Positions 1-64,000 of a DNA stretch of 64,000 bases are shown here, piece by piece. The notes under the pieces were generated by a model. The model saw nothing but the letters and a program-made list of their open reading frames with translations, was not told the DNA's origin and made no database searches. The stretch lies in the IMG/VR virus record IMGVR_UViG_3300025859_000003; one strand, 5' to 3'. The translations under genes were made by a program, and so were the position numbers. Numbering within the stretch: the first letter of the stretch is position 1; each line of letters starts with the position of its first letter. This DNA comes from a virus. Lineage: Duplodnaviria > Heunggongvirae > Uroviricota > Caudoviricetes.

Positions 1-130
1 GCCCATGGCATTCGCGGCTAAGGTCGCTCCTCCCGCCGACGTTGATTTCGCAGCAGGGGCAGGAGAGGAAGCGGACGGTCCTGGTTTTGATGAGCCTCAA
101 GGTTGATTCTAACGCGAATGGAGCAGTAAT

Positions 131-637
131 ATGGCCGATGAGAACTCACCAGAAGGCAGGAGACGGATGAGATCGTTCAAGGAATACCTCAAGCAGTACA
201 ACGTCCTGAAGGACGTCTTTGGCTGTCGAGACGCCACTCCAATCATGCTGCGTGCGGAGATCCTGAACAGCGTGAGCGGTGCTCCTTCCGTAGACAGCTC
301 TGAGAACGAGATGCTGACCGAGATGGCGGCCATGCAGACCATCATCAAGAGCAGCATCGTCGACCAGGCTACCTGGACCTGGTGGATCGGTGAGAACTGT
401 CCGGACTACACCGACCGCAAGATAGAGATGTCACGTGGCGTCAACTTCGCTTCCGAGCACGGCTTCTCCTTCAGGTGCTTTGAGCGTAAGCACAATGCTC
501 ATCCTGAAAGGGAAGTGTGGGAGTGCGTCGGAGAGGGTCAGACCGTCGTCGAGGCGGTTTACAGCGCCACCGTAACTGATCAGTTCGGAGAGGAGGGCGA
601 GGCATGTCGTGGAGGAGAAAGCCCGCAACAAGGGTAG
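131..637 (+). CDS. hypothetical protein
   Basis: 168-aa ORF from track; no recognisable motif; 3' end overlaps next gene by 34 nt. Confidence 0.45.
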   Translation: MADENSPEGRRRMRSFKEYLKQYNVLKDVFGCRDATPIMLRAEILNSVSGAPSVDSSENEMLTEMAAMQTIIKSSIVDQATWTWWIGENCPDYTDRKIEMSRGVNFASEHGFSFRCFERKHNAHPEREVWECVGEGQTVVEAVYSATVTDQFGEEGEACRGGESPQQG

Positions 638-1017
638 AGCCTGGAAAGGTCTACGACGAAGTTCTCGGTGAAGAAGTGCCGACAGTCCTTCCAGTGGACC
701 CCGCAGCCAAAGAGATAACGACTTTCATCCTTCAGTCAGTGGCAGTCGAACACAACGTCCCGATTCACGCAATTCTCGGGAACCGCAGAAACAAGTCTAC
801 AGTAACGGCCAGGCACGCCGCGGTGTACCTGGTCTACTCGTGGACAGCTCTGTCACTGGTATCCATAGGCAAGATTTTCGGCAGGGACCATTCCACCATC
901 CACTCGACGCTGGATAAGATGGAGGCGGCAATGGAGCAGAAGATCACGGAGCAGATCGACAAGATGCTCGTGGTCGAAAGCAAGTTGATCGAGAAGTATC
1001 GAAAGCCCAAGGAGTAG
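604..1017 (+). CDS. DnaA C-terminal (domain IV)-like HTH DNA-binding protein
   Basis: RBS GGAGAGGAGG upstream of ATG; segment ARHAAVYLVYSWTALSLVSIGKIFGRDHSTIHSTLDKM matches DnaA domain IV signature (R..AMYL...T..Sl..IG..FGgRDHTTV.hA..K); no AAA+ domain present. Confidence 0.65.
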   Translation: MSWRRKPATRVEPGKVYDEVLGEEVPTVLPVDPAAKEITTFILQSVAVEHNVPIHAILGNRRNKSTVTARHAAVYLVYSWTALSLVSIGKIFGRDHSTIHSTLDKMEAAMEQKITEQIDKMLVVESKLIEKYRKPKE

Positions 1018-1019
1018 TT

Positions 1020-1853
1020 ATGACTGTAGCTGCTGGTGCTGACGAGCCCAATCCCAAAGAACTGAAGGCTACTACCGGGAACACTTCAGGCATCAGCGGG
1101 AACATCACCATCAATGGCGCCGGAGGAGCTTACCAGACGCACTTCGGTCCTTACTACCCAGGCGGTGTGGGCATTGGTTGGCCTGGCCACTGGCCGCCGC
1201 AGACGCCTGTCTTTCCGCCCCAGATTGGGCCCATCATTGGTCCTGGTATCTTGTTCCCTCCGGCGTCACCAACTGTCCTTCCTCCCAAGATCGAGCCCGT
1301 GGATTTCACAGGGACCGAGTTCTTCAAGGACTGGATGGAGCTTGTTGCGCGGTTCAAGGCCAGGGAGGAGTTGAAGGAGAAGGAAGAAGCAATGAAGGCA
1401 GAAACAGAGGTTTACAAGATCGCAGACAAGGACGAAACAGAAGAAGAGAAGAGACCGAGCTTCACCGAACAGATCATCTTCCTGTTCACCTGTCTGTACG
1501 AGATGTTCAAGCCGTTGGTGGTGTGGCCGGCGAAAGCAACCGTGGCTGTGGCCAAGTTGCCCGTGAAGGCCACCAAGCTCGCGGTACGTACAACCAAGCA
1601 CGTGGCGCTGGTAATGATGCCGCCGTCGCTGTTCGCAACTGCAGTGATAATGACCATCACAGGTCCACGGTGGATCAAGTGGTGCTGTGACGTAGGTGGA
1701 TGGCCGTACCTTCCACCTGGGCAAGGAGAGTGGTCCGGGTTCTACATCGGTGCAGTATTGTCGATCCTGGCCACAGGTATCTTTCTGATCTACCACGTGT
1801 TCCACCGCATTATGGAGAGCAGGTGGTGGTGGCCCACCCCCAAGAAGGACTAG
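1020..1853 (+). CDS. Pro/Gly-rich protein with C-terminal transmembrane segments
   Basis: 277-aa ORF; RBS GGAGTAG before ATG; PGxxG-rich N-half, acidic coiled segment, two hydrophobic helices near C-terminus. Confidence 0.5.
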   Translation: MTVAAGADEPNPKELKATTGNTSGISGNITINGAGGAYQTHFGPYYPGGVGIGWPGHWPPQTPVFPPQIGPIIGPGILFPPASPTVLPPKIEPVDFTGTEFFKDWMELVARFKAREELKEKEEAMKAETEVYKIADKDETEEEKRPSFTEQIIFLFTCLYEMFKPLVVWPAKATVAVAKLPVKATKLAVRTTKHVALVMMPPSLFATAVIMTITGPRWIKWCCDVGGWPYLPPGQGEWSGFYIGAVLSILATGIFLIYHVFHRIMESRWWWPTPKKD

Positions 1854-1856
1854 TTC

Positions 1857-3261
1857 ATGGAGCTGACGGACGACCGCCGCATCGCGGCTGGCGTTCTGTA
1901 CTCCACCATCTTTCACCTGATGAAGCGTAATCCCACGGCCTTCGTGGCGAGCGGCGACATCAACAAGCTCAAAAAACTGGCGGAACAGAACGCCCTGAAG
2001 TACGAGCAGGAGCTCACTCAGGGTGAGCGTGAATACATTCTCCGGCTGGCCACCAAGATGGGTGAGACCATGGCCGAGAAAGCGAGGTTAGTTGGACAAC
2101 TCCAAGATCATTCAGGGCTTGGATCTGGCATCCCCGAACATGAACGAGCTGGGTCTCCTGGAGCTACAAAGAGTTCAGCAGATGACGTACTACCAGGAGC
2201 TCACGAATCGGATGCAGAAGAAGGCCCGGAACATGTTTCTCCCGACGATGTACGTGGACACGGAGGGGGAGTTCGACCAGGAGATCCTGGAGAAGCTGGG
2301 CCTCAAGAGGGAGCCGGATCCGGGGATGCACGACGTCAGGGAGCTTATGACCCTGACCGGGCGCTACACTCCTGCCTTACCGAGCTGTATAGGCTTTCCG
2401 AAGTTCAACTCAAGTTCATTACCGAAGTCATCGATCGAATCAACTCATTCAACTCTCAATGAAGAAGGAACGGAGATCATGCACTCTCCTGCGATGTTTC
2501 GAAAGTTTGCCGTGAACGTGCGGCCGGCCACACATCAGGACAAGGAGAAGCTCTACTCGACGATAACTGACAGCTATCCCGAGTATAAAAAGGGGGAGGC
2601 AGACCCTGGTGTCAACCAAGTGCCGTTGTCGGGGGACTGGAGCGGCGCACACCTCCCCCTTGACACCTTGATGCCTCTGTTGGTGTTTGAGTTTGTGGGT
2701 GACCTCAAAGAAGCGTCTCTGATTCTGATGGGGACCACATCGACCAACAACATGGCTCAGAAGAACGCGAAATTCGCCTTCCAGTTCTTCCACCTTCACA
2801 AATCGCACTACGGACAGCCCTTGACTTGTCCCGTGCTCAGTAGATACGACAGCCAGCTGAGCCACATCAAAAACGACTTGCGTCGCGCTCTTCACGCCCG
2901 TGATCCTGAAAACAACAACTTCTCTCAGTGGTACGTGAAATGGGACAAAGTGGTCGAGGCGTTCGCCGATAAAGGCCTGGAGGGCATCTACCCGACCAAG
3001 AAAGAAATGGACATGTTCAGGAGGCGGGTCAAGCCGTTATCCTCGGAGCAGCCTTTCAGGTCTTGCCAGGTTTTGGTCGGCTACTTGTTCGCCGAGATGT
3101 TCCTGATGAACAAAGATCGCGGTTTCTGGCCTAAGGATGTGAACACCCTGGTTTACCATAAGCTGTTCAAGGCCCTTGTTGGCCATCGGTTTATGGTCGG
3201 TCATGCTCAGCAGGAAGACTGGTGGGCCTACCCTTCGGTTGGGGAACTTGTCTTCGTCTAG
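1857..3261 (+). CDS. hypothetical protein, reading frame interrupted by apparent +1 shift near 2088-2096
   Basis: Frame of 1857 ORF is protein-like for ~78 codons then becomes G/P/R-rich junk to 2462; frame +1 (track ORF 2092..3261, TTG start directly after in-frame TAG 2089-2091) is protein-like for 389 codons; no stop separates a sensible gene 1 from gene 2. Confidence 0.4.
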
Positions 3262-3270
3262 GAAGTACCC

Positions 3271-3912
3271 ATGTCTGAAACCAACTCTCGTCTGGCCACC
3301 GACCAGCTACCCCTCGTGCTCAGGAAGGTGGCCAGCGAGATGGAGTCAATCGTCTTCGGCATGGCCGAAGACAACTGTGTGGCGCCGGTACTTGTGCTGG
3401 CGAACGACCTGGGCGATGCCCAGGTCTTTTTACTCCGGGACGTTTGTGACACGGATAGGGAGCAGCATCTTCGTGAGTGTGTTCAGGAGTACAAAAAAGA
3501 TCATCGTTTGGTGGCCTTGTGTGTAGCTGTAGAAGCGTGGATGTGTGACGAGATCAGCTTCCGGGAGTACATGAATCTGGACATACAGGCGGCGATAGAG
3601 CACCTGGTCGCAACAGGAGTAGACGAGGAGGCAGCTCCGGCCATCGCCAGCCACGTCATACAGGACCTGATCATGAGCACCGCACACATGTACCATTCGC
3701 TGTACGGCGACTTGTCGTTGTTCCCGGCCTCCTACGAGGGTATCCCCTTGCGAATGGAGTCGATCTGGGGAGTGCATCAGCGCAGGGCCAAGATCATTCG
3801 AGGGATAGACGATATGCGGCTTGAGTTTGATGACGGCTGGCGAATCCTCGCTGAGCCAGGCGGTCCAGGTTCGTACACGGATCTACTGCAGCTAGAGCCG
3901 CCAACCTCCTAA
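3271..3912 (+). CDS. hypothetical protein
   Basis: 213-aa ORF; RBS AGGAAG upstream. Confidence 0.5.
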   Translation: MSETNSRLATDQLPLVLRKVASEMESIVFGMAEDNCVAPVLVLANDLGDAQVFLLRDVCDTDREQHLRECVQEYKKDHRLVALCVAVEAWMCDEISFREYMNLDIQAAIEHLVATGVDEEAAPAIASHVIQDLIMSTAHMYHSLYGDLSLFPASYEGIPLRMESIWGVHQRRAKIIRGIDDMRLEFDDGWRILAEPGGPGSYTDLLQLEPPTS

Positions 3913-3922
3913 GAGGACAATC

Positions 3923-4336
3923 ATGTCAATCATTCATCCGAAGTCCCTGTACAAGGGACCGAGTGCCCCGTTGCTTCAGGAGGCGAGGCACCAGTACGAT
4001 TATTTCGATGGCTTTGTGGAGCCGTGGACAGAGCGTGACGTGGCCTTGGCCGAGCCTGACTCCATGACAGGCATAAAAGCTCCCATCGTAATCCTGGTTC
4101 ATAAGAATAAGCGTTACCGGTACCGGCAGGGAACGTACCTGACCCCGGAGGATAGGATCCGGGTAGCCTCGACCAGGGCACTTTCTGCTGTGAGCGATTC
4201 TGGCGCCCCGCCTAATTTCTTCATCTGTGCGGTTTCAGCGGCGATCTGCCGGCTGAAAGGTTACGGCGAGAGCACCTGGGGCCGGGATTGGGGTCTGGGC
4301 GGGATCGATATGGACGTGCTCACCAGGTCGGGATAG
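3923..4336 (+). CDS. hypothetical protein
   Basis: 137-aa ORF; RBS AGAGGA upstream. Confidence 0.5.
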   Translation: MSIIHPKSLYKGPSAPLLQEARHQYDYFDGFVEPWTERDVALAEPDSMTGIKAPIVILVHKNKRYRYRQGTYLTPEDRIRVASTRALSAVSDSGAPPNFFICAVSAAICRLKGYGESTWGRDWGLGGIDMDVLTRSG

Positions 4337-4366
4337 ACTGAAAGCATCAAAGAAGGAGGACGAACG

Positions 4367-4690
4367 ATGGCTGTTTTTGAACGCGATTACATGCGGTACG
4401 CCAGTGGCCTGCAGGAATTGTATCCCGCTCCGAAACCTGAACCTTCGAAAGTACGGTCCGGGAATTCAGCAGAAGTGGTCCTTCGAGGTCACAGCGGAAG
4501 CGGAGAGGTTACACCGAAAGCCAAAGTGATCTCTCCCAAGAAGTTCAGTACCAGGAAAGATCCCCTGATCAGCGGAGCTGGGAATCACGAATACTCGGTG
4601 ACCGACATCTTCTCCAGGTTCTTCTGGTGGTCCTTCTTCGGCGCCATTTTTCTTTGTTTGACTCTGTGGTTGGTCATTTCGATTGCATAA
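4367..4690 (+). CDS. hypothetical protein with C-terminal transmembrane helix
   Basis: 107-aa ORF; RBS GAAGGAGGA; hydrophobic C-terminus FFWWSFFGAIFLCLTLWLVISIA. Confidence 0.5.
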   Translation: MAVFERDYMRYASGLQELYPAPKPEPSKVRSGNSAEVVLRGHSGSGEVTPKAKVISPKKFSTRKDPLISGAGNHEYSVTDIFSRFFWWSFFGAIFLCLTLWLVISIA

Positions 4691-4700
4691 GGAGGACGCC

Positions 4701-4808
4701 ATGCCCTGGGAACAACTCGCCTTCTGGATGACCGTGGTCTTCTTCAGAAAGATGGAGCTGATCCTGAGGGGTGAGGTCTCAGTGGAGTATTGGTGGAACT
4801 TGCCGTTA
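4701..4808 (+). CDS. small hydrophobic peptide (35 aa)
   Basis: Not in track (<60 aa); strong RBS AAGGAGGACGCC then ATG at 4701; MPWEQLAFWMTVVFFRKMELILRGEVSVEYWWNLPL. Confidence 0.3.
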
Positions 4809-4852
4809 GTCAAACCGATTCAAATCGTCAACTCCTAAAGAAGGGAGGCATT

Positions 4853-5422
4853 GTGGCTGTAGTGAAGAAGAAAGTGCCGGACAAGAAGAAGGTTGAGTTG
4901 GTAGAGAAGTTCAGCAGTGGTCCAACTTACAAAGGACCGCGGGTCGAGGTAGTATTTCCCTGGGCCTACGTCGAATACACGATCATCATCGAGCCCTGGA
5001 AGCAGAAAGACATCGACGCTCGCGACACCGTGAAGACCGGCACACCGTTATTCGTCGTGACACGACTCGATGGCGATGGGTACCCCTACCGTTCTACCGG
5101 GTACGCACTGTTGAAGACCACGATCAGGGAGTATTCCATCCGCGAAGGTCGCCACGGCTGGAGAGAGCCTGATCTCACCAGCATAGGTAATGTTGTGGCT
5201 CAGATATGGGTGTGCGCAACCGTTCCAGATCATCCGCTTGTGATGAGAGACCTGGCGAGACGAACCAAGTCATCCCAGTACGAGAAGGTGCGGGAGGCAC
5301 TGAAACAGCGGTTCCATATCTTCGGCGGGGTAGGCGAGTGGTGGCGCTCCGGCCGGATGAAAGAGCTCAAGATCTTCGACGGCGAACCGGTCAAAGCCAA
5401 GAGGAGGAAAAAGTGGGTGTAG
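4853..5422 (+). CDS. hypothetical protein
   Basis: Track ORF 4790..5422; probable GTG start at 4853 preceded by GGGAGG. Confidence 0.5.
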   Translation: MAVVKKKVPDKKKVELVEKFSSGPTYKGPRVEVVFPWAYVEYTIIIEPWKQKDIDARDTVKTGTPLFVVTRLDGDGYPYRSTGYALLKTTIREYSIREGRHGWREPDLTSIGNVVAQIWVCATVPDHPLVMRDLARRTKSSQYEKVREALKQRFHIFGGVGEWWRSGRMKELKIFDGEPVKAKRRKKWV

Positions 5423-5907
5423 CTGAACCGCACATCGAGTATCGGAGCTACAAAGGTCCACCACGGATTATCACCCTCCCCTACTTCAAAATCAGTGACC
5501 TCCCACCTATGGAAGGACTTCAGGTGGAGATCCGAGAGTGGACTTCAGAGGACACAGACCATGTGAAACGGGCTGGGTGGTACGACCACAAGATTCATCC
5601 GTTACTGGTCGTCAAGGGACACGACTATCCCAGCGGGGGCAGCTACCGGATGTTCGTTTACCAGGGGGGTCTCAAAGCTTCGGGGGACCTTAATACGTCC
5701 GCTGACCCGTACTACATCCAGTGGGTGGTCGGGACTTCCTGGCTGTCTATCTGGAACCCGGACACTCCCCCTAGCCGCGGTATACAGGGCTGGCTGAGGG
5801 AGATAAGGATTGACCTCAATCTGATGCGTTCGATACTGGGCGCACTTCCTGAAGAATGGTGGACCTTCCGATCCGTCAGTGAACTGAAGATCGTTTCGAG
5901 GTTGTGA
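5413..5907 (+). CDS. hypothetical protein
   Basis: Track ORF 5206..5907; GTG at 5413 preceded by AGAGGAGGAAAAA and overlapping stop of previous gene; upstream part of track ORF probably non-coding. Confidence 0.5.
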   Translation: MGVAEPHIEYRSYKGPPRIITLPYFKISDLPPMEGLQVEIREWTSEDTDHVKRAGWYDHKIHPLLVVKGHDYPSGGSYRMFVYQGGLKASGDLNTSADPYYIQWVVGTSWLSIWNPDTPPSRGIQGWLREIRIDLNLMRSILGALPEEWWTFRSVSELKIVSRL

Positions 5908-6293
5908 TGACCGATCCCTCGCCCAAGAAGAGAAAGAAGTGGAAGGGCGGGAAGAAGAACCTCAAGGCCAACCGCTGGAGAAAGCAGGGACGTGCCTGCG
6001 CGTACTGCAAACGTCCAATGCCACTGGCTCACGCCACTCTTGATCACGTGTTTCCGCGGTCGAAGTCCAAGCATGAGAACCCTGACCGGGACGATAATCT
6101 CATCGTGGCTTGCTTCTTCTGCAACAACACACGCGGAGACATGGAGTTCGTCGCTTTCCTGAAGTTGATTGAACAGCTGAAGGCGGACAACAAGCTCGGC
6201 CCAACTTGGCACCTGAACAAGACAAAGTTACGAAAGACCTTGGGCTTAGCGAAACGTTTGGCCGATATGAGGTATCGACCTTTTCCGCACTGA
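5904..6293 (+). CDS. HNH endonuclease
   Basis: CAYCKRP...LDHVFPRSK...N...ACFFCNNTRGD: paired Cys plus His/Asn spacing of HNH nucleases; GTGA overlap with upstream gene. Confidence 0.8.
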   Translation: MMTDPSPKKRKKWKGGKKNLKANRWRKQGRACAYCKRPMPLAHATLDHVFPRSKSKHENPDRDDNLIVACFFCNNTRGDMEFVAFLKLIEQLKADNKLGPTWHLNKTKLRKTLGLAKRLADMRYRPFPH

Positions 6294-6294
6294 T

Positions 6295-6313
6295 GGCTAC
6301 AGAGTCTGCGACC
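6295..6313. repeat. degenerate copy of 21-bp palindrome (GGCTACAGAGTCTGCGACC)
   Basis: matches TGGCYGCAGAGTCTGCRGCCA family seen 10 more times. Confidence 0.6.
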
Positions 6314-6323
6314 ACAGCAGAAG

Positions 6324-6367
6324 GGCACCCTCGTCAGGAATCGAGGGTGCCCTAAGTCTGCTTTTTT
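6324..6367 (+). terminator. intrinsic terminator
   Basis: GGGCACCCTCG-loop-CGAGGGTGCCC hairpin followed by TGCTTTTTTA. Confidence 0.7.
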
Positions 6368-6414
6368 ACGGCCTAAGCAGATGTAGCCTTTTCTATTAGA
6401 AATGGAGGTTGTTC

Positions 6415-6876
6415 GTGTCTAACAAGAAAGAAGCCCCCGCCCCGGAGGGGGAACCGAAAGCCAAGCTTCCCCCCGATGTCGAGCAGTTCATCAACGACGA
6501 GATCAGCTATCTGCGGAAGATGGGCCTGGCCGGCGATCTTGAGGTCATGGCGGAGAGGGCGATGGAGCGCCTGAACCGCAAACATGAAGAGCTCAGGGAC
6601 CTCGAATCCGAGCTCGACATCGTTGAGTACGACATCAAGCAGAAGGACAAGGTCATTGACGAGTGGTGCAAGCCCCACCGCAAGATCCTGAGCCGGCTGC
6701 TGGTACTGGTCTTCAAGATCCGCAAGCCCTTCGACAAGTACTACGACGAGTTCGAAGAGCTGAAGAAAAAGAAGACCATCCTGGAGGCTCGTCGGGGAGC
6801 CCTTCTCGATGAGATTGATTCCGAAACCGATCTGGCCAAACGCGCAGCTGCGTGCCGCCGGGCAATGACCAGGTAG
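6415..6876 (+). CDS. coiled-coil protein
   Basis: Track ORF 6409..6876; GTG 6415 preceded by GGAGG; charged heptad-like sequence. Confidence 0.5.
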   Translation: MSNKKEAPAPEGEPKAKLPPDVEQFINDEISYLRKMGLAGDLEVMAERAMERLNRKHEELRDLESELDIVEYDIKQKDKVIDEWCKPHRKILSRLLVLVFKIRKPFDKYYDEFEELKKKKTILEARRGALLDEIDSETDLAKRAAACRRAMTR

Positions 6877-6886
6877 GAGAACAATC

Positions 6887-7702
6887 ATGGGTCGTTTGAC
6901 TGTCCACGTTCCTTTCAACGTGGGAGACCTTGTATTTGCTGCTGGTGTTGATGAACACCAGTACACCTGTGAGTGCGCGATGTGCAGCGGGTACGGCACC
7001 CTCAAAATACCGGAGGGCACGAAAGTCATAGGGGCCGAGGAAGAGGAAGGAGACTGGCTCGCAGACGACGAGGCAGAGTGCCCTGCTTGCGAAGGCTACG
7101 GCTCAGATGACGAGGAGGTTGAGATCCTGTTCCCGTGCCTGGTTGGCCGAATCTCGCGCATCACAGCTGACGTAACCGCGGATCTCGACGAAGAGAGTCC
7201 CGACGAGTACGAAGAGGTAATGGTAGGCATCCGTCACCTTGCCGTCGCTAACCTTGACGGAGAGTCCGAGATGTCGATGACCGAACAGATGATTCGGTTC
7301 TACCACGCACTCAAGGCCGGCGAGATCATGGACTTCAACACCGTGGTCAAAGGATCACCCACCACGGTGAGGGTGGACCGCATTCACAAGACCTACAAGC
7401 AGCTGTGTGAATACGTCTTGAAGGAGAACCTGGAAACCTTCAAGAAGATCCACGAGGATCTGACCAACCAGGAATACGAGATTCCGACCGTGGACCGGAT
7501 GGGCGCCATCCACGTCTGCAACGAAATCGTGGCCATCCAGGACATGATCCTGGGCATCTACCCGGAGCTCGCAAAGCTCACCCCCGGCTACAAGGCCAAA
7601 GGCAAGAAGACCAACAAGAAGACCGAAGGGAAGACGGAGAAGAAGCCGAACGAGGCCCTCATGGCTCTGTCTTCTGTAGAGGTCGAGGAGGCACTGTTTT
7701 GA
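6887..7702 (+). CDS. DnaJ-type CxxCxGxG zinc-finger protein, paralogue 1
   Basis: RBS AGGAGAACAATC; N-terminal CAMCSGYG ... CPACEGYG. Confidence 0.6.
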   Translation: MGRLTVHVPFNVGDLVFAAGVDEHQYTCECAMCSGYGTLKIPEGTKVIGAEEEEGDWLADDEAECPACEGYGSDDEEVEILFPCLVGRISRITADVTADLDEESPDEYEEVMVGIRHLAVANLDGESEMSMTEQMIRFYHALKAGEIMDFNTVVKGSPTTVRVDRIHKTYKQLCEYVLKENLETFKKIHEDLTNQEYEIPTVDRMGAIHVCNEIVAIQDMILGIYPELAKLTPGYKAKGKKTNKKTEGKTEKKPNEALMALSSVEVEEALF

Positions 7703-8280
7703 ACATCCAAGACGTCAAGCCAGGCGATCGGGTCTGGCTGATTCGAAAAGGCCTGTCAGTTGGGATCAAGCTGGTATGTCCTGATTGTCGTGGTGTAGGG
7801 TTCGCGGGAGACATCATGATCCCCTGCAACACCTGCGATGGCTATGAGTACATCCGCAAAGAGGTTCCCACCTTCGAGGTCGTTGGCGCTGTGAAGGTGC
7901 GCTCGGTGACGCACACCGGTGAACATGACGACCCGGTCGTCGAGATTCTGAGGCCGCCGCTCTTCCTGTTGGATGCCTACGGGAACAACGTGATCGAGAT
8001 GTGCAAGGATTACTGGGACGACTTCGAGAAGGGCAGGTCCCACGCAGGAGCCTACCCGCAGACAATCCGAGACCTCAGCCATCTGACGCTCACCTACGAA
8101 GAGGCCATCGAGCGTGCCAACGAGCTGACCAACTACCACATTCAGGACGCCTGTGACCAGGAGAAGACCGTACTCTATGACCGCCCGGAAGATGTATTCA
8201 GGCAGACGGCCGTTGGTCAGGCCCAGGCAGACACGGTTGAGATCTTCAAGGAAACAGCGATCGAAGAAGCCCTTTGTTAG
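7699..8280 (+). CDS. DnaJ-type CxxCxGxG zinc-finger protein, paralogue 2
   Basis: TTGA overlap start; GAGGAGG upstream; CPDCRGVG ... CNTCDGYE. Confidence 0.55.
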   Translation: MNIQDVKPGDRVWLIRKGLSVGIKLVCPDCRGVGFAGDIMIPCNTCDGYEYIRKEVPTFEVVGAVKVRSVTHTGEHDDPVVEILRPPLFLLDAYGNNVIEMCKDYWDDFEKGRSHAGAYPQTIRDLSHLTLTYEEAIERANELTNYHIQDACDQEKTVLYDRPEDVFRQTAVGQAQADTVEIFKETAIEEALC

Positions 8281-8290
8281 GAGAAAGGTG

Positions 8291-9031
8291 ATGTCAATAC
8301 GTGGAAGGCGGAGAAACTCCGACCATCAGAGATACACCTCGTACTTCATGAAGCAGCACGTTCACATGATCGCTCCTCGGACAAAGAGCGTGTCGATCGA
8401 CTGCAACACCTGTCACGGCACGGGCACGGATGGGTACTTCCAGCCGTGCTCCGAGTGTGACGGTGACGGCAAGAAGACCTACAACCTCACCCTGTACGAG
8501 TATGTCGGTGACGTGGAGATCGCCGGCTGCTCGGTCACCGCGGGAGGGAAGACCTACAGCGTTCGCTACTTCGATCTGTTCCACATTCCAGAGATGGTTC
8601 GAGCAGAGGAGTCGAAGCGGCGTTGGGATGCCATTGATGTAGGCCGCCGGCCTATGTCCGACGCCAACTGGTCCAGCAACATACCTGAGGACTGTCTGTT
8701 CTCATCCATCGGTCTCGCAATGGACGTCGCTTACGAGAACAACCTGGACATCCTCCAGGGTTTCACCAAGACGCAGGCGTTGGCCATACTCAAGTTGTTC
8801 GACGAGCATGAATCGTCAACCGCTACTCCATCGGTTGACTCTTCTGGCGCCTTGGTTCCGAAGGAGCTGCTGAGTGATCCTCCGGAGACGGTGGAGATGA
8901 CGCTGGGTGAATACCCGATGCTCACGTTTGAAACCTACTCACAGTCGATGCAAGGCAATGACCGCATCGTTACCGAGTCTGACTTCCGCAAGCGGCACGC
9001 TGACGTGAAGATCGAGACCGCTTTGACCTGA
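8291..9031 (+). CDS. DnaJ-type CxxCxGxG zinc-finger protein, paralogue 3
   Basis: Track ORF 8153..9031; ATG 8291 preceded by GGAGAAAGG and directly after previous stop; CNTCHGTG ... CSECDGDG. Confidence 0.55.
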   Translation: MSIRGRRRNSDHQRYTSYFMKQHVHMIAPRTKSVSIDCNTCHGTGTDGYFQPCSECDGDGKKTYNLTLYEYVGDVEIAGCSVTAGGKTYSVRYFDLFHIPEMVRAEESKRRWDAIDVGRRPMSDANWSSNIPEDCLFSSIGLAMDVAYENNLDILQGFTKTQALAILKLFDEHESSTATPSVDSSGALVPKELLSDPPETVEMTLGEYPMLTFETYSQSMQGNDRIVTESDFRKRHADVKIETALT

Positions 9032-9040
9032 GGAGAGAAC

Positions 9041-10117
9041 ATGGGATTCAAAATTGACAGCATGGTGTGCATCCATCTCCCTCGGTGGAAACAGATCGCA
9101 TTCTTCTGCGGTCAGTGTGCCGGTACCGGGTTCTCCGGTACAGGAACTTGTTTCAAGTGTAACGGCTCTGGTATTCGCACAGAGAGGTTGCAGTACCTGG
9201 TCTTTGGCGGCGTGGCCAAGATTACAGGCTTGTTCTCCATCCAGGGACAGACCACGTACACCATCGTCTATCCGTTCCTGCAGGGACTTCTCGACCACTC
9301 CAAGCAGGACACTCAGCAGATCATGGATGTATCGTCCGCGTTCTGGGAGAAGAATAAGGACTCTCAACAGAAGAGCCCGCCTGGAACGGTCACGATGCAG
9401 ATTCCGGAAAGTCAGGTGTTCCACACCTACAACGAGGCCATCCAGAACCTCACCAAGTGCAACAAAGAGGTAATCGACGAAGGCATCCGCCGGCACGGTG
9501 GCGTTCCCGGTATCTTTGAGGAGAACCCGGAGAAGATCAAGCCGAACACGACATCCCGAACCGGCGGTACGCCGTACAGCGGTAAGCCGTATGGAGAGCC
9601 GCGGGTCAATGACTTGTTGTGGGCAGTCGAGTACCACGGCAATGTCCAGAAGTTCTTCCGGTGTCCGCAGTGCAAAGGCGAGGCCAAGAAGGCCAACGTC
9701 AAGTGCTCCAGGTGCCACGACTCAGGGCACATTGCGATGCACATCCCGCAGTACATCCTGAGGGGGCAGGTACGTGTTATCGGAACTATGTCCGGTGACT
9801 ACCTCGACCTTGAGGCAGCTCCGATTCCCTACGTGGATGACGACACCCACGCCCTGATCACCAAGAACTACTGGGTCAATCACGCCGAGGGCACGGACAA
9901 CCGCATCCCCAAGAACACGATTGCCACCTGGGAACATCTGTTCTACACGGTGGACGGGGCCAAAGAGTGGCTCGCCAAGAAGAACGAGACCATGCTCAGG
10001 CAGTGGTGCGAGGATCACCACGACATCCTCCCTGTGGGGATGGACGGCGAGGTTCTTGAAGGGTTCAAGCCCAAGGTCGGCCCCAAGCCCGTACCCATCG
10101 AAGCCTGCCTCTGCTAG
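9041..10117 (+). CDS. DnaJ-type CxxCxGxG zinc-finger protein, paralogue 4 (largest)
   Basis: RBS AGGAGAGAAC; CGQCAGTG ... CFKCNGSG N-terminally and second pair CPQCKGEA ... CSRCHDSG mid-protein. Confidence 0.6.
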   Translation: MGFKIDSMVCIHLPRWKQIAFFCGQCAGTGFSGTGTCFKCNGSGIRTERLQYLVFGGVAKITGLFSIQGQTTYTIVYPFLQGLLDHSKQDTQQIMDVSSAFWEKNKDSQQKSPPGTVTMQIPESQVFHTYNEAIQNLTKCNKEVIDEGIRRHGGVPGIFEENPEKIKPNTTSRTGGTPYSGKPYGEPRVNDLLWAVEYHGNVQKFFRCPQCKGEAKKANVKCSRCHDSGHIAMHIPQYILRGQVRVIGTMSGDYLDLEAAPIPYVDDDTHALITKNYWVNHAEGTDNRIPKNTIATWEHLFYTVDGAKEWLAKKNETMLRQWCEDHHDILPVGMDGEVLEGFKPKVGPKPVPIEACLC

Positions 10118-10125
10118 GAGGGACA

Positions 10126-10431
10126 ATGTGTTACTACCCGCCGAGGTTCCTGGAAGGGACCAGGGTTCGCGTTATCAGGCACGGCAGCGATCCAAAGTAC
10201 GCCAGGGAAGGCGTCGTCGTACAGATGTTCGGCGGCGCCACCTGTGGCGTGTTTGACGTAATCTTTGACGGCGACGACTACCGCTCTACGTGTTCGGAGT
10301 GGGACCGTGTGGAGAGGATCTATGAAAACGAAGAGAGGAAAGCCCCTCCCGAAAAAGAAGTACCCGAAGAATCTGAAGTGGATCTACGAAGTTTGCTACA
10401 GGATGCGTGGAGACGTCGAGGCGGAGCATAA
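10126..10431 (+). CDS. hypothetical protein
   Basis: RBS AGGAGGGACA then ATG; overlaps next ORF by 110 nt in a different frame. Confidence 0.4.
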   Translation: MCYYPPRFLEGTRVRVIRHGSDPKYAREGVVVQMFGGATCGVFDVIFDGDDYRSTCSEWDRVERIYENEERKAPPEKEVPEESEVDLRSLLQDAWRRRGGA

Positions 10432-10588
10432 GATCACCGAGATCATGAACTGCCAGTCAATCGAAGAGGTCAAGACGGCGTTCTACTCGACTCCACGCTT
10501 CAAGGGCATGACGTTGGCCAGCTGCCGCCGGCTGCGGAGGATGGTCCCCGAAGATCTTGAGAAACTTGAGGCCCCGGCAAGGCTGTGA
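10322..10588 (+). CDS. hypothetical basic protein
   Basis: Track ORF 10265..10588; ATG 10322 preceded by GGAGAGG. Confidence 0.4.
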   Translation: MKTKRGKPLPKKKYPKNLKWIYEVCYRMRGDVEAEHKITEIMNCQSIEEVKTAFYSTPRFKGMTLASCRRLRRMVPEDLEKLEAPARL

Positions 10589-10609
10589 TGGCTGCAGAGT
10601 CTGCGGCCA
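10589..10609. repeat. 21-bp palindrome copy TGGCTGCAGAGTCTGCGGCCA
   Basis: inverted repeat, PstI-like CTGCAG arms around GAGTC core. Confidence 0.7.
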
Positions 10610-10612
10610 CGA

Positions 10613-10645
10613 GAGAAGGGTGGTCGCTCAACCCTTCTCTTTTAG
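10613..10645. terminator. bidirectional intrinsic terminator between convergent genes
   Basis: GAGAAGGGT-loop-ACCCTTCTC followed by TTTTAG; stop of minus gene at 10642. Confidence 0.65.
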
Positions 10646-10881
10646 TACGTGAATTCACCCCGCTGCCGAGAACCCACCCAGGCGTCCCGAGCGTTACTCG
10701 CGTCCAAGGTCAGGTGGTACTCGTAACCGTCGTAATAGAACAGATCATGGTTCCGAAGAGCATAGACTCCAGTTTGAAGGTCCAGGAACGTGTCCACCTT
10801 CGGAAACGAATGCCCGAGCGCCTGCTCTCTGAGTATGTTCTGTACATAGTCTTCGAGCTGTTTTGACCAGTAGCATTTCAT
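10642..10881 (-). CDS. hypothetical protein
   Basis: 79-aa ORF. Confidence 0.45.
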   Translation of the reverse strand: MKCYWSKQLEDYVQNILREQALGHSFPKVDTFLDLQTGVYALRNHDLFYYDGYEYHLTLDASNARDAWVGSRQRGEFTY

Positions 10882-11183
10882 GTTCCCACCTTCTGGTTGG
10901 TCGGCTTATCGTTCTCATCCAGCCAGACGAACTCCCCGTTTTCTCCTACAGGGAAATAATTTCCACAGGAAGCGCAGAACGTCGACCCGTAAAATTCAGG
11001 ATTCAGTGCATAGGTCTCGGCAATCCTGACCCCCATTTTGGTGGTGCCACCGCACTTGAGATGTTGATACGCCGTCCGGATCGGACGCACGAACTTCTTA
11101 CCAGAAGGATCGACGGTAGGGTGGCTCTCGTACTGACCGTCGGGTCCCTTCTTACCGTAATCGAAAGGTTTGTCGTCAGACAT
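10878..11183 (-). CDS. small zinc-binding protein
   Basis: Track ORF 10878..11351; ATG at 11183 preceded by AGGAG; HLKCGG...CASCGNYF. Confidence 0.5.
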   Translation of the reverse strand: MSDDKPFDYGKKGPDGQYESHPTVDPSGKKFVRPIRTAYQHLKCGGTTKMGVRIAETYALNPEFYGSTFCASCGNYFPVGENGEFVWLDENDKPTNQKVGT

Positions 11184-11472
11184 TGGTACTACTCCTGTCC
11201 TGAAGCCACTGCTCTGTTTTGAGCTGAATAAGACGAAGCGCCCACATCGGATCCTTCCAGATGTCTTTGTACAACCACTGCCGCATCTTGGGAAAGTAGC
11301 GCTTGAGATCGTCACGAGCACCGTCGTATTGAGCCGCATACACCTTTGCATGATGAACGACGGTTTTCTGGTGAACCAAGGGTAGCCGTTCGAATCTCTT
11401 CTGTATGCGGTCCAGCCCCGAGGAGAACAGATCCAACGGAAATACCGACCTGAATTCTTCCCAGGGAGTCAT
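11176..11472 (-). CDS. hypothetical protein
   Basis: 98-aa ORF, 8-nt overlap with downstream gene. Confidence 0.45.
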   Translation of the reverse strand: MTPWEEFRSVFPLDLFSSGLDRIQKRFERLPLVHQKTVVHHAKVYAAQYDGARDDLKRYFPKMRQWLYKDIWKDPMWALRLIQLKTEQWLQDRSSTNV

Positions 11473-11954
11473 GCTGTGTTTCCTTTTCTGATGTCGGTTT
11501 TAGGGGCTCTACCAGGAATGAGCTTGAGGATAGGATCCCCGGTCTCGTCAAGGGGGACAGACCTGTTCTGCTTGCGCTGGCGTCCAAGCTTGATACCGGT
11601 CAGGTAGCGTTCGCTGAGCTCCGATCCCTTCATAAGGTGCTTGAGCTCGTCCATGGACTCAGGCTCAAACAGCAGGAAAAGGTTGGCCTTCTGGCCGGTG
11701 GACGCCCCGGTACGATTCACACGCCGAATCAGCCCCAGCTTCTCAAGTTCGGCAGACCATTCCCTCACCGTGCTCATACTTCGTCCGCACAGCTTTGCCA
11801 AGGTTCTCACAGAGGGGTGGCGATGCTCGCCTTTGAACCCGCCGTAGCTGGCGATCACCGTGTACAGGAACTTCCACTCCAAAGGTATAGGCAGGATGAT
11901 CAGCCACTTCGGCATCGTCGAGTAGGGCGTGGAGGGAAGATCTACTGATTGCAT
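11469..11954 (-). CDS. winged-helix/HTH DNA-binding protein
   Basis: Track ORF 11469..12002, likely start MQSVDL at 11954; HPSVRTLAKLCGRSMSTVREWSAELEKLGLIRR resembles HTH recognition segment; sits beside palindrome-rich non-coding hub. Confidence 0.5.
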   Translation of the reverse strand: MQSVDLPSTPYSTMPKWLIILPIPLEWKFLYTVIASYGGFKGEHRHPSVRTLAKLCGRSMSTVREWSAELEKLGLIRRVNRTGASTGQKANLFLLFEPESMDELKHLMKGSELSERYLTGIKLGRQRKQNRSVPLDETGDPILKLIPGRAPKTDIRKGNTA

Positions 11955-12002
11955 AAGAAAAGCTCCCGGAGCAGGCGTCGTTCTTTGGCGAAGAAGACAC
12001 AT

Positions 12003-12634
12003 ACACGGGAGCTTTAGCCGTTTGGGCCATACTCATAGTACGTGTCTTCTTCGCCGAGAACAACCCTACTCCGGCGAGAATTTTATGTCAAGAACGTATG
12101 GAGAAAAGCGTGCATCCCCCACCGGTGTATCGGCGGGGGACCCCCACCGGTGTACGCTACCCCTATAAGTAATACTAACTGCTAACCATCCCCCTACAGG
12201 GGATGGAAGTAACTGTACCAGTTACTTCCATCCCGCTCCCCCAGCGGCTGCGCCGCTGTGGTCGTCGGACGAGCTAAAAAGAAAAGGGTACTTTTACTTG
12301 ATCGCCTTAGCGGCGTAGGGTATACCACACCCGACGTACAGACCTCTGCCGATCTGTGCTTCATGTACTACCTTCCTTGTTTGAGTAAGACGGTCGAACT
12401 AACCTTCGGCCGTTTTGCTTTCAATGGGCCTACAACCCATCTGGCGTTCGATATGAGCAGCCTGAATGGCCGAAAGGTCTTCGGATACCCTAAGGTACCC
12501 GCCGAACGATCCTGGAGGCGTTTTATCGTAAAAAACAGGGGGTGGTTATGCTGGACCAAGGCCCACCCCCTGATTAGACGGTTTACCTGCGCCGCTCATT
12601 CGAGCCCACAGTCTCGGGCAGTCACGCAGGGCCG
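12003..12634. other. 630-bp non-coding regulatory hub
   Basis: No credible ORF; direct repeat CCCCCACCGGTGTA x2 (12116-12153); perfect 35-bp palindrome GGGATGGAAGTAACTG-TAC-CAGTTACTTCCATCCC (about 12202-12236) nested with CCATCCCC/GGGGATGG; 10-bp stem CAGGGGGTGG...CCACCCCCTG (about 12535-12570); possible sigma70-like TTGATC-17-TATACC near 12290-12320. Confidence 0.5.
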
Positions 12635-13057
12635 TCAGTCCCTGTCACTTGAAGACATCTGGTCGATTACGGTTTCGGCGCCCTCCGGAATGTTGTCGTT
12701 CGGCACCTCGACGTACTGGCCGTCTCGTACCTCGTACGTACTGTCGCCCTCCGCCTTATCCGGGTTTACTAACCTGATTGCCGGGCCGAGCCAGCCAAAG
12801 ATGCACTCCCCGTCGTCGGCCCTGAACCACATGACATCTCCGATGTCATCACCGCTTCTCCTGATTTTCTGGAGAAGAGTCACGGCTTCTTTTGAGATGC
12901 CGAGATGATTCTTGGTGTCTCGTACCAGGCAGCCGATCTTCGACCCACCGTTGGGGATGAAGAACTTCGTCCCACTCCAGTACTCTTCTGGCGTGTCGAT
13001 CACCAGTATCCCCTTGTACGAAAGCACTCTGATAAGCGGTTTGGTATCTTCCGTCAT
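12635..13057 (-). CDS. hypothetical protein
   Basis: 140-aa ORF; AAAGGAGA RBS; preceded by conserved motif. Confidence 0.5.
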   Translation of the reverse strand: MTEDTKPLIRVLSYKGILVIDTPEEYWSGTKFFIPNGGSKIGCLVRDTKNHLGISKEAVTLLQKIRRSGDDIGDVMWFRADDGECIFGWLGPAIRLVNPDKAEGDSTYEVRDGQYVEVPNDNIPEGAETVIDQMSSSDRD

Positions 13058-13087
13058 GTAAATCTCCTTTCTTTCCTACACCTTCTT

Positions 13088-13108
13088 AGGCCGTATGTGG
13101 CTGCAGAC
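13088..13108. repeat. 21-bp palindrome copy
   Basis: TGGCTGCAGACTCTGCAGCCA. Confidence 0.7.
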
Positions 13109-13115
13109 TCTGCAG

Positions 13116-13148
13116 CCACGGCGGGACTAAAAAGAAAGCCCCCCGGTT
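13116..13148 (-). terminator. intrinsic terminator
   Basis: GCCCCCC-loop-GGGGGGC with TTTCTTTTT on minus strand, just past stop of 13166..14068. Confidence 0.65.
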
Positions 13149-13165
13149 AGAGGGGGCTGTTCTTC

Positions 13166-14068
13166 TTATTCTTCCAGTGCCATGGGGTCCGGGATGTGTC
13201 CAGCCAAACCTTGTTTGTGGAGGGCACTGAGGTCGTCGTAGGCGGGGTTGATTTTAACGTCCATCTCGTTCCACTGGAAATCGAGCGAACCCCGAAGATG
13301 CCTTCGAACGATCACGTCGCATTCACCGGTGGAGGGATTCTTACGTTTATGCTGGCGAACCCAGTGCACAAGCCTTTTGATTCTATCGCCCTTCTTGACC
13401 TTATCTCTGATTTCCCAGAGCTCCATTAGAGATTCAGCTGAGACGAACCACCGAACACCAGGAGCTTCACCTAGCTTGATATCAACCGTCCACCACATGT
13501 TTTCCGTCCACTGAAGGCCCAGCGCGATACCTAACTGGCGGGCGTACGCTTTTTCCATGTTTTCGAGATGTCCTGGGACGTAGTCTCCTCCGTGCTTTTC
13601 AACCCACTTCCATCCACCTTTGGCTATGCTTCCTTGTGTGTTTCCACAGCCCCAGATGGTATCACTTCCTTCCCAGGTCCCGTCGACGATGTTCAGCCTG
13701 ACGTCAGTAACCTTCGCCATGAACGGAAGTATCTTTACCCCGCGAGCTTGGGCGGGAGAAATGCTCTTGACCCTGATGATTCCATACATGTCAGAACGAC
13801 GTCCCTCATCGAAGTTGTCAATCACCATGCCGACGTTGATTTTCCCGTTCAGATCTTTAGGTGTGACGTCGGTGAAAATACCAACGTTTTCGGAGTCTGA
13901 GGTAAGCCCTGCCACCATCGGGTGAGAGGCTCCGATCTTTTTCCAGTTGAGCCGCTTGTTGGCTGGGGTGTATTGTTTATTTACCTCTTTCCCTCCAATG
14001 GCGAGCAGGTAGACGAGTTTTTCCAGGTCCTCGTCGTTAGGCATGTTTGTCATTTCAAATCCTTTCAT
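13166..14068 (-). CDS. hypothetical protein
   Basis: 300-aa ORF. Confidence 0.55.
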   Translation of the reverse strand: MKGFEMTNMPNDEDLEKLVYLLAIGGKEVNKQYTPANKRLNWKKIGASHPMVAGLTSDSENVGIFTDVTPKDLNGKINVGMVIDNFDEGRRSDMYGIIRVKSISPAQARGVKILPFMAKVTDVRLNIVDGTWEGSDTIWGCGNTQGSIAKGGWKWVEKHGGDYVPGHLENMEKAYARQLGIALGLQWTENMWWTVDIKLGEAPGVRWFVSAESLMELWEIRDKVKKGDRIKRLVHWVRQHKRKNPSTGECDVIVRRHLRGSLDFQWNEMDVKINPAYDDLSALHKQGLAGHIPDPMALEE

Positions 14069-14086
14069 TGAAAAGAGAAGGCCCTC

Positions 14087-14356
14087 TTAGGAGGGCCTTC
14101 TTGACTTGCGGTTGATTGATGGTCTGGGTGCCGAACGGCTGTGGATGAACGGGTCTGCCATCGCGGCGAAGTAGGTGATGAACGGCAGCGTCGAGGCTCG
14201 CCGCGGCTTCTTGGCGTACTCGCGAGCCCGTTCTTCCTTGTACGCCTGCTCCTCTGCGTACTCGATCTGGGTCAGGCCGCCGCGGGGACCGCAGCACCTC
14301 TTGTACTTCTTACCGCTGTCACAGGTGCACGGTCCATTAGGTCCTGAATACTTCAT
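14087..14356 (-). CDS. SEC-C motif protein
   Basis: Track ORF 14087..14419, ATG 14356 with AAAGGAG; PCTCDSGKKYKRCCGP matches SEC-C metal-binding motif (CxC.SGKKYK.CCG). Confidence 0.55.
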   Translation of the reverse strand: MKYSGPNGPCTCDSGKKYKRCCGPRGGLTQIEYAEEQAYKEERAREYAKKPRRASTLPFITYFAAMADPFIHSRSAPRPSINRKSRRPS

Positions 14357-14523
14357 GCCGGCTCCTTTACAGAAAGATGAGAGGGGTGTGCGCGGGGCGG
14401 ATACATTGACGGCTCTCATTCATTTGAGCCACCTCCGAGAAAGCCCCTTCGTCCGTGTGTTCCGCCGCGCTACTACGATAGGCGCCTATCTTATGTTCAC
14501 GCTGCCGAGCACACCCCTTACTG

Positions 14524-15024
14524 CTACTCGTCGAGAGCTTCCAGGTACTCTCGACCAGCCTGGACTACCAAGAAGTTGTCGGTGGGGGTCTGGTAGATCA
14601 GCTGACCCCCGTGCAGGAGACTGTGGAACCGGAACGGCTCATCCAATCCGAACCGTTCCAGATCCTGGTCGCCGTACACCCCACAGATGATCGCCTTATC
14701 CAGCATCCTCTTGGCCGCCTGCTTCTCCAGGAGAACGTACCAGGACTGGAAATCGATGATGCGCTCGGGGGTGTCGTCGCGGTAGATGTACTCCCGCGTT
14801 TCCGTCTTCACCGCCATGAAACGGCGGAAAGACGGATCCCTGCCGTAGACCAGCGGCGAATCGTTCCAGATGACTCCCTGGACGTGCCCGCTCTTGGTCA
14901 ACTCAAGCTGGCCCTCACGAGCCCCGGTAAGGATCATGTTCTTCCACAAGAGATTGAACGGCTCGTTGTAGTAGTCTTGCCCCCAAAGCGGGGCGATCTT
15001 GCGAATGACTCGGGACACGGTCAT
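14524..15024 (-). CDS. hypothetical protein
   Basis: 166-aa ORF. Confidence 0.5.
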   Translation of the reverse strand: MTVSRVIRKIAPLWGQDYYNEPFNLLWKNMILTGAREGQLELTKSGHVQGVIWNDSPLVYGRDPSFRRFMAVKTETREYIYRDDTPERIIDFQSWYVLLEKQAAKRMLDKAIICGVYGDQDLERFGLDEPFRFHSLLHGGQLIYQTPTDNFLVVQAGREYLEALDE

Positions 15025-15056
15025 GTGTTCCTTTCTCCCAGAGGTCTGTGCTCAGA

Positions 15057-15785
15057 CTACGCCGGTTCCACGGCTCCGTCACCAGCGTCCCGGAACTTCC
15101 CGGAGCGCTGCAGTACTTCCACCAGCCAGCGATGACTGCGGTCTTCGCCCCACTCGTCCTCCAGGACCCGCAGGAGCTGGATCTCGCTGTTGGTGAACAC
15201 TTTGCTCATCCAGAAGCCGAGGGACATCATCGAGTTAGGCTCGATGTCCTCATGGGCCTTGCTCAATCTCTCCAGCAAGGCCTTCTCGAAGACCGGGGCG
15301 ACGTCTTCGGACTTGGCTTGGCGGTATACCGCACCGTCGATTACGATCTGCTCCTCCCCGTTCCGAAGGCGCGGCACAACGTTGTTCTTCAGGACCTCGG
15401 TCAGGTTCAGTGATTCGTCGACGGTAAGCTTGGAATCACTGAAGACACGGGCCTGGTTGCAGCAAAGCATCTTCTCGCCGTCCTTCTCCGCCACCAGGAT
15501 GACAGGGTTCAGCACCCAGTCGAGCTTTTTGCGGAACTCCTCCGATGACTTGTTGATGAGGGCCACGAGGTAACCATTGTCGATGATGAGCGGCTTTGTC
15601 TGTTCGTCGTCTGAGACGGCGCGGATAATCAGGCCGCCCACCAGGGTGACCGGCCAGATGAGGCCCAGGAACAGGCCGAGGAAGCTGCGGCCAAGAAAGT
15701 TGAACTCGTCATTGACGACGAAGCAGGTGATCCCGAAGATCGCCGCGACCGCCAGATACAGCAGCGCCAGTATCACGGTAAGCAT
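15057..15785 (-). CDS. membrane protein (two N-terminal TM helices)
   Basis: AGAAGGAGAAACGAC ATG; hydrophobic N-terminus. Confidence 0.55.
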   Translation of the reverse strand: MLTVILALLYLAVAAIFGITCFVVNDEFNFLGRSFLGLFLGLIWPVTLVGGLIIRAVSDDEQTKPLIIDNGYLVALINKSSEEFRKKLDWVLNPVILVAEKDGEKMLCCNQARVFSDSKLTVDESLNLTEVLKNNVVPRLRNGEEQIVIDGAVYRQAKSEDVAPVFEKALLERLSKAHEDIEPNSMMSLGFWMSKVFTNSEIQLLRVLEDEWGEDRSHRWLVEVLQRSGKFRDAGDGAVEPA

Positions 15786-15830
15786 GTCGTTTCTCCTTCT
15801 GGTTTCTTTCGGTTTGGAATGAGGGTTTGA

Positions 15831-16085
15831 CTAACCGTTGGCGTCAGGCAACTCGGGAGCCTTCATGTTCTCTGAGATCGAGTTGATGGTGGTCGAAACC
15901 AGGAGGGCAATGAAGCTGATGGGCCAGGTGACGGTGCCGATGAGACCGACGACGATGCCGGCAACCCACCCCAGCCGGTTGTCCTGGAAGGTGTTGTAGG
16001 CCCTGCGGAAGGCCGGCACGCCGAAGCGGGCACCGATCAGGATGTAGATGCCGCATCCGATGACGAACAGGATTGTGGTAAGCAT
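15831..16085 (-). CDS. small multi-pass membrane protein
   Basis: Track ORF 15831..16124, ATG 16085 preceded by AAAGGAGAA; MLTTILFVIGCGIYILIGA... Confidence 0.5.
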   Translation of the reverse strand: MLTTILFVIGCGIYILIGARFGVPAFRRAYNTFQDNRLGWVAGIVVGLIGTVTWPISFIALLVSTTINSISENMKAPELPDANG

Positions 16086-16135
16086 GTCATTTCTCCTTTT
16101 CTGAGGAACCAAGTTTCCTCTCACTTTCTTAGGCC

Positions 16136-16163
16136 GTAAAAAAGAAGCCCCCTATGCGGGGGC
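16136..16163 (-). terminator. intrinsic terminator
   Basis: GCCCCC-GCATA-GGGGGC then TTCTTTTTT on minus strand. Confidence 0.6.
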
Positions 16164-16652
16164 CCCTTTCTGTGGCTGCAGAGTCTGCGGCCATCGTTCC
16201 GGTCTTATGGTAAGGCCCACGTTATTCAGCCAGGTTTTGACCGTGATGTTGGACCCATCATGGTCGACGACCGCGAGGCCGGGGCTCACGATGCCCAGCT
16301 CCACGGTGCGGAGAACCGCCTCCTGCAGGGACTTGCTCGGAGGTGAATAACACCAACCGGAGTCGTATCCACTTAGACCATTGGCCCACCGGTAATAGAC
16401 CTGAGACCTCCCCTCGCTGTCACAATACCAGAGGTCGCGACCCCCCTGCATGTACTCGCGGCATTGGTAGTGACCGAGAAACTTACAGCAGACGCACCCT
16501 TTGAAGTGTTCAAACCGAGGTTTTCCCAGGATCACCTTTGGAGTAACCCCCATTACTTCTGCAAAGAGTTCAATCTCCCGGAGGCGTGCCTCGTAAAGAC
16601 CGCCGGGAGTCATTAGCTTCAGCAGTTCTTCTCTGTCCATTCTTTCCCCCAT
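16152..16652 (-). CDS. Cys-rich hypothetical protein
   Basis: 166-aa ORF; C-terminus reads through palindrome copy 16173-16193. Confidence 0.45.
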   Translation of the reverse strand: MGERMDREELLKLMTPGGLYEARLREIELFAEVMGVTPKVILGKPRFEHFKGCVCCKFLGHYQCREYMQGGRDLWYCDSEGRSQVYYRWANGLSGYDSGWCYSPPSKSLQEAVLRTVELGIVSPGLAVVDHDGSNITVKTWLNNVGLTIRPERWPQTLQPQKGAPA

Positions 16653-16675
16653 AAAAGAAGTAGCCCCCGAAGGGG

Positions 16676-17137
16676 CTACTTGTTCAGGAGCTCGGGCTCC
16701 TGATCCACGCCGTGTCTTAACATCAGCTCTTCGGTCCTTCGGATGCCTTCTTTCAGGATTGCCCGGCCGGGATCATCCTCTTCGAGCTCGGCCAGGTTCT
16801 TTTCCAGCTGTTGTTTCTGTTTGTTCAAGAAGATCATCAGGAACTCCTCCGCGTCGGCGTAGTCCCTGTCGGCCTTCCGCATTTCCTCTTCCCGCTTCTG
16901 CTCCTTTCTGCGAGATTCTTCTTCGGCGGCCTTGATCCTGTCGTTCTCTCGCCGGCGCTCCTCCTGGAGTTCGGGGCTGAGGTAGTAGATCAGCAACCCG
17001 ATCGGCCACAGGAAAGCCGATAGGAAGATCACCAAGGCGCGGTGCTCCATGTCCTCCGCCAGAGCAGTTTCACACTGCCAGGAAGTGTAGACAGCCACGA
17101 TCATGTAGACCGCGACAACTGCAAGTATCCACTCCAC
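16676..17137 (-). CDS. N-terminal TM plus charged coiled-coil protein
   Basis: 153-aa ORF; two hydrophobic helices then ERRRENDRIKAAEEESRRKEQKREEEMRK. Confidence 0.5.
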   Translation of the reverse strand: MEWILAVVAVYMIVAVYTSWQCETALAEDMEHRALVIFLSAFLWPIGLLIYYLSPELQEERRRENDRIKAAEEESRRKEQKREEEMRKADRDYADAEEFLMIFLNKQKQQLEKNLAELEEDDPGRAILKEGIRRTEELMLRHGVDQEPELLNK

Positions 17138-17161
17138 AAAGTTCTCCTTTCGTAACAGTGG

Positions 17162-17353
17162 TTAGTAAGTGTGGCCGGGATACTTTACCCATGCCCCATC
17201 CTTCTTCGTCCTCAGGAGGGTTCGCTTTATGCCGAACTTTCGTTTCTGCGTGAGGTACCACGATGCGGCCTGAAGCTCGTTGTCGAAGTACAGGGTGCCG
17301 GTAGGATCCTCCACTTTGTGGGTCGAAGATGATGACTCCTGTTTGGTGATCAT
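17162..17353 (-). CDS. small hypothetical protein
   Basis: Track ORF to 17386; ATG 17353 preceded by AAAGGAGG. Confidence 0.4.
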   Translation of the reverse strand: MITKQESSSSTHKVEDPTGTLYFDNELQAASWYLTQKRKFGIKRTLLRTKKDGAWVKYPGHTY

Positions 17354-17424
17354 TCGAAAACCTCCTTTCACCTTCTTAGGCCGCATCTGGCCACTAAAAA
17401 GAGAGCCCCGAAGGGCTCTCTGTT

Positions 17425-17778
17425 CTAGAAGACCAGCTCGACCATGACCGACCCCATGTCGACCATGGCTTCCTTGGCGTCATCCGGGAAGCCTTCAAGC
17501 CTGTTGTAGGCGTAGGCCAGGGATTCCCGCCAGAGTTCGGCGCTGACGCCGGCGTCGACCTGGTCGACCAGGAAATCGGAGCGGACCGATCCGATGTGCT
17601 GGTCGATCGCCTCGGAGCTGTCGAAGCCGTGCTCGACGAAGTATTCGCAGGCGCGAATGAATCCGGGGCGCTCCATGATCTTGATGACCTTGTCGTGGAC
17701 GTCCTCACGGCCCACGGTTTTGAAGACCTCTACGTTCCTGCGGAACTGATCGATGACCCGTTTGACCTTGGAATCCAT
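17425..17778 (-). CDS. hypothetical protein
   Basis: Track ORF to 17814; ATG 17778 preceded by AAAGGAGAAGG. Confidence 0.5.
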   Translation of the reverse strand: MDSKVKRVIDQFRRNVEVFKTVGREDVHDKVIKIMERPGFIRACEYFVEHGFDSSEAIDQHIGSVRSDFLVDQVDAGVSAELWRESLAYAYNRLEGFPDDAKEAMVDMGSVMVELVF

Positions 17779-17838
17779 GACCTTCTCCTTTGAAAGAAGT
17801 AATTTCCCTCTCACCTTCTTAGGCCATGGAACTTATGG

Positions 17839-18465
17839 CTAGTTGAGCCCCTTCTTCTTGTTCAGGAAGTCATCGAAGCGGCCACTGAGTGTCACTTCGT
17901 TCTTGATCTTGCCCCACTTGTTGGTTTCGGGATCAAGGCTCGGCTTGCCGTCCTGGTCGCGGGTGATATCGATGAACTTGGCCCAGTTGCCCCAGATGGT
18001 TTCCAGGGAGAACCAGACCTTTTCCTTGGCGCCGGGCATTTTCTCCATCGAGCCGTAGAGCTCTGTGTACAGCGTCCGGATGTTGATGACGACCCGGCTG
18101 ATCAATTTCAAGGCTTCTTGATCGGAGACCGCGATGTCGTTGAGTGTGATGTTCATGTGCTTCATGAAGCTGTCGTGGTCAGCGGCCCAGATCTCGGACA
18201 CGAAGAGGACAGCCTGGGTACCCTTGTCGCTGGCGGCCTTGCGGATGGCATCTCCAAGGATGTCTCGGTTCTTGCCTTTGGCCGGCGGCATGTCGATGGC
18301 GATGATGGTCCCCTCACCACTGCCGTCGATCACGATGGCTTCGGCAAAGCGGAGCTTGCCTTTTGCCAGGAACCATTCCTGGATGTGTTTGTCGAACTCC
18401 TCCACCTGTTTCTTGATTTGCTCAGGTAGGGGCACATTGGTGTCGATCAGGTCTTGGATTTTCAA
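17839..18465 (-). CDS. hypothetical protein
   Basis: 208-aa ORF, TTG start with AAAGGAGAAGAG. Confidence 0.5.
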   Translation of the reverse strand: MKIQDLIDTNVPLPEQIKKQVEEFDKHIQEWFLAKGKLRFAEAIVIDGSGEGTIIAIDMPPAKGKNRDILGDAIRKAASDKGTQAVLFVSEIWAADHDSFMKHMNITLNDIAVSDQEALKLISRVVINIRTLYTELYGSMEKMPGAKEKVWFSLETIWGNWAKFIDITRDQDGKPSLDPETNKWGKIKNEVTLSGRFDDFLNKKKGLN

Positions 18466-18561
18466 CTCTTCTCCTTTTCAAAAGGGTTTCGGTACACCTT
18501 CTTAGGCCATCTCAACCAACAGCTCTTGATAAAGACTTTGGACCAAGACGAACTAAAAAAC

Positions 18562-18951
18562 ATGACCAAGCCTACGATTGTAAGGGTTCCCGGATTAGCC
18601 GAATCGGTGGACAAACTAGGTGAAGCTTCCGAGAACAAGGTAATTGAAGAGATAGTTCAGGTCCTGGAACGTCTTGGCTTTGGCCCTCCACCAGATGGAG
18701 GCCCCGGAGGGTTTTATGTGTTGATAGGACAGGGAGATCCCAGACGCTCTGGCTCCTCTTCTGGAACACCAGACATTCTTGTTTTGACTACTGAGCGATG
18801 TTTTCCTTTTGAGGTGAAACGTCGAGATAGGAAGGCCCAGATGTCGGAAGCGCAATACGCCATGTGGGAGCGTGGGTGTCTACATGTCGTGAACTGCGCT
18901 GATCAGGTCCGGTCAGTGATACTAGGGGAATTGACAAAAACTATCAGATGA
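18562..18951 (+). CDS. VRR-NUC domain nuclease (PD-(D/E)xK)
   Basis: Track ORF 18454..18951, ATG 18562; GTPDILVLTTERCFPFEVKRRDRKAQMSEAQYAMWERGCLHVV fits VRR-NUC pattern G.PD...f.E.K...g.ls..Q..w...G; lone plus-strand gene inside minus block. Confidence 0.6.
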   Translation: MTKPTIVRVPGLAESVDKLGEASENKVIEEIVQVLERLGFGPPPDGGPGGFYVLIGQGDPRRSGSSSGTPDILVLTTERCFPFEVKRRDRKAQMSEAQYAMWERGCLHVVNCADQVRSVILGELTKTIR

Positions 18952-18952
18952 G

Positions 18953-18974
18953 GTAAGCCTCTACCGAGGCTTAC
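18953..18974 (+). other. perfect 9-bp stem hairpin after VRR-NUC stop
   Basis: GTAAGCCTC-TACC-GAGGCTTAC; no T-tract. Confidence 0.4.
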
Positions 18975-19116
18975 GTCACACCTAAAATCCAAAGTTTTAG
19001 TGAACGACAGCGAAGTTCAGGGCTTCTAAGGGAGCTCCGGCCAAAACTCTCGTTTGCACGGTGGTCACTGGATCGGACAGATTCTGTGCTGGTAAAAAGA
19101 AAAGCCCCGAAAGGGG

Positions 19117-19380
19117 CTATTCTTCTTCGATGTCGTTAGGGTTACCCAGCGGTCCTCTGCCCGCTCGTAAGAACAACCACCTGTCCAGCCACTCCCGTAG
19201 GACCTCGGCCTGGTCAGGGTTCAGCTCGATGTGGAAATGGTTCATCTTGTTGTTCATGTCCGGTGTGTACAGGAAAACGGCAATCGGTCCTTCCCCGTGA
19301 TCATCATGAGAGATCGAGAGATGGTCGTGATTCTCCGCCCGGATGACCTCGGTCATAGCGAACTTCTTCTTGTCAGACAT
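19117..19380 (-). CDS. hypothetical protein
   Basis: 87-aa ORF; terminator hairpin AGCCCC-GAAA-GGGGCT downstream. Confidence 0.45.
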   Translation of the reverse strand: MSDKKKFAMTEVIRAENHDHLSISHDDHGEGPIAVFLYTPDMNNKMNHFHIELNPDQAEVLREWLDRWLFLRAGRGPLGNPNDIEEE

Positions 19381-19418
19381 GCGTGATTCCTCGTGTAGTT
19401 ATTTTCGTGTGGCTTTAT

Positions 19419-19838
19419 TCAGGCCGACCAGTAGCTGCAGAGCAGCCAGGCCGGATCGGGAATCTGTCCAAGCTCCGGTTTCAGGAAGCCGGCCTGCTCG
19501 TTGATCATCTCCCAGGTATCCCGACCGATGTGTTTCCTCAGGAACTTCATGTACTCGACCTGCTCCTCGGGCTTGTTGAGGGGAAGCTGGATTCGGTGAG
19601 GGTAGCCGCGGCCACACTCCTGCACCGATCCCTTCACCGCCAGTACGTACATAGGTACACCGCCAGAGCAGTAGTTGACCATCTCGACGGGGAGCTCCTG
19701 CTTTTCCCCTCGCCCTTCCCACCAGGCTTCGAGAGCATCCTGACTGTTGCCGTAGCCCTCCTCGTCATACCAGGGAAACTCGGTTCCTTCGTCGAACGGA
19801 ATTCCCAGGCAAATGATGCCGTCTGTCGATACTCCCAT
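19419..19838 (-). CDS. hypothetical protein
   Basis: 139-aa ORF. Confidence 0.5.
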   Translation of the reverse strand: MGVSTDGIICLGIPFDEGTEFPWYDEEGYGNSQDALEAWWEGRGEKQELPVEMVNYCSGGVPMYVLAVKGSVQECGRGYPHRIQLPLNKPEEQVEYMKFLRKHIGRDTWEMINEQAGFLKPELGQIPDPAWLLCSYWSA

Positions 19839-20191
19839 CAGATGCTCCTTTTCTCTGGTGGCACGACCTCAAACCAAGGACATCCCATCTCCAGGATCGC
19901 ACACGCGATCATGCGATGGTTCCCTTCTCTGTCGACCGCAGCGTGTTTGACCCCGTTAGCTGCGATGTCCATCATCAGCTTTTGAATCAGAGGATTGCCC
20001 CCGTACGCGGCGTCCAGGTCGTAGTCAAATCGATCATGGATTTCGTCAGGGGTAAGAATCCGAAATCGGTACAACGCTTCACGGGCTCTGACACCCGGAT
20101 CCATTGTCAGCACGGCGTCTGACTTCTCTTGTTCGGTAAGGTCATCGTACGTGTAGACACGATCTTCAATGTACCGATCTTTTGCTTTCAT
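19838..20191 (-). CDS. hypothetical protein
   Basis: 117-aa ORF. Confidence 0.5.
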   Translation of the reverse strand: MKAKDRYIEDRVYTYDDLTEQEKSDAVLTMDPGVRAREALYRFRILTPDEIHDRFDYDLDAAYGGNPLIQKLMMDIAANGVKHAAVDREGNHRMIACAILEMGCPWFEVVPPEKRSI

Positions 20192-20574
20192 CGAGGGGCT
20201 CTCTTCTTGTGTCCCACCACATTAATGGCGGCCCGGCAGATCTTTTCTCCAGGGGTACCAGGCTCACTGCTGTCGAGGGTAACCCACCAGTTATCCTTCT
20301 CCGGACCGATTGTGATACCGAAGCCGCTACTGTCTGCGCCAGCCTCCCACGAGAACCCCAACACAACAAGACGGTCAAGTACCTCTACCGCATCCTCGAT
20401 GTTTTCTGTAGGGTCCCAGTATGACTTCGTCGGGCCGATGTCGTCTTCCCATCGGTGTACAAAGCTACCGTCCCAATAAGGTCCGGGGTCCCGAGCGGAT
20501 ACCTTGCCACGTCTCCAACCCATGACTTTCCGCGCCACAACCTCACGCAGCGCAACCCCTTTTAGATCGGTCAT
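20188..20574 (-). CDS. phage ABA-sandwich domain-like protein
   Basis: REVVARKVMGW ... W.P....DA.EVLD.L resembles Phage_ABA_S family (LD.LVAekvmGW ... aaAwevvekl). Confidence 0.45.
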   Translation of the reverse strand: MTDLKGVALREVVARKVMGWRRGKVSARDPGPYWDGSFVHRWEDDIGPTKSYWDPTENIEDAVEVLDRLVVLGFSWEAGADSSGFGITIGPEKDNWWVTLDSSEPGTPGEKICRAAINVVGHKKRAPR

Positions 20575-21041
20575 TCACCCTCCTCGCTATTGGTTTCGTT
20601 GGGGTTGAGAGGTAGCTGGCGGTCGAGCAGCGATTCTATGCGCTCCCGCAGTTTCTTGACTTCCCGTGCCGCCCGACGGTCATACGTGCCGGTGCCCTGG
20701 TCGTATTCAACGAATACTTCTGCCTCTTCCAGCGCCGCCCGCAGCTGCTCGTTTTCCTCGCGCAGTTTGCGGTATTCGGTAGGAGCGCTAAAGTTCAGCG
20801 CGGCCAAGCCTTCCACGCCAGGGTGGGCACTGCACAGTTCCGCCCGGTAGGCTCGGATGCCCTTCACGCAATGATGCCAGATGCGGTCAGAGTCCTGCCA
20901 CAGGGCCTGTGAATCCTGCAGCTTGGCGTTCTTGTCTTCAAGATCGGCGATGCGGGCCTGCAGCTTGGCGATCTCTGCATCACGCGGCCCCGCCGCCTCG
21001 CCGTAACCCTTGTCGAATCCTGCTGCGTGTTCGTAACTCAT
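20571..21041 (-). CDS. coiled-coil protein
   Basis: 156-aa ORF, heptad-rich. Confidence 0.5.
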   Translation of the reverse strand: MSYEHAAGFDKGYGEAAGPRDAEIAKLQARIADLEDKNAKLQDSQALWQDSDRIWHHCVKGIRAYRAELCSAHPGVEGLAALNFSAPTEYRKLREENEQLRAALEEAEVFVEYDQGTGTYDRRAAREVKKLRERIESLLDRQLPLNPNETNSEEGE

Positions 21042-21223
21042 TTCCCCTCCAGTCGCTGCATTTGGTGACTCACGGGCGGGCCGGGCTTGATACCGGCTGC
21101 GGGCTTTTTTAGGAACGCCCAGACGGTTAGCTAGGCCGTCCGCATTACAGGCCGAACCTGGCGCTTCACCTATCCCGTGACACAGAGGCCGCGTGTCCTT
21201 CCACGCCGCCGCCCGTGAGCCAT

Positions 21224-21511
21224 TTAGTAGTGCCGGTGAAGATAGGTCTCGGCGTTGTCCATCCAGTCTGCCATCTGGAGCATCACAGTGTTCTGGGCCT
21301 CCACCCGTTGTTTCAGCTCACGGATGTCAGCGCTCTGGGAGAAGTTCTGCCAGGCCAACAGGCCGATGATGATCACCCACACAACGTGCAGGCCGTGGAA
21401 GAACCCACCTTTGGGCTTGTTTGGTTTCTGGGGTACAGTCGGTACGGGTGTAATCTTGACGGGCATTCTGGCCTGACTCCGAGGCGGCGGAAGCACTACT
21501 TTGTGACGCAT
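21224..21511 (-). CDS. small TM plus coiled-coil protein
   Basis: Track ORF to 21616; ATG 21511 preceded by AAAGGAGA; central TM VVWVIIIGLLAW then coiled coil. Confidence 0.45.
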   Translation of the reverse strand: MRHKVVLPPPRSQARMPVKITPVPTVPQKPNKPKGGFFHGLHVVWVIIIGLLAWQNFSQSADIRELKQRVEAQNTVMLQMADWMDNAETYLHRHY

Positions 21512-21921
21512 GAATCTGTCTCCTTTACTTTGGTTAAATCTTCGAGCTTCTGAAGGCGGCGACATTCTTTTTTGGCCAGTTCCTTGGTCCTGAACAGGCT
21601 GGTTTCGGAGTAGCACGTTCCGGACACGACACCAGTCTCGTACATCATGTACTCAACCTTGTCGAAGGCTTTGTAGTGGGCCTCCGGCCGGCTCATCACG
21701 ATGGTAATCTGGCCGATAGTGTAGGGTCCGATGGCCATCCACTGATCAGGTATCCAGTTAGTGATATAACCTCGGTTATCGCATCCCTTACAGCTGAACT
21801 TGTTACGATCGAAGCCCGACATGTTACTGCATGACGGGCACGGTTCACGGACTTCTTTAGACCGGCGGCAAATGTAATACACCGTTTCACCGATACAGTA
21901 CTTGTGTTTGAGCGTAGGCAT
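21496..21921 (-). CDS. Cys-rich protein
   Basis: Track ORF to 21966; ATG 21921 preceded by GGAG; CPSCS...CKGCDNRGY. Confidence 0.5.
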   Translation of the reverse strand: MPTLKHKYCIGETVYYICRRSKEVREPCPSCSNMSGFDRNKFSCKGCDNRGYITNWIPDQWMAIGPYTIGQITIVMSRPEAHYKAFDKVEYMMYETGVVSGTCYSETSLFRTKELAKKECRRLQKLEDLTKVKETDSCVTK

Positions 21922-22127
21922 TAGTTCTCCAGTTTCAGTACGCTGCCGGTGGTGCTTTCGTCCCACCCGATTTCCTCATCGATTTCGGCTCCGGTCTTAC
22001 GAGAGAACTTCCAAGGTCCGCAGTGAATGTATTCATCAACGGCTGTCACCTTCAGCACCATCGGGATGGAGCCGGCAATCATCCTGGTGACGGTGTCGCC
22101 GACCTTGACATCTTCAAACTTACTCAC
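21921..22127 (-). CDS. small hypothetical protein
   Basis: 68-aa ORF. Confidence 0.4.
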   Translation of the reverse strand: MSKFEDVKVGDTVTRMIAGSIPMVLKVTAVDEYIHCGPWKFSRKTGAEIDEEIGWDESTTGSVLKLEN

Positions 22128-22130
22128 GGT

Positions 22131-22490
22131 TCAGTCTCCTTGGAAAATGCCGTCCGGCCGCATCTTGGCCAGGGCGATCAACTGCAGGAGAGGACGCTTG
22201 GCGTTCCCCTCCGTGGACTTCCAGTAGTCTGCGTCCACGTCGTCCTTTAGCGCGTCCGCGGCCTTCTGGAGCAGCGGAATGGCCTCGGCTCCGGTCATGC
22301 CGTAGATGACTCGGATGCCCTTCTCTTGGTCAAGGACGCGGTAGTAATGCGGAGCGTAGTTCCAGGTGATGTTCAGGTGGGCCGCAGTGGTACCGCCTAC
22401 GGCATACGTCCCACCACGCATGTGGTGCTTCTCGTCGAGCTCAATGACTTCTTTGGTCACGGGATCAACGAGCTTGATGTCGTAGCTCAT
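22131..22490 (-). CDS. hypothetical protein
   Basis: 119-aa ORF; GGAAAGGAGG RBS. Confidence 0.5.
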   Translation of the reverse strand: MSYDIKLVDPVTKEVIELDEKHHMRGGTYAVGGTTAAHLNITWNYAPHYYRVLDQEKGIRVIYGMTGAEAIPLLQKAADALKDDVDADYWKSTEGNAKRPLLQLIALAKMRPDGIFQGD

Positions 22491-22536
22491 AAAAACCTCC
22501 TTTCCTTGTTTCCTTAGACCGTAAAAAGAAGAGCCA

Positions 22537-23118
22537 CTAGGGCTCTTCTCTGGGGTTGAATGCCGATAAGTCCAGTGCCTTCGGGTTGGTGAGTTCCTTG
22601 ATCCGCTGACCTAAGGCCTCAATGGCGGCAGCTTCAGGTTCCTCGTTCTCGTCGACGCCTTCAAGCATGGCCTCGTAGAGCTGGGCCTTCTCCTGGATGT
22701 ACAGCTCCCGGAAGTCCGGCTCCAGGGTCTCCACGTCCTGCAGGTTGTCCAGGACGTCGCAGCACTTCACGATCCTGGCGATCATCGGCGCCACCTTCAT
22801 CTTGCGGCACACCTCGTCCTTGCGCTCCATCCTGGAGCCGGTGTGCCACGATGGATCGGTCAAGAAGTAGATGTTGCGAGCGACAGCCCGGCTGAACTCC
22901 TTGACGATGATCTCGATGGTGGTGTTCCTGTCGTCCTCGACGGTATCGTGCAGCCAGGCCACGATCACACCAAACTCGCGGAGCTTGTGGTCCTTCAGGA
23001 ATCCTTCAACCATGGCGGCAACACGCTGAGGGTGAACGATGTATGGCGTCTTGCTGTTCTTGCGGAACTGACCTTCATGGGCCTTGGCCGCATACCTGGA
23101 AGCCTTTTCGATACTCAT
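22537..23118 (-). CDS. HD-domain (p)ppGpp hydrolase (small alarmone hydrolase, SpoT/Mesh1-like)
   Basis: AAKAHEGQFRKNSKTPYIVHPQRVA ... WLHDTVEDD ... CCDVLDNL matches RelA/SpoT hydrolase HD motifs (A..AH.GQ.R..G.PYI.HP..VA, LHDV.EDT, L.D.L.N). Confidence 0.7.
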   Translation of the reverse strand: MSIEKASRYAAKAHEGQFRKNSKTPYIVHPQRVAAMVEGFLKDHKLREFGVIVAWLHDTVEDDRNTTIEIIVKEFSRAVARNIYFLTDPSWHTGSRMERKDEVCRKMKVAPMIARIVKCCDVLDNLQDVETLEPDFRELYIQEKAQLYEAMLEGVDENEEPEAAAIEALGQRIKELTNPKALDLSAFNPREEP

Positions 23119-23130
23119 GTAAATCCTCCT

Positions 23131-23478
23131 CTATATCAATAGTGATCCAATTACTATTAGCAGCAGAGCAATCCCTCCTATTACTAGAGCCGGGCGACCA
23201 AAAATCCACCACCACCACCTAAAACTATGATCGTTGGTGTCGTCGGTGTACGGCTTATAAACCGGATGGGGTTCTATGGATTGATAGCCATTCATGTATC
23301 TAACGGCGGTCTTATGGCTAAACTCCCACTTATTCCCTCGCGAGTCGGTGTAATCCGGCCCCTTTGGACCAACAAATGCTTGGACAACGGCGAGGACGAC
23401 AAGGCCGATGAATAGCCAAAGGATACAAATGAAGAAAACTAATATAGCCCAAATAACTACTTTAGCTTCTGTAGACAT
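23131..23478 (-). CDS. membrane protein
   Basis: 115 aa, TM helices at both ends, WWWW motif. Confidence 0.5.
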   Translation of the reverse strand: MSTEAKVVIWAILVFFICILWLFIGLVVLAVVQAFVGPKGPDYTDSRGNKWEFSHKTAVRYMNGYQSIEPHPVYKPYTDDTNDHSFRWWWWIFGRPALVIGGIALLLIVIGSLLI

Positions 23479-23532
23479 GTAAGTCTTTCTCTACTTCCTT
23501 AGCTCGTAAAAAGGAGCCCCTGGGGGAGCTCC

Positions 23533-23739
23533 TTATAGCTGATAAGATATTCCATCGGACCTAACAACCCATACTTGTTTGATTGGAATAGGTGGACCCG
23601 AAGGAAAGCTCGAAGTCAGATTAACTGGCCGGAAACTGATTCCATAGCCAAGAGCCGCTTTGACAACAAGCATGTTACGTTTACGCTTTTGAAACCTGCA
23701 AAGACGAATTTCTCCTGGGGTTCTATCTGAAGAAGTCAT
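23533..23739 (-). CDS. small hypothetical protein
   Basis: 68-aa ORF. Confidence 0.3.
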   Translation of the reverse strand: MTSSDRTPGEIRLCRFQKRKRNMLVVKAALGYGISFRPVNLTSSFPSGPPIPIKQVWVVRSDGISYQL

Positions 23740-24232
23740 GCTCTGTTTCCTTGGCTTTTGTGTTGCGGATCACCTGTCGAATGAGTTCTTCCTCCAACTC
23801 CTGGTCGGTCATGCCCGCTATCTCTTCACGACGAACCTCTAGTTGTGACTTGATTTTTGGATCTTTTTTCATTGCGTCTTTAAGATCCTGATATGAGATA
23901 CCAGAAAGACCACGACGCATGAGCCCAATAGCTACTTCAATTGAAACACTTTCAACCAGTAACTCGTATACCCTGGTTTCCTTGGCCACGCGTCTAACTT
24001 TTTCCAGTTCTACCTGTCGAAAATCTTCGTCTTCGGAACTACCCGATAAGTTAACTTCTATCTTTTCTTCTCGTTCCTTTAACTGTTCATATGTTCGATT
24101 GTCCCGGCGTATGCGCTCTTCCACCTGTTTCGGACTTTCCGATGGTTGGGCATTCGATTCAAAACATGAACATAACACGGCTGACCCAGAACATAGCAAA
24201 ATAAGCAAAACCAACGTTTTCATGACGTTCAT
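23723..24232 (-). CDS. secreted/lipoprotein-like coiled-coil protein
   Basis: Track ORF to 24322; ATG 24232 (MNVMKTLVLLILLCSGSAVLCSC signal peptide with Cys) then charged coiled coil. Confidence 0.5.
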   Translation of the reverse strand: MNVMKTLVLLILLCSGSAVLCSCFESNAQPSESPKQVEERIRRDNRTYEQLKEREEKIEVNLSGSSEDEDFRQVELEKVRRVAKETRVYELLVESVSIEVAIGLMRRGLSGISYQDLKDAMKKDPKIKSQLEVRREEIAGMTDQELEEELIRQVIRNTKAKETEHDFFR

Positions 24233-24819
24233 GGTGCTGCCTCCTCGTCTTCCCAGTACTCCAACGGGTAATCCACGGAATCCCATCGGTAGGTTGCCCA
24301 GCCTTTGTCTGCGATCTTCCACCTTCTCCAGGCGCGTTCAGACGGCTCACGAGTCCACATATCTCCGCGGCGATCTACTTTGAACTGCCGTCGGTGGTAG
24401 TCTTCCACTACATAGCCGAGAGCAAGAAGCTCACAGACGTCCCGGTCTGTTGGTTCTCTGAGTGTTCCGGAGCGGCCCCATTTTTCTTTGGGATCGACAA
24501 CTACTTCCTTCTCGACAATCACCTCTTTCTCGATGACTACCGGCCTTTCGACAATCACCGGTTTCTCGATGATTACCGGCTTATCCACCGTTCGTTCAAC
24601 CGTCACCGTCTTCTCGACAATCACCGGTTTTTCGACGGTGACGACGGTGGGATTCCCTGGACCGATCTGGGTGTGGGATACCTCCGTTCTGTGGTCAACG
24701 CGCAGGAAAAGCAGTGCGATGATCACGACGAACATGGTGCTCATCAGCCCCATCCCGTAGAGGATGTATCGTTGCGATCCTTCCTTTGGAACAGCAGATC
24801 CATAAGGGATTGAACTCAT
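24229..24819 (-). CDS. TM protein with tandem EKPVIVE-type repeats
   Basis: N-terminal TM; repeats EKPVIVEKTVTVERTVDKPVIIEKPVIVERPVVIEKEVIVEKEVVV encoded by about 15-nt tandem DNA repeats (around 24480-24660). Confidence 0.5.
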   Translation of the reverse strand: MSSIPYGSAVPKEGSQRYILYGMGLMSTMFVVIIALLFLRVDHRTEVSHTQIGPGNPTVVTVEKPVIVEKTVTVERTVDKPVIIEKPVIVERPVVIEKEVIVEKEVVVDPKEKWGRSGTLREPTDRDVCELLALGYVVEDYHRRQFKVDRRGDMWTREPSERAWRRWKIADKGWATYRWDSVDYPLEYWEDEEAAP

Positions 24820-24894
24820 GACGTTCTCCTTTGGGGTATTGAATTTCTCCTATCCTCTTAGACCGTAAAAAAGGAGCCCCTAAGGAGCTCCTTG

Positions 24895-24915
24895 TGGCTG
24901 CAGAGTCTGCCGCCA
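24895..24915. repeat. 21-bp palindrome copy
   Basis: TGGCTGCAGAGTCTGCCGCCA. Confidence 0.65.
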
Positions 24916-24916
24916 T

Positions 24917-25177
24917 TTAGGTGGTGACGGGCTTTTTGCCGAGGCATTCGATGGTCAGATCGACGAAGTCTCGCAGGTTCTCCAGCTGGTTCAGGCTGAG
25001 AGCGTCGTCGCCCTCGATGAGGGCTCTCGCGGTCATGACGAGCTCACCGCGGCCGTACTCGCGTTCACCATCGTCCGCTGATCTCATGGCATCAGCGACC
25101 AGCGCGGCGGCTTTGATCACCTGAACAGCCATCCAGCGTTCACGTTCTGTTGGTCCGATATCTTTGGCGATAGCCAT
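24917..25177 (-). CDS. hypothetical protein
   Basis: Track ORF to 25216; likely start MAIAKD. Confidence 0.45.
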   Translation of the reverse strand: MAIAKDIGPTERERWMAVQVIKAAALVADAMRSADDGEREYGRGELVMTARALIEGDDALSLNQLENLRDFVDLTIECLGKKPVTT

Positions 25178-25187
25178 GGTTTCTCCC

Positions 25188-25409
25188 TTACTTGATCTTG
25201 GTGAACGGGTAGACACCCTTCACCTTGCGGTGGAAATACCCGCCGACGCTCTCGGCCGACTTCATTCCCTCGAATACCTCGACGGGAACATTGTTGTAGC
25301 TGTAGAGTCCGCCGCCGATGAACTGCACCTGCATCTTCCCGTTCTTGTAGCCCACGGCGGCGATGTTGCTGGACTTGACGGGTATCATTTCGATCTTTTC
25401 GTTGCTCAT
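25188..25409 (-). CDS. KTSC domain protein
   Basis: VKSSNIAAVGYKNGKMQVQFIGGGLYSYNNVPVEVFEGMKSAESVGGYFHRKVKGVY matches KTSC pattern (SSni..vgY....L.V.F..G.vY.Y.gVp..v...f..A.S.G.yfn..i). Confidence 0.6.
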   Translation of the reverse strand: MSNEKIEMIPVKSSNIAAVGYKNGKMQVQFIGGGLYSYNNVPVEVFEGMKSAESVGGYFHRKVKGVYPFTKIK

Positions 25410-25412
25410 GAT

Positions 25413-25655
25413 TTACCTCGGGGCCAAGAGTTGTTTGTCTACCTCGGTCAGCACGGAGTTCAGCTTCTCGTAAAGAGACGGAGCTTCTTTGAGGTTGTTC
25501 TCCAGGAGTTCTTCCAGGACCTTGAACGCTTTATCTGTCTTCTCACCTTTGTACTCTTTGATGTCCTCACGAAGATCTTTTTCGGCATCGATGTTATCCA
25601 TGTACGCATCTGTTGCGTCACGGAGTCTTTTCAACAAATCTCTGTCTGTGCTCAT
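25413..25655 (-). CDS. small hypothetical protein
   Basis: 80 aa. Confidence 0.45.
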   Translation of the reverse strand: MSTDRDLLKRLRDATDAYMDNIDAEKDLREDIKEYKGEKTDKAFKVLEELLENNLKEAPSLYEKLNSVLTEVDKQLLAPR

Positions 25656-25657
25656 GA

Positions 25658-25891
25658 TTATTCATTCTCCTCAGCAGGCGCGTACTTCGTGTAGTCGCGG
25701 TACTTGCCCAATTCCATCAGGTCGTTCATTTCGTTTTCAAGCTCGCCGACGCGAAGCTCTTCCTCCTCATCCACCTCGGCGTTGTCCAGGTCGAGAATCT
25801 CCACGTTGAAGTCAAGATCGGCCGGCCCTACCACCGCGGTCAGGCAGCCGCCCTCAATGCAGATGTACAGCTTCTTCTTGTCCTTACTCAC
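25658..25891 (-). CDS. small acidic protein
   Basis: 77 aa. Confidence 0.45.
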   Translation of the reverse strand: MSKDKKKLYICIEGGCLTAVVGPADLDFNVEILDLDNAEVDEEEELRVGELENEMNDLMELGKYRDYTKYAPAEENE

Positions 25892-26098
25892 TTAGATCAG
25901 TCCTTTCTGTTCAGCAATCCAGGTTGTGATGGTCATCTCGATCATGTCTCCTTTGGAAGGAGAATCGTCACCATCAAGGATCTGGCTTATGGGGATCCAT
26001 TCCTTACCGTGACCGTCGATGTCGATCAAGATGGCCTTGTCCGTGACGGCGCAGACCTCACCTTCGATCTCGAATGCTTCATCATCTTCGAAGTTCAT
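25892..26098 (-). CDS. small hypothetical protein
   Basis: 68 aa. Confidence 0.45.
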   Translation of the reverse strand: MNFEDDEAFEIEGEVCAVTDKAILIDIDGHGKEWIPISQILDGDDSPSKGDMIEMTITTWIAEQKGLI

Positions 26099-26110
26099 CG
26101 GTCTCCTTTG

Positions 26111-26653
26111 TTACGGGTAACGGGCCAAAATGTCGATGTTGCCGAACTCCTTTTCGGCACGCGCAACGAGCTTGTCAACGTACTCCTTCGTCAGCTTCTG
26201 TCCCTTCGGGAGCTGGTAATGCCGGAACATATTCGGATCACTGTTGGTCGGGCGGAAGATCAGGCCGTGATTCTTGGCCATACGCTTGCACTGCTTCTCT
26301 GACTCGTGCCGATCTACCAGATACTCGATGAAGTCTGACGGGTCCCAGGCCGTCGGCAGAGGCGTGTCGGTACCGAAGCCGTATTCCTTGCGGAAGGCCT
26401 CTTCACGCTCCACCGCAAGCTTCACGCACTCAGGGCTGGCCAGGAACTCCTGAATGTACTCAGGCGCTTTCCAGTGACCTTCCTTCCACTCGATGCGGGG
26501 CTCTCCACCGGTAGCATCGTCAGCCACGAAGGCGACTTCTTTTTTGTTCAGCATCAAGGTGGCGTTGAATCCTTGTCCTTCCATGCCGCGGAAGGTCTTG
26601 AACCCCTTGAGGCTGAAGTCCTGCAGTTTGATGCTCTCTTTCGTTTCTGCCAT
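26111..26653 (-). CDS. hypothetical protein
   Basis: Track ORF to 26839; true start MAETKE at 26653; upstream extension is artefact of palindrome translating as MAADSAAI. Confidence 0.55.
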   Translation of the reverse strand: MAETKESIKLQDFSLKGFKTFRGMEGQGFNATLMLNKKEVAFVADDATGGEPRIEWKEGHWKAPEYIQEFLASPECVKLAVEREEAFRKEYGFGTDTPLPTAWDPSDFIEYLVDRHESEKQCKRMAKNHGLIFRPTNSDPNMFRHYQLPKGQKLTKEYVDKLVARAEKEFGNIDILARYP

Positions 26654-26682
26654 TCTGAGTTCCTTTCGACTGAAAAAGAAAA

Positions 26683-26703
26683 TGGCTGCAGAGTCTGCAG
26701 CCA
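26683..26703. repeat. 21-bp palindrome copy
   Basis: TGGCTGCAGAGTCTGCAGCCA (perfect). Confidence 0.7.
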
Positions 26704-26911
26704 TTTGAGTGATGACGGCGGGGACTTCAGCAGTGAGCGCAGTCCCCGGTTCTACCACCGCGCTGTCCCTGTACCGATCCACGCACCGCGGTTCCTTCAA
26801 GCCATGGAGCACAGCTTTTGGCCGTGCCCTGTAGTCCAAACGGCGTCAATGCCTCCTACGGCCTCGGTACACCGGCCTCACACTTACTCCCGCCCTATTG
26901 GGTCACCGCCA

Positions 26912-27184
26912 TCAATTCCTGAAGATCTGGGAGCGCCGGGGTATTTTGACTTTCCGCCGGCGGCCTTTCCACCACGGGCCTTTCCACTCCATCAGATCGT
27001 AGTAGTTGTAGCCCTCCATGTTGCGCTGGAATTCGGCCGCATGCTCTGCGCTGTCGAAGACCATGGCCTTGGCTGGAAACGGCCAGGGCAAGATCTTGCT
27101 GAAGGGCATCGGATGTGGTTTGTCGGTAAACCCGCTGCAGAGGACGTAGTCACCAGCCACAAGTACAAACCGGGCTGTTTTCAT
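26912..27184 (-). CDS. hypothetical protein
   Basis: 90 aa. Confidence 0.45.
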   Translation of the reverse strand: MKTARFVLVAGDYVLCSGFTDKPHPMPFSKILPWPFPAKAMVFDSAEHAAEFQRNMEGYNYYDLMEWKGPWWKGRRRKVKIPRRSQIFRN

Positions 27185-27203
27185 ATCGTCTCCTTAGGCC
27201 GGA

Positions 27204-27713
27204 TTACTGTTTCTTCTGGTGGTACATGTTGACCTTGCCGCCGCTCAGGTACGCGTTGTGCAGGCCCTCGATGTACTTGTCGTACTCGATGTTGACGCCG
27301 GCGATGGCATGAGACAGCACCAGGGCTTCTAGGGCTGAAACGAACTCGTTCCAGCGCCGAACCTCCTCGTGGGCGATCTCGTAGTCTTTGGCGGCGTTCA
27401 GGTAGACACAGCCGCCACATTTCGGGCACTCACCTGCAGGTACTTCCCCACCTGGCTCCAGACGGTCCCAGAGGCGGCTCATTCGCATCAGGTCCTTGCC
27501 GACCGATGACTCTTTGCCGGTCCAGTTACAGTTATCACAGTAGACCAGGCGGGGACCGCTGTTGCGGTACAGGAAGTCTTCTTTCTTCGGGTACTCTTTG
27601 CGAAGGTTGCTGGAGACCGCTCCCTCGCCTTTACCGTCGATGTAGACATCGAAGGCCATCTCATCCATCTGGATGTTGATGATCCTCGGTTTTGGCTCCC
27701 CTAGCTTGTGCAT
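27204..27713 (-). CDS. Cys-containing hypothetical protein
   Basis: Track ORF to 27842; probable start MHKLGEPK; CDNCNW...CPKCGGC. Confidence 0.5.
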   Translation of the reverse strand: MHKLGEPKPRIINIQMDEMAFDVYIDGKGEGAVSSNLRKEYPKKEDFLYRNSGPRLVYCDNCNWTGKESSVGKDLMRMSRLWDRLEPGGEVPAGECPKCGGCVYLNAAKDYEIAHEEVRRWNEFVSALEALVLSHAIAGVNIEYDKYIEGLHNAYLSGGKVNMYHQKKQ

Positions 27714-27876
27714 CTTCTTCTCTGCTTTCTTGCGTCTTCTGCCTGATCTCGCGGAAGGTGATCGCACACTTGGCGTGATGAACGCGCCAGCCACCTTTAT
27801 ACCGCTGAAAGTGGCCGGCGCCAGCCTCCACCCACTGCCCACACTGGTAGCAGGTTCCTCCGAACTTATTTCTCAT
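27661..27876 (-). CDS. small zinc-ribbon-like protein
   Basis: CYQCGQW...HHAKC; overlaps downstream gene start. Confidence 0.35.
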   Translation of the reverse strand: MRNKFGGTCYQCGQWVEAGAGHFQRYKGGWRVHHAKCAITFREIRQKTQESREEDAQARGAKTEDHQHPDG

Positions 27877-28445
27877 AGCAATGTCCCGCAGTATTCGTCT
27901 TCGTACCCGTCGGTGTAGCGAACTGTCTTGCCCCAGATTTCCCCCACCCCCGATGCGAAGTCTTGGTCAGGCCCCTTTTTCTTAGGCGAAGGAAGCTTAG
28001 CTATCTCCAGCTCTTTGACCGTCTGATTCTTCCACCAGTGGGTCTCAGGGTTCTCGTACGGAACGCGCTTCTTGATCCGCCACTGCTCGTAATCCCATTC
28101 CTTACCCAGGAACTTGCGGGCCAGGATGGTCACCTGTCCAGACTCTTGCCGTGGATCACCAGTGGCGATGACGTCGTAGTAGTTGACCGCGGTGATCTTG
28201 AGCCTTCGTCTACCACGAAGGACCACATCTCCAACTTCGGGGATGGTCCCTTCAGGTTCGAGCTTTCCAGTCAGCCGCAATGTCCAGCAAGCCAGGTTGA
28301 GCAGTTCCCAAAAAACATCCTTGAGCGCTCTGGGGACATTTTTGTAGGTGTGAACGTGGTAGGTATCAGTGAACCACGCAAGGAAAAATATCCCTCCGAT
28401 GGTCATTGCCACCCCGGTGACACAGCCAACAACAAATTGCCACAT
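27873..28445 (-). CDS. membrane-anchored protein
   Basis: N-terminal TM VGCVTGVAMTIGGIFFLAWF. Confidence 0.5.
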   Translation of the reverse strand: MWQFVVGCVTGVAMTIGGIFFLAWFTDTYHVHTYKNVPRALKDVFWELLNLACWTLRLTGKLEPEGTIPEVGDVVLRGRRRLKITAVNYYDVIATGDPRQESGQVTILARKFLGKEWDYEQWRIKKRVPYENPETHWWKNQTVKELEIAKLPSPKKKGPDQDFASGVGEIWGKTVRYTDGYEDEYCGTLL

Positions 28446-28792
28446 CAGCCTCTCCTCCTTTCAAGATCTTTCGTGGGCGGAAGTGGAACCTGCTTGATGT
28501 CTTCAACCACTTCGGCTTCAAGCTTGGTGTCTTCAGGGAGCCTGGCCATTTTGGCTACCTTTCCTTCCTGATCAGTCGGGGCAACCTCGGCCTCTGGGTT
28601 CGACACGATGGCGTCAGGCACAATGAAATATCCGAGCTCGTAGTAAGCTCGGATGTTCGGGTTCTTGGCCTGTTCAGGTGTCAGCGGCGGCCTCATCGAC
28701 ATGACCAACTTCTGGACTTCATTCGGGTTAGTTGGCCATCCGTCAGGTCTTGTCATGTGCTCTCCTATCCGGGTCGGTCGTCCCGATCCCAA
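28445..28792 (-). CDS. hypothetical protein
   Basis: 115 aa. Confidence 0.45.
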   Translation of the reverse strand: MGSGRPTRIGEHMTRPDGWPTNPNEVQKLVMSMRPPLTPEQAKNPNIRAYYELGYFIVPDAIVSNPEAEVAPTDQEGKVAKMARLPEDTKLEAEVVEDIKQVPLPPTKDLERRRG

Positions 28793-28965
28793 TCCTCTCC
28801 TCGTAAAATTTCCCTTACCTCGTCTTTGGCCGTATATCCGAGCTTGGCTGCGTAGTAATAAGCCTTGGCCAGCATGGCTTTACAGTCGGGCAAGTGAATC
28901 TCCGGCCCGGCCGTTTCGAACTCGTTCCAGCAGCAAGGACAGAAGCTGGTTCCGCTGCGGTTCAT
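28765..28965 (-). CDS. small Cys protein
   Basis: Track ORF to 29022; MNRSGTSFCPCCWNEF. Confidence 0.4.
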   Translation of the reverse strand: MNRSGTSFCPCCWNEFETAGPEIHLPDCKAMLAKAYYYAAKLGYTAKDEVREILRGEDWDRDDRPG

Positions 28966-29219
28966 GGTTCCACCTCTCCGCGGTAATCCACCGCCTTGAA
29001 GATCTCGAAACAGTCCGTGCACGTCACAGTGTCCGGGCTGGTCAGTAGCTCCCCGTCCATGCCGTTGATCTCGTCAGAGAGGTCGATGCCGAAGTGGGAT
29101 AGTATCTCCCGCTTCTCCTCCTCACTTTCACAGACGAAAGGCACGCTCTCGTTGAAGTTGCGGTGTCCACAGTTGGGGCACTTCCAGGTATAGGCGGGGT
29201 GCAGGCTGACTACTTTCAC
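28962..29219 (-). CDS. zinc-ribbon protein
   Basis: CPNCGH ... CTDC. Confidence 0.5.
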   Translation of the reverse strand: MKVVSLHPAYTWKCPNCGHRNFNESVPFVCESEEEKREILSHFGIDLSDEINGMDGELLTSPDTVTCTDCFEIFKAVDYRGEVEP

Positions 29220-29228
29220 AGATTACTC

Positions 29229-29444
29229 CTACTTGTTGAACCACGCGACGTGAGTGGCGTCCTCAGGGATCTGGGACAGCGGGAAGACAGACTTGGTGCG
29301 GTCCATCTTGCCGTCCTTGGCTGGATAGCCGCTACCGTCCCATTCGGTGAAGAGTCCGTCATCGCGAACGAGGCAGATGAACTCGTCCTTGGTCATGACG
29401 TCCGCGTACCCAGGGATCGGAACGTTGTAGTTCGACTCGGTCAT
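29229..29444 (-). CDS. small hypothetical protein
   Basis: Track ORF to 29540; start MTESNY. Confidence 0.45.
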   Translation of the reverse strand: MTESNYNVPIPGYADVMTKDEFICLVRDDGLFTEWDGSGYPAKDGKMDRTKSVFPLSQIPEDATHVAWFNK

Positions 29445-29445
29445 G

Positions 29446-29847
29446 TTATACGCCCTCCAAAGCTTCGTTCCGGAGACTTTGAATTTCAAGCATCTTGGTG
29501 TACTGCTCTTCGGTGAGAGTCGGGGTGGCGGCAGAACCATCCTGCCCCCAGGAACCGTCGTTCATGATCAGTTCCGCTTCCCACTTCTCGTGGGCCCTGG
29601 CAAAGGCCACCAGCTTCTTGTACCGGCGGCAGATCATCTGAATAACGGTCAGAGCTTCAGGTTGGAACATGGTCAAAGGCTGGCCGGCCAGGTTAGCGGC
29701 ATTGGCGATACCGCGGAGAGCGTTGTCACGCTCGTTCTCCATCCTGTCAAGTTTTTCGCGGAGGCTTTTGTTCTCGTTCTGCAGGTACTCCATGATGTCA
29801 ATCGGTCCGTTCGGGCTCATCTTTTTATTCTTAGCCTTCGCCATCAC
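29446..29847 (-). CDS. coiled-coil protein
   Basis: 133 aa. Confidence 0.5.
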   Translation of the reverse strand: MMAKAKNKKMSPNGPIDIMEYLQNENKSLREKLDRMENERDNALRGIANAANLAGQPLTMFQPEALTVIQMICRRYKKLVAFARAHEKWEAELIMNDGSWGQDGSAATPTLTEEQYTKMLEIQSLRNEALEGV

Positions 29848-29979
29848 CTACTCCTTGATTATGGTGAACTTCTTGCGTTTCTTGATAAGGTGCCAGGCCG
29901 CCCGGCTGTTATCCACGACCCGCTTGCGTTCAGCTTCGAACTCATCGTGGTAGTTCCTGACCGCCTGCTTTACAGACAT
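29848..29979 (-). CDS. small basic protein (43 aa)
   Basis: Track ORF to 30087; AAGGAGGACGTTC ATG at 29979. Confidence 0.35.
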   Translation of the reverse strand: MSVKQAVRNYHDEFEAERKRVVDNSRAAWHLIKKRKKFTIIKE

Positions 29980-30040
29980 GAACGTCCTCCTTGAACGATC
30001 CGATGAAGTACTTCTTCCGCCTACTCTCTTAGGCCCTATA

Positions 30041-30061
30041 TGGCCGCAGACTCTGCAGCCA
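30041..30061. repeat. 21-bp palindrome copy in divergent intergenic region
   Basis: TGGCCGCAGACTCTGCAGCCA. Confidence 0.7.
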
Positions 30062-30085
30062 CGGCTGGCTATACTGACTGATGTC

Positions 30086-31912
30086 ATGGCGATGCGGCTG
30101 CCAATGGATTCACCCCAGGAGAACCCGCTCTACCTCCGGGACCTCCCTGAGGAAGAGCGGCGCCGGCTCGTTGGTGCATTGTTGCAGCGATTCCTGCTCG
30201 AACAAGAGGCACGTAAAGCGATGGCGGAGCACGAGAAGAAGCTGATCCTGCAGAAGATGATGGCCAGCCGCGACGGTCAGAAGACGGCGGGAGACCTTCT
30301 GAAGAAAGCACTTATTGGTGTCAATTTTCCGTTGTGGAGCGGGGATCGGTGGTCCTTGAACTTCTCGATTCCCCAGCTTCTTTCGATAAGCCGTAGAATG
30401 GGCGGTCCGGATGTGATTACCACCCCGGAAGAAGATGCCGCCTGGAAAACCCACCTTGGCGTTGGCCTGGGTGGTCCCATGCTCGGTCTTGAGCCTCCCC
30501 TTACTCGCCGCAAGCAAATCATGGAAAGGCAAGCCAAAGAGAGAGGGGCTGCAGAAGGGGAGGTTCCCCGTGAAAAGACCGCGGGTCCTATCACCTCGCT
30601 GCTGAAGCACCCGTACACACCGTGGGTAGGCGGTGGAGCCGCTCTCGGCGCCCTTAGCGGTGCCGTTACCGACGAAGACAAAGTTATCCGTGAGAACCGG
30701 GCATCCAGGCTTGCCAGGATCCTTCAGGGAGCCGCCGGTGGAGCTGTCTCCGGTGCGTCTCTGAAGATGATGAAGGACATGTTCCTTCCCTCAACCGGTA
30801 ACGTTTCGAATCTTCGCAGGATGCTTCAGGAAGGCGTGACCGGTGATGAGTGGAAGCACCAGGCTCAGAAGGCTGTGGACCTGGGGAAGGTTCAGTCTGA
30901 GAAGGCCAAAAAGATGGAGAACATAGGGCTCGCGGAGAAGCTCAAAGGGCTTATTTCCGGCGGACCCAAGGTTCCGACTCCTGATGAGCTGAGCCAGTGG
31001 TACAAGCAGTCGTCTGTGGCCAGGGTCCTGTTCAAGAACGCGGCTCTTCCTCCTGGGATGAAGCCCGAACACCTTAGCTCCCTGATCGGCGCCGGCATCG
31101 GCGGCCTCACCGGGCTCGTCGGAGCCAGGGCCACTGAAGACAAGGACGAAGGCTACGGATCGAAGCTGCTCAAGCGCCTCGGCCTTGGTGCAGCAGGCCT
31201 GGCCGGCGGTGCTATGCTTGGTGGTGCTTTCCCGATGGCCAAGGCTTTCTACCAGCATGGCGGCGGCCTGAAAGGTCTCAAGAACCCTGTTGCTCGCGGA
31301 GCTATGTGGGAAGAGGCCAAGGCTGCTCCGATCGCGGCTGCGAAGCAGCTCCCCGGTTGGCTGAAAGGCATGTTCATCAGTCACCCGAAGACCGCCCAGG
31401 ACCAGTTCCCGCTCCGTGAGCGTGCGCTCCGGGAATGGAATCCCAAGACTATCCTGCAGGACGTCTCCGCTGGTGAGCCCAGGGATGTCTCCCCTGAAGA
31501 GTACACTCGTCTGAGGTCGGAAGGACTTCACCCGATTTCAACGATCCTCGGCGCCATTCTTGGCGGTTCCGGCGGAGCTGCTGTAGGCGGTAAACTTCTG
31601 CCGACCGGATCAAAGCTTCAGGCCCCGCTTGCTCTTGCCGGCATGGCCGGCGGTGGCATCCTTGGCCACATGCTGCAGAACATGCGTATGAAGAGCAAAG
31701 CCCGCGGCGAGATGGAAGAGTTTCAGATGAAGTTCCCGGAGTTCATGCGGAAAGAAATGGAGAGCATTCCGCCGGAACATCTGGAAGCCATTCTCGCCCA
31801 GAATCCTATGCAGAGGCTGACCGACGATGTTCCGTACCAGACCACGACCGAACATCTTCGTCGAGGCCTGCCGAAGGTTCCTGCCCGGCCGATGTTGAAG
31901 CACGAGTTCTAA
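30086..31912 (+). CDS. large Gly/Ala-rich glycine-zipper protein
   Basis: Track ORF 29978..31912; ATG 30086; repeated GxxxGxxxG blocks (LGLGAAGLAGGAMLGGAF, ILGGSGGAAVGG, LAGMAGGGILG); plus-strand island in minus block. Confidence 0.5.
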   Translation: MAMRLPMDSPQENPLYLRDLPEEERRRLVGALLQRFLLEQEARKAMAEHEKKLILQKMMASRDGQKTAGDLLKKALIGVNFPLWSGDRWSLNFSIPQLLSISRRMGGPDVITTPEEDAAWKTHLGVGLGGPMLGLEPPLTRRKQIMERQAKERGAAEGEVPREKTAGPITSLLKHPYTPWVGGGAALGALSGAVTDEDKVIRENRASRLARILQGAAGGAVSGASLKMMKDMFLPSTGNVSNLRRMLQEGVTGDEWKHQAQKAVDLGKVQSEKAKKMENIGLAEKLKGLISGGPKVPTPDELSQWYKQSSVARVLFKNAALPPGMKPEHLSSLIGAGIGGLTGLVGARATEDKDEGYGSKLLKRLGLGAAGLAGGAMLGGAFPMAKAFYQHGGGLKGLKNPVARGAMWEEAKAAPIAAAKQLPGWLKGMFISHPKTAQDQFPLRERALREWNPKTILQDVSAGEPRDVSPEEYTRLRSEGLHPISTILGAILGGSGGAAVGGKLLPTGSKLQAPLALAGMAGGGILGHMLQNMRMKSKARGEMEEFQMKFPEFMRKEMESIPPEHLEAILAQNPMQRLTDDVPYQTTTEHLRRGLPKVPARPMLKHEF

Positions 31913-31921
31913 GGATCTGAA

Positions 31922-32713
31922 ATGCCCTTTCAGTCACAGGCTCAACGCAGGTTCATGTACGCCAGGCATCCTGAGATGGCCAAGGAGTGGGAAGCCCATA
32001 CCCCGAAGGGTAAGAAGCTCCCTGAGCACAAGAAAAAGAAGAAAGAGGCTGAGATGAAAACAGCCAAGAAAGACATGCCCCACTTCACCGAACAGGATCG
32101 TCCTGAGAAGGTCAAGGACATCTACCGCGCTCTGAAGCGCGAGCACCCTGGGATGCCGGCGGAGATGAAGGCCCGTATCGCGGCCAGGCAGGGCAAGCCG
32201 GGCAAACAGAAGCAGGGGCCGCCGTACAAGGCTCCGATCAAGGAGCGGTACAAAGGAGCTAACTTAGGCTTAGCCCTGCCTATGTCGATGGGATTGTCCG
32301 GCGCCGCGCTGGGCCACTCCGCGGTGAGGCCTGGCGCCGAGAGTGAACATTCTGTGGCAGGCCCGGTAGCCAATCTTCTGTCGACGCTTAGCGGTCCCGC
32401 CGCAGGGCTCCTGGCCGGCGGTAGCATGCCGTCTTCTTATTGGAATTTGGTGAAAAGAGTGGCCGGTTCACCTGGTTCTGGTCTTCCAAGGGCGCTGGCA
32501 GCCGGGGGCATGACCCTGGCGCCATCTCTTCTTGGCGGGGCTGCCGCAGGCGGGCTGTCAGGCCTTCTGGCTCACCTCGGTAAAAAGAAACCGCCCGAGG
32601 AAGCAGACCTGTCTGATCAGCCTACAGAAGCCTCCACAGTGATGCCTGATCAGAAGATGGCAAGCCTTCGGGACATCGTGACCGCCGGTCTCACTATGGT
32701 CAAGGAACAGTAG
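31922..32713 (+). CDS. Lys-rich N-terminus, Gly/Ala-rich C-terminal protein
   Basis: 263 aa; LGLALPMSMGLSGAALG, LAGGSM, LLGGAAAGGLSGLLAHLG. Confidence 0.5.
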   Translation: MPFQSQAQRRFMYARHPEMAKEWEAHTPKGKKLPEHKKKKKEAEMKTAKKDMPHFTEQDRPEKVKDIYRALKREHPGMPAEMKARIAARQGKPGKQKQGPPYKAPIKERYKGANLGLALPMSMGLSGAALGHSAVRPGAESEHSVAGPVANLLSTLSGPAAGLLAGGSMPSSYWNLVKRVAGSPGSGLPRALAAGGMTLAPSLLGGAAAGGLSGLLAHLGKKKPPEEADLSDQPTEASTVMPDQKMASLRDIVTAGLTMVKEQ

Positions 32714-32861
32714 GTATGCGTAAGCTTGGTACAGACCGGCCTGACTTGATGCTCCGGTTCCTCGATGAGGACTTCCGGAAGCACTCGACCCATTTCTTCC
32801 GCCAGCTCGGAAGAGGTCGTTCTGTAGAAGATGCCCCCGGCAAGCTCGCTAAAGAACGGCC

Positions 32862-32892
32862 CAAGGATCTAAAAAAGAAGGCCCTATGAGGG
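32862..32892. terminator. bidirectional intrinsic terminator
   Basis: AAAAAAGAAGGCCC-TATGA-GGGGCCTTCTTTTG. Confidence 0.65.
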
Positions 32893-33300
32893 GCCTTCTT
32901 TTGCCTGATAGGCGCCGCCTCCCAGTCGACGCTCTTTCAGATCCTCGTACTTGAGCTCGGCCAGCTCTCTTCGTCGATCGGCGTGATCGACTTCACTTGG
33001 ACTCAGCAGTAATGCTCTGGCCAAGTTGAAGAAGATGAACCAGCCTCCCAGTCCGCTGATGATGCCCAAAAGGGCGTGGTTGAGCTCCAGAACGGGATAG
33101 ACGGTCCCGACGCACCAAAGTCCGAACCCGATGGCCGAGGACGTCAGGAGCCACCCCAGGAAGCCCAGGAGGAGCATTCCTGCGTAGGTCAGATCGCTCT
33201 CCGGCGTCTCTACCGCTTGCAGCTCTTCTTCAAGCTTCTGTATCCTCCGTTTGCGGAGGTCAGAGCCTGTGTACTGCAGGAGCTTCTTCAGGAAGCTCAT
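32884..33300 (-). CDS. membrane protein
   Basis: 138 aa with central TM helices. Confidence 0.5.
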   Translation of the reverse strand: MSFLKKLLQYTGSDLRKRRIQKLEEELQAVETPESDLTYAGMLLLGFLGWLLTSSAIGFGLWCVGTVYPVLELNHALLGIISGLGGWFIFFNLARALLLSPSEVDHADRRRELAELKYEDLKERRLGGGAYQAKEGPS

Positions 33301-33315
33301 GACTAACCTCCTTTC

Positions 33316-33759
33316 TTAGAACCGTAGCTCCGTCATGTGGGGGTACTTCCACCAGTCGCCTGTCCCCAAGCCCATGTCCTTGACCCAGAGAACCACAGGC
33401 GTTGCTAACATATGGTTCAACGATGGTTCAAGGTCTGGGTGAACACTTGTAATTTTCCCCCGAAGCTCATCATCGGGACAGGTTCGAATCCGGCGCAGAA
33501 GTTGTGCCGGCCATGTGTTCAGGAAGTACAGGCCGCCAGCGTAGTTGGTGGAAACAAGGTTGAATTCGGACCGGCTGCGTTTGAGGTCAGAGATGGTCTC
33601 TTCGATAAAGTTCTGGAGCTTCTGGGGAAGACCAAAGTAGGGCTTGAACTGTATCGGGTGAGCACCAATTTCTCTCAGCCAGTCGGTGTTGATCAGGTAG
33701 TGGAATTTCTCGGGGATTTGCTTCATCGCTGCTGCAAATCCTGTGTCGTCCGAATCCAT
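33316..33759 (-). CDS. hypothetical protein
   Basis: 147 aa; AAAGGAGGCAGTA ATG. Confidence 0.5.
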   Translation of the reverse strand: MDSDDTGFAAAMKQIPEKFHYLINTDWLREIGAHPIQFKPYFGLPQKLQNFIEETISDLKRSRSEFNLVSTNYAGGLYFLNTWPAQLLRRIRTCPDDELRGKITSVHPDLEPSLNHMLATPVVLWVKDMGLGTGDWWKYPHMTELRF

Positions 33760-33794
33760 TACTGCCTCCTTTCTTCTCTACCTTCTTAGGCCGT

Positions 33795-33878
33795 ATTTCG
33801 AGCAAGAAGAAAGCCGAGCTCGGGGCTCGGCTTTTGGACCAGTAAAAAGAAAGTCCCCTGCTACAGGGGGTCTTTCTT
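33795..33878 (-). terminator. two consecutive intrinsic terminator hairpins
   Basis: GACCCCCTGTAGCAGGGGAC+TTTCTTTTT and AGCCGAGCCCCGAGCTCGGCT+TTCTTCTT on minus strand. Confidence 0.6.
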
Positions 33879-33879
33879 T

Positions 33880-34338
33880 TTAGTACAGCTCGTCGAGATG
33901 GTCGCGGTGCTTGATGTAAGACTCGGTTCCATTGAGCCGGCGCTCCAGTTCCAGGATGGCTTTCCAGACGTCGGGAGTGTACGGGGGCAGGCGCTTCCGG
34001 TGGGATTCCTGGTGAACACGGAGGGATTCAAGTTCGATTCGAAGCTTGTTGTTTTCGGTGAGAAGCTCGTTGTTCTCGTTGACGAGGTCCTGTAGACGTT
34101 GCTGCTGAATCACCGCACCGCAGTAAGCGCAGAGGCTGTAGACCAGGTAGGCGAGCCAGGTCAGAGGCCACAGGTTGCTCAAGATGAACAGCGTCACGTG
34201 GGTGATGGGCTGCTTCTTGGTCCACTCGGCCAGATCCTTGCGGAACCAGATGTTGGTGAAGGTGAAGATGATCAGGTGAGCGAACAACCCGACAAAGATC
34301 AGCGTACCGGTGTCGGTGTTCTGAAAGTAACGCTCCAT
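33880..34338 (-). CDS. membrane protein with C-terminal coiled coil
   Basis: 152 aa, 3 TM helices. Confidence 0.5.
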   Translation of the reverse strand: MERYFQNTDTGTLIFVGLFAHLIIFTFTNIWFRKDLAEWTKKQPITHVTLFILSNLWPLTWLAYLVYSLCAYCGAVIQQQRLQDLVNENNELLTENNKLRIELESLRVHQESHRKRLPPYTPDVWKAILELERRLNGTESYIKHRDHLDELY

Positions 34339-34360
34339 AGGTAGTCTCCTTGCCAGCAGT

Positions 34361-34696
34361 TTACGCCGTGGCCTGCGTCTCTTCCAGTCGCTTCACCCGA
34401 TCAGCGTACTCGACCGGGAGTTCCATGCTGTAGTAGTCAGACTCCTCGTTGCTGAACCTGACGCCAAAGGATACATACAGCTCCGACGGGCAGTACTTCA
34501 GCAGGTAGGCATCCATCGGCCGGCCCTTGGCGTAGACCTTCCAGTTCATTTCCAGAACGTCGTAGTTGGTAAGCTTGCCGCCCTTGCCGTCACCCCAGCC
34601 TCCACGGCTTTCGATGTACTTGGTGTATTCGTCGGCAAGAGATCGAATGTCCACCGGGATGGCAACGTCTTTCCATGGGTTATTCCAGTGAGGCAT
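34361..34696 (-). CDS. hypothetical protein
   Basis: Track ORF to 34759; start MPHWNNPW. Confidence 0.5.
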   Translation of the reverse strand: MPHWNNPWKDVAIPVDIRSLADEYTKYIESRGGWGDGKGGKLTNYDVLEMNWKVYAKGRPMDAYLLKYCPSELYVSFGVRFSNEESDYYSMELPVEYADRVKRLEETQATA

Positions 34697-34923
34697 TAGA
34701 TCGACTCCTTCACGAAGGCTTTCATCTGGCCCAGGATCTCGATTGCCTTGTCCAGGCAAGCGGGGCAGGGTAGCAGTCGTCCCTCGTTATCAGCGTTCTG
34801 GATTGCGTGGGCCAGGCTCTCGAAACACCATCCAGCTACCAGCTTCGGGCGCCCACAAAAAGTAAGAGGCCGCGCATCAACCTTGTGCGGCCTGACAATG
34901 CAACGAATGTGGTCCGCGCTCAT
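34696..34923 (-). CDS. small Cys protein
   Basis: CPACLDKA. Confidence 0.4.
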   Translation of the reverse strand: MSADHIRCIVRPHKVDARPLTFCGRPKLVAGWCFESLAHAIQNADNEGRLLPCPACLDKAIEILGQMKAFVKESI

Positions 34924-35426
34924 GCAAACCACCCATCCTTTTCAAGCTGAGCTTCCACCCAGGACCAGTCCACACATCCGAACTTCTTCGGAATTCCGAT
35001 GTTGCGGTCGTCGATGTAACAGTCGGCAAGAACCTTGCGACGGAGACCCTGCGGGTTCCGGAAGTCGTCAGATTCCCTGGTGTCGTTTACGTTGTGGAGC
35101 TTGAGCCCAGACTCGTACATCCATTCTACTGCGGCTCTCAGGTAGTCGGTTTTAGCTTCGGGATCGGTTTCCCTGCAGGTCCAGAGGACGATCTTGTGGC
35201 CAGCTTCCTGGACCCGCTTCAGTACACGGACACAGTCATCGGCCTCCTTGCCAATCTGCGGATACATGTGGGTCACCACGGTGCCGTCGAAATCGACAGC
35301 CAGGATCTTCGGTCTACGCATAGGGTATTTCTCCGGGTGCTCGATGAAGTTTGTTACAGGGTCGTGTTCCCACTGATCCAGCGAATCGTGGCTCATATCG
35401 AGAACTCCTTTCCACACCGCGAGCAT
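34920..35426 (-). CDS. HAD-superfamily phosphatase, 5'(3')-deoxyribonucleotidase (NT5C)-like
   Basis: ILAVDFDGTV (DxDxT) ... ADCYIDDR. Confidence 0.55.
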   Translation of the reverse strand: MLAVWKGVLDMSHDSLDQWEHDPVTNFIEHPEKYPMRRPKILAVDFDGTVVTHMYPQIGKEADDCVRVLKRVQEAGHKIVLWTCRETDPEAKTDYLRAAVEWMYESGLKLHNVNDTRESDDFRNPQGLRRKVLADCYIDDRNIGIPKKFGCVDWSWVEAQLEKDGWFA

Positions 35427-35587
35427 CGGTAGGTGTAGAAGTGAGAAGGGACGCCATCTCCTCCCTTGCTTTCAGGGTAATCGTGGACGTCCCAACGTAT
35501 TGAATTGCTGATTTTACAGGTGAGTCCGTTGTGGATGCTATGCGTTCCAAGAACCGCCCAGATCCACATAAGGAATCGTTCGGTCAT
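35393..35587 (-). CDS. small hypothetical protein
   Basis: 64 aa. Confidence 0.3.
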   Translation of the reverse strand: MTERFLMWIWAVLGTHSIHNGLTCKISNSIRWDVHDYPESKGGDGVPSHFYTYRCSRCGKEFSI

Positions 35588-35602
35588 ACGGAGAGTCCAT
35601 TT

Positions 35603-35794
35603 TTAGGGTTTCTCCATCAGGGAGACGACGGTCAATCCCCGACCCTCAAGGACGGTTCTGGCATCATCCACGTCAGCCACGGCGATGTCTTCCTCGACTA
35701 CGGTGGCTTCCTGATAGGTGATACGATCGTTATCGTCTCGTGTTTCGACAAGTTTGGTGTACAAGAAAATCATGATCAGGCCTCCAACAGACAT
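35603..35794 (-). CDS. small acidic protein
   Basis: 63 aa. Confidence 0.35.
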   Translation of the reverse strand: MSVGGLIMIFLYTKLVETRDDNDRITYQEATVVEEDIAVADVDDARTVLEGRGLTVVSLMEKP

Positions 35795-36495
35795 TATACA
35801 GGCCTACCCTCCTTGAAGTAGTTGCCCATTTTGGAGGCCGTCGGCCCTGCCTGATTGACGTAGTTGCCTTCGTAGGGCTTGATCTCCCCATGAACGGTTT
35901 CGAACACGATCTGGGCAATCCGCATGTTCGGGTAAAGGCGGATTGGATGAGAGCAGGTCATTTCCAGCGTCCACTGGTACTTCCATCCAGGTTCGCCCAA
36001 GCCGGCGGTTTCGTGGACGGACAGACCCAGACGGGCCAGGGAAGACTTGCCGTGAAGAATCGGCTCGTAGTGGTCGCTGCCAGCCTTCTCGACGGTAGAG
36101 GCCAGATACAGAACACCGGGGACCATGATCGGGCACTGCTCCAGGTCATAGGTGAATAGTTCAGGCGGTTTCCGAGGATCGATCACTCCACAATTGGAGA
36201 AGTCGCCGCGGGCGTTTTCAGCCAACAGCGATTCACGGACCTGCTCATAAAGCCACTGTACATGCTCGTACGCCGGGTCGATCCCGTCGATGCACATGGA
36301 GGCCCTGTCCTCAGTACCAATAGCACGACCAAGGGCGCCCATCACCGCGATGTTCGTCATCACGGCCAACTTCGGCATCAACGTGAGATCGTAGCTGATG
36401 CCTTTGAGGTTCAGCTGTTCGGGGTTGAACGGGTCGATTACGATACGACCTGCATCTAGCTCGCGCTGGATCTCCGCTCCGGTCAAGACAGACAT
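35794..36495 (-). CDS. dcd: dCTP deaminase family protein
   Basis: LTGAEIQRELDAGRIVIDPF ... YDLTL and GKSSLARLGLSVHETAG..EPGW ... MRIAQIVF match Dcd motifs (GRSSLARLGL.VH.TA..IDPGW). Confidence 0.75.
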   Translation of the reverse strand: MSVLTGAEIQRELDAGRIVIDPFNPEQLNLKGISYDLTLMPKLAVMTNIAVMGALGRAIGTEDRASMCIDGIDPAYEHVQWLYEQVRESLLAENARGDFSNCGVIDPRKPPELFTYDLEQCPIMVPGVLYLASTVEKAGSDHYEPILHGKSSLARLGLSVHETAGLGEPGWKYQWTLEMTCSHPIRLYPNMRIAQIVFETVHGEIKPYEGNYVNQAGPTASKMGNYFKEGRPV

Positions 36496-36498
36496 CGG

Positions 36499-36702
36499 TC
36501 ATCCTCCCTTTTTCTCTCGTTCAAGGTCCTGGTAAAGCCTGGAGTAACGGTAGAGTTCCTCCGCTGCCCTGGATCCACATGTGTCCAACGTGTGGTCAGA
36601 GAAAAAGGCGAGGCACCTGAGTTTCTGTGATGTGGCGAGATCTTCGAAGGCGCGTCCGATAGCCTTCAATGCCTCGATCTCAGGATCAATAGGTTTGGTC
36701 AT
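36499..36702 (-). CDS. small hypothetical protein
   Basis: 67 aa. Confidence 0.4.
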   Translation of the reverse strand: MTKPIDPEIEALKAIGRAFEDLATSQKLRCLAFFSDHTLDTCGSRAAEELYRYSRLYQDLEREKKGG

Positions 36703-36756
36703 CGCGTGTCCTGGGGCTGGAGGGCCCCCGTGTTTTAGGTTTGCACGGATAGGTTA

Positions 36757-36933
36757 TCAAGGCTTACGGTTGATTTTCCGCCTCGCTTCCAGGACCTCGC
36801 GCATAAGGTCCGACCGAAGCTTTTCCGGCATTTCACGGAACGCTGGCTCTGCCTTGAGGGCAGCTTCCAGATAGATGAGATGTTTATCGACCTCGTCAAG
36901 GACTCTTCGAAGTCGGTCAGGTTCAGCTGTCAT
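36757..36933 (-). CDS. small hypothetical protein
   Basis: Track ORF to 37050; start MTAEPD. Confidence 0.4.
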   Translation of the reverse strand: MTAEPDRLRRVLDEVDKHLIYLEAALKAEPAFREMPEKLRSDLMREVLEARRKINRKP

Positions 36934-36935
36934 GG

Positions 36936-37247
36936 CTACTCTTTCTTTGTTTTGGCTCGACGCCGACGTTCCAACTCGGCCACGATCAAGGCACCGGCGC
37001 GAATAAGGTCCCGCTCGGGATCCTTGGGCTTCCACCACTTCCAATCCCATGGCCAGAAGCGTTTCAAGATCGCCTCGAATGACACAGGTGAAATGGCCCC
37101 CGTGTTGACTGCGTAGAGGCCAGCGGCGATGGCCATCTCGCCATCCTTGTGTTGGTTGTCGTGGTGGTCGGTCCAGCCCTCTACGTTCTTCTGGCGTTCA
37201 CGCTCCGCGGCGATGTCGGCCAGTACTGCTGCAGTTTCGCTACTCAT
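36936..37247 (-). CDS. hypothetical protein
   Basis: Track ORF to 37304; start MSSETA. Confidence 0.45.
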   Translation of the reverse strand: MSSETAAVLADIAAERERQKNVEGWTDHHDNQHKDGEMAIAAGLYAVNTGAISPVSFEAILKRFWPWDWKWWKPKDPERDLIRAGALIVAELERRRRAKTKKE

Positions 37248-37530
37248 GTTTTGACCTTTCGAGTTCATCCAGATACTTGAGGAGCATTTTCTCCCCAAGC
37301 TCATTCTTGGCGGTGATAGTTACGATCGCTTTGGATGGGTCGTCGGGATCCGTTCTTACGTCGTACTCAAAAGGTGGGACCCTGGAAAAGTAATCGACCA
37401 AAACCCTCTCAATGGCGCCCTGGACCTCACGCAGATCCTCTTCCACGGAGAGCTCAAACAGCGGTCTCCCGACGATCTTCTTGATTTCTTCCTTGAATTG
37501 ATGAGCAAGCCTTTGGACGTTTTCTTTCAT
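37240..37530 (-). CDS. hypothetical protein
   Basis: 96 aa. Confidence 0.45.
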   Translation of the reverse strand: MKENVQRLAHQFKEEIKKIVGRPLFELSVEEDLREVQGAIERVLVDYFSRVPPFEYDVRTDPDDPSKAIVTITAKNELGEKMLLKYLDELERSKHE

Positions 37531-37599
37531 GGTTATTCCTTTTGAACTAAGAGAAAAGGCCCGAAGGCCTAAATTCTCTCCATCTGCTTAGACCACACA

Positions 37600-37620
37600 T
37601 GGCTGCAGAGTCTGCAACCA
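37600..37620. repeat. 21-bp palindrome copy
   Basis: TGGCTGCAGAGTCTGCAACCA. Confidence 0.65.
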
Positions 37621-37624
37621 CGGG

Positions 37625-39010
37625 CTAAGCCGCGATGTTCTTGTCCTCCCATTTCTTGTTGAGAGCCGTGCGGATGCAGATCTCCTGGAAACTGGCCGGC
37701 GTGATGTCTTCGTAGGACCTGGCCATCTCCTCGATCTTTTCCGCGGAGATCATGTCCCCACAGATCATCTGAGCCATCTGCAGTCTCCCCTCGTACGGCA
37801 GCTCGCCGAGTTCAACGACGCGGTCGACACGTCCTGGCCGAGAGCCGATCTCCTCGGTGGACCCTCCGCCCAGCGCAGGATCGAGGAGCTCAACGTTGTT
37901 GGTGGTTATGAACAGCAGAGTACCGTCGGTACGGTCTACGCCATCAATCAGGTTCAGTAGACAATCGAACGTTACGCCCTGCACGTTTTGCGGGGTAGCG
38001 ATGTTCTTGCGACCGTGGAAGATACCGTCGATGTCCTCGATCAGGATGATCCTCTTACCGTACAGCTGGCAGCGGATGCGCCAGGCATTGGACAGGTACT
38101 GGTTGTCCATCGAGGCCAGGTCGAAGACGTAGATCGGAAGATCGAACTTCTGTCCGATGGCCCGAACGAAGCTGGATTTACCAGTCCCAGGTCTACCGTA
38201 AAATACGTAGCCGCGATGCCACGGGATGTTGCGATCACGGTACCAATCCTGGTTATCGATCCAGAACTCAATCTCCCTCACCACTCGTTCCTGGTTGGCG
38301 TCAAGAATCAGCGACCGGAACGCCTCAGCACCCTCGTTCTGACCGACGTCATCCCACTTGAAGTCGATCGGCAACTGAGCCTTCATGTCGAAGCCAACAC
38401 CGCCGGAAGCCTTGGTATGACTGCTCGGAGACGCCACCATATTTTCAGGGATCGGCCCGGAGTTATGGTCGGTCATCATTCTCAGGCTGCCGACAACGTA
38501 ATCGACGAAGAAGTTGGAGTCCTTGTCAAACTGTGTATCTTCTTCGAGGTCGCGGTTCAGGACCTTTAGCCCTTCTTCGACGAAATGATGGAACGGAAAC
38601 GTCCAACGGATAAACCGAATCATGGTGTGACTGTGTTGGTTCACTCCTTCTTTTGGCTCCGTCCTCGACGGCTGAAACCATACAGGACGCCACCCGATCC
38701 AAAACAACGTGGACTGCTCACTGAGACTTTCGTAGGCCACATACCGCCACTTCCGTTTGGAGCGTAGCCAGGCGAGGAATGAGCTGTACGCCCTGATACC
38801 AAACTTGCGGCGCCGGCCGTTTCGACCCAAGTAGGTCTGGATGCCGGTGCTCAGCTTGTAGTCTGAAACCTGCTGCGGAACGATGATGAAAGACAGGGCC
38901 TTGATCATCATCTGCCTGGTCTTCCCCCAGATAGATGCGAGGTAACCCAGAACCAAAAGGCCGGTAGCGCCAATGGCGGCCTCAAGGCCGCCTATCTGCG
39001 GAAATTCCAT
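37625..39010 (-). CDS. BCS1-like membrane-anchored AAA+ ATPase
   Basis: N-terminal TM (GATGLLVLGYLASIWG); IPWHRGYVFYGRPGTGKSSFVRAIGQKFDLPIYVFDL (Walker A), ILIEDIDGIF (Walker B); RGYL.YGPPGTGKSSF context typical of BCS1 family. Confidence 0.7.
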   Translation of the reverse strand: MEFPQIGGLEAAIGATGLLVLGYLASIWGKTRQMMIKALSFIIVPQQVSDYKLSTGIQTYLGRNGRRRKFGIRAYSSFLAWLRSKRKWRYVAYESLSEQSTLFWIGWRPVWFQPSRTEPKEGVNQHSHTMIRFIRWTFPFHHFVEEGLKVLNRDLEEDTQFDKDSNFFVDYVVGSLRMMTDHNSGPIPENMVASPSSHTKASGGVGFDMKAQLPIDFKWDDVGQNEGAEAFRSLILDANQERVVREIEFWIDNQDWYRDRNIPWHRGYVFYGRPGTGKSSFVRAIGQKFDLPIYVFDLASMDNQYLSNAWRIRCQLYGKRIILIEDIDGIFHGRKNIATPQNVQGVTFDCLLNLIDGVDRTDGTLLFITTNNVELLDPALGGGSTEEIGSRPGRVDRVVELGELPYEGRLQMAQMICGDMISAEKIEEMARSYEDITPASFQEICIRTALNKKWEDKNIAA

Positions 39011-39018
39011 TGCTCCCC

Positions 39019-39291
39019 CTAGAAAGGCTTCTCTGAGAGATTAGCCAGAGACATTTCCTTGTCGAGGCTCTTGACGTAGTCGGGGTGAACCTGGTCTACG
39101 ACGGCCCTGAGTTCAAGCTTGTAGTAGTTACCGTCCTCACCTTCGAAGATGACTTCTCCGAGGCATCCCTTGGCGTTGCTACTGCGGATAACACCGGCGA
39201 CCAGGATGGCCAGATCGCCGGTGTCCGCGACTTTGCTGATATCGAGGGTGCCTTTCAAGATGAACCTTTTGATCTTCACGATGTTTATCAC
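39019..39291 (-). CDS. hypothetical protein
   Basis: 90 aa. Confidence 0.45.
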   Translation of the reverse strand: MINIVKIKRFILKGTLDISKVADTGDLAILVAGVIRSSNAKGCLGEVIFEGEDGNYYKLELRAVVDQVHPDYVKSLDKEMSLANLSEKPF

Positions 39292-39305
39292 GAGAGTTCC
39301 TTCTG

Positions 39306-40004
39306 TTACTTGACCTTGATGAGATTGACCTTCGCGTTCACGGACGCGTGTCCCTCACGTTGAGTGTTTTGCTCCGCTGGCGGCTCCATTGATTCTGCGA
39401 TCAACAGGGCTCCGCGGAGAAGCTCTTTCAGGCGTTGCCTGTTTTCGGGCATCTTGTCGATGTCTCCGATCGTCTTTCCGATGTCTGCCAGGCCTTCGGA
39501 GAGGATGGTCTCGATGGCCATGAACTTGCCCTCCATCCGTGCCGCGCTGCGGTGGGCATCGATCTCAAGAACGTTGTCCAGCGGATTCTTCCTGCCGGAA
39601 TGCTTGCGAGGGAACTTTTCGGACTTGGCCTTCCCCTTCTCTTTGATCTTCTTGGGGTAGACCTTTCCACTCATGGTCCTTTTGACGTAACTCTCGGATC
39701 CACCGGTGGCCTTCACTACTTCCCTTGCCGTAGCGTTCGGGTGCTCTTTGGTGTAGGCCTGGATCTTTCTCTTCATCGCACCACGCTTGGTGACTTGCCG
39801 GGATCGGACTCGGGCGTAGGATTTCGATAGAAGGTGGGCGAACGTCTTCCTCGTGGCCCACACGTACGCATCAGACGAGCCGACGGACTCGGCCACCTGC
39901 CTTGCCGACCAATCAGGGTACTGGTTCTGCTTCGCGACGATTTTCTCTGCGACAGACCCAGTCTCGGGCAAGGCCACTTCAGTTTCTTGCATCGTTTCTG
40001 GCAT
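39306..40004 (-). CDS. basic protein with two HTH-like segments
   Basis: WSARQVAESVGSSDAYVWATRK and ATAREVVKATGGSESYVKRTM; Lys/Arg-rich. Confidence 0.45.
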   Translation of the reverse strand: MPETMQETEVALPETGSVAEKIVAKQNQYPDWSARQVAESVGSSDAYVWATRKTFAHLLSKSYARVRSRQVTKRGAMKRKIQAYTKEHPNATAREVVKATGGSESYVKRTMSGKVYPKKIKEKGKAKSEKFPRKHSGRKNPLDNVLEIDAHRSAARMEGKFMAIETILSEGLADIGKTIGDIDKMPENRQRLKELLRGALLIAESMEPPAEQNTQREGHASVNAKVNLIKVK

Positions 40005-40014
40005 AGCTCACTTT

Positions 40015-40569
40015 CTACTCAGCGGCCGGTGCTTCTGCTTTCTGGCCTTCCACGGGATGGAAGTCGGACACCCACGCGGTGCGCTCATCCTCGGGCATTT
40101 CCGTTTTGGCTTTCTCAACAAACTTCTTGTGGTCCTCCTTGCGCTTCTCGAAGGTGGTCAGGAGCTGGTCCCTGATCCGGTTGGCGGCGTTCATGATGTT
40201 GGTGACCTGGAGGATGTGGAATCCCAGGAGCTCCGGGTTCTCCATTTCCTTCTCGACCTTTTCCAGTCCTGACAAGACTGCCCTTATCGAGGACACGAAA
40301 GCCTGGGCCTCGCGGACATTTGCCGCAGCGTTGCCGTCCACGAGCAGAACCTGCATGGTCATGTTCGGCAGGCCGTCGACCGGTCCCTCGTGTTTGCGTA
40401 AGCCCTTGATGGAGTAATCGGTACGGCCGTTGCCCCCGCGAAGCTGTCCCTCGTCAAAAGCCGGGTTGTTCTTGGTCGCCTTCACCTTCTCAGGGGGAGT
40501 CGGGCTTTTTGCCTCAGCCTTCTTTTCTGTCTTCTTCTGCGACTTTACTGCCGCTGCTTTCTTTCCCAT
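40015..40569 (-). CDS. hypothetical Lys-rich protein
   Basis: 184 aa. Confidence 0.5.
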   Translation of the reverse strand: MGKKAAAVKSQKKTEKKAEAKSPTPPEKVKATKNNPAFDEGQLRGGNGRTDYSIKGLRKHEGPVDGLPNMTMQVLLVDGNAAANVREAQAFVSSIRAVLSGLEKVEKEMENPELLGFHILQVTNIMNAANRIRDQLLTTFEKRKEDHKKFVEKAKTEMPEDERTAWVSDFHPVEGQKAEAPAAE

Positions 40570-40777
40570 TGGACGGGATCTCCTCTCCTGATGACTTCAT
40601 CAGGTCAATGACGTACTTCCTGTAAGTTATGAGTTCTTTCCAGACACGTTCCATGTCCGGCCGGCTGGCGAAAAACAAGGTGTCACCGCAGTTGTAGGCG
40701 TTCCTGGTGGCCAGATAGCTCTTGTACTTCCACTTCAAGCGCTTCTTGTGCCACCAGATTTTGAGCTTCAGGATCAA
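40514..40777 (-). CDS. small hypothetical protein
   Basis: 87 aa, overlaps neighbour. Confidence 0.3.
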   Translation of the reverse strand: MILKLKIWWHKKRLKWKYKSYLATRNAYNCGDTLFFASRPDMERVWKELITYRKYVIDLMKSSGEEIPSNGKESSGSKVAEEDRKEG

Positions 40778-41409
40778 ACCATCCTCCCTCCTCGAACCAG
40801 TCGGATCAGACCGTTGTACATGACAATCTGCCGGTAGCAGTCGTAGATGGCGTCGTGTGCCTTACCCTCTGGAAGCTTGATCTCAGGGCAAAGCGCCATG
40901 GCCGCGTCGGTCAGAGGACCGTACCCCAGGCCAGTCACCCGCATCGCCATCATGCGGGCGCCGGTGATGTCCTCGACGCGGTAGTGGTAATCGCCGACCA
41001 GGTCCTGTGTCTCTCCGTTATCTACCCAGACGGACTCTTTCAGAATCCCGTGCTTGGAAAGGAGAGGCATGTCGAAGCTGGCGGCGTTCAATCCCAGTAC
41101 TGTCACCGGAGTCTGGGCGTGGTGGTTCTTGAAGAAGGTCAGGATGTCCTCGCGGATCGCCTCATGGCCCCGCGGCTCAACCTTGTTACAGAGAGCGTAG
41201 AGCTCGACCTGGTGCTCTTTGGCGAAGTTGGTCTCCGGCTGGCCGGCGTAGTGCAGGTAGGTGTGATAATCCGGGTCCTTCTTCTTAGGCAGCAAAATGC
41301 CCTGTTTTGACCAGCTGCAGGCGACGATCCCGATCTCCAGGATCTCGGCCTTGGACTTGTCGGCGGACGTGGTCTCGATGTCGACCATGAAGCATGGATA
41401 GTTGTTCAA
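40774..41409 (-). CDS. DEDDh 3'-5' exonuclease (DnaQ/RNase T-like)
   Basis: MVDIETTS (Exo I), GLNAASFDMPLL (Exo II), HDAIYDCYR (Exo III with His). Confidence 0.7.
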   Translation of the reverse strand: MNNYPCFMVDIETTSADKSKAEILEIGIVACSWSKQGILLPKKKDPDYHTYLHYAGQPETNFAKEHQVELYALCNKVEPRGHEAIREDILTFFKNHHAQTPVTVLGLNAASFDMPLLSKHGILKESVWVDNGETQDLVGDYHYRVEDITGARMMAMRVTGLGYGPLTDAAMALCPEIKLPEGKAHDAIYDCYRQIVMYNGLIRLVRGGRMV

Positions 41410-41657
41410 ACGGACTCCTTTTTGTAGTCATGAATCATTGCCAGAAATTTGATCCCCTCGGCGATACCGACAGCTACATCACGCGAGTCCGTCATGACGT
41501 AGAATCCGGTGTCACGGCACTGAATGATGTAGTGAGGAGACTTGCTCCCGTCGGCACGGAGAACGAGGTTGTTGTTGGTGCAGATCTTTTCGAGGTCAGG
41601 ATCGGTGGGGTACACCTTTTTCCGTCCTGAGGATGTTGATTGAATGAGGTGGCTCAA
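41406..41657 (-). CDS. small hypothetical protein
   Basis: 83 aa. Confidence 0.45.
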   Translation of the reverse strand: MSHLIQSTSSGRKKVYPTDPDLEKICTNNNLVLRADGSKSPHYIIQCRDTGFYVMTDSRDVAVGIAEGIKFLAMIHDYKKESV

Positions 41658-41857
41658 GGTCTCTCCTTCAGTCGCTTCGTGTACTTTTCGACCGCTGGTA
41701 GCAGCTCGTGCGTCAGGTCGTCCGCGATCAGCAGAACCTCGTTGTAGCCGCTTGCGTGGCCACGGTCGTATGCCTGATAACTTACGAAACTGCGGAACTC
41801 CTCAGGCAGTGGCTCAAGGATCTCAGCCAGCTTCTTGGCGTACTCCTTTTCGTTCAT
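41654..41857 (-). CDS. small hypothetical protein
   Basis: 67 aa. Confidence 0.4.
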   Translation of the reverse strand: MNEKEYAKKLAEILEPLPEEFRSFVSYQAYDRGHASGYNEVLLIADDLTHELLPAVEKYTKRLKERP

Positions 41858-42393
41858 CCGGTCGCCCCTTCCCCGTCGAAACGGGAATCGTAGTCCTCCC
41901 CGATGTCGAGGCCGATGTCCAGCCGCTCAACCAGAATGCTGGTGAAACCGGCGACCTCCAGAATGTACAGGAGATCGACATCAATTTGCTCGTTGATCAG
42001 ATCGCCGTAGTTGAAGTCTTCGCTGCTGTCTTTCCAGGCCTGCTGGCCCGTCTTGGTGCTTTGCAGCCAGAAGTTGACCGCGTCGCGGAAGGCAAACAAT
42101 GCCTCTTGTGCAACGGAGAACTTGCTGACCAGCGTGAGCTGGGCCGGGATCATGTCGTCAGGGCTACGCCGCGAGACGTCGATGACGTGCTTGAACATCG
42201 GCAACAGCTCCTGCGCTAAAGCCTCGACCTCTCCCCCGTCGTCTTTCTTGATGCTGATGATCTCGTCCCCGTAGGGGCCTTCTTCGCCGTATTCAACCGC
42301 GGTGACGGTTCCCAGACCGCTGCACTTCTTCTCGTCGGGGTCGTTCCAGTAGACGCGTTCCCCGATGGCATAGCGCTTGACCGCGTTTTTCAT
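41854..42393 (-). CDS. hypothetical protein
   Basis: Track ORF to 42456; start MKNAVKRY. Confidence 0.5.
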   Translation of the reverse strand: MKNAVKRYAIGERVYWNDPDEKKCSGLGTVTAVEYGEEGPYGDEIISIKKDDGGEVEALAQELLPMFKHVIDVSRRSPDDMIPAQLTLVSKFSVAQEALFAFRDAVNFWLQSTKTGQQAWKDSSEDFNYGDLINEQIDVDLLYILEVAGFTSILVERLDIGLDIGEDYDSRFDGEGATG

Positions 42394-42770
42394 GGATGTA
42401 CCTCCTCTACCTCGACCTCCGGCCAGTAAACCCATACCCAGGCCTGCACGTAACAACCTCGGCTATCACCGCGGCTGGTTTTGGCATCGGCGTCCACTTC
42501 ACATTCCCCGTCGCGGTGGTGCTTTTCCCTGGCGGCCTCAACAGCCTCTTCGTCAGTGAGCTCCATGCGAAGATCCTCGCTGTCCTCGTCGAAGAGCAGA
42601 CGTTCGTTGTACTCGATCCAGATGGCGTCGGATTTTTTAGCCGCCGGCTTGGATACCGAGCTGGCCTCTTCTTTGGTGAATTGAGTAGCGAAGCCAGCCC
42701 GGTTGATCCATCCCATCTCGTTGTTCCAGAAACCACACTCGCTTTCGCTGTAGATGATGAGCTTCACCAC
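42390..42770 (-). CDS. hypothetical acidic protein
   Basis: 126 aa. Confidence 0.45.
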   Translation of the reverse strand: MVKLIIYSESECGFWNNEMGWINRAGFATQFTKEEASSVSKPAAKKSDAIWIEYNERLLFDEDSEDLRMELTDEEAVEAAREKHHRDGECEVDADAKTSRGDSRGCYVQAWVWVYWPEVEVEEVHP

Positions 42771-42821
42771 AACCTCCTTCCCAGGAAAAAGAAAAGGGCC
42801 CGCCGAGTGGCGGGCCCCTGG

Positions 42822-43436
42822 TTATTCCTGGTTGTCGTTCTGCAGACTCAGCCGCTTGAGTTCCTTGCGGTTGAGCTGCTTTTCGGGGCGGAAGACGAGT
42901 TCCTTGCGACCACCGATGACGGTAGCGAAGATGTTCTCCTTCCATTCCCCTTTGAACCAACAACCGTTGATCTTCTTCACGCCCTTACCCGGCTTGAGCT
43001 GCGGATGCTGACGGCGGTTAGCGACCTTGTTGGGATGAGTCTCGCGGAGAATTCCGTGCTCATCCACGTAGAAGTCGCGAAGGCTGTACCACCGGCCATG
43101 GGGCCCGAGCGGCTCCCCGTTCTCGTTGTACGTGATCTTGGTGGAGACCATGTACTTGAGATGCTCACGGAGATGCCATCCGGCGACGTTACGGATGTCG
43201 GCCTGAGAACAGATCTCGGACCAGACATCGTCCCAATAGCGACCGCAGTTCTTGCGGAGCATACCGTAGAGCGGCGCCAAGCGGTCATTGAACCCCTTGG
43301 TAGCCTTCATCTTCATCGGTTCGCGGATCGGAAGATCCTCGTCCGGAAGACGGTTCCTGCGACAGTCCTTCTGGATGTCCCAGTCACTACGGGTGCGGGC
43401 CGTGTTGATGATCAGTCTGGCGTAATCTTTGCGCAT
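42822..43436 (-). CDS. hypothetical protein
   Basis: 204 aa; AGAGGAG RBS. Confidence 0.5.
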   Translation of the reverse strand: MRKDYARLIINTARTRSDWDIQKDCRRNRLPDEDLPIREPMKMKATKGFNDRLAPLYGMLRKNCGRYWDDVWSEICSQADIRNVAGWHLREHLKYMVSTKITYNENGEPLGPHGRWYSLRDFYVDEHGILRETHPNKVANRRQHPQLKPGKGVKKINGCWFKGEWKENIFATVIGGRKELVFRPEKQLNRKELKRLSLQNDNQE

Positions 43437-43489
43437 GACATGACTCCTCTAGTTTCACTAAAGTGTCATGGCACACCTCCTTTCGTTTA

Positions 43490-44038
43490 TCAGCACCCCG
43501 TAAGGTAGGGCACTACAGACATCATCTCTCGAAGCATCTCTGTGTACGACTTAGGCGGGGGAGGAACGTACTTCACGTAGGCGTTCTCATCCTCATCCCA
43601 TTGGTACCTGGTCATTGATTCCTTGTTGATCTCCTTCGGGATGTCGTCCTCATCCCGGAATACCATCAGTTTACCGTCGAAGGTCCTCAGTACCCAGAGC
43701 CAGTCGTCATAGACGTAGAACCACCGTCCCGTGTGGATCATCGCCAATTCTTTGAGTTCAAGGTAGCAGTACTTCCACCACTTCTTCCAACACTTCACCC
43801 TATCGGGCTTGGAGAAGATGGCGGCGAGCAGGTAGAGCCACTTGGGCAACCAAGGGAAGATATTCTTCTCTTCCCAGTAGGCGATCTCAGCACCACACCA
43901 GATACCCAGGCCGGCCTTTGCCTGGTTACGGTGGCTGGAGGCTCTGATGCCAAGCTTGTTGCGGTGAACGATGATGCTCAGCGGATACGGGTGCTCAGAA
44001 TCGTCCCAGTCGAAGATTATCGCGTCTTCCATTCCCAT
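43490..44038 (-). CDS. Trp-rich hypothetical protein
   Basis: 182 aa; TTTTAGGAGCCGCC ATG. Confidence 0.5.
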   Translation of the reverse strand: MGMEDAIIFDWDDSEHPYPLSIIVHRNKLGIRASSHRNQAKAGLGIWCGAEIAYWEEKNIFPWLPKWLYLLAAIFSKPDRVKCWKKWWKYCYLELKELAMIHTGRWFYVYDDWLWVLRTFDGKLMVFRDEDDIPKEINKESMTRYQWDEDENAYVKYVPPPPKSYTEMLREMMSVVPYLTGC

Positions 44039-44093
44039 GGCGGCTCCTAAAATTTTTCCGCCTAATGCGGATCATCGTCTTAGGCCCTAAAAA

Positions 44094-44118
44094 GAAAGGG
44101 CTCTGGGAGCCCTTTCTG
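44094..44118 (-). terminator. intrinsic terminator
   Basis: GGGCTCCCAGAGCCC + TTTCTTTTT on minus strand. Confidence 0.6.
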
Positions 44119-44139
44119 TGGCTGCAGACTCTGCGGCCA
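44119..44139. repeat. 21-bp palindrome copy
   Basis: TGGCTGCAGACTCTGCGGCCA. Confidence 0.7.
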
Positions 44140-44553
44140 CTAATTCCCTCCGCCCAGGACCTCGATCGTGGAGTTGCACCCATCCTCTACGACATGCACC
44201 ACCATCAACTCGTATCGCTTGTACAGCCAGGAGACTATGCGGTTTCTGAAAAGCTGGACAACAAAGAGAATCAACAGCATGGCGCCAGGAAGAAGAGTGG
44301 CCAGCGGAAGCCAGGTTGTCTCCGTGAGGATAGACAACAAGAGGGTAGCGAGAACAGCGGCGTGTCCGGAAATGATGAGACCGTGAATGTGCATGTTACA
44401 TCTGTGGAGGAGAAACAGGTGCACGATACGGATGAACGCCTCAAACTGGATCGAAGTGAGAGCAACCTTGCCGTTCGTAACCTGAATCGCTCCAACCATC
44501 TTTTGTATCTCGTCGGTGGTTACGATCACCGATCTTCCGGCTGTAAACATCAC
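44140..44553 (-). CDS. membrane protein
   Basis: 137 aa, hydrophobic. Confidence 0.5.
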   Translation of the reverse strand: MMFTAGRSVIVTTDEIQKMVGAIQVTNGKVALTSIQFEAFIRIVHLFLLHRCNMHIHGLIISGHAAVLATLLLSILTETTWLPLATLLPGAMLLILFVVQLFRNRIVSWLYKRYELMVVHVVEDGCNSTIEVLGGGN

Positions 44554-45017
44554 TTCCCCTTTCCGAACTTCTTCTGAAGGCGGGCGAACTCCTTACGGTC
44601 AATCTCTTCCTGCCGTCGCTTTTCGGCTTCCTTCCGCTTGGCTCGGGAAATCCTACCTTTTTCTCGTCTGATCAGACGCTGGATTACCTGAGCGTCAGTC
44701 TCGTGGATTTTCCACTCGAAGATGACTCCCACTTCGGGGGTTCCTTCGTAATTGTAACTTGAGATTATGCACGCAACTGCGTTCTTGGGGATCTCAGGGT
44801 TCTTCTGGCGCAATACCTCTACCTCATCGTTGATGGCCTTCAGGTATGCCGTGAGAGTCATACGCTTAGAGGCGTAAGGGTTTGGAACAGCCACATGCAG
44901 TGTCCACTCATAGGATTGCCTCTTCAGCTGTCGGCGCTCCCTGTTTAGGTCAAAATTGGCGAGAATCCATTCGGCGTTGACGTCTTTTTCGTGCTTCGGT
45001 GCTCCTGATGTCATCAC
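44550..45017 (-). CDS. hypothetical protein
   Basis: 155 aa, basic C-terminus. Confidence 0.5.
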   Translation of the reverse strand: MMTSGAPKHEKDVNAEWILANFDLNRERRQLKRQSYEWTLHVAVPNPYASKRMTLTAYLKAINDEVEVLRQKNPEIPKNAVACIISSYNYEGTPEVGVIFEWKIHETDAQVIQRLIRREKGRISRAKRKEAEKRRQEEIDRKEFARLQKKFGKGK

Positions 45018-45541
45018 GAGTCTCCATCCATGAGGCTCTGAAGATTCAACGCACGTCGCATGACGAATCCTCGAACGGCGTCCGTGATCTCACCCCAGGC
45101 CTTCTCGGTGGCCGGTAGCCAGGTTCCCAGCTCACGAGCGAACGGGTACTTGACCCAACGGACCTCTTCAACGGTGTGGTGGTCCACGACGATCTCCTGG
45201 TCCGGGTCGATCATCGTGGCCAGGTAGAGCTGGACCGCGAACAGAGAGTCCAGGCGACCAATAACAACGCTGCAGATGTACTCCTGGATTTTGACGTCTA
45301 AGCCCACCTCTTCTTTGACCTCGCGGACAGCACAAGCGCGATACTCTTCGCTGGCTTCAACCTTCCCGCCGGGGAACTCCCATTCACCGGTCTTGAGCCG
45401 CTTCTGGCACAGAATCTCGTCCCTGTTCGGAGACACGATGATAGTAGAGGCGACCCAGACAAACTTGTCCGGGTTGCGGGGAACCTCGCGGTGGTAGGTG
45501 GCAATGACTTCGTGCGGGATGGTGCGTTTCTGTTCGGTCAT
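45014..45541 (-). CDS. Nudix hydrolase
   Basis: GEWEFPGGKVEASEEYRACAVREVKEEVGL = Nudix box G(x5)E(x7)REUxEExGU. Confidence 0.75.
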   Translation of the reverse strand: MTEQKRTIPHEVIATYHREVPRNPDKFVWVASTIIVSPNRDEILCQKRLKTGEWEFPGGKVEASEEYRACAVREVKEEVGLDVKIQEYICSVVIGRLDSLFAVQLYLATMIDPDQEIVVDHHTVEEVRWVKYPFARELGTWLPATEKAWGEITDAVRGFVMRRALNLQSLMDGDS

Positions 45542-45837
45542 GGTACCTGCTCCTCAAGTTTCTCAACGGTGTGTTCGAGCTGGCTCGTTCTTCGGGCTGC
45601 TCCCACCGCATCCTGGTAACTGGAGGCACCCATCATTTCGCGCATTTCGCGCTGCAGGTCTTTACGGCCTTGTGTTACGCCGGCGTCGAAGATGATCCTC
45701 AGGGCCGGGTGGAAGTAGTAGTTGTGGCATCCCTTACACAGGAAGGCCGGGCCCTGATCGGACTCCGTGAAGATCATCTTTCGGTGGGTCTTGCACTTAC
45801 GGCACTTGATGTTGATCTCGTACTTTTTCCACGGCAT
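45538..45837 (-). CDS. zinc-ribbon protein
   Basis: CRKCK...CKGCHNY. Confidence 0.5.
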   Translation of the reverse strand: MPWKKYEINIKCRKCKTHRKMIFTESDQGPAFLCKGCHNYYFHPALRIIFDAGVTQGRKDLQREMREMMGASSYQDAVGAARRTSQLEHTVEKLEEQVP

Positions 45838-46015
45838 TGCCGCCTCCTTTCCTCAACTGCTCGTTCTCCGCCTTCAGATCGGCGGCTCGCTTGGCGGCGG
45901 ACTCATACAAGTCCAGAACGATGTTGAGCTGACCTCTCCAGTACAGAGAGGCAAGTACGACCCCGAACAAGAAGAGGTTCAAGGCTATCGACCCCAACAT
46001 CAGCCATGCGTTCAT
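45797..46015 (-). CDS. small TM/coiled-coil protein
   Basis: Track ORF to 46201; start MNAWLMLGSIALNLFLFGVVLASLYW. Confidence 0.4.
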   Translation of the reverse strand: MNAWLMLGSIALNLFLFGVVLASLYWRGQLNIVLDLYESAAKRAADLKAENEQLRKGGGNAVEKVRDQHQVP

Positions 46016-46034
46016 AACAATCTCCTTGCCGTGG

Positions 46035-46790
46035 CTACTCCAATCGAGCCTTGGCTTCAAGCTTCTCGTCGCCGTCTGAAAGGCTCCCGCTCTTGATCCC
46101 CGCGGAAGATAGGGTGTCGATCCCGATGTACCGGTACTTGTCCTCTTCGTTAGGCTCGGTGAAAGTCTTTTCCAGCTCCCCAGAACCAACCATCGTGTCA
46201 AGTACGAAGGCTATGAAGCCGTTTTCAGGATCAGACCACTCACCCCTCATCTTGTTCTTGCCATCTGACGGATCCTTGAAGAAGATCCCGTTCTTTCGGT
46301 AACGGGCACAGATCGCCCTAACTTCATCGCGTTTGACTTTGCCTTTCAAAGCCTCAGCGATTTTGTTTGAGTTAGTGCTTTGAACTCGGGCCATGGCTAC
46401 GAGCAAAACAGCGGCAGCATTCCACCCTGGAGTTCCGGGTTCAAAATCCGAAGCCATAACTTCCAGGAGTCCATCCAAGGTACCCAGCTTCGTTTCTACC
46501 TCGACGGACTTGATGAAGTTTTCCAGCGCAAGCCGGATGAGGCTTTTATATGCAGCCAAACTGGAAGGCTTCAGAGGGTTTTTACGAATCGTATTGCACC
46601 GCTGAACCAGGTCGTCAAGGTCGATAGTTCGGACATCCGCGGCCTCTTCAATTGTCATGACAGCAAGTGATTTTTTGACCGCATTCAATCGATTACGCCA
46701 TCGCTCCATGTCGGAATAGTACTTCTGCGCCTTGACCATCTCCTCGCAGTTATCCAGTAGACGGGCAACGCTGAAATCAAATTTCTTCAT
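46035..46790 (-). CDS. hypothetical protein
   Basis: 251 aa. Confidence 0.55.
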   Translation of the reverse strand: MKKFDFSVARLLDNCEEMVKAQKYYSDMERWRNRLNAVKKSLAVMTIEEAADVRTIDLDDLVQRCNTIRKNPLKPSSLAAYKSLIRLALENFIKSVEVETKLGTLDGLLEVMASDFEPGTPGWNAAAVLLVAMARVQSTNSNKIAEALKGKVKRDEVRAICARYRKNGIFFKDPSDGKNKMRGEWSDPENGFIAFVLDTMVGSGELEKTFTEPNEEDKYRYIGIDTLSSAGIKSGSLSDGDEKLEAKARLE

Positions 46791-46837
46791 GACGTAAACC
46801 CTTTCTTACTACCTTAGGCCAGCTAAGCTAAAAGAAA

Positions 46838-46858
46838 TGGCCGCAGAGTCTGCAGCCA
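46838..46858. repeat. 21-bp palindrome copy
   Basis: TGGCCGCAGAGTCTGCAGCCA. Confidence 0.7.
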
Positions 46859-46865
46859 TCTCCTT

Positions 46866-47315
46866 CTATCCAACCTTTCGGTAGGTCTTCCTTCTGGCGG
46901 CACCGTAGACCGTAAAGTAGCTCAAGTTGAGCCGGCGGGCGATGATGCTTATCGGGAACTCTTGATCAGCCATACGTCGGATCTCGGTAACGACCAGGTC
47001 CGGAAGGCGATCACCGGTTTGAAGCCGACTAACTGCTGCCCGCACCTCGTCAGGTATGGGTTCAACCTGAGCTCTCTTCCAGGCCTTCCTCACCCGACGA
47101 AGACGGTTGTGCTCTTTGTCTACCTTATCCCAATCAGGACAAATGAAATGTCCGGGAGTGTCGTCGTTCACCCAAGCCCAGCATTTTCTGTGGGCAATCC
47201 TCCAGGCATGAACCAACGATATGCCGTAGTCCAAAGCAATAGTCAGGGAAGACTCCGACCCAAACCGTTTACGGATGTCCCGAACGCCGTCGGCGTTCAG
47301 TGGCTTAGTCGTCAT
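46866..47315 (-). CDS. protein with N- and C-terminal HTH-like segments
   Basis: LTIALDYGISLVHAWRIAHRK and ISIIARRLNLSYFTVYGAARRK. Confidence 0.45.
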   Translation of the reverse strand: MTTKPLNADGVRDIRKRFGSESSLTIALDYGISLVHAWRIAHRKCWAWVNDDTPGHFICPDWDKVDKEHNRLRRVRKAWKRAQVEPIPDEVRAAVSRLQTGDRLPDLVVTEIRRMADQEFPISIIARRLNLSYFTVYGAARRKTYRKVG

Positions 47316-47324
47316 TGCTCCTCT

Positions 47325-47738
47325 TTATTTTGGTTGCCCGGTACCGTAGTTCCGGATGCGTTCAGCCTCCATGTGTTCCCACATGTTGGCCGGCGGAGCC
47401 TGAACCTCGTCGGTGAGCCCTTCGGTGTCCAGGCGTACGTACGAGAAGTTGTAGCTCTTCAGTGACCGCATCAACGCGATGAACTGGTCGCTGTACTCGC
47501 TCTTCTTTGCGTATTCGATCATCTCCTTGAACTCGGCATCTTCGCTCTGCAGCGCAATCAGATAGCCGTATTCAAATTTGGCGACGATCTGGATCAGGCT
47601 GTCGGGGCTCTCATGCTCCCACTCAAGCCTGATTAGATCCTTGTCCGTCAGGACGGACGTGTTGACGTCCGCGACGGCGAAGTACTTGTACACTCGTCTT
47701 CCTCCTCTTCGTGGTGGTATCTGGAGATGCGGAGACAC
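47325..47738 (-). CDS. hypothetical protein
   Basis: 137-aa ORF; true start uncertain (overlaps upstream gene by up to 90 nt). Confidence 0.4.
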   Translation of the reverse strand: MSPHLQIPPRRGGRRVYKYFAVADVNTSVLTDKDLIRLEWEHESPDSLIQIVAKFEYGYLIALQSEDAEFKEMIEYAKKSEYSDQFIALMRSLKSYNFSYVRLDTEGLTDEVQAPPANMWEHMEAERIRNYGTGQPK

Positions 47739-47920
47739 TTGGCAAAGTCGATCTTTTCCTCCTTGCAGAAGTGTCTGAGGTCGGTCAGGAAGTCTATGAC
47801 ATAGGTGTCCTCCATAGGAGAACCGTCCCAGGAGACTTCATTTTTGAACTTGACGATGTACCCGCGGGCCCGGTCAGCAAACTCCTTCGGCCCATACACT
47901 TTCGGCTTCTTCTTGGTCAT
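47648..47920 (-). CDS. hypothetical protein
   Basis: Track ORF to 47989; start MTKKKPKV. Confidence 0.4.
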   Translation of the reverse strand: MTKKKPKVYGPKEFADRARGYIVKFKNEVSWDGSPMEDTYVIDFLTDLRHFCKEEKIDFAKCLRISRYHHEEEEDECTSTSPSRTSTRPS

Positions 47921-48342
47921 GATGTGGATGCCTTCTTCTTCTTGAGCTTGGCCGCTTCCTTGTCGATGAAAGCGTAGGGAACGCACCACTTCTGACTCTT
48001 CGCGGTGATGAATACCCCGCCTCCGCTGAACTCATCGAGACGCATCTTCGAGCAGGTATTTGACCAGGTAAAACTGATGTACTCATCGGGGCGGTGCTCT
48101 TTCAGGAAGGCCTGAAGAAGGCAAGCCAGGTTATCGACCATGAAGCCTTCCTCGGCATAGATCCACAGATCCTCATAGCCTTCCTTCTGTTCGAACTCGT
48201 AACTGACCCCGATGTATTCGTCGAAGTTGTCCTCTTCGTCCGCCTTACGTTGACCCTCTTCGAAGGCATCCTTCAGCCAGGCGGACTCGACCGGGTTCAG
48301 CTTCGTCAACATGAAACTGGTCTGGGTGTAGTTATTCGCCAT
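47917..48342 (-). CDS. hypothetical acidic protein
   Basis: 141 aa. Confidence 0.5.
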   Translation of the reverse strand: MANNYTQTSFMLTKLNPVESAWLKDAFEEGQRKADEEDNFDEYIGVSYEFEQKEGYEDLWIYAEEGFMVDNLACLLQAFLKEHRPDEYISFTWSNTCSKMRLDEFSGGGVFITAKSQKWCVPYAFIDKEAAKLKKKKASTS

Positions 48343-49015
48343 CCTCGACCTCCGTTGACACGGTCAGCACCACCGGAGGATTCGTCGGTTGATATTCCTC
48401 GGTGCAGGTTGAGACGTTGTAGAAGGACGTCACCTCATCTTTAGGTTTGGCAACACCGTAGCTGCCGTGGATGTGGCCAAACACGTGAATCAGAGGCTTC
48501 ACCCGTTGAACTGCTTTCAGCAGCTCTTCGCAGCCAGCTGTTGTTCCTGGGTTGTCAGGATGGGGTTCCACCTTGTCGAGGATACCGATCGGCGGCCCGT
48601 GGGTGATCAGCACATCTGTATCGTCGGGGATCAGATCCCAATGCTTCTTGATCCCCAGCCCCCTCGGACGCATGAAGTACCAGTTCAGGAACTTGGGAGT
48701 CCAAGGCGAGCCCCAGAACTTCACGCCCTCGATCTCGACTCCTGTGTCTTCGAGGTACGTGATTTCCGGGTACTTCTTGAGTTCGGCATGGCACAGGTCC
48801 ATGTCGAACACCAAACAGCGATCATGATTGCCAGCGATGAGCAGCTTGTGCTTGTGAGGCTGGGAGCCAAACCACTTCAGGAAGTTACGGAACTCCCAGA
48901 AATGACCGTGGCCGCAGCTGTCGCCGCAATGGATCAGGACGTCCCCGTTGGGGACGGAAATCTGCTTCTCTCGGGTGTGCGTGTCAGAGATCAGCACCAA
49001 GGTTAGATTGCCCAT
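48332..49015 (-). CDS. calcineurin-like metallophosphoesterase
   Basis: VLISDTH, HCGD, GNHD, THGPP, GHIHG motif series. Confidence 0.75.
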   Translation of the reverse strand: MGNLTLVLISDTHTREKQISVPNGDVLIHCGDSCGHGHFWEFRNFLKWFGSQPHKHKLLIAGNHDRCLVFDMDLCHAELKKYPEITYLEDTGVEIEGVKFWGSPWTPKFLNWYFMRPRGLGIKKHWDLIPDDTDVLITHGPPIGILDKVEPHPDNPGTTAGCEELLKAVQRVKPLIHVFGHIHGSYGVAKPKDEVTSFYNVSTCTEEYQPTNPPVVLTVSTEVEDGE

Positions 49016-49413
49016 CCCTCACCCTTCTCCAGGGTTTCCTGGATCTTGCCCAGGAGCTCCATGAGCGTGTCCGCCGAGTTGGCTGCGTCGGCAACCTCGT
49101 GGTCCTTGATGACGCTGCGGCGGCCGAACCAGGTGAGGGCCACCTCAAAACGATCGGCCTCGGTTTCCAGCTGCTTCTTGTGGATCTTGGTGAGCTTGTC
49201 TGTCCAGATGGTCTTCCACTCAAGGTTCTGGTCAGCAAGCGCATTCTGCAGGCGCTTGATGACGGCCTTGAAGGTGTCTCGAAGTTCAAGCTTGGCCTTG
49301 GCCTTCAAGAACGGACAGCTGTACTGTCCAAGCTTTGCCAGGAAGAACTCAAGGCCGGCGAGGTAGTCGACCAGGGTCTTGCGTATGTTTCCAGGTACCT
49401 TTCCTTGTTTCAT
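49003..49413 (-). CDS. hypothetical protein
   Basis: 136 aa. Confidence 0.5.
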   Translation of the reverse strand: MKQGKVPGNIRKTLVDYLAGLEFFLAKLGQYSCPFLKAKAKLELRDTFKAVIKRLQNALADQNLEWKTIWTDKLTKIHKKQLETEADRFEVALTWFGRRSVIKDHEVADAANSADTLMELLGKIQETLEKGEGWAI

Positions 49414-49436
49414 CTTCGTAGTCCTAATTGAAAAGG

Positions 49437-49476
49437 CCGGCCCCCGAAGGAGCCGGCCAGCTTTTGAAAGTCCTCA
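49437..49476. terminator. intrinsic terminator (GGCCGGC-loop-GCCGGCC) with flanking A/T tracts
   Basis: stem-loop immediately past stop of 49485..gene on minus strand. Confidence 0.55.
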
Positions 49477-49484
49477 GGTTCTGC

Positions 49485-49868
49485 CTACCCGAGGTACGAA
49501 CTGTTGCTGAGCTTGGTGGCCTCGTAGCCGCTCTTCCAGTCCCAGTCGTCGAGAACGATCTGGGTGAAGACCTCCTGGGAGAGCTCGATCTGGGTGTCGG
49601 ACGTCAACGACAGCATCTCGATGATGCGGTCGTAGTGACGGGTCTGGTCGACCGGACGGCTCAGGTTCTTCAGCACGTGAGCGTGGTTGACATCCTTGCC
49701 GCTGTCGAGCATGTCGAGCACCTGACGACAGGCCGCGGCCGTCGCCTGGCGGTACTCCTTCATGGCGACCTTGAAATCCGCGGCGTGCTTGTCGCGGTTT
49801 GATTTCAGCTTTTCGAGGAGCTGGTCTTTCGGGTACTTCATGTCAGGTATTCCACGCATCTGTAACAT
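49485..49868 (-). CDS. hypothetical protein
   Basis: Track ORF to 50021; ATG 49868 preceded by GAAGGAGAAAGG. Confidence 0.45.
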   Translation of the reverse strand: MLQMRGIPDMKYPKDQLLEKLKSNRDKHAADFKVAMKEYRQATAAACRQVLDMLDSGKDVNHAHVLKNLSRPVDQTRHYDRIIEMLSLTSDTQIELSQEVFTQIVLDDWDWKSGYEATKLSNSSYLG

Positions 49869-49884
49869 CCTTTCTCCTTCGTCG

Positions 49885-50100
49885 TTAGATGAATTCTTTG
49901 GACGGATCGATCCCCAGCTCCTCAAGACGCTTGAGGAGCCTCTCAGCGGACAACCCGGTAAACATGCTCGAATCCTCGCTGATGACGGAGTATATGTCCA
50001 GGTCCCCGTTCTTGTGGACATCCAGGAACCATCCTAGTGCGTGGTCTTTGCCCCACAGCACGTGCCGCCCATCAGCGAGCTTCTCATGATGCTGGCTCAT
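49885..50100 (-). CDS. small hypothetical protein
   Basis: Track ORF to 50142; start MSQHHEK. Confidence 0.4.
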   Translation of the reverse strand: MSQHHEKLADGRHVLWGKDHALGWFLDVHKNGDLDIYSVISEDSSMFTGLSAERLLKRLEELGIDPSKEFI

Positions 50101-50102
50101 CA

Positions 50103-50603
50103 CTACTCCTCCGGTTCGGGTAAGCCAACACTGGCGTCCCACCGATTCGTGTGCTTCAGAAACTTGACAGCCAGAGCGTACATGGCTGCAGCCTGCGGTC
50201 CCTGGAACGGAGTGCTCATCGGCAGCCCATGTACGGAGTTACGGTGCTTCAACGCACACACCGGACATGACGCGTACGTCCCTTCTGTAGACACCGACTG
50301 GGCGATTAGTGCCAACGGGAAGTCGATCTTACAGATCTTACACTTTTCCAGGTCCTCTGGAGCAAGCGTGTCGAACTGTTCTTCCAGCCCCGGAAAGTTG
50401 TGTTCAAAATACAGGTAGGTCCCGTCTTCTTGTTGAATGCGGACCTTGCCCAGGTATTCCAGTTCTTCGTCAGCCTCCGAATCGAAAGGAATCCCTATCT
50501 CGGAGAGCTCATGAAGCGGGATCCAGATGAACACATCCTCGTGGCCCTTGGGAGCCGCGTACATCAGCTCGATGTTCTTGGCCTTCGTATATTTTTCAGC
50601 CAC
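50103..50603 (-). CDS. hypothetical protein
   Basis: 166 aa. Confidence 0.5.
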   Translation of the reverse strand: MAEKYTKAKNIELMYAAPKGHEDVFIWIPLHELSEIGIPFDSEADEELEYLGKVRIQQEDGTYLYFEHNFPGLEEQFDTLAPEDLEKCKICKIDFPLALIAQSVSTEGTYASCPVCALKHRNSVHGLPMSTPFQGPQAAAMYALAVKFLKHTNRWDASVGLPEPEE

Positions 50604-50619
50604 TCACCCCCCTTTCATG

Positions 50620-50656
50620 TAAATAAAGAAGAGGGGCTTTCGCCCCCGCTTCTTCT
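50620..50656 (-). terminator. intrinsic terminator
   Basis: AGAAGCGGGGGCGAAAGCCCCTCTTCT + TTATTTA on minus strand. Confidence 0.55.
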
Positions 50657-50672
50657 CGGCAACGCAGGACCT

Positions 50673-51140
50673 TTAGGTGGTCTGGGGTGTAGACCGGGCC
50701 CTGCTCTGGTATTCCCCAGCGCCTGTCCCCTCTTTCGGAAGGACGTTCATGGTGACCTCCTTCTGCTTAGGCGCCAGCAGCCTCTCTGCGAGGCCGCTAA
50801 TGAGTGTGTTGAACCGAACAACCTTGAACTTCTCCCTGATCGCCAACTTGATCAGGTAGACGGCGTCCGCCGCCAGGTCTTTGTCCCGTTCGAGGTTCTC
50901 GTACAGGACCATGGCGTCCGCCGACTTGAGAATCGGTGGAAGAACCTCTTCAACGAACAGTTCCAGGAACTCTGGATCTGATCGGTTGCAATCGTGAAGC
51001 CACTTCAGCCAGCAGCTGAAGTTTTCGAAGTCCTCGTCGTCGAGGACTCCTGATTCCTTGACGATCCTGAGGACCGTCATCGCGCCAACGGATAACCCCT
51101 TATCCGTTAACGACTTACCAGTGCCGAGTATACCTTGCAT
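50673..51140 (-). CDS. hypothetical protein
   Basis: 155 aa. Confidence 0.5.
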   Translation of the reverse strand: MQGILGTGKSLTDKGLSVGAMTVLRIVKESGVLDDEDFENFSCWLKWLHDCNRSDPEFLELFVEEVLPPILKSADAMVLYENLERDKDLAADAVYLIKLAIREKFKVVRFNTLISGLAERLLAPKQKEVTMNVLPKEGTGAGEYQSRARSTPQTT

Positions 51141-51188
51141 TGCTTCACCCCTTTCCGGTGAAAGGCCTATAGATTCCCTTTCACCTCC

Positions 51189-51803
51189 TTAGGCCGGATC
51201 GATCGGGGTTTTTGGGTCACCGCCTCCCATCAGTTGCAGGTTACCGTGAATTTTCATCCAGACGGGAAAGCGCATCTCCCAAAGTTTGAGGGCGAAGACT
51301 TCCCTGGCGCGGTACCGGTCAGACATCTTGTCGGTCAGCCGCGACGACCTCCAAGGCGGACAGATCCGTTTCTTTTCTGACAGCTTCGGTTCAGCCCTGG
51401 AGTTCCTGACCGCCCATGCCAAGGCGTTCTCGGTGCCTCGGATCATGTGAAGCAGGTTGGCCATTTTGGCTACTACCCAGTACAGATGAATCGCCTTCTC
51501 GATGCTTTCGCGGAGTTCACCCTGTATGGGTATCCCGCCGTTCAGGATACTCTGGAGTACCGTCTTACGGTGAACCACCTTGGCGGAGAGCTTGGCGAGG
51601 CCAACCGCACAGCGTGCACGATCTGAGGCGGAACAGCCGTGGTCTCCGATGGCCAACAAAAGGCTAAGTCCCTGCGCCTCGGCAAAGCCGGCGCGGCGGT
51701 ACTCAACCTCAGGAGCGATATTCATCACCGGCAACGAGATGTTGACGTGGTCCAGGAAATCGTCGAACGGGATCCATGGTTTATCTACGGTCATCGCTGA
51801 CAT
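51189..51803 (-). CDS. hypothetical protein
   Basis: Track ORF to 52022; ATG 51803 preceded by AGAAAGGA; first gene of minus block at divergent junction. Confidence 0.5.
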   Translation of the reverse strand: MSAMTVDKPWIPFDDFLDHVNISLPVMNIAPEVEYRRAGFAEAQGLSLLLAIGDHGCSASDRARCAVGLAKLSAKVVHRKTVLQSILNGGIPIQGELRESIEKAIHLYWVVAKMANLLHMIRGTENALAWAVRNSRAEPKLSEKKRICPPWRSSRLTDKMSDRYRAREVFALKLWEMRFPVWMKIHGNLQLMGGGDPKTPIDPA

Positions 51804-51830
51804 CGTGTCCTTTCTGGTTGTGGTCGCAGA

Positions 51831-51851
51831 CTCTGCGGCCATACTGTTTAC
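51831..51851. repeat. 21-bp palindrome copy (degenerate) in divergent junction
   Basis: TGGTCGCAGACTCTGCGGCCA. Confidence 0.6.
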
Positions 51852-52172
51852 ATGAGCACTGACAAAGAGGCCCGGCACGCTCACGACCGTATGGAGGAAC
51901 GAACTCCGTACGCACGTTCTCTTGTGGAGCTTCTGGAGTCCCGAGTAAAGAAGAGGTACCCTGAGCTGCCTCACGGGGAGTATTTTGTCCCCCTGCAGGA
52001 TCGAGGCAAGAGCGATGTGCAAGGTTACGGGGTTTTCAGGACCTTTGGAAAGCGAGAGAAGACCAGGCCGACTCTGGTGACAATCCTTAGCAGTCGTATG
52101 AAGCCCAAGGGCCAGCAGCTTCCACCCAGCTTGGGTAAGGTTCCCGGCAAGTACAAGGCCTCAAAATCTTAG
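51852..52172 (+). CDS. hypothetical basic protein
   Basis: 106 aa. Confidence 0.45.
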   Translation: MSTDKEARHAHDRMEERTPYARSLVELLESRVKKRYPELPHGEYFVPLQDRGKSDVQGYGVFRTFGKREKTRPTLVTILSSRMKPKGQQLPPSLGKVPGKYKASKS

Positions 52173-52218
52173 GCCACTCCTCGGGCTATAATGTACTTGG
52201 TTCCAGAGGCGGTTTTGG

Positions 52219-52779
52219 ATGGCTGATCCAGCCTACATCTTGGCGCGTGGCAGGAATGTAGCCAGAGAAGCGCTTCTGGCCGAGATCATCGTAGCCAAGC
52301 TCGATTCTCTCGCCGAGCTCAGCACTCTTGAATACACGACCCTCCTCAACGACTTTCAGCGGATTGGTCTGTTTGCCCCTCCTTACGAGGAGGCAGCCAT
52401 GCAACGTCTTTCATTACTGCAGCTTGAGTACATGATGGCGCTGTGTGACATCCGCCTTGAACAGACCGTTCCTGGGACATCTTATTACGGCCTGATTCGA
52501 GACGGAACTGCGCCCACCGGAGGCAATCCGTACTACGCTGAGATAGGGGAGTTGATCCTGGCTGACGGAACAGCGCCCTGGACGGTGATACTACCGGACC
52601 CCACTGTACTTGCTCACGAGAGGTGCGTGGTGAACGTGAAGATGGTGATAGGAACAGGTCCTATCACTGTAGTTTCCGACGGCGGATGGCCGATCGACAG
52701 CAAGCCTTCGATCACCCTGCCGTTGTTGAACATAACGAAGACTTTCCACGTCGTCGACGGTGAGTACAAGATCCTGTAA
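52219..52779 (+). CDS. hypothetical (virion-associated?) protein
   Basis: 186 aa, first of late plus-strand structural block. Confidence 0.45.
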   Translation: MADPAYILARGRNVAREALLAEIIVAKLDSLAELSTLEYTTLLNDFQRIGLFAPPYEEAAMQRLSLLQLEYMMALCDIRLEQTVPGTSYYGLIRDGTAPTGGNPYYAEIGELILADGTAPWTVILPDPTVLAHERCVVNVKMVIGTGPITVVSDGGWPIDSKPSITLPLLNITKTFHVVDGEYKIL

Positions 52780-52790
52780 GTGGGTGAACT

Positions 52791-53753
52791 ATGGCTGACA
52801 GAAAGATTGTACAAGACCAGAAGTTCATCTACGGATGGGACGACGTTGCCAACCTTCCCAGGTTTTCCACTGACCACGGGGCGACCTGGACAACCATCAA
52901 CTCAGGCGGTGGAGGTGGTGTAGATGTCCAGATGAACGATGTGGACATCGTACTCTCGGCAAGCCCGATCGACTTCGTGTCCGACATCGCCGGCGGAAAA
53001 GAGTTTGCCGAGGTCATTGCCGACGGCGGTGGTGGTGTCGAAGTAGAAGTCGACAAGCAGATCGATTACTTAAGCCTCGCTGGCGGAGTAGGTCCTGTCC
53101 CTACCGGATTTACGTTCGATCGAACAATTTACCGAGCCTGTGAAGTAATCTACGCCCTGGCTAAGGTCACGGGGGAGCTTGAGACTGGCCACATCATGAT
53201 CCTCCACGACGGTTCCGTTGCTGGCGTGGTGGTGACCCGTCGTGGAACAGAAATACTCCCGTTCGTGCAGGGCAATCCGGCGATCCAGTTCAGCGCAGAT
53301 GTCAGCGGAAATGACTGCCGCCTTCTGTACACGGAAACCAACGGCGACGGATTTGACTTGTCGGTCAAGCCTCGTCCGATACGCATTGTGCAGGAAATTG
53401 AAATCGAGTTTGTTGCTATCACCAGCGGCGTTATCAGTGACGTTCCGTCGACTCATCAGGTTCAGCTTCGTATCAACACCTCTGACGGCCTGCCGGCATC
53501 CAGGAACGTTGGGTGCACAGTCGATGATGATGGTACTGGCTCGGCTATTCCTGGAGCCGACTACTCTTACCTTGTCCAGAATCCGAACTGGTCAATCGGA
53601 GACCCGGACGGAACCATCGTCTCCGTCAACATCGATATCCTCGGAACGAATGTGGACAGGACCATAGACCTGAGCTTCTCCGGCCTCGCCGGCGGCGCAG
53701 TTGCAGGTCCGAACACAAACCACCAGGTTACGCTGTTCTCTGCAGGAGCGTAA
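52791..53753 (+). CDS. putative tail/structural protein
   Basis: 320 aa, G/T/V-rich beta-like composition. Confidence 0.45.
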   Translation: MADRKIVQDQKFIYGWDDVANLPRFSTDHGATWTTINSGGGGGVDVQMNDVDIVLSASPIDFVSDIAGGKEFAEVIADGGGGVEVEVDKQIDYLSLAGGVGPVPTGFTFDRTIYRACEVIYALAKVTGELETGHIMILHDGSVAGVVVTRRGTEILPFVQGNPAIQFSADVSGNDCRLLYTETNGDGFDLSVKPRPIRIVQEIEIEFVAITSGVISDVPSTHQVQLRINTSDGLPASRNVGCTVDDDGTGSAIPGADYSYLVQNPNWSIGDPDGTIVSVNIDILGTNVDRTIDLSFSGLAGGAVAGPNTNHQVTLFSAGA

Positions 53754-53789
53754 CGGGAACGGTATACTGGTTGGGAAAGGGGTAATCGA

Positions 53790-55496
53790 ATGGCGGATTG
53801 GTTTGTTGACCTTAGTGCTGCCAACAACGGCGATGGAACTGACGGAGCACAGGCTGCTGCTCCTGGTGGTGTTGGCGCATGGAACGTGCTAACTGCGACT
53901 GAGTTGCTCAGCGTGAGCGCAGGCGACAAGATCTGGATTCGGCGTACTGACGGCTCAGGTGGATCCAAGAAGACGCTCTCGTTCAAGGACGGTACGCTCA
54001 ATAGTCGCATCGAGTTCAACGGTTGGCCCGTAGACGCTGACGACGAGCACTACGCCGCCGCTCAGGCGACTACAAACACCGTCGCTGCGACATGGGACAG
54101 TGACCCCAGCGCGTTCGTGGTAATCAACCCGTTTGGCGCGGCGGCAACGGTCAAGCACCGTGTCTATCGCAGGCTGTACTGGGACGAGACAGCCGCCGCG
54201 GCGAATGAGCCCTTTGCCACGACCTGGTACGGATCTCTGGAGGTACGGTGGAACAAGTGCCAGGCCCGCCGCGCCACGTCCGACGCCCCGAAATGCAACC
54301 TTTGGCCTGATACCGGAAGACTGGAACTTGATGACGTCCATGTGATCGGCCAGCGCCCAGCTACGGGCTTCGGCAGCAATTGCGCCCTGTACACAGGTGG
54401 ACTGACTGGGTCTGCGGTCATTCGTGCCCGGTTTACGTTTACGGCGGCAGGATCTGAGAGCATGTACATCGGTGGCGAGGCCTACGACTCTTACGTTGAA
54501 GTTCTGGAGTGGAACGACGCTGGCACCAGATTCGTGAGACCCGGATATACCTCGGCCAACACCACATTAGGTGGTTTCGGTTCGGCACGCGCCGTCTTCA
54601 CAACAGATGATGATGTTGTCGGGATGCTTCCGGCTGGCGGCGTCATGTATATCAACGGCAGCGCGAACTCGCGCAGTATTGTTGTGCGCAATCTGGACTT
54701 TGAGCACGCAAATTCACCGGCACCGGATTCAACAACATACAACCTTGGGACAACGGCCGTCCGCTCGCTTATCCTGGAAAATATACGATTTCCGGCGGGC
54801 GCCTCGACGCACATAGACGCGGACGCAGAATATGGAAACAACAACCTTATCGGAAAAAACATCTGGATTGATACGACTAAAATCTTGAAAGCGGTTGATC
54901 CGAATAGCTACTGCGGAAAAGGCCAGCAGATACACCTGACACAGTTGAACGGCACCAACGCATGGTTCAGGTACGTCAACGGCGTTACCGCTCAATCCTC
55001 GAATATCAGCCGTGTCGGTGGTCACGCAAACGGCATCCTGGTAGAGACAATAAAGGCCGGTTCGTACTGGGATGATAAAGGGTTCAGTGCCGGTGGTCTA
55101 TTCTACTCGGAACGCGAAGGTTATGAGGCACTGGTGTTCCCGCGTTTCGGGCTTGCGTTCCCCGTAAACCAGACAATCACGCTGTATTTCGCCACGGCTT
55201 TCTGGGACGGACGCGAGAGCAAGCTCAACATCTGGGTTGAGGCCGACGTCTACCGCGACGCCAGCGGTTACCACCGCAAGATTTACGATTCCCGTAAGCT
55301 GCCTGGTGATGGCTTGATCGCTGACGGGTCAACATGGAACAACATCATGGGCTACAACGCGTGGCGCATTGAGTTGCCCATCACGATCAAGCAGGATGAC
55401 ATCGTGCGGGTCCGGTTCTACGTCGCTGATACTTTCCGTGACGGCGGCGGTAACCAGAACGTCACAATCTTCGATCCGGCGATTACGCTTGCGTAA
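53790..55496 (+). CDS. large putative tail/baseplate structural protein
   Basis: 568 aa; GGAAAGGGG RBS. Confidence 0.5.
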   Translation: MADWFVDLSAANNGDGTDGAQAAAPGGVGAWNVLTATELLSVSAGDKIWIRRTDGSGGSKKTLSFKDGTLNSRIEFNGWPVDADDEHYAAAQATTNTVAATWDSDPSAFVVINPFGAAATVKHRVYRRLYWDETAAAANEPFATTWYGSLEVRWNKCQARRATSDAPKCNLWPDTGRLELDDVHVIGQRPATGFGSNCALYTGGLTGSAVIRARFTFTAAGSESMYIGGEAYDSYVEVLEWNDAGTRFVRPGYTSANTTLGGFGSARAVFTTDDDVVGMLPAGGVMYINGSANSRSIVVRNLDFEHANSPAPDSTTYNLGTTAVRSLILENIRFPAGASTHIDADAEYGNNNLIGKNIWIDTTKILKAVDPNSYCGKGQQIHLTQLNGTNAWFRYVNGVTAQSSNISRVGGHANGILVETIKAGSYWDDKGFSAGGLFYSEREGYEALVFPRFGLAFPVNQTITLYFATAFWDGRESKLNIWVEADVYRDASGYHRKIYDSRKLPGDGLIADGSTWNNIMGYNAWRIELPITIKQDDIVRVRFYVADTFRDGGGNQNVTIFDPAITLA

Positions 55497-55504
55497 GGCA
55501 GTCC

Positions 55505-57016
55505 ATGGCCATACGTGCGATCAATGACGGTAGTACGGCCACCACAAACATTGTGGTGAACGGCGTGAATATCGGCGATGCAGACGCCGGGTATCCTACG
55601 TTTGCAGACGCACTGGCTGCCGCCTCAGCAGGTGACAAGCTGGTATGGACTGGTCCGCAAATCCTAATTGGCACGTTTACGATTTCGGTTGATCAGTTGG
55701 AGATCACGGTTGCGGATAACGTTAGGTACACGACACACGATTTCTCAACCGGCGTCCGCATCAGCAGCACAACTGGCACGGTGTTCACGTTCAATCAGGC
55801 CGGGGCACAGGGAACGTACATCAGAAATCTGGTGCTTGAGGCTACCGTAGCCGGTGGTGATACCGTACTGAACACCGGCACGAACACAGTAGTCCTCGAA
55901 GCTTGCCTGTTGAAGAATAGGGATGGTGGCGCCGCCGTACGTAGCTCGGACGGCCCTGTTGCTGTCAATCACTGTTTCATAGAGATCGGTGATGGTTCAC
56001 GTGGTGTAGTGAAGCCTGATACGGCCGATAGTTCGGCCAGGGCACGCAATACAGTGGTCCTGGCGGCACATGATGACGCCTTGGCAGCCTTTGAGGGAGG
56101 AGCCACGCTAGGACGTGAAGTTTACGTCGGTAACTGTTACGCCGGAGACGCCAGTGGTGTCACCACAGCAGCAGCGCGATACACGAACTGCGCCGAAAGT
56201 GTCAATGTAGTTGAAGACGGGTACAACGCGTCCAGTGCGAACGACGCTCCCGGAACAGTAACGTACCAGTCGTTGGATGCCAGCGATCTATTCGTCGATA
56301 CGACAATCGGCAGCTACGATCTTGACTGGAAGAACCTGCTTGACTCCCGCGTGTACGTCGGCGGCGAGAGTAACTTCTCAGGCACGTACGTCGACCTGAA
56401 CAACGATGTCCGCTCAACCGATGCCCCTTGGTTTATCGGGGCAGTCACCCCGTACCTGTACGGCGATGGCGCAGGTTTGACGCACTATGCCGAGGGCATT
56501 TTGCCCAGCGGTGAAGACTTTGAGGATCTATCCGACGACGCCGTTCGCAATTTCTTGTTGGAGTGGTTCCAACCGGACCCGCTGTGGACCGTTTCGATAC
56601 CGTTCGGCGGGTGGTTGGTGCCAGGACAGGCCAATCCGCAGCCATGGGAGAGCAACTACGAAGGCTTTGTACCTTCAGTTGAAGGAACCGTTCCCGAGGT
56701 TCATGCCGACATTCAGCAGGTAACCGACGAGTACATCGAGTTCTTCAAGCCCGATCCTGTCGGCACGGTTACAATACCGTTTGGCGGATGGTTGAACCCA
56801 GGTGTGCCGATCACGCCTTTTACTGTCGCATACTGGGAAGGTGGGGAGATTGATCCAACGATCATCAACCCCATATTCGAGAATGCAGAAGAGGAACGGC
56901 ACCTGGTTGAACTTTATCCGCCGGCCTTTGGCAGCCCCAGCAGTTATCCTATTGTCGGCAACGACATTGTAGGCTCGTTACTCGTTGGTACACGATCGTC
57001 GAAAATAGTCAGGTAA
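55505..57016 (+). CDS. right-handed beta-helix (pectate-lyase-like) tailspike/depolymerase candidate
   Basis: repetitive N/G/T/V beta-helix-like segments (NTGTNTVVLEACLLKNRDGGAAVRSSDGPVAVNHCFIEIGDGSRGVV). Confidence 0.5.
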   Translation: MAIRAINDGSTATTNIVVNGVNIGDADAGYPTFADALAAASAGDKLVWTGPQILIGTFTISVDQLEITVADNVRYTTHDFSTGVRISSTTGTVFTFNQAGAQGTYIRNLVLEATVAGGDTVLNTGTNTVVLEACLLKNRDGGAAVRSSDGPVAVNHCFIEIGDGSRGVVKPDTADSSARARNTVVLAAHDDALAAFEGGATLGREVYVGNCYAGDASGVTTAAARYTNCAESVNVVEDGYNASSANDAPGTVTYQSLDASDLFVDTTIGSYDLDWKNLLDSRVYVGGESNFSGTYVDLNNDVRSTDAPWFIGAVTPYLYGDGAGLTHYAEGILPSGEDFEDLSDDAVRNFLLEWFQPDPLWTVSIPFGGWLVPGQANPQPWESNYEGFVPSVEGTVPEVHADIQQVTDEYIEFFKPDPVGTVTIPFGGWLNPGVPITPFTVAYWEGGEIDPTIINPIFENAEEERHLVELYPPAFGSPSSYPIVGNDIVGSLLVGTRSSKIVR

Positions 57017-57026
57017 AGGAAGGTTT

Positions 57027-57359
57027 ATGGGATTCGCCCGCTACCAGATTGACGATACCTGGCGCCAGGACTTCGTGGTTTCTGACCCCGCCACAGGTGC
57101 TGCATCCGACGCCGATAGCGATCCTGACGTCGAGATCTACGAGGACGGCGATAGCGCACCGACCACCACGATCTCAGCAACAAAACGTGACGTCGGCACG
57201 ACCGGACAGTACACGGCTACGGTTGCTCTGACCGCCGCCAACGGATTTGAGATCGGCAAGACCTACAACGTCTACGCTATCGCTACTGTTGGCGGAACCA
57301 CAGGAAAGGCTATTATCTCGACTTTCAAGATCACCACTGAAGTGGTCTATGTGAACTAA
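57027..57359 (+). CDS. small beta-rich structural protein
   Basis: 110 aa, T/G/A-rich. Confidence 0.45.
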   Translation: MGFARYQIDDTWRQDFVVSDPATGAASDADSDPDVEIYEDGDSAPTTTISATKRDVGTTGQYTATVALTAANGFEIGKTYNVYAIATVGGTTGKAIISTFKITTEVVYVN

Positions 57360-57372
57360 AGGTTGCCACTAG

Positions 57373-58659
57373 ATGAGTTTCAATCCGCTCACAGACATCC
57401 TGGCAGCCGGCGGAATCAATTTCAAAGGTGCTTGGAACGCTGACGCCAACACTCCCATCCTGACGAGCGGGATGGGTACAGCCGGCGATTACTACATCGT
57501 CGGGGAAGCCGGAACCACCGTCCTCGACGGTATCGGTGTTTGGGACGTCAATGAATGGGCAGTATTCAATGGGACGGTCTGGCAGAAGGTTAGCAGCGAG
57601 GACCAGTCTCACCTCTCCTTCCCCGAGCCGATTGTTTTTAGGCCAGGCGGACCATCTTTAGATGAACCAGGGGTATACGGAACCTGGCTCGCGGTTATGG
57701 CCTTCGTGGGGACATTGAACAGCCCGGTTGAAGTTGTTTTTGACTCATCGCTGGCGCCGTGTGTGGTACCTACAGGTGTTCACACCTTTCCTTCCGGGTC
57801 CAGGTTTCGCGGCCGGCACGAGGGTATCAATACCACCGTCAGCTTCGATGACGGGGCCTCTTTGGTTGGGGTCAACACTTTCGAGCGCGGGCTGTCACTG
57901 GTCTCTAACAGCACATCCCCGATCCTCTCGGTCTCAGGGGCGGCATCAAATAGGTTCAGGTTCCAGCGGGATGTAACGATCACCTGCTTGAACACTGGGC
58001 CCTTCATAAGGGTTTCAGGAGCGGGCTCTTCAGCCAGGGTTGTATTGGCTGAAGCCGCTATGGTCTCTGGAGTAGCAACAATCCTGGACGTCGCCACTAA
58101 CGCCGTCGCAACTCTTGATTGCTTGGTGTCGGCCACTATAGGGCAGAACACCCTGGGGGTAGATGGCTCGTCGGCCCTGACGTTGAACCTGGTTGCCAAC
58201 ACCATTTTGAATCCAACCCAGACAGGGATTTTAGGGCTGTACACAGTCCTTCTTTCTCAGCGGGCAACCCAGGTTCTTTTCGACCCCTCTGTGCTATCTG
58301 GGCAATTAGCCGCCGACAATACCCAGGACGCTATCGACGAGCTGACTCTTAAGCACAACAACAAGCTGGCTCAGACAATTTCTTCACCTGGAACAGTAAA
58401 CATCTCTGCGTTAAGCGCGAGGTTGATCCTTGTAGACATGACATCCGCCGGGTCAACACCGTTGGACATCAATTTGCCAGCAATATCCGCCGATTCCGGA
58501 CCCTGGATGTTCAAGAGGCTGGACTCTAACACGGCTTCTTCGGTGAAGATTTACGGGACAGGCGGCAACACCATCGACTTGCTGCCGTTCCAGGTTCTTA
58601 GTGGTTGGCCGGCCTCGATGCACTTGGTATCCGGTCCGAGTAACTGGTACCGAATCTAG
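57373..58659 (+). CDS. tail fibre protein
   Basis: N-terminus INFKGAWNADANTP...GTAGDYYIVGEAGTT...WAVFNGTVWQK resembles conserved tail-fibre N-terminal domain. Confidence 0.55.
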   Translation: MSFNPLTDILAAGGINFKGAWNADANTPILTSGMGTAGDYYIVGEAGTTVLDGIGVWDVNEWAVFNGTVWQKVSSEDQSHLSFPEPIVFRPGGPSLDEPGVYGTWLAVMAFVGTLNSPVEVVFDSSLAPCVVPTGVHTFPSGSRFRGRHEGINTTVSFDDGASLVGVNTFERGLSLVSNSTSPILSVSGAASNRFRFQRDVTITCLNTGPFIRVSGAGSSARVVLAEAAMVSGVATILDVATNAVATLDCLVSATIGQNTLGVDGSSALTLNLVANTILNPTQTGILGLYTVLLSQRATQVLFDPSVLSGQLAADNTQDAIDELTLKHNNKLAQTISSPGTVNISALSARLILVDMTSAGSTPLDINLPAISADSGPWMFKRLDSNTASSVKIYGTGGNTIDLLPFQVLSGWPASMHLVSGPSNWYRI

Positions 58660-58695
58660 CCAGCAGTCCTGATACTGTACTAAGAGGCGGAATCT

Positions 58696-59862
58696 ATGAG
58701 CTATCTTTCATGGCAGGCCGTGAAGGCCTATATCGATGCGTCAATCGGAGCAGGTTTTCCGCTCTACGGACCCGACGATGGGTCACCGGCGTACGCTTTT
58801 GACGGCGGCACGATCCCTAACTCGGTCAACGGAGGCATGCGCTGGGACACGGTGTCAAAACAGGGACCGGCCTTATTCGATTTGAACGGGGCCATGCAGA
58901 TCAGGATTACCGCGGGTGGCGTGGCCATTCCGAATCATCTAGATATCCTCGGGGATGGGCCTCCAGCGGCTCCTCCCGCCGGTTATTCACGCGTCTACGG
59001 TGTGGATGAGCATGATCATGACCGTCTCGAAGTTATGGACCGGGACGGTACGCAGATCCGCCTCGCCCGTGACGTTCTGATCACGGCTAAAAACGTGGCC
59101 GGAGTCCAGGTCGACAAAGGCAAGATGGTCTACATCAATGGTGCGGTTGGTGCTAGCGGCGTACCCACGGTAGCACTTGCCCAGGCCAATCTGGACGTGA
59201 CAGCGAACAACGTCCACGTTGCCATGGAGGACGTCGCGCACAACGCTTTCGGTTCGTTCATGAAGATCGGGGTTATCAGGGGTCTTGATACGGCGACCCC
59301 CGGTTGGTCCGACGGAACAACGTTGTTCCTGGACTCCGCGGTGGCCGGAGGCCTGACATCTACAGAGCCGTTACCCCCCTACCCCGTGGTCTTTGTGGGA
59401 ACGGTGATCAGCTCTCACGCTATCAACGGTTTGATCCAGTTCAATATCGGCACCCGCATCAACCCGTACAAGCCCGGCCTGTACCCAACACCGGCCGGGC
59501 GGGTTGCGCTGACAGCGGACGTCGACGATCTCGCCCTGATTTCCTACCCCTCGTCTGCGGTTCAGTTCTACATCGATCCTGATGCCGATGGATGGGTCAT
59601 CAACAGCATTGTTAGCGACGCAAAGACCCGGCTGATCCGGCTCACGAATGTTGATACTGTCTTTGGGTTCGTGATCGCTGACGAAGGTACCGGTACGGCG
59701 GCGAACAGAGTCATTACCGGGCAGGGAGGACCTGTTACAGTGCCCCCTCTGGCGACGGCAATCCTGGTCTATGACGTGGCGGACTCGCGCTGGAGACTGG
59801 ACACTGTTGCCTCTGGTGCCGCTGGCGGCTTTCCGGAAGCGGTCGGGTACATGGGATGGTAA
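58696..59862 (+). CDS. putative tail fibre/receptor-binding protein
   Basis: 388 aa, G/A/V/T-rich. Confidence 0.45.
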   Translation: MSYLSWQAVKAYIDASIGAGFPLYGPDDGSPAYAFDGGTIPNSVNGGMRWDTVSKQGPALFDLNGAMQIRITAGGVAIPNHLDILGDGPPAAPPAGYSRVYGVDEHDHDRLEVMDRDGTQIRLARDVLITAKNVAGVQVDKGKMVYINGAVGASGVPTVALAQANLDVTANNVHVAMEDVAHNAFGSFMKIGVIRGLDTATPGWSDGTTLFLDSAVAGGLTSTEPLPPYPVVFVGTVISSHAINGLIQFNIGTRINPYKPGLYPTPAGRVALTADVDDLALISYPSSAVQFYIDPDADGWVINSIVSDAKTRLIRLTNVDTVFGFVIADEGTGTAANRVITGQGGPVTVPPLATAILVYDVADSRWRLDTVASGAAGGFPEAVGYMGW

Positions 59863-60180
59863 ATGGCGACGTACACTGAGAAAAGACTGGCCAGCGGGCA
59901 GGCAGCCAACACCCTGACCACCATCTACACCGTCCCGGGAGCGACGACGGCATTGATGACCCAGTTGTGGGTCTACAACACGGGCGGAAGCACCCAGACA
60001 GTGACGTTTGCAGTAAATGATGGCGTGGACCGCACCCTGGCTACCATCGAGCTGTCGGCTGGGGACTACGCCATTGTTGAGCTGAAAGGCATGGCGTTGA
60101 ACACAGGCGACCTGGTGAAGTTGCAGGCCACCAACGTGACCACGGTCAATTACCTTCTGAGCGGAGTGGAGAAGGCGTGA
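59863..60180 (+). CDS. small structural protein
   Basis: 105 aa. Confidence 0.45.
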   Translation: MATYTEKRLASGQAANTLTTIYTVPGATTALMTQLWVYNTGGSTQTVTFAVNDGVDRTLATIELSAGDYAIVELKGMALNTGDLVKLQATNVTTVNYLLSGVEKA

Positions 60181-60818
60181 TCAGCCTGAACAACATCTGG
60201 GGTTTCCTGAAGCAGTTCATCCCGCCTCTACTGCAAAGGCCGGATGGTGTGCACACCAGTACAGCGGATATCGGAGCCGTGGAGTACACCGCTGGCGGCT
60301 TGTCAAGTTACGCAGGGTCTGTGTTTTCGCCAACAGTTCTGGCGATGTACTGGATACCGTTTATCGCTCCCAATACCCGGAAGACGCTGACGCAGCTCGC
60401 TTTTGAGGTCACGACGGCGGCTGCGGGTGGGAGTTTTGGTCGGATCTACCTGGCCGACAACACAGACGCAGACGCTTTTATGGGCCACGGCGCAAGGTTT
60501 TCTCCGTGCAGGCTGCTGGCAGACAGTGGGAATCTTGACATCAGCACGACGGGTTTGAAGACCTACGCTACGAGTGTGCCGCTCAAGCCTGGGCGAATGT
60601 ATTGGATCGGTGTCCACTGTGACGCCACGGTCACTCTGCGCGGGCAACTCGCATACAATGTTCTGCCTGTTGGAGGTTCCGCAGGAGCCGGTAATCAGTT
60701 GCACTATCTTTCCAGGACCAATGTGGCCTTGGGGTCGTTCAGCGGGTTTGTTCCGATTATGACCAGGGCCACCGTCAGCGGAGCAGCCTCGATCGTGATG
60801 AGGTACACCCTGGCATGA
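60177..60818 (+). CDS. tandem paralogue A
   Basis: GTGA overlap start; conserved PFIAP, AFEVTTAAAGGSFGRIYL, LLADSGNLDISTTGLKTYA, C-terminal MRYTLA. Confidence 0.55.
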   Translation: MISLNNIWGFLKQFIPPLLQRPDGVHTSTADIGAVEYTAGGLSSYAGSVFSPTVLAMYWIPFIAPNTRKTLTQLAFEVTTAAAGGSFGRIYLADNTDADAFMGHGARFSPCRLLADSGNLDISTTGLKTYATSVPLKPGRMYWIGVHCDATVTLRGQLAYNVLPVGGSAGAGNQLHYLSRTNVALGSFSGFVPIMTRATVSGAASIVMRYTLA

Positions 60819-61432
60819 ATCTGAAGATTTTCCGAGACGGTATCCAGAAACTAATCAGGACCGGACCCTGGTCTACTTATGCGCCGTGCATTGTAGGCAA
60901 CGACTCGTCCACCGGCTTTGAAGTCGTTCATTTCATCAACGCAGCCAACGCGCAGACTGTGGTCTCCGGCCAGATCAACATCGACGAGTTGCATGTTGTT
61001 CCTTTTATCGCACCGGCCCGTGGTGGCCTGGTTTCCAGTATACAATGCAATTTCAACACTACTGGCGATCAGGTGAGGCTCGGGATCTACGCGAACGTCG
61101 ACAACCAGCTGGATCTGTACCCGGGTAAGCTGCTCTTCGAGTCAGAGCCCATCACCATTGCTGTTGGTGAGCTGCCGGCGCGGTGTTCGCTTTCTCTGGA
61201 TCCCGGACATCTCTACTGGGGCGCGATCGTTGTTAGCGCCACAAAAACTCCTTTTCAGTGTTTACAGACCTACCAGTGTTCTCATAACCTGGGCATTCCT
61301 TCGACGGAAACGGTTAACTTCGCAAGGTCGCTCGTTGTTGCCCATACCTTTGGGGCGCTGCCTGCGACTTTTCCTGGTGGAGCGGCCTGGAGTACGCTGT
61401 CCCCGGCGCTGAAGCTGAGGTACGCGGCATGA
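60815..61432 (+). CDS. tandem paralogue B
   Basis: ATGA overlap; PFIAP, LYPGKLLFESEP, ends KLRYAA. Confidence 0.55.
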   Translation: MNLKIFRDGIQKLIRTGPWSTYAPCIVGNDSSTGFEVVHFINAANAQTVVSGQINIDELHVVPFIAPARGGLVSSIQCNFNTTGDQVRLGIYANVDNQLDLYPGKLLFESEPITIAVGELPARCSLSLDPGHLYWGAIVVSATKTPFQCLQTYQCSHNLGIPSTETVNFARSLVVAHTFGALPATFPGGAAWSTLSPALKLRYAA

Positions 61433-62058
61433 GGTTCAGTCTTGAAGGCCTGCTTCGCGCCATGTACCTGCGGCCGTCAAACCGGCCGCTGATTTCCGGT
61501 GTGTGCACGTCAGCACCGGCCATCGACTACATCGCGAACTGCTCGAACACGAATGCGCTGACTGTGCAAGCGCTGGCCACTGGTAACCTCAGAGCGGTTC
61601 CTTTCTGGGCACCGAAACGTGCATCTTCGCTGGATCGTCTCGCCGCAGAGGTAACGACCGCGGTAGCAGGCCGGTTTTTCAGGCTGGGGCTCTACCGTAA
61701 CGTCGCGGACCCCGCCAGCTTCTACCCTGGAGCGCTGCTCGCTGATTCCGGAGACATCGAGTCCGCCACCACCGGCATCAAGGCCTACGCGATCAGCCAG
61801 GCCTTGGAGCCGGACGTGTTGTACTGGCTCACGATCAGCACCAGTAACACGGTCACGATCCGCGCCATGAGCTATATCTCGTGCTTCGCAACTATCGGTA
61901 TCCCGGCGGGAACATCCGGTACAGCGGCTCCTTTTGGCCTCTGGATACAGGCTACGTTCACTCATGGAGCATTACCCGGTACTTTCCCCGCAGGTGGAAC
62001 CTACGGAGGAGTAGGATCAACTGTTTGCCCCGCGTTACGCTACAGGTTCGGGACTTGA
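61429..62058 (+). CDS. tandem paralogue C
   Basis: ATGA overlap; PFWAP, AAEVTTAVAGRFFRLGLY, LLADSGDIESATTGIKAYA, ends LRYRFGT. Confidence 0.55.
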   Translation: MRFSLEGLLRAMYLRPSNRPLISGVCTSAPAIDYIANCSNTNALTVQALATGNLRAVPFWAPKRASSLDRLAAEVTTAVAGRFFRLGLYRNVADPASFYPGALLADSGDIESATTGIKAYAISQALEPDVLYWLTISTSNTVTIRAMSYISCFATIGIPAGTSGTAAPFGLWIQATFTHGALPGTFPAGGTYGGVGSTVCPALRYRFGT

Positions 62059-62060
62059 TC

Positions 62061-62264
62061 ATGGACAAGGAAAAGGCCAAAAAGGTTCGTAACAAGCGTA
62101 AAGTCAGGGCCTTAAGTGACCCAACTTATGAGGACGCCGACCTGCACTTGGAAGAGGTGTGGATTGAGCACTGGTCCGGTGGCGAGTTCCTGGACACGGA
62201 ACTTTATGTCAACGGGGTAAAGATCGCTGACCCGGAAACCTACCTGGACAGCCTGTATCGGTAG
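62061..62264 (+). CDS. small basic/acidic protein
   Basis: 67 aa. Confidence 0.4.
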   Translation: MDKEKAKKVRNKRKVRALSDPTYEDADLHLEEVWIEHWSGGEFLDTELYVNGVKIADPETYLDSLYR

Positions 62265-62487
62265 CGGGAAGGAACACGGGTGGATTTTCTATACTTGAGA
62301 TAATGGGAGATACTGCCTGTTTGCATTGCCGGTTACGAGGACCGCGGCCTGATCAGGTACAAGTACTGGATCAAGGTGGTCGGCAATGCTACCGGCGTCG
62401 ATGAGTTCAGCCTGGGCACTAAAACCGGTTCCGGTGACACTTCCAACGGTATCAACGGCTGTGTAGGACAGAAGATTCCATAACTAA

Positions 62488-62520
62488 AAAGAAAGCCCCC
62501 GAAGGGGCCTTCTTTACTTG
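62488..62520. terminator. bidirectional intrinsic terminator
   Basis: AAAAAGAAAGCCCCC-GAA-GGGGCCTTCTTTACTT. Confidence 0.65.
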
Positions 62521-63551
62521 TCGAGGTCGTGTAATAGACCCGAACCAGCCGGCAGAATCCTCAGTTCTTTCAGGTTCTTGGCAGCCTCTACCTTGGCGTC
62601 TGCTTCAGCCTTCCTGGCATAAAGTTCGGCTTCCAGCATCAATGCCTCTTTCTGCTCCATCTTCAGCTTGGCTGCCTCGGCCTCAGCTTTCGCCTGGTCG
62701 ATGAGCATCTGATTTCGAACGCTTTGGGTCTGAGCATCTTCCTGGGCCGCAAGCTTGGCCGCCTCAGCCTCTGCCTGGCGTTTGGCCAGCATGGTCTTGT
62801 TGCGCTCATCCTGTGCCAGTTTTTCCTGCTTGGCGGTTTGGATGTCAGCCTCAGCCTGGACTTGGCGGTTGATTGCGTCCTGGATCTTCATGTCGTCGAA
62901 CGTTAGACCCTCCGCGGCACCGAAGTAATCAACGGTGACACCGAGCTCCTTGAACTTGGTCTGGACGATCTTTTCGACCTCCTTGAAGATATCGGTCTTG
63001 GTAAACTTACACTCTTCAAGTTTGAACTTGCCGAACCGGTCGGCCATCTCTTTCTGGGCGAAGCCCCGAATGTTGGTGTCGATGATCTCCTCCAGTTGTT
63101 TACCGCCGAAGTGGTACAGGAATTTCGCGGCATCAGTTTCTTCAACCCTGGCCATGATGGTGGCCCCGACACTGAACCCGATACTGTCGAGAGACTCAAC
63201 ATGAAGCTTTTCAGTTTTGTGGTCATTGGACTTGGCGTCGGTCCACTGTCGAGTGACAGGGGCTCGTTTGACGGTGATGACCCTTGCGGTCGGGATCCAC
63301 TCGTAGCTCCACCAGGCTCGGCCGGTGTCTCGGCTTCGAAGGGGAAGGACCACTCTGGCGGCTGCGACTTTGTGTTCTTCCAGAAATTCAATGCTCTTGA
63401 ATTTCCCTTGTTCATCGGTGTCTTCGATGTTGATCAGGAACGCGGTTTCATCCGGTTGGACCTCGACGCTCTGTTCGAGTTTGGCCGGACCACACCCCAT
63501 GAGAATCAGCATTACGGCCGACAATACGGTGGTCAACGTGAATCTGTTCAT
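62514..63551 (-). CDS. SPFH/band-7 domain lipoprotein
   Basis: Track ORF to 63584; ATG 63551 after GAAAGGAG; signal peptide with lipobox LILMGC; SPFH-like core then long Ala/Glu/Gln/Lys coiled coil. Confidence 0.55.
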   Translation of the reverse strand: MNRFTLTTVLSAVMLILMGCGPAKLEQSVEVQPDETAFLINIEDTDEQGKFKSIEFLEEHKVAAARVVLPLRSRDTGRAWWSYEWIPTARVITVKRAPVTRQWTDAKSNDHKTEKLHVESLDSIGFSVGATIMARVEETDAAKFLYHFGGKQLEEIIDTNIRGFAQKEMADRFGKFKLEECKFTKTDIFKEVEKIVQTKFKELGVTVDYFGAAEGLTFDDMKIQDAINRQVQAEADIQTAKQEKLAQDERNKTMLAKRQAEAEAAKLAAQEDAQTQSVRNQMLIDQAKAEAEAAKLKMEQKEALMLEAELYARKAEADAKVEAAKNLKELRILPAGSGLLHDLDK

Positions 63552-63637
63552 GGCACTCCTTTCGGGAAAAGAAACACCCGCCAACGATATGGAGTCGTTG
63601 GCGGGCGGTTGATTACAAATTTAGGGGGTCTTTGGAC

Positions 63638-63970
63638 CTAGTCCCAGGCGCGAGCTCCGACGGTGTCCTTGTCCATGGTCTTCTGGATGTAGAAGTAGAG
63701 CGTGGTGTCAGCCAGGACGTTGAACAGGTGGTCAGCGTGTTCAGGGTGACGGAGCAACAGAGGCTCGCCGTTTTTCGGCCGGACGAAGTAGGTTCCTTCC
63801 GGAGTCTTGTGGACGTGGAAGGATCCAATCAGGACGTGGTTCTTGGCGATCTCCAGTTTCTTGCTCGGCTTCTTGTCGGTTTCGAAGTTGATGGCGTGCT
63901 CCGGGAGCTCGCCGTTTGACAACGTCAGGAAGTATACGTCACCCTGGCGAGACTTCTCATGGAGCCCCAT
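63638..63970 (-). CDS. hypothetical protein
   Basis: 110 aa. Confidence 0.45.
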   Translation of the reverse strand: MGLHEKSRQGDVYFLTLSNGELPEHAINFETDKKPSKKLEIAKNHVLIGSFHVHKTPEGTYFVRPKNGEPLLLRHPEHADHLFNVLADTTLYFYIQKTMDKDTVGARAWD

Positions 63971-64000
63971 GGAGTAACGGCGCTCTTCTTTGGATGCCTT

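Follow-up and report, generated by a model that had tools for sequence, protein, structure and literature searches.

Transcriptional control in T4-like phages is known to involve MotA/AsiA, gp55/gp33 and loosely conserved PeSL cassettes. Repeated dyads read by a dimeric regulator are familiar from other replicons: the 'conserved inverted repeats' of the phiC31 repressor and the OB sites of KorB on IncP plasmids are 13-17 bp dyads present in ~12-18 copies per replicon, some overlapping promoters and others remote. Stoperators, the dispersed sites for the immunity repressor (L5 gp71-type) in Cluster A mycobacteriophages, lack symmetry, bind a monomer and lie mainly in one orientation relative to transcription (PMC9283540, PMC6550527). 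In T4-type phages, PeSLs act as mobile cassettes, and their authors speculated on a stem-loop-binding recombination protein (PMC2839356, PMC4122927).

We analysed a palindrome, PAL, that recurs throughout a 64,000-nt stretch of viral DNA (the window). A search for TGGCYGCAGAGTCTGCRGCCA that allowed up to three mismatches gave exactly 11 sites in the window, against 0.01 expected (100 dinucleotide shuffles; Table 1). The 11-copy repeat described in a first-pass annotation is therefore real, with two positions, 13088 and 51831, each displaced by 10 and corrected here to 13098 and 51821. Two further copies lie just past the window, giving 13 in ~71 kb, or about one per 5 kb, at gene boundaries. 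The consensus TGGYYGCAGA-S-TCTGCRRCCA is a perfect 10-S-10 dyad, extended by R…Y flanks to 21-23 bp, with R-TGGYYGCAGA as the half-site and a G:C pair on the dyad axis. An asymmetric core had been proposed earlier; the sole asymmetry of this perfect 10-N1-10 palindrome is its central G or C. Half-sites in the window are always paired, and no isolated ones were found there. The centre is G or C in a 10:10 ratio (folded matrix), never A or T, and flips between orthologues; on the sense strand it is G in 8 and C in 7 of the sense-defined independent copies, with no orientation bias relative to transcription. Position 0, which is under no pairing constraint, is a purine in 40 of 40 half-sites, and positions 10 and 12 remain complementary (A/T becomes C/G in a variant form) even though a 1-nt loop is impossible. 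Among the asymmetries of sense-defined copies, 9 are G·U and 15 are true mismatches, and hence there is no stem-preserving bias. We refer to the TGGYYGCAGA-type palindrome of lineages A (that of the window) and B as PAL-1, and to the variant found in B' as PAL-2.

Table 1. PAL copies in the window, with neighbouring elements and orthologous copies in relatives (L016, L037, L040, L041, L045)
Feature	Coordinates	Strand	Context and orthologues
PAL copy 1, TGGCTACAGAGTCTGCGACCA	6294..6314		Most degenerate; directly after TGA of HNH endonuclease gene 5904-6293; terminator and motif follow; orthologous copy in L016
Terminator hairpin with T-run (6320-6367), then GGCCTAAG promoter-like motif (6370-6377)	6320..6377	+	
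PAL copy 2	10589..10609		Directly after TGA, then terminator 10611-10643; convergent junction without promoter motif; orthologous copy in L016
PAL copy 3	13098..13118		Minus-strand order: terminator 13129-13160, PAL, 5 nt, GGCCTAAG 13085-13092; 21/21 identical in L016
PAL copy 4	16173..16193		Minus-strand order: PAL, terminator 16138-16170, motif 16128-16135; missing at L016 orthologous junction, L016 copy ~440 nt away after different genes
PAL copy 5	24895..24915		1 nt after TAA; then terminator 24867-24893, motif 24857-24864, minus strand
PAL copy 6	26683..26703		Perfect; on minus strand PAL is the stem of a terminator-like hairpin with U-run (26673-26706)
PAL copy 7	30041..30061		Divergent region; minus side PAL-N5-GGCCTAAG (30028-30035); plus side PAL-N8-TATACT (30070-30075), ATG at 30086; same layout in L040 and B' L037 831
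PAL copy 8	37600..37620		4 nt past stop of AAA-ATPase gene 37625-39010; downstream N5-GGTCTAAG (37587-37594) and small hairpin (37549-37570); orthologues in L040, L041; centre base flipped in L041
PAL copy 9	44119..44139		Directly after TAG; then terminator 44089-44116, motif 44079-44086; missing at same junction in L040, L045, whose upstream gene differs
PAL copy 10	46838..46858		7 nt past stop; hairpin runs into U-run (46830-46866); then motif 46813-46820; orthologues in L040, L041, L045
PAL copy 11	51821..51841		Divergent region upstream of structural-gene block; 10 nt before ATG of ORF 51852-52172, ~17-25 nt before minus-strand start; orthologues in L041, L045

Gene calls for the window were transferred from identical public contigs and give a coding fraction of 0.90. 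Eight of the 11 copies have no overlap with called CDSs (binomial estimate, P ~1e-6 for 8 or more of 11 given 10% non-coding DNA); the remaining three fall at the very edge of calls that start or stop at different positions in different contigs. The proposed intergenic placement thus withstood the enrichment check, and PAL as a whole is not scattered at random through coding sequence; a single in-CDS copy was seen, in another phage. In A, B and B', most copies follow a stop codon at a distance of 0-7 nt; those of phages B and B' end 1-8 nt short of a Shine-Dalgarno sequence (SD). Folding and a terminator scan bore out the suggested adjacency to terminator hairpins: PAL forms a separate hairpin just 5' of canonical terminators. 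A hairpin with a direct U-run, the criterion for an intrinsic terminator, is formed by PAL itself at 26683 and 46838 only; the other copies have no U-run of their own and are followed by a separate terminator. The expected proximity to a GGYCTAAG motif was likewise recovered: for eight of the 11 copies the motif is no more than 66 nt away. This motif belongs to cassettes ordered terminator, T-run, GGYCTAAG, SD, ATG (at 6370, 13085, 16128, 17375, 22513, 24857, 33785 and 44079). The conserved promoter-like motif of the window is GGCCTAAGAAGGTG; the motif 16-mer occurs 9 times against 0.57 expected, and sigma70-like promoter sites are depleted (3 versus 8.8 and 3 versus 6.7 expected). Both GGCCTAAG and TATACT may be promoter elements. 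The spacing from PAL centre to motif is fixed at 16 nt in only three of the eight copies, the rest lying 28-66 nt away and out of helical phase, and PAL also occurs without any promoter or terminator. As had been suspected, the palindrome yields spurious start-codon calls (ATGGCTGCAG…), which should serve as an annotation warning: starts giving 602 versus 644 aa, 204/217 versus 277 aa and 215 versus 223 aa differ between contigs at PAL.

The source is probably an uncultivated large phage that is distantly T4-like, an assignment made through linkage only: a homologue of window region 52791-53753 lies on a 167-kb contig among matches to Gp23, S77 protease, gp13 and T4 baseplate proteins. The window's own large proteins have no PHROG or Pfam match, and no repressor, integrase or other lysogeny genes were found among its genes. 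Because T4-like phages are virulent, a protein that binds PAL is unlikely to be a classical immunity repressor.

Comparison with relatives shows that the palindrome is conserved in its own right. At six orthologous A/A' junctions PAL identity is 113/126 (90%) versus 364/540 (67%) for the flanks, and the terminator stems beside PAL are altered by compensatory substitutions. Most copies retain their orthologous position across 67-78% nucleotide divergence. The same 21-mer is present in phage B, of which ~60 kb was compared and showed no BLAST-detectable protein similarity to the window. B', which shares 58% protein identity with B, carries TGGYTGCRTC-S-GAYGCARCCA genome-wide in place of PAL-1. 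This PAL-2 is present in at least six copies, two of them at positions orthologous to PAL of B and one of these two in frame inside a CDS, and the change from PAL-1 is symmetric in both arms. The type of palindrome is therefore discordant with phage phylogeny: A equals B, yet B differs from B'. The divergent layout GGCCTAAG-N5-PAL-N8-TATACT is kept at 30041 in A, at L040 19807 in A'' and, with the variant dyad, at L037 831 in B'. As a multi-copy family, PAL is absent from the genomes of 185,579 species (GTDB), 241 M metagenome records, deposited phages and plasmids. The species' genomes returned just three single matches, where by our own estimate ~1 is expected by chance, and the match in Planctomycetota is a lone chromosomal copy.

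With about even confidence, and judging from sequence comparison, we consider PAL most likely to be a dyad duplex-DNA site of a sequence-specific dimeric phage protein that controls transcription. The comparative evidence favours that part of the earlier proposal which saw an operator for a dimeric regulator; a strict stoperator it is not, stoperators being asymmetric and orientation-biased (PMC6550527). A duplex-DNA target is favoured over an RNA hairpin by the lack of a G·U-over-mismatch bias, by complementarity at positions that cannot pair, by the freely flipping, G/C-only centre and by the conserved position between divergent promoter-like motifs. Within the terminator-promoter-SD cassettes, which lie where transcription units and cistrons meet, PAL is a separable module. 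If the TAAGAA or TATACT hexamer is the -10 element, the centre of a PAL copy that abuts a promoter-like motif falls at about -31/-32, and a protein bound there might either occlude the promoter or activate it. At copies that lie between a stop codon and the following terminator or SD, the same protein could serve as an orientation-independent roadblock or insulator.

An RNA element is a real, if unlikely, alternative. PAL would then be a transcribed hairpin (9-bp stem, 3-nt loop) after the stop codon, acting as an mRNA stabiliser, processing site or auxiliary terminator, or as a translational operator for an RNA-binding protein near the downstream SD. The transcribed positions behind stops and before SDs fit this idea, as do the discrete hairpin preceding canonical terminators and the two copies that do form terminator stems with a U-run. 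Four A' copies, moreover, carry TGA at PAL positions 1-3 on the sense strand, and in the two copies checked against gene calls this TGA is the stop of the upstream ORF. The comparative evidence nevertheless weakens the hairpin reading, which had been offered beside the operator. True mismatches outnumber G·U pairs on the sense strand, and it is the sequence itself that is conserved and not just its pairing, whereas neighbouring terminators drift by compensatory change. The nucleotides left unpaired include the centre, which is randomly G or C, and pairing explains neither the complementarity of positions 10 and 12 nor the R/Y flanks. In divergent regions some copies precede promoter-like motifs. 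RNase III substrates typically have a longer stem than this one, and no Rfam family matches PAL.

We regard it as rather unlikely that PAL is a recombination or mobility module, serving as the conserved joint of PeSL-like mobile cassettes or being recognised by a site-specific nuclease or recombinase. Horizontal spread together with concerted evolution would then account for how uniform PAL is, and the shuffling of gene modules would be its principal effect. Consistent with this, the presence or absence of PAL at conserved stop-terminator-motif junctions tracks replacement of the upstream gene (16173, 44119), and at 46838 PAL and its motif form a conserved island with the segments on both sides replaced in L040. 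The discordance between PAL type and phylogeny also fits, and nuclease genes end directly at PAL (the HNH gene 5904-6293; SNase in L019); gene 46866-47315, with weak HNH-type PHROG matches, ends 7 nt before it. Replacements abut PAL cassettes at 16173, 44119 and 46838, but each of the window's two strain-level indels has short direct repeats, not PAL, at its ends and lies away from cassettes. No target-site duplications were seen at PAL copies, and most copies stay in place among divergent relatives. Homologous gene conversion is a poor fit for the in-CDS copy, which changed to the variant in place and without flanking homology. It is highly improbable that PAL is a host-derived REP-like element or a restriction/methylation site (GANTC/CcrM or HinfI; CTGCAG/PstI): it does include GAGTC/GACTC and two CTGCAG sites and shares the extragenic, post-stop placement of REPs, but genomes, metagenomes, deposited phages and plasmids hold no multi-copy family (the host may be unsampled), GAGTC, GACTC and CTGCAG occur at about Markov expectation once PAL copies are set aside, neither enriched nor avoided in the window, and PAL-2 has neither GANTC nor CTGCAG, the resemblances to which the first-pass annotation drew attention being incidental.

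Returning to the dimeric DNA-binding protein, we found no support for the three binders put forward earlier. The 232-aa HTH protein (39306-40004) has putative recognition helices that differ in genomes with the same palindrome, without co-variation; 46866-47315 shows just the weak HNH-type matches; and 11469-12002 encodes a replication-initiator-like HTH_36 protein. No protein resembling ParB/KorB or the phiC31 repressor was detected in the window. More speculatively, and in our view unlikely, ~30-40 identical dyad operators may form a network in a virulent T4-like lineage, with one dimeric reader whose symmetric switch in specificity from PAL-1 to PAL-2 converted every site, even the in-gene one. 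This would be an analogue of the stoperator network that is symmetric, orientation-free and lytic, and it might double as a cassette-shuffling recombination site. If one protein does read PAL, the lineage would have a global regulator or insulator of a type not described for T4-like phages. The PAL-1/PAL-2 pair, with the same architecture and two bases per half-site changed symmetrically over a whole genome, would amount to a natural specificity-switch experiment. PAL is also a cheap sequence marker for an otherwise unannotatable phage lineage in metagenomes.

Among known systems, REP/RAYT palindromes resemble PAL in being short, extragenic, placed just after stops and often transcribed; unlike PAL, they are host-chromosomal, number hundreds of copies, are imperfect and have a conserved GTAG-type head. 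The phiC31 and KorB sites differ from PAL in sequence, replicon type and binder. Stoperators share with it the many dispersed copies of a short site, mostly in short intergenic regions, a proposed roadblock mechanism and a genome-specific motif version that shifts between relatives (PMC6550527, PMC9283540), as PAL-1 in A and B does to PAL-2 in B'. However, PAL is a perfect 21-23 bp dyad without orientation bias, and stoperator phages are temperate, whereas the PAL lineage is probably T4-like, with no lysogeny genes seen. PeSL/PmSL cassettes of T4-type phages (PeSL, promoter-early stem-loop; Arbiol et al. 2010, PMC2839356; Comeau et al. 2014, PMC4122927) similarly place a repeated terminator stem-loop, promoter, SD and start codon between small ORFan genes. 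Both kinds of cassette are rare in structural modules, and they may also have in common a T4-like background and an association with genes inserted or replaced in related phages. PeSL promoters are sigma70-like, whereas in the window sigma70-like sites are depleted and the motif is GGCCTAAGAAGGTG. Finally, PeSL stem-loops are loosely conserved (GGGG…CCCC or A3-4G3…C3T3-4), whereas PAL is an extra, near-invariant and separable dyad.

A search of the window with TGGCYGCAGAGTCTGCRGCCA, allowing up to three mismatches, returned 11 matches to the palindrome (PAL-1, or PAL), with 0.01 expected from shuffled sequences. Two further copies lie within 5.9 kb past the right end of the window. The first-pass annotation had the number of copies right and two of their coordinates off by 10 each. 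The arm TGGCTGCAGA is the exact reverse complement of the arm TCTGCAGCCA, with a single base between them; the palindrome is therefore a perfect 10-S-10, and the two orientations which that annotation had described come down to whether the central base is G or C. The half-site TGGYYGCAGA has 20 matches in the window, every one of them within one of the 11 dyads, and isolated half-sites are absent.

Gene calls were taken over from identical public contigs and cover 90% of the window. Eight of the 11 copies lie wholly outside called genes, and the remaining three overlap calls on which the contigs disagree, either within the final 14 codons or in an alternative 5' extension. The earlier remark that ATGGCTGCAG… gives rise to spurious ORF starts was thus confirmed. 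Along the direction of transcription, the usual order is stop codon, 0–7 nt, PAL, 2–5 nt, a canonical terminator with its T-run, the promoter-like motif as GGYCTAAG-N6, Shine-Dalgarno (SD) sequence and start codon; variants are listed in the table. Helical phasing between PAL and the motif was rejected, as none was found outside the class with a 16-nt centre-to-motif spacing. We also noted that an HNH endonuclease gene (window 5904–6293) and an SNase-domain gene (19674–20045 of sequence L019) end directly at a PAL copy, and that ORF 46866–47315 ends 7 nt before another.

Start positions of PAL copies and of the promoter-like 8-mer in the window, with variants of the usual layout
Feature	Start	Layout variant
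PAL	6294	
PAL	10589	convergent junction, no promoter
PAL	13098	terminator, PAL, N5, motif
PAL	16173	
PAL	24895	
PAL	26683	PAL is the terminator stem itself
PAL	30041	PAL, N5, motif
PAL	37600	PAL, N5, motif
PAL	44119	
PAL	46838	PAL is the terminator stem itself
PAL	51821	
Motif	6370	
Motif	13085	
Motif	16128	
Motif	17375	
Motif	17818	
Motif	18501	
Motif	22513	
Motif	24857	
Motif	30028	
Motif	33785	
Motif	37587	
Motif	44079	
Motif	46813	
Motif	51188	

The motif, in extended form (a/t)cGGYCTAAG-rrGrTG, is found 20–60 nt ahead of start codons and often follows a terminator T-run immediately; a phage sigma factor or a modified RNA polymerase may use it as a promoter. In the window, the 16-mer ACGGCCTAAGAAGGTG occurs 9 times versus 0.57 expected, and there are fewer sigma70-like promoters and more terminator-like hairpins than expected; an Rfam search matched no family. 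A 630-nt gene-free gap (12003–12634) adjoins an HTH_36 replication-initiator-like gene (11469–12002). Because it holds, beside that gene, a perfect 16-3-16 inverted repeat (12200–12234) and CCCCCACCGGTGTA twice at a spacing of 25 nt, it is a possible replication origin. Another 650 nt without called genes (18466–19116), downstream of the GGCCTAAG motif at 18501, gave neither a tRNA nor an Rfam match; small ORFs or a small RNA might be encoded there. Two strain-level indels are bounded by short direct repeats: a 418-bp segment at 4327–4744 is missing from other contigs of the same phage, and a 550-bp segment present in other contigs is missing here at 29888/29899; several assemblies break at about 29,895. 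CTAG is strongly under-represented in the window (26 observed versus 91 expected) and CCCGGG is rare (2 versus 11.7).

PAL-1 is retained in four diverged relatives of the phage (A), namely L016, L041/L042, L040 (A'') and L045, which show 67–90% nucleotide identity in aligned segments or 45–80% protein identity. It is kept there at junctions orthologous to 6294, 10589, 13098, 30041, 37600, 46838 and 51821. At six junctions compared between A and its relative A', identity within PAL is 113/126 (89.7%) versus 364/540 (67.4%) in the 45-nt flanks; the adjoining terminator stems carry paired substitutions. The repeat is real, strongly non-random and phage-specific, and its sequence is under purifying selection. 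The sense strand of four A' copies (L016 1456, 9751 and 14131; L041 10820) reads TGACTGCAG…, where an A at palindrome position 3 creates a TGA, which is the stop codon of the upstream ORF in both copies checked against gene calls. All four share the orientation that places TGA on the sense strand.

We scanned the exact degenerate 21-mer in four kinds of collection: GTDB genomes, metagenome records, deposited phages and plasmids, and IMG/VR. The last of these yielded one 76-kb contig with five exact PAL copies (phage B), together with two short sequences related to it. In the B regions compared, neither DNA nor, at BLAST level, protein resembles the window. The window's contigs lack homologues of the 1170-aa protein of B; therefore, B is a separate phage, and the idea that it is another part of A's genome was rejected. 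B carries a sigma70-like gene, a RecA-like gene and intein-containing genes. Its relative B', a 194-kb contig with proteins 58% identical to those of B, lacks PAL-1 and instead has the symmetric variant TGGYTGCRTC-S-GAYGCARCCA (PAL-2) in at least six places. The outer arms are the same in both versions, positions 9–10 and 12–13 are switched symmetrically (GA/TC to TC/GA), and the flank changes from R/Y to T/A. Two PAL-2 sites are orthologous to PAL-1 copies of B, one intercistronic and the other in frame inside a conserved intein-containing CDS (L034 1363–1383 and L033 1266–1286). The latter reads 'MAADSAAM' in B and 'LAASDATN' in B', each genome having its own version of the palindrome. In B and B', PAL usually occupies a 35–40 nt gap without promoter or terminator, beginning 0–2 nt past the stop codon and ending 1–8 nt ahead of the SD and start.

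One B' site (L037 831) repeats the layout of window 30041, GGCCTAAG-N5-dyad-N8-TATACT between divergent genes, and its right-hand gene is homologous to window 52791–53753 (E = 8e–13). A and B' have one structural protein in common. Therefore, A and B' are distant relatives that share the promoter-like motif. The type of PAL does not track phylogeny: A has the type of B, and B' has another. The motif itself is kept in A-clade relatives and B' and was not seen in B.

Megablast and tblastn against deposited phages found no close relatives of the window, and most of its large proteins have no PHROG or Pfam match. Identical proteins occur on 64–195 kb contigs from several metagenomes; by arithmetic from contig tiling, the genome of A is at least 167 kb, and the longest carrying contig has 195,499 bp. 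A 167-kb contig encodes a homologue of window protein 52791–53753 in the midst of genes matching Gp23, Peptidase_S77, gp13 and T4 baseplate, so the lineage of A is, by linkage, probably distantly T4-like. This contig (L044; ENA ERZ25073254 ctg88376, 166,769 bp), a distant relative with 42% GC, would anchor an otherwise unannotated lineage to T4-like myoviruses. Its S77 protease is fused in a 1851-aa ORF, and the 21 kb of it examined contain no 10-N-10 dyad family. No relatives of the putative capsid-region protein were found in IMG/VR.

Five observations favour recognition of PAL as duplex DNA by a putative symmetric dimer. First, in copies with a defined sense strand, the asymmetries comprise 9 G·U wobbles versus 15 true mismatches, whereas selection on an RNA stem would produce the reverse. 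Second, both families keep positions 10 and 12 complementary in all copies, though a one-base loop cannot form. Third, 40 of 40 half-sites have a purine at position 0, and no pairing constraint links the two flanks. Fourth, the centre is G or C (10:10) and never A or T, is unbiased with respect to transcription and flips between orthologues (37600 versus L041 10820), which fits a G:C pair on the dyad axis and not a recognised RNA loop base. Fifth, three lineages conserve a geometry in which PAL copies precede promoter-like motifs. Overall, we give about an even chance to PAL being a dyad DNA site of a dimeric phage protein that would influence transcription where units meet. The strongest rival, and in our view an unlikely one, is a role at the RNA level. 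Two points speak against the DNA reading: PAL is transcribed where it is placed after stop codons and before SD sequences, and two copies are themselves terminator stems. Sequence-specific reading of a perfect RNA stem whose sole unpaired central base varies would be unusual. An N4-type hairpin promoter or a nicking site (GAGTC) was rejected, since both depend on orientation, whereas the centre base shows no bias and flips between orthologues. The resemblance to sigma54 promoters (TGGC…TGCA) was also discarded: the site is symmetric, and its spacing, as we read it, is one nucleotide out.

PAL can be present or absent independently of the other cassette parts. At the junction orthologous to 44119, L040 and L045 have the stop, the terminator and the motif but no PAL, and the gene upstream is a different one; L016 lacks PAL at the junction orthologous to 16173 and has a copy after different genes. 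A role in recombination or cassette mobility is the second rival, slightly less likely than an RNA-level role. Transposon-like insertion was rejected: comparison of junctions with and without PAL revealed no target-site duplication.

An origin of PAL as a host REP element, which the first-pass annotation had named as a refuting case, or in restriction or methylation is very unlikely. GTDB genomes gave three single matches, about chance level, the sole intergenic one (L009, a Planctomycetota MAG) being an isolated copy amid ordinary chromosomal genes. Among 241 M metagenome records there were eight single matches, again at chance level, and deposited phages and plasmids gave partial single matches only. 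Therefore, PAL is a host REP family in no sampled genome. The Planctomycetota match lies 155 nt after an SNase-domain gene. A CRISPR-repeat mimic was rejected as well, as no genome scanned has an array-like multi-copy match. GAGTC, GACTC, GAATC, GATTC and CTGCAG occur at about Markov expectation once PAL copies are set aside, and PAL-2 contains neither GANTC nor CTGCAG; the resemblance to these sites is thus incidental.

None of the three candidate binders proposed from the window held up. The 232-aa protein (39306–40004) has HTH-like modules, tandem in A and single in three shorter relatives, a basic linker and a conserved C-terminal domain. It is not supported: genomes with PAL-1 throughout differ in its putative recognition helix, and its N-terminal module has been duplicated, lost or replaced. 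Its relatives with one module or a non-homologous N-terminus, beside about 90% identical flanking DNA, indicate domain-level mosaicism. ORF 46866–47315 has weak HNH-type PHROG matches only, and 11469–12002 encodes the HTH_36 replication-initiator-like protein. No protein common to A and B was found in the parts compared.

Multi-copy dyad operators are known in other systems, such as the phiC31 CIRs and the KorB OB sites, which for PAL are functional analogies only. Stoperators resemble PAL in that they too occur in many copies and come in versions that vary from one related genome to another (PMC6550527, PMC9283540). However, stoperators are asymmetric and orientation-biased, whereas PAL is neither, and phage A is not evidently temperate. 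The promoter-early stem-loop cassettes (PeSLs) of T4-type phages are similar to PAL's cassette in architecture and location, and the two may also share a link to gene replacement (PMC2839356, PMC4122927). In contrast to PeSLs, the promoter motif here is not sigma70-like, and while PeSL stem-loops are loosely conserved, PAL is an extra invariant module that is also found alone.

Follow-up and report, generated by a model that had tools for sequence, protein, structure and literature searches.

The window analysed here, the whole 64,000-nucleotide stretch of viral DNA, contains a gap at 12003-12634 that, at 630 bp, is unusually large for a compact phage genome. Both genes that border it, 12635-13057 and 11469-11954, lie on the minus strand, and the gap is thus 3' of the former and 5' of the latter. 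The original prediction had placed this non-coding hub upstream of 11469-11954, which was correct, and near the strand switch; this switch, at ~11.2 kb, is convergent and lies close to the hub but not at it. With codon-usage log-odds trained on 26 long genes from the window, no coding signal was seen in any of the six frames of 12003-12634 (scores of at most ~0.2), and every ORF in the gap scored negatively, compared with 0.3 to 0.57 for the flanking genes. As predicted, the gap therefore holds no credible ORF. All of the repeats and palindromes listed earlier were present, some at slightly corrected coordinates, and they are above chance expectation: the longest perfect inverted repeat in the gap was 16 bp and the longest direct repeat 14 bp, while the maximum among 500 dinucleotide-preserving shuffles of 12003-12634 was 11 bp for either type. 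Four further features, an 18-bp inverted repeat, a loop-RBS complement, a GC hairpin and a minus-strand promoter, went beyond the earlier list. The gap consists of two joined parts, a terminator (12530-12575) and then the cassette of the HTH gene (12523 to 11955), with the following features in and beside it:

11176-11472, minus strand: gene for a 98-amino-acid protein, overlapping the HTH gene through ATGA and translationally coupled to it
11469-11954, minus strand: gene for a 161-amino-acid winged-helix HTH_36 protein, from Pfam, PHROG and a structural model
11959-12015, minus strand: loop-to-RBS complement, 10 nt, perfect
11987-12055, minus strand: leader stem 1, from an inverted repeat and the fold
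12063-12091, minus strand: sigma70-like promoter of the HTH gene, read from the sequence
12116-12129 and 12141-12154, unstranded: two tandem 14-bp sites, a direct repeat, predicted to bind protein
12186-12206, minus strand: second hairpin, inverted repeat CCAUCCCC-UGUAG-GGGGAUGG
12200-12234, unstranded: perfect palindrome with 16-bp arms and a 3-nt centre
12242-12258, minus strand: GC hairpin, inverted repeat CAGCGGC-GCA-GCCGCUG
12262-12523, minus strand: S1, a lineage-specific conserved non-coding spacer, from comparison with the related contig L001
12530-12575, minus strand: intrinsic terminator of 12635-13057, from stem, U run and fold

The upstream minus-strand gene has its intrinsic terminator at 12530-12575. 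The terminator stem (CCACCCCCTG at 12572-12563 with CAGGGGGTGG at 12545-12536) is perfect over 10 bp and extends to 13 bp, encloses a 17-nt loop and runs into UUUUUU at 12535-12530, ~60 nt past the stop of 12635-13057 and on the same strand, with a fold of -25.3 kcal/mol (z -3.2). It escaped the terminator scan only because that scan accepts loops of up to 8 nt. The 10-bp perfect stem noted earlier thus exists, at 12536-12572, but its role is that of a plain terminator. In L001, which is 98.9% identical to the window from 12523 to 11466, the corresponding position is taken by a different upstream gene and the terminator of that gene; homology to the window begins just past this terminator, at 12523. 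Spacer S1 is ~98-99% identical between the two genomes and contains a hairpin at 12483-12500, another at ~12424-12440, a Shine-Dalgarno sequence with an ATG at 12364, a T-rich tract at 12273-12300 and a pairing of CCTTCGGCC with GGCCGAAAGG at about 12404-12414 / 12465-12479. The differences between the two copies of S1 include one compensatory double change at 12486/12497 (U-A to C-G) and one change from U.G to U-A at 12429.

The proximal 140 nt are the promoter and structured leader of the HTH gene, and this part of the cassette is well supported. The promoter consists of TTGACA (12091-12086), a 17-nt spacer and TAGGGT (12068-12063), with a predicted start at ~12056; it scored too low to be called by the scan, as its -10 hexamer agrees with the consensus at only three of six positions. 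Matching promoters stand at the same distance from the ATG in two distant relatives, L003 (TTGACG-17-TATGTT, called by the scan) and L006 (TTGATC-17-TACCAT), and in all three genomes the promoter lies at ~-135/-112 from the ATG and the stem starts no more than 3 nt from the predicted transcription start. The rightward TTGATC-17-TATACC of the original prediction is present on the plus strand (12300-12305 / 12323-12328), but as a promoter it did not hold up: the last T of the -10 is missing, the scan did not call it, its position is not conserved in other lineages, and it is weaker than the leftward TTGACA promoter. Leader stem 1 comprises 18 bp (12055-12038 with 12004-11987) from the predicted mRNA 5' end around a 33-nt loop, and the inverted repeat can be extended to arms of ~47 bp; the leader fold was -51.6 kcal/mol, with a z of -5.4. 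At 12001-12002 the window and L001 differ, and both retain 18 of 18 pairs through one G.U on the minus strand. Across lineages, including the L003 and L006 equivalents, all six stem-1 mismatches are G.U on the sense strand, and these stems span 18-20 bp from the predicted transcription start. Within the loop, AAAGCUCCCG (12015-12006) forms a perfect complement of CGGGAGCUUU (11968-11959), a stretch that includes the Shine-Dalgarno sequence GGGAG 4 nt ahead of the ATG (11954), and this complement is predicted to give a pseudoknot or an RBS-sequestering contact. A 10-nt run was reached in 3 of 3,000 shuffles for the window, and the 13-nt loop-to-tail complement of L003 in none of 3,000; that of L006 was weaker, and L014 has an anti-SD/SD pair at 328-339 / 373-384. 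On the plus strand of the leader, the scan called no promoter-like or terminator-like sites, and weak candidates were seen only by eye. It is standard for plasmid replicons to have a structured rep leader that sequesters the RBS (PMC5703833; PMC10724649).

Each of the two tandem sites has the sequence CCCCCACCGGTGTA on the plus strand (TACACCGGTGGGGG on the minus strand) and holds the 8-bp palindrome CACCGGTG. The repeat had been described correctly apart from its spacing, given as 24 bp and measured as 25 bp from start to start, with 11 nt between the copies. Apart from weak mismatched matches, CACCGGTGGGGG did not occur elsewhere in the 64 kb, and no further full dyad sites were found outside the hub, either in the window or in 15.6 kb of L003. 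The array at 12116-12154 is predicted to contain binding sites of the HTH protein, iteron-like or operator-like in arrangement. Further upstream, the perfect palindrome that had been put at about 12202-12236 lies at 12200-12234, with arms GGGATGGAAGTAACTG and CAGTTACTTCCATCCC around a centre (12216-12218) that reads GTA on the minus strand; its arm is unique in the 64 kb except for weak mismatched matches, and the element is a candidate extruded hairpin or cruciform. The second hairpin, on the plus strand the inverted repeat CCATCCCC (12186-12193) / GGGGATGG (12199-12206), overlaps the palindrome and shares the outer end of its 3' arm, so that the hairpin at 12186-12206 offers either an alternative pairing or a third half-site. 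The GC hairpin, absent from the original prediction, has the minus-strand tip GCGCAGC (12253 to 12247), a GCGNAGC DNA mini-hairpin motif. Motifs of this type reach an extraordinary stability in DNA but a much lower one in RNA; they recur at the G4/St-1 priming origins, in RSF1010 ssiA and in N4 promoters (PMC13037366). No primase or N4-like polymerase gene was seen adjoining the cassette.

In the 161-amino-acid protein, an HTH_36 domain (Pfam match 8.5e-9) is accompanied by a C-terminal EPESxDELK…IKLGRxPK segment that is conserved in the family, and by a disordered basic tail. Of its 13 PHROG matches, 12 have a replication annotation (initiation, O-like or DnaD-like). Neither a second domain (Pfam, NCBIfam, PHROG) nor a Phage_rep_O Pfam match was found, and weak Pfam and PDB matches pointed to GntR and MarR. 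In the AF2 model the winged helix is followed by just a short helix (101-107) and the basic tail, with residues 120-161 predicted to be disordered, and there is no folded effector domain that could recruit a helicase, loader or primase. The best four Foldseek matches were RepA_N initiator N-terminal domains, including a Rep-DNA complex, at an identity of only 14-16%; the list as a whole consisted mostly of MarR-, GntR- and ROK-type regulators, and initiator N-terminal domains and MarR-type regulators differed only ~tenfold in E-value. Named matches in BFVD were replication protein O or replication initiators, and multidomain relatives have two or three HTH_36 repeats and also match RepL, Phage_rep_O, DnaD_N and RP-C weakly. 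By its PHROG profiles, fold and relatives, the protein is initiator-like. Its family is rare, with members of ~160 amino acids and, in the family alignment, no conserved HUH/Tyr motifs. HTH_36 cousins of 184 amino acids lie within operons of ~19-kb phage contigs and have no hub upstream; the hub is therefore specific to the 160-amino-acid subfamily. A tblastn search of plasmids gave merely weak HTH-only matches to unannotated Bacillus plasmid genes and was uninformative.

Close DNA or protein relatives were not found in INPHARED phages, in IMG/VR (protein query, and DNA motifs of the palindrome and repeats) or in GTDB genomes, and the sole JGI metagenome match (L002) was discarded as a 28-residue fragment. 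Four distant full-length relatives with 33-41% identity (L003, L005, L006 and L014) were identified in uncultivated phages; L004 is identical to L003, a phage contig of ~23 kb, and adds nothing. In L003 the equivalent of 11469-12523 is 9371-10483, and the L014 contig has a Planctomycetota bin label. Each of the four is preceded by a non-coding hub of 300-715 bp that shares no sequence with that of the window and yet has its parts in the same order, and the hub GC content was 0.51-0.57 in all lineages. The GC hairpin, the palindrome with 15- to 16-bp arms and a 3- to 4-nt loop, and the re-pairing of the 3' arm recurred in L003, L005 and L014. The counterparts of the GC hairpin stand immediately ahead of the long palindrome (GCGCC-GATA-GGCGC in L003, …GCGC-GAA-GCGC… in L014 and CCCCGC-GAA-GCGGGG in L005), and the palindromes themselves lie at 9626-9659 in L003 (15+4+15), at 88-122 in L014 (16+3+16, loop GTA) and at about 719-752 in L005 (16/15+3). 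Re-pairing of the 3' arm involves CCCTTTAC-CCTC-GTAAAGGG in L003, AGCCCC-AGA-GGGGCT in L014 and 741-750 / 756-765 in L005. The GC-hairpin tip is GCGCAGC in the window, GCGAAGC in L014 and L005 and CCGATAGG in L003, an exact GCGNAGC in three of the four. On the gene-sense strand all eight twin-hairpin loops carry G(N)NA, the loop type of the GCGNAGC and GCGNNAGC tips known from single-strand initiation and DNA mini-hairpin signals.

Tandem dyad sites were found at all four distant loci, with their own sequence in each: three copies of GGGGACAn5TGTCCCC at a period of 24 bp in L003, three of CGGCAATn3ATTGCCG at 24 bp in L005, two of ACGTCATnnATGACGT at 26 bp in L006 and two of GGACAGATCTGTCC at 24 bp in L014. 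Together with the window, which has two, the sites thus number two or three per hub, measure 14-19 bp and repeat every 24-26 bp. In the window, L003, L006 and L005 none of them overlaps the HTH promoter, and the -35 centre is separated from the nearest upstream site centre by 35 bp in the window and by about 80-88 bp in L003, L006 and L005. The surroundings of the hubs differ. No downstream genes are homologous between loci, the 98-amino-acid gene (11176-11472), which in the window is the last before the convergent junction, is not conserved at the others, and divergent transcription units flank the hub in L003 and L005. This comparison covers five lineages only, two of them on short contigs. 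We take the cassette to be tied to the HTH gene and to travel with this gene from one phage genome to another; the comparison also shows that an architecture can stay conserved where sequence does not.

Of the three roles that had been proposed for the hub, that of origin with an initiator was the best supported, by the initiator-like protein and by the layout conserved with this protein in distant phages, although the hub lacks an AT-rich element and DnaA boxes and has only two repeats, where iteron-type origins usually have three or more. The idea of a master regulatory region was right as to the promoter and leader, but the binding sites occur only in the hub, which argues for local control, not master regulation. 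A structured antisense ncRNA was not borne out: the wobble pairs and loop motifs point to the gene strand, an antisense promoter was not found, and the proposed Rfam check revealed no known RNA element, with 0 matches to Rfam 15 at the gathering threshold across the 64 kb; when E was relaxed to 10 in 11900-12700, there were just spurious miRNA/snoRNA hairpins that scored far below threshold.

We tentatively interpret the cassette as a portable origin-plus-initiator module with translational gating, and give this interpretation slightly less than even weight. The parts of the cassette would make up a compact module in which initiator dimers bind the tandem dyad sites and distort the DNA, as lambda O does on iterons and RepA_N proteins on Rep boxes. 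On the gene-sense strand, the palindrome and the GC hairpin may extrude into DNA hairpins that are capped by G(N)NA and very stable. Like ssi and G4-type signals, these could label the site, or keep it open, so that priming can start or a helicase can enter. The initiator supply would be kept low and regulated by the long 5'-terminal mRNA stem, with the loop segment pairing with the ribosome-binding region. We infer both the binding of the protein to the repeats and its role in replication. Several common origin marks were absent. No AT-rich unwinding element was found: the lowest 40-bp GC content in 11940-12660 was 0.42, at about the 5th percentile of the window, and AT-rich runs in this interval were only 23-30 bp. 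DnaA boxes (TTWTNCACA, one mismatch) and the IHF consensus, host-factor sites that many but not all origins of this type have, were at or below shuffle expectation in all five hubs, and scans for DnaA, IHF and GATC gave nothing consistent across lineages. Cumulative GC skew, suggested earlier as a check with a minimum elsewhere named as the refuting result, had its maximum beside the hub (~10-11 kb) and its minimum at ~51-52 kb; since the skew follows gene orientation, it carries little weight as an origin marker. The hub also lies far from the recognisable DNA-metabolism genes (35-41 kb).

Several known replication systems resemble the cassette in part. As with lambda ori and O, an initiator-type winged helix, whose annotated PHROG matches include 'replication initiation O-like', is combined with tandem dyad-symmetric sites, and sites and protein move together as a module. 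Lambda has four 18-bp iterons in 87 bp at a period of ~23 bp (PMC3349717), compared with two or three copies at 24-26 bp here; its sites are inside the gene and not upstream of it, the 38-bp AT-rich segment of lambda is absent from the cassette, and the protein described here is about half the size of O and lacks the C-terminal partner-binding domain. RepA_N replicons (pSK41, pTZ2162) provide the best structural neighbours of the model, and their N-terminal domains are dimeric winged helices that sit on short repeat arrays (Rep boxes). In the related case of the pPR9 initiator, an HTH_36 N-terminal domain works as the origin-binding part, and the rep mRNA has a leader of ~100 nt whose structure governs access to the RBS (PMC5703833); the leader of the cassette, at ~100 nt, is similar in length to those of RepA_N-type and pPR9 replicons. 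In contrast, pSK41 encodes a Rep protein whose C-terminal domain binds primase, has its origin within rep and is controlled by a mapped antisense RNA, whereas no antisense promoter was found here.

The RSF1010 oriV and G4 signals likewise combine an iteron array with nearby stable hairpins that have DNA mini-hairpin tips, CCGAAGG in ssiA and GCGAAAGC in G4 (PMC13037366). RSF1010 differs in having GC-rich and AT-rich segments and in requiring the plasmid-encoded RepA helicase and RepB' primase; no such genes were seen by the cassette. In plasmids of the I-complex (IncI, IncB, IncK) and IncL/M, the loop of a 5' stem-loop pairs over a long range with a segment at the initiator RBS, as proposed for the cassette (PMC10724649). 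That pseudoknot activates translation, needs a leader peptide and is blocked by the antisense RNAI, whereas the cassette has neither a conserved leader peptide nor an evident antisense RNA, and the pairing in the window would inhibit translation because the loop pairs with the Shine-Dalgarno sequence.

The main rival of the origin interpretation is an autoregulated transcription-factor cassette, in which the HTH protein would be a repressor- or activator-like phage regulator with the dyad sites as its operators, the palindrome and the X'-X repeat would be further operators or a partner's site, the leader would keep expression low, and replication would not be involved. This is possible but somewhat unlikely. 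In every lineage the protein's own promoter has dyad-symmetric sites upstream of it, the protein itself, one winged helix plus a short tail, has the size of a regulator and not of a typical initiator, and the prevalence of MarR, GntR and ROK proteins in the Foldseek list, with the weak GntR and MarR matches, agrees with this, as does the absence of a DUE and of DnaA boxes. The lambda operators OR1-3 and OL1-3 are themselves dyad-symmetric with a period of ~24 bp, so the geometry of two or three sites beside the gene of their expected binder fits a lambda-type repressor too. Additionally, the hubs of L003 and L005 between divergent units resemble an immunity region, and in L005 copies of the palindrome-arm motif (CnTACTCCGT) recur beside a putative promoter. 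However, the sites lie off the HTH promoter at a variable distance, and the lack of a second operator set or of further copies in the sequence scanned limits this explanation to self-regulation. The protein has no recognisable oligomerisation or cleavage domain, no integrase, lysogeny or repressor-type genes were seen near any copy among the neighbours scanned, and the annotated profile matches and best fold matches are initiators. The strand-specific G(N)NA/GCGNAGC tips and the perfect 35-bp palindrome would also be left unexplained. An RNA device, in which the whole 570 nt would be a long structured leader or an independent gene-strand ncRNA with hairpins that act as processing, stability or attenuation signals for the HTH mRNA, appears quite unlikely. 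The minus strand does fold strongly (-259 kcal/mol, z -9.2), substitutions between the window and L001 within predicted stems all keep minus-strand pairing, including the compensatory double change, and the sense strand is consistently the one with wobble pairs. The second tandem site is able to fold into a 9- to 17-bp hairpin with CUUUUCU after it, and the scan called the last L005 site terminator-like. However, the plus strand folds nearly equally (z -8.9), as expected of DNA palindromes; S1 by itself was not unusually structured (z only -0.96), and no Rfam family matched even with E relaxed to 10. A promoter upstream of the twin hairpins was not found, and L003 and L005 have no co-directional upstream operon that could supply transcripts. 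Furthermore, GNA triloops and GCGNAGC tips mark the stability of DNA and not of RNA, and the sequences of the tandem sites vary along with the protein, as those of protein-binding sites do.

Another type of DNA-level site, such as a pac/cos site with the HTH protein as a small-terminase-like partner, a partition centromere, or a telomere-resolution or recombination (att) site, is very unlikely. In its favour, small terminases and centromere-binding proteins have ~150-180 amino acids and an N-terminal (winged) HTH and bind repeat arrays beside their own gene, and a long palindrome by the gene recalls the targets of protelomerases. Against packaging, the small-terminase slot in L003 is already filled by a 157-amino-acid gene, directly before and overlapping the large terminase on the other strand, and the structural genes of the window are distant (52-62 kb). 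No ParA/ParM-type partner and no protelomerase, integrase or recombinase domains were found in the neighbours scanned; a tRNA/attP-like fragment was likewise rejected, as the window has no tRNA. The palindrome centre of 3-4 nt is not self-complementary and misfits hairpin telomeres, while loops of this size are too small for a rolling-circle nick site, for which the protein family also lacks the conserved HUH/Tyr motifs. Decayed or mis-called coding DNA, that is, a frameshifted gene or a small leader peptide gene in the gap, is extremely unlikely. A strong Shine-Dalgarno sequence (AAGGAAGG, 6 nt before the ATG at 12364) opens a 56-codon minus-strand ORF (12194-12364), but this ORF scores -0.09 per codon, L001 cuts it by changing CAG to TAG, no comparable ORF is present in L003, and the hub is non-coding in every lineage. 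The missed frameshifted gene that the original prediction had named as a refuting result was thus rejected by the codon-usage scan and the L001 stop codon.

To our knowledge, the replication origins of nearly all uncultivated phages are not known, and no annotation tool finds origins. If the origin interpretation is true, the cassette would be a recognisable portable ori-plus-initiator unit that can be searched for by layout instead of sequence, there would be a natural example of GCGNAGC-type DNA mini-hairpins conserved in both position and strand among divergent genomes, and an origin design without an AT-rich unwinding element would exist. A stronger version, which we consider unlikely, is that the cassette represents a previously undescribed minimal phage replicon. 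It would have a single-winged-helix initiator without an effector domain, two or three dyad sites, twin G(N)NA-capped DNA hairpins on one strand that replace the AT-rich unwinding element as the entry or priming signal, and a stem-plus-pseudoknot leader that gates the initiator, and it would move as a unit between unrelated phage backbones, from ~23-kb contigs to genomes of >64 kb. Even if the cassette is a mere autoregulated regulator gene, the large gap has been resolved into a terminator, a promoter and a leader. Elsewhere in the window, the GGTGATTGTCGA repeats at 24.5 kb were rejected as an alternative origin; they have an 18-nt (six-codon) period inside an ORF and are therefore a coding repeat.

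Every feature that the original prediction had listed for the hub, the gap at 12003-12634 on the 5' side of the HTH gene, was found in the sequence:
12116-12129 and 12141-12154, direct repeat CCCCCACCGGTGTA with a period of 25 bp
12186-12193 and 12199-12206, inverted repeat CCATCCCC / GGGGATGG
12200-12234, perfect palindrome, 16+3+16
12300-12328, TTGATC-17-TATACC
12536-12545 and 12563-12572, stem CAGGGGGTGG / CCACCCCCTG

The repeats and the palindrome are longer than expected by chance: in 500 dinucleotide shuffles of the region, neither inverted nor direct repeats were longer than 11 bp, versus 16 bp for the best perfect inverted repeat and 14 bp for the best direct repeat of the hub. These motifs occur at this single locus within the 64 kb. 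The hub was also correctly called non-coding, as a score for codon usage, trained on 26 long window genes, gave no coding frame across 12003-12634, while both flanking genes scored clearly.

Both flanking genes are on the minus strand, with gene 12635-13057 upstream of the hub and the HTH gene (11469-11954) downstream. The true start codon of the HTH gene is the ATG at 11954, preceded by a GGGAG Shine-Dalgarno sequence. The strand switch that had been considered relevant to the hub was misread, being a convergent junction at about 11.2 kb, two genes past it. Likewise, the 10-bp stem at 12536-12572 had been misinterpreted: on the minus strand, a 10- to 13-bp GC stem is followed by UUUUUU (12535-12530) with a folding energy of -25 kcal/mol, and the distal end of the hub is thus a terminator. 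The only close relative, the 1,370-bp Logan contig L001, is 98.9% identical from 12523 to 11466, and its upstream part holds a small gene other than 12635-13057, with a terminator of its own. This places the boundary of a mobile module exactly past the terminator, and the remaining 570 nt therefore belong to the HTH gene. A strong Shine-Dalgarno sequence (AAGGAAGG, 6 nt, ATG) starts a 56-codon ORF at 12194-12364 on the minus strand that spans a GC hairpin (12242-12258) and the palindrome and stops within the loop of the second hairpin; it has an in-frame TAG at codon 39 in L001 and non-coding codon usage.

The window, with 55% GC and no tRNAs, is a very orphan phage-like genome. The few proteins with a family match are tail-like proteins, an AAA ATPase related to jumbo-phage ATPases, a dCTP deaminase and an exonuclease, and for the proteins tested there were no DNA or protein relatives among deposited phages. 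The HTH protein carries one HTH_36 winged helix (Pfam, 8.5e-9), and 12 of 13 PHROG matches have a replication annotation (initiation protein, O-like, or DnaD-like loader); wherever a viral-model match bears a functional name, the name is replication protein O or replication initiator. An exhaustive HMMER search of 1.8 billion representatives returned only 52 relatives. Four of these are full length (147 to 162 aa, 32 to 41% identity) and share a C-terminal EPESxDELK…IKLGRxPK segment, and in the longer relatives HTH_36 occurs two or three times, alongside weak matches to RepL, Phage_rep_O, DnaD_N and RP-C. The AlphaFold model (pLDDT 74) has a confident winged helix at residues 11 to 100, followed by a short helix and then a basic, disordered tail, and it has no effector domain. 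Its best PDB neighbors are the N-terminal domains of RepA_N plasmid initiators (5kbj, 4pql, 4pt7 and 4pta, including a Rep-DNA complex), with MarR-type regulators about tenfold behind in E-value. In the pPR9 initiator, an HTH_36 N-terminal domain serves as the origin-binding part (PMC5703833).

We compared the contigs encoding full-length relatives of the HTH protein, and each has a large non-coding region 5' of the HTH gene (630 to 714 bp in L003/L004, 303 bp in L005, at least 278 bp in L006 and at least 387 bp in L014). None of these regions has sequence in common with the window hub. Despite the different sequences, the hubs share an ordered architecture.

Parts of the hub in the direction of the gene
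First, GC hairpin with a 3- to 4-nt loop: window (12242-12258), L003, L005, L014
Second, 2 to 9 nt on, perfect or near-perfect palindrome with 15- to 16-bp arms and a 3- to 4-nt loop: window, L003, L005, L014
Third, short hairpin of the outer end of the palindrome 3' arm and a downstream copy: window, L003, L005, L014
Fourth, 45 to 63 nt on, 2 to 3 tandem sites with a period of 24 to 26 bp, each a 14- to 19-bp dyad: all five lineages
Fifth, sigma70-like promoter at about -135/-112 from the ATG: window, L003, L006
Sixth, 16- to 20-bp stem starting ≤3 nt from the predicted start: window, L003, L006
Seventh, loop segment with complementarity to a segment at or beside the Shine-Dalgarno sequence: window and L003, with a weaker one in L006 and a variant in L014

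The dyad sites differ in sequence in each lineage. The genes 3' of the HTH gene have no homology between loci, and the setting is a divergent junction adjoining structural genes in L003 and L005 and an operon end in the window, L006 and L014; therefore, the conserved moving unit is the hub plus the HTH gene. The genes of more remotely related HTH_36 proteins of 184 aa lie inside operons and have no hub. In L003, a phage contig of about 23 kb, the HTH gene and three small genes (62, 98 and 155 aa) at 10001-11413 are the only ones that run against the structural, tail and lysis genes; of these, the 98-aa product has a weak match to a "D5-like" regulator PHROG, and the 15.6 kb available showed no polymerase or helicase. 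The sole clue to a host of the family comes from L014, the ENA ERZ24842424 contig with the P0003 homologue, which bears the label of a Planctomycetota bin.

The promoter in this region had been assigned the wrong direction, rightward. The HTH gene itself is preceded by TTGACA-17-TAGGGT in the window, TTGACG-17-TATGTT in L003 (called by scan) and TTGATC-17-TACCAT in L006. The leader stem is predicted to form as RNA on the gene strand: the window and L001 differ at 12001-12002, and 18 of 18 pairs are kept in each through one G.U, while both mismatches in L003 and both in L006 are G.U on the sense strand. The complement between loop and Shine-Dalgarno sequence is a 10-nt run in the window, reached by 3 of 3,000 shuffles, and a 13-nt run in L003, reached by none of 3,000. 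Because of the conserved geometry, the wobble pairs and the shuffle tests, the reading of the proximal 140 nt as promoter and translation-limiting leader of the HTH gene is well supported. The distal spacer at 12262-12523, which holds the start of the 56-codon ORF, is about 98 to 99% conserved in L001; the differences include one compensatory double substitution (12486/12497) and a wobble-preserving change. The other lineages lack a fixed counterpart of this spacer, and it does not fold unusually (z, -0.96).

In a perfect palindrome, the loop is the sole asymmetric part and is strand-diagnostic. On the gene-sense strand, all eight loops of the twin hairpins (GC hairpin and palindrome) have the form G(N)NA (GCA and GTA in the window, GAA and GTA in L014, GAA twice in L005, and GATA and GTCA in L003), and the GC-hairpin tips have the exact GCGNAGC heptamer in three of four cases and CCGATAGG in the fourth. 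As DNA, GCGNAGC/GCGNNAGC mini-hairpins have an extraordinary stability, which is much lower in the RNA form, and the type recurs at G4/St-1 priming origins, RSF1010 ssiA and N4 hairpin promoters (PMC13037366), which favors, but does not prove, a strand-specific role of the twin hairpins at the DNA level.

Three roles had been proposed, namely, an origin or partition site, a master regulatory region and a structured antisense RNA. Origin plus initiator is the best supported, and we infer that the distal core is a compact cassette of this kind. Winged-helix dimers of the initiator type would bind an array of dyad sites resembling that of lambda, where four 18-bp iterons lie in 87 bp (PMC3349717); the stable hairpins adjoining the array could be an opening or priming signal, and the structured rep-type leader would control initiator supply, as in plasmid replicons (PMC5703833, PMC10724649). 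The confinement of the sites to the hub and the modular mobility fit this cassette. An autoregulated regulator with an operator array, the main rival, accounts for the dyad sites equally well, but it leaves unexplained the variable distance of 35 to 88 bp between sites and promoter, the absence of other operator sets and the strand-specific mini-hairpin tips.

Several points stand against an origin: the hubs lack an AT-rich unwinding element (lowest 40-bp GC, 0.42; hub GC, 0.51 to 0.57 in all lineages) and DnaA or IHF sites, the protein lacks an effector domain, the sites number only 2 to 3, and the fold margin over MarR-type regulators is narrow. The skew check suggested for an origin also went the other way, with the hub at a GC-skew maximum, though skew here tracks transcription. 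The purely RNA explanation is weakened because both strands fold equally well, L003 and L005 have no upstream promoter or co-directional operon, and no Rfam family matches. A packaging, partition, telomere or recombination site would lack partner genes among the scanned neighbors, and in L003 the small-terminase slot is already occupied. The favored origin-plus-initiator cassette is kin to iteron-type ori-rep modules; what sets it apart is an architecture conserved where sequence is not, and DNA mini-hairpin tips on a fixed strand.

Other motifs were noted in and around the hub. TAACCATCCCCCT (12183-12197, beside the palindrome) is nearly identical to the terminator stem read as its reverse complement, TAACCACCCCCT (12535-12548); this may be chance, as L001 lacks this terminator. 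GTAC is enriched about threefold in the window hub (7 sites at 11955-12523 versus about 2 expected) and in L005 (5 at 691-993 versus about 1.3), and not in the L003, L006 and L014 hubs. Many genes terminate in GC hairpins with a common tail, CTTTCTTTTTAG (window 13127-13158, 33843-33882, 44076-44101 and 62484-62505; L001 274-306), and the tail also occurs without a GC stem at 12273-12285 on the minus strand, within the hub. The lowest-GC island of the window, 23100-24300, has 46% GC over 1 kb and as little as 25% in 40-bp windows. Its genes have atypically low GC3, and it may be foreign DNA, a regulatory region or an origin. A tandem repeat with units like TTCTCGACAATCACCGGT inside an ORF at 24494-24642 was rejected as iterons, because its period of 18 nt is divisible by three and corresponds to a coding repeat of six residues. 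The 21-bp palindrome TGGCYGCAGASTCTGCRGCCA has 11 copies in the 64 kb (6294-6314, 10589-10609, 13098-13118, 16173-16193, 24895-24915, 26683-26703, 30041-30061, 37600-37620, 44119-44139, 46838-46858 and 51821-51841) and none in the hub; it usually lies directly 3' of a stop codon and 5' of a terminator. Its possible roles are a genome-wide operator, a hairpin for RNA processing or stability, and a signal specific to the phage. The motif ACGGCCTAAGAAGgtg lies about 25 to 45 nt 5' of many start codons, often directly past a terminator T-run (minus strand, 13094, 16137, 17384, 17827, 18510, 22522, 24866, 27202, 30037, 33794, 44088 and 51197; plus strand, 6368), and probably acts as a promoter or leader element specific to the phage; the HTH gene has the sigma70-like promoter in its place.

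What the first reader, a model, noticed from the sequence alone, without database searches (positions are those of the whole stretch)
13078..51197. Conserved orientation-specific motif TTTTTACGGCCTAAGAAGGTG about 20-40 nt upstream of at least 14 start codons
The motif is seen, always in the sense orientation of the downstream gene, at about 6362(+), 13078-13094(-), 16122-16138(-), 17369-17385(-), 17812-17828(-), 18494-18508(-), 22511-22526(-), 23495-23513(-), 24854-24872(-), 30024-30040(-), 33780-33799(-), 37581-37602(-), 44073-44094(-), 46811-46823(-) and 51183-51197(-). Consensus core is ACGG(C/T)CTAAG(A/G)AGGTG, followed within 5-30 nt by an AAAGGAG-type RBS and then ATG/TTG. It usually sits directly after the T-tract of the upstream gene's terminator. 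This terminator-motif-RBS punctuation is reminiscent of start-associated sequences in cluster K mycobacteriophages, or of a short promoter for a phage-specific RNA polymerase or sigma factor. The embedded AAGAAGG also resembles the T7 gene 10 translational enhancer. It marks a likely co-regulated gene set.
Basis: seen in the sequence. Interest (0 to 1): 0.7.

Follow-up and report, generated by a model that had tools for sequence, protein, structure and literature searches.

The report
Candidate early promoter of RNAP-encoding phage
The repeated motif is real and is most likely a phage-specific promoter (GGCCTAAG, four bases, then T-purine) that restarts transcription after terminators in the early genes of a 195-kb uncultivated phage that encodes its own fused beta-beta' RNA polymerase.

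Summary
All 15 listed sites exist. GGYCTAAG occurs 18 times against 3 expected, 16 of them on the minus strand, and 16 of 18 are followed by N4-T-purine. The conserved unit is GGYCTAAG-N4-TR, not the Shine-Dalgarno-like AAGAAGGTG.

In a relative (AAA ATPase 61% identical, 194-kb contig), GGCCTAAG occurs 22 times in about 90 kb. Almost all copies are co-oriented with small genes, often just after terminators, once in a divergent gap and once before a non-coding stretch. The flanks differ and the SD-like half is lost.

The motif lies 24-61 nt upstream of start codons, with a separate RBS in between. No sigma-70-type promoter sits in those gaps.

The window is a slice of a 195,499-bp phage genome. 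That genome, and the relative, encode a roughly 2,030-aa fused RNAP beta-beta' protein inside the late/packaging gene block.

Best reading: a class-specific promoter for early-type genes, probably read by the phage polymerase. The SAS-like and translational-enhancer readings are not supported.

A 23-bp palindrome (11 copies) lies at gene ends and, at some sites, exactly 4 nt upstream of the motif.

No transcript data were available, so start sites are inferred, not shown.

The parts
6370..6383 (+). Motif GGCCTAAGCAGATG, after a palindrome and terminator, 42 nt before the GTG at 6415
13079..13092 (-). Motif GGCCTAAGAAGGTG; palindrome ends 4 nt upstream; start codon at 13057
16122..16135 (-). 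Motif GGCCTAAGAAAGTG directly after a terminator T-tract; start codon at 16085
17369..17382 (-). Motif GGCCTAAGAAGGTG, 13 nt after a terminator; start codon at 17353
17812..17825 (-). Motif GGCCTAAGAAGGTG with no terminator upstream; start codon at 17778
18495..18508 (-). Motif GGCCTAAGAAGGTG with no terminator upstream; TTG start at 18465
22507..22520 (-). Motif GGTCTAAGGAAACA (the only listed site without T at +10) after a terminator; start codon at 22490
23492..23505 (-). Degenerate motif GAGCTAAGGAAGTA after a terminator; start codon at 23478
24851..24864 (-). Motif GGTCTAAGAGGATA after a palindrome and terminator; start codon at 24819
30022..30035 (-). Motif GGCCTAAGAGAGTA; palindrome ends 4 nt upstream; in a divergent gap; start codon at 29979
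33779..33792 (-). Motif GGCCTAAGAAGGTA after two tandem terminators; start codon at 33759
37581..37594 (-). Motif GGTCTAAGCAGATG; palindrome ends 4 nt upstream; followed by a 5' UTR hairpin that co-varies in L175; start codon at 37530
44073..44086 (-). Motif GGCCTAAGACGATG after a palindrome and terminator; start codon at 44038
46807..46820 (-). Motif GGCCTAAGGTAGTA; the palindrome followed by a T-tract (acting as the terminator hairpin) lies 16 nt upstream; start codon at 46790
51182..51195 (-). Motif GGCCTAAGGAGGTG; its TAA is the stop codon of the upstream gene; conserved in L082; start codon at 51140
52162..52175 (-). Additional candidate site GGCCTAAGATTTTG at the right edge of the leftward block, conserved in L082
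27187..27200 (-). Ambiguous copy GGCCTAAGGAGACG: it acts as the SD 13 nt before the ATG at 27184 and lacks T/R at +10/+11
3128..3141 (+). Copy GGCCTAAGGATGTG inside an ORF, with T/R at +10/+11; possible internal promoter or chance
16366..16379 (-). Copy GGTCTAAGTGGATA inside an ORF, with T/R at +10/+11; possible internal promoter or chance
6293..6315 (.). 23-bp palindrome (degenerate copy) overlapping a stop codon
10588..10610 (.). 23-bp palindrome overlapping a stop codon, followed by a terminator, between convergent genes
13097..13119 (.). 23-bp palindrome, 4 nt upstream of the motif
16172..16194 (.). 23-bp palindrome, then a terminator, then the motif
24894..24916 (.). 23-bp palindrome right after a stop codon, then a terminator, then the motif
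26682..26704 (.). Perfect 23-bp palindrome followed by a T-tract; scored as a terminator
30040..30062 (.). 23-bp palindrome, 4 nt upstream of the motif, in a divergent gap
37599..37621 (.). 23-bp palindrome after the stop codon of the AAA ATPase gene, 4 nt upstream of the motif; conserved in L175
44118..44140 (.). 23-bp palindrome overlapping a stop codon, then a terminator, then the motif
46837..46859 (.). 23-bp palindrome followed by a T-tract, upstream of the motif
51820..51842 (.). 23-bp palindrome filling a 57-nt divergent gap; conserved in L082

Best explanation
GGYCTAAG-N4-T-R is a class-specific promoter of a roughly 195-kb uncultivated phage. It restarts transcription of short early-type operons (nucleotide metabolism, nucleases, an AAA ATPase and many small ORFs), often just downstream of the previous unit's intrinsic terminator. 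I infer that GGYCTAAG occupies about -13 to -6 and that the conserved T-purine is -1/+1, which gives 5' UTRs of 14-51 nt that contain the SD. The enzyme that reads it is most likely the phage's own fused beta-beta' multisubunit RNA polymerase. Its gene sits inside the late/packaging block, so it may be delivered with the virion, as in phiKZ or AR9. What is shown: the motif statistics, its placement, its conservation in relatives, and the presence of the RNAP gene in the same genomes. What is inferred: promoter activity, the start-site position, which polymerase reads it, and virion delivery.
For: (1) Enrichment, strand bias and intergenic placement are strong.
(2) The core is conserved in diverged relatives while the flanks are not. 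L093 (AAA ATPase 61% identical) has 9 copies on the gene strand and 0 on the other. About 90 kb of the same 194,114-bp contig holds 22 exact GGCCTAAG, against an expectation of about 2.7. 18 of these have an SD plus an ORF start 19-118 nt downstream on the same strand, against 22% of random positions. In IMG/VR the pattern GGCCTAAGANNNTAGAG hits that contig 8 times and every other contig once.
(3) The motif is placed where a promoter is needed: after strong terminators, in divergent gaps (L093:1177, L176:24104) and before a non-coding stretch (L093:14096).
(4) Sigma-70-like sites are not enriched in 12-52 kb (3 against 8.1 expected, 4 against 7.3 expected) and none lies in these gaps.
(5) A T-purine lies at a fixed distance from the core, and 5' UTR hairpins begin just after it. 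One hairpin keeps pairing through a double change between the window and L175.
(6) The genome encodes an RNAP. The window's exact 568-aa protein occurs on a single contig of 195,499 bp, and the fused RNAP P0188 (2,028 aa) has the same longest contig. In the relative, motif sites and the RNAP P0131 are on one contig.
(7) The motif is absent from about 39 kb of late-type loci of this lineage and from the RNAP/terminase block of the relative.
(8) There is precedent. In RNAP-encoding jumbo phages a conserved motif found bioinformatically upstream of early operons proved to be the virion-RNAP promoter (PMC7598289).
Against: No transcript 5' ends are available, so promoter activity is inferred from placement and conservation. 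About six terminators in the window are followed by same-strand genes without the motif, so read-through happens and re-initiation is not strictly required. The start-site assignment fails at a few sites: L093:5005 would lose its SD, and three sites have the TAG shifted by 3-4 nt. No specificity factor or sigma was found in the window. About 130 kb of the genome was not examined and could hold another polymerase.
Confidence: 0.6

Rival explanations
1. The motif is a promoter, but it is read by the host RNA polymerase, redirected by a phage-encoded sigma-like or adaptor protein or carrying a host alternative sigma. This would resemble T4 late promoters (gp55) or SPO1 gp28/gp34 (these comparisons are from memory).
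For: The 8-bp block at about -13 to -6 with no -35 element has the geometry I recall for the T4 late promoter TATAAATA. The structural homologues are T4-like (baseplate proteins, and a Gp23 capsid protein near a distant homologue). All the placement evidence applies equally.
Against: No sigma-like protein was found among about 70 window proteins scanned with Pfam or PHROGs. The genome carries a complete beta-beta' catalytic core that needs promoters of its own. A more distant relative (L174) uses canonical TTGACA-N17-TATACT upstream of its small genes, so the motif is specific to this clade.
Confidence: 0.2
2. The motif is an RNA-level signal in the 5' UTR. It could be an endonuclease processing site, a 5' stabiliser of the STAB-SD type, a standby or enhancer site for ribosomes, or an SAS-like translation signal.
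For: In the window the 3' half resembles an SD (TAAGAAGGTG against TAAGGAGGTG). The motif is intergenic, sense-oriented and confined to non-structural genes, and an inverted repeat lies upstream at about half the sites, as for SAS/ESAS.
Against: The SD-like half is not conserved in the relative, whereas GGCCTAAG is invariant. The distance to the start codon varies from 24 to 61 nt (over 150 nt at L089:6132 and L093:6868), and each gene has its own SD. One copy precedes a region with no ORF. Transcripts stopped by the strong terminators just upstream would not contain the motif.
Confidence: 0.1
3. The motif is a DNA-level site unrelated to transcription start. It could be a binding site for a replication, packaging or partition protein, or the scar of a mobile intergenic cassette that has spread by recombination.
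For: The palindrome, terminator and motif recur as a module. Repeated intergenic cassettes that carry promoters and stem-loops are known in T4-type phages (PeSL, from memory).
Against: The flanks of the copies are not homologous, and only the 8-bp core and the T/R are shared. The one strain-level indel examined (L076) is not bounded by the motif. Strict co-orientation with the downstream gene on both strands of the relative fits gene expression better than replication or packaging.
Confidence: 0.05

Closest known systems
Early-promoter motifs of jumbo phages that encode multisubunit RNAPs (phiKZ and AR9 virion RNAPs; also the AR9 late promoter A(-11)ACA-N6-T-A/G(+1))
   Same: The phage encodes its own beta/beta'-type RNAP. 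A short conserved motif, found bioinformatically, sits upstream of many early-type operons. The layout of an upstream element, a fixed spacer and then T(-1)-purine(+1) resembles the AR9 late promoter (PMC7598289).
   Different: The known motifs are AT-rich, whereas this one has a GC-rich half (GGCC). phiKZ and AR9 RNAPs are split into 4-5 polypeptides and are highly diverged. Here beta and beta' are fused in one roughly 2,030-aa protein with strong Pfam matches and a canonical NADFDGD motif. Only one RNAP gene was seen, and virion packaging is untested.
mReC: the metagenomic Caudovirales clade that encodes cellular-type beta and beta' (Weinheimer & Aylward 2020, PMC7481178)
   Same: These are uncultivated tailed phages, some near or above 200 kb, with beta and beta' recognisable by cellular HMMs and an NADFDG catalytic motif, found among other places in engineered environments.
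   Different: Membership was not tested by phylogeny, and the contig names were not found in the paper's supplements. The paper does not mention promoters or sigma factors (0 occurrences).
Start-associated sequences (SAS) and extended SAS of Cluster K mycobacteriophages (PMC3203893)
   Same: An asymmetric motif with one orientation, restricted to non-structural genes, with an inverted repeat just upstream at about half of the sites.
   Different: SAS lie 3-7 bp from the start codon in the RBS position and contain AGGAG. This motif lies 24-61 nt upstream with a separate SD, and its SD-like part is not conserved.
T4 late promoter TATAAATA read by gp55/gp33 (from memory)
   Same: A single 8-bp element near -10, no -35 element, many copies, and a T4-like structural gene background.
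   Different: The sequence differs, the motif marks early-type rather than structural genes, and no gp55 homologue was found in the window.
T7-like single-subunit RNAP promoters (from memory)
   Same: A contiguous asymmetric motif of about 20 bp, extending into a purine-rich start region (relative: GGCCTAAGACTATAGAG), that often follows terminators.
   Different: No single-subunit RNAP gene was seen. The largest window ORF is 644 aa with no matches.

Membership tests
[quoted passage not shown] | The phage genome encodes its own multisubunit (beta/beta'-type) RNAP | tested here: met
   The relative carries P0131 on the same contig as its motif sites. For the window genome, P0188 and the window's unique 568-aa protein share a 195,499-bp contig. 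Pfam finds Rpb2_3, Rpb2_6 and Rpb1_1, _2 and _5, and NADFDGD is present.
[quoted passage not shown] | A conserved short motif upstream of presumed early operons, co-oriented with them | tested here: met
   The motif is absent from the late blocks examined.
[quoted passage not shown] | The motif is centred near -10 of mapped transcription start sites | not testable with these tools
   No transcript data. The -13 to -6 position is inferred from the fixed T/R.
[quoted passage not shown] | AT-rich consensus | tested here: not met
   The core is GGCCTAAG, whereas the review describes AT-rich motifs.
[quoted passage not shown] | The RNAP is packaged in the virion and injected | not testable with these tools
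   The only indication is indirect: the RNAP gene lies in a co-directional block with the large terminase and large structural-type genes.
Cluster K SAS/ESAS | A 13-bp motif 3-7 bp upstream of the start codon, occupying the RBS position | tested here: not met
   The motif is 24-61 nt upstream with a separate SD. Definition taken from PMC3203893.
Cluster K SAS/ESAS | Single orientation, non-structural genes only, inverted repeat upstream of about half of the sites | tested here: met
   8 of the 15 sites have the palindrome upstream.
Sigma-70-type promoter | -35 and -10 hexamers 16-18 bp apart | tested here: not met
   Nothing is conserved at the -35 position in the site alignment, and no consensus match falls in the gaps.
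STAB-SD / translational enhancer | Conserved complementarity to the 3' end of 16S rRNA | tested here: not met
   The SD-like half is replaced by ACTATAG, AATATAG or ACCATAG in the relative.
T7-like single-subunit RNAP promoter | A cognate single-subunit RNAP gene in the genome | tested here: inconclusive
   None was found in the window or the fetched loci. About 130 kb of the genome was not seen.
T4-type late promoter | A gp55-like sigma, and the motif upstream of late (structural) genes | tested here: not met
   No sigma-like hit. The motif marks non-structural genes and is nearly absent from the structural blocks.
mReC clade (for the phage itself) | Beta and beta' detectable with cellular HMMs on a Caudovirales contig | tested here: met
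   Terminase (GpA_ATPase) and baseplate neighbours are present.
mReC clade (for the phage itself) | Placement inside the deep-branching mReC RNAP clade | not tested
   No phylogeny was run, and the sample ids were not found in the paper's supplements.

The most novel reading that the evidence does not exclude
GGCCTAAG-N4-TR is the first promoter consensus for the fused, cellular-type beta-beta' RNA polymerase of an mReC-like phage lineage. The enzyme would be delivered with the virion to transcribe early genes. The co-evolving 23-bp palindrome, placed exactly 4 nt upstream at a subset of sites, would be an operator or hairpin that gates those promoters. This would give a defined promoter-polymerase pair for a deep-branching multisubunit RNAP whose initiation mechanism, and whether it uses any sigma, is unknown.
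Probability: 0.35. Interest if true: 0.75.

Novelty: new member of a known kind. Interest (0 to 1): 0.6.

Why it matters
Phages with cellular-type beta/beta' polymerases are known only from metagenomes. I found nothing in the searchable literature about how these enzymes find their genes. A 14-nt candidate promoter, conserved across lineages whose polymerases are 67-93% identical, makes that question testable. One could synthesise P0188, offer it a 40-bp template, and ask whether it initiates alone or needs a factor. The motif also splits the roughly 195-kb genome into transcription classes, which helps annotate a genome where over 80% of proteins have no family match. If the promoter-polymerase pair works, it could become an orthogonal expression tool.

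Tried and rejected
- Megablast of 22 kb against INPHARED phages found no match. tblastn with the AAA ATPase found only distant jumbo-phage ATPases below 35% identity.
- The IMG/VR scan for GGCCTAAGAAGGTG returned 59 single chance hits, so the window region is not in IMG/VR. The search for related loci with the AAA protein in IMG/VR found nothing.
- The metagenome scan with the AAA alignment returned only relatives at or below 45% identity, which lack the motif. A few CTAAGAAAGTG copies in L111 and L094 were too weak to interpret.
- Pfam or PHROGs scans of about 70 window proteins and 10 flank proteins found no sigma factor and no RNAP in the window. PDB sequence searches with the 644-aa, 1,177-aa and 1,170-aa proteins found nothing.
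- Sigma-54, ECF and sporulation-sigma consensus sequences were compared by eye and do not fit.
- The idea that the GTG at the motif's end is an upstream start codon was rejected, because its reading frame relative to the gene is inconsistent.
- The idea that the motif is part of the terminator was rejected, because 5-6 window sites and several relative sites have no terminator upstream.
- The mobile-cassette idea was tested on the only strain indel (549 bp in L076), which is not bounded by the motif.
- Rfam and tRNA scans of the window and of L093 found nothing.
- A literature search for GGCCTAAG returned only unrelated primer sequences.
- The three GGCCTAAG copies in L257 appear to lie in coding sequence and were not used.

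Full report
OBSERVATION. The motif is real. ACGGYCTAAGRAGGTG with up to two mismatches occurs 8 times against 0.11 expected. The core GGYCTAAG occurs 18 times against 2.96 expected, 16 of them on the minus strand. A k-mer comparison of intergenic against coding sequence, made without prior assumptions, ranks GGCCTAAG among the most enriched intergenic words. The other top words are the SD, the terminator tail TTTTTAC and a palindrome. Using my own rough gene calls, at least 14 of the 18 copies lie in the roughly 10% of the window that is non-coding (P about 4e-11).

ANATOMY. Aligning the sites shows that information is concentrated in the 8-bp block GGYCTAAG and in a T and a purine at +10/+11 from the C of CTAAG. 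The C of CTAAG lies 24-61 nt from the start codon, and a separate AAAGGAG-type SD always lies in between. About 10 of the 15 sites directly follow an intrinsic terminator; the rest do not. If the T-R is -1/+1, GGYCTAAG spans -13 to -6 and the 5' UTRs are 14-51 nt. Several UTRs start with a hairpin. The hairpin after site 37581-37594 keeps its pairing through a double change (GGCC/GGCC to GACC/GGTC) in a relative whose AAA ATPase is 78% identical (L175).

A SECOND ELEMENT.
- It usually starts at or within a few bases of a stop codon.
- The usual order is stop codon, palindrome, terminator, motif, RBS.
- At 13097, 30040 and 37599 the palindrome ends exactly 4 nt before GGYCTAAG.
- At 26682 and 46837 it is followed by a T-tract and looks like the terminator itself.
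- At 51820 it fills a 57-nt divergent gap.
- The same 23-mer occurs in IMG/VR contigs that share no other similarity with the window (L064, L066-L068, L072), there without the motif.

WHAT THE WINDOW IS. The window's exact proteins occur on many near-identical contigs from anaerobic-digester-type metagenomes, up to 195,499 bp. The exact 568-aa protein occurs on one contig only, of 195,499 bp. The window is therefore a slice of a phage genome of about 195 kb. Few proteins match any family. The matches on the minus strand (12.6-51.8 kb) are an AAA ATPase, NUDIX, dCTP deaminase, metallophosphoesterase, a 3'-5' exonuclease, an HD phosphohydrolase and an HAD/PNKP-like protein. On the plus strand are a baseplate-module protein, a Band_7 protein, a DnaA_C-domain protein and an HNH protein. 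The motif therefore marks the block of small non-structural genes.

COMPARATIVE EVIDENCE.
- L082 (568-aa protein 65% identical) keeps site 51182-51195, the copy at 52162-52175 and the palindrome at 51820.
- L175 keeps the palindrome, the 4-nt spacing and the motif after the AAA ATPase gene.
- The decisive case is a 194,114-bp contig (Ga0248667_100015, equal to IMGVR_UViG_3300022699_000302; AAA ATPase 61% identical). In L093, GGYCTAAG occurs 9 times on the gene strand and never on the other. The copies lie after terminators, in a divergent gap, and once inside a 2.2-kb stretch with no credible ORF.
- An IMG/VR scan with GGCCTAAGANNNTAGAG hit this contig 8 times and every other contig once.
- About 90 kb of that genome holds 22 exact GGCCTAAG (about 2.7 expected). 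18 of them have an SD plus an ORF start 19-118 nt downstream on the same strand, against 22% of random positions.
- The consensus in the relative is GGCCTAAGAC(A/T)ATAGAG. The core and the T-R are kept, but the SD-like sequence is not.
- The relative has its own version of the palindrome, TTGG(C/T)TGCATC-N-GATGCA(A/G)CCAA. It differs from the window's by symmetric changes. Two copies again sit exactly 4 nt upstream of GGCCTAAG (contig position 41958 and L176:22544).
- A more distant relative (L174, AAA ATPase 39% identical) lacks the motif and has canonical TTGACA-N17-TATACT upstream of its small genes.

THE POLYMERASE. A six-frame search for the catalytic DFDGD signature found NADFDGD in L072, in an ORF of at least 2,717 aa that starts right after a copy of the window-type palindrome. 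Pfam identifies Rpb2 domains 3 and 6 followed by Rpb1 domains 1, 2 and 5, plus a LAGLIDADG insertion. It is a fused beta-beta' RNAP. Homologues of 2,000-3,300 aa form a family on contigs of about 135-195 kb. P0131 (67% identical) lies on the relative's 194,114-bp contig, 54 kb from L093. It sits in a co-directional block of large genes that ends with the large terminase. P0188 (2,028 aa, 93% identical to the L072 ORF) has the same longest contig, 195,499 bp, as the window's proteins. In the 26 kb around the relative's RNAP, the only two motif copies are on the opposite strand, in front of a small leftward block of short genes. None was found in about 39 kb of late-type loci of the window lineage.

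MECHANISM. The best reading is a class-specific promoter. It is the only conserved element between strong terminators and the next RBS. It is co-oriented with genes on both strands, kept across lineages whose flanks have diverged, and present in divergent gaps and before a non-coding stretch. It is absent from late blocks. Sigma-70-type matches are not enriched in the region (3 against 8.1 expected, 4 against 7.3 expected), and none lies in the gaps concerned. Because the genome carries its own catalytic RNAP core, that enzyme is the most economical reader. Its position in the late/packaging block suggests delivery with the virion and early use, as established for phiKZ and AR9 (PMC7598289). 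These last steps are inference. The main rival, host RNAP with a phage factor, cannot be excluded, because about 130 kb of the genome was not seen and no specificity factor was identified. RNA-level roles (SAS-like, STAB-SD, enhancer, processing site) are disfavoured for three reasons: the SD-like half is lost in the relative, the distance to start codons varies, and one copy has no ORF downstream.

THE PALINDROME. Its half-site TGGYTGCA and its length are conserved between lineages, and its symmetry is kept by paired changes. This fits either a dimeric DNA-binding protein or an RNA hairpin. The fixed 4-nt spacing at five independent promoters in two lineages suggests a regulatory composite centred near -29. 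Copies right after stop codons, sometimes with a T-tract, suggest a 3'-end hairpin. In the relative, many copies are asymmetric in a way that pairs better on the sense strand. I could not decide between these roles.

COMPARISON AND NOVELTY. The kind is known: a promoter specific for a phage polymerase, punctuating early operons. What is new is the lineage and the sequence. The polymerase is a fused, cellular-type beta-beta' enzyme, probably of the metagenomic mReC group (PMC7481178). That paper does not mention promoters or sigma factors, and I found no promoter described for such enzymes in the searchable literature. The motif has a GC-rich half, unlike the AT-rich phiKZ and AR9 early motifs. 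It does not meet the SAS definition.

LIMITS. There are no transcript data. My gene calls are rough. mReC membership was not tested by phylogeny. The host is unknown.

Noticed in passing
window 6293-6315, 10588-10610, 13097-13119, 16172-16194, 24894-24916, 26682-26704, 30040-30062, 37599-37621, 44118-44140, 46837-46859, 51820-51842: A 23-bp palindrome, (A/G)TGGCTGCAGA(G/C)TCTGCAGCCA(C/T), with 11 copies against 0.04 expected. It sits at or just after stop codons. At three sites it ends exactly 4 nt before the motif. A diverged version with symmetric changes is present in the 194-kb relative.
   Followed up: partly
L072:3009-11159 (+); relatives L176:10001-16105 and L177:10001-16090: A fused RNAP beta-beta' gene of about 2,030 aa, or at least 2,717 aa in L072 where it carries LAGLIDADG intein-like insertions. 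It has a canonical NADFDGD motif and lies in the late block upstream of the large terminase. In L072 and L177 the palindrome lies immediately upstream of its start.
   Followed up: yes
L176:13284-13304: A copy of the relative's palindrome lies in frame inside the fused RNAP gene at about residue 1,094, near the beta/beta' junction. It may be a relic of a former intergenic region.
   Followed up: no
L093:11928-15723: A Ro60/TROVE-vWA-like gene is followed by 2.2 kb with no credible ORF, no tRNA call and no Rfam hit. The stretch contains two circularly permuted tRNA-like modules (T-arm, closed acceptor stem, D-arm), GAACCG/GAATCG repeats, and one GGCCTAAG copy in front of a roughly 130-nt foldable RNA (z = -1.7). 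These may be Y-RNA-like partners of Ro60. A class I aminoacyl-tRNA synthetase (tRNA-synt_1c) is encoded nearby.
   Followed up: partly
window 11955-12634 and 18615-19116: Two long non-coding gaps (680 and 502 nt) with no Rfam or tRNA hit. On the minus strand the first holds a sigma-70-like TTGACA-N17-TAGGGT, followed by a long hairpin (GGCGAAGAAGACAC...GTGTCTTCTTCGCC) and terminators.
   Followed up: no
window 52187-52192, 53763-53768, 58670-58675 (+): TATAAT, TATACT and GATACT boxes, each followed by G, lie 21-27 nt upstream of three plus-strand baseplate-block genes. The first is conserved in L082. They may be a separate class of promoters with only a -10 element.
   Followed up: no
window 29978-32889 (+): A plus-strand island of three genes (about 600-644, 263 and 57 aa) lies inside the minus-strand block. 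The largest protein has no Pfam, PHROG or PDB sequence match.
   Followed up: partly
window 29888-29899 compared with L076:19124-19672: One strain (3300025861 Ga0209605_1000319) carries a 549-bp insertion with an extra small ORF and a terminator. Otherwise the strains are 99.99-100% identical over 20 kb.
   Followed up: yes
window, terminators of the minus-strand block (e.g. 13137-13158, 16658-16681, 17400-17421, 19103-19118, 42794-42819): The intrinsic terminators end in a stereotyped TTTTTA(C/G) tail. About six of them are followed by a same-strand gene with no motif, which implies read-through.
   Followed up: partly
L067:66-2618: An intein-containing ORF (Hint plus LAGLIDADG) lies on a palindrome-bearing IMG/VR contig of the same lineage. 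Together with the RNAP insertions, this suggests the lineage carries several inteins.
   Followed up: no
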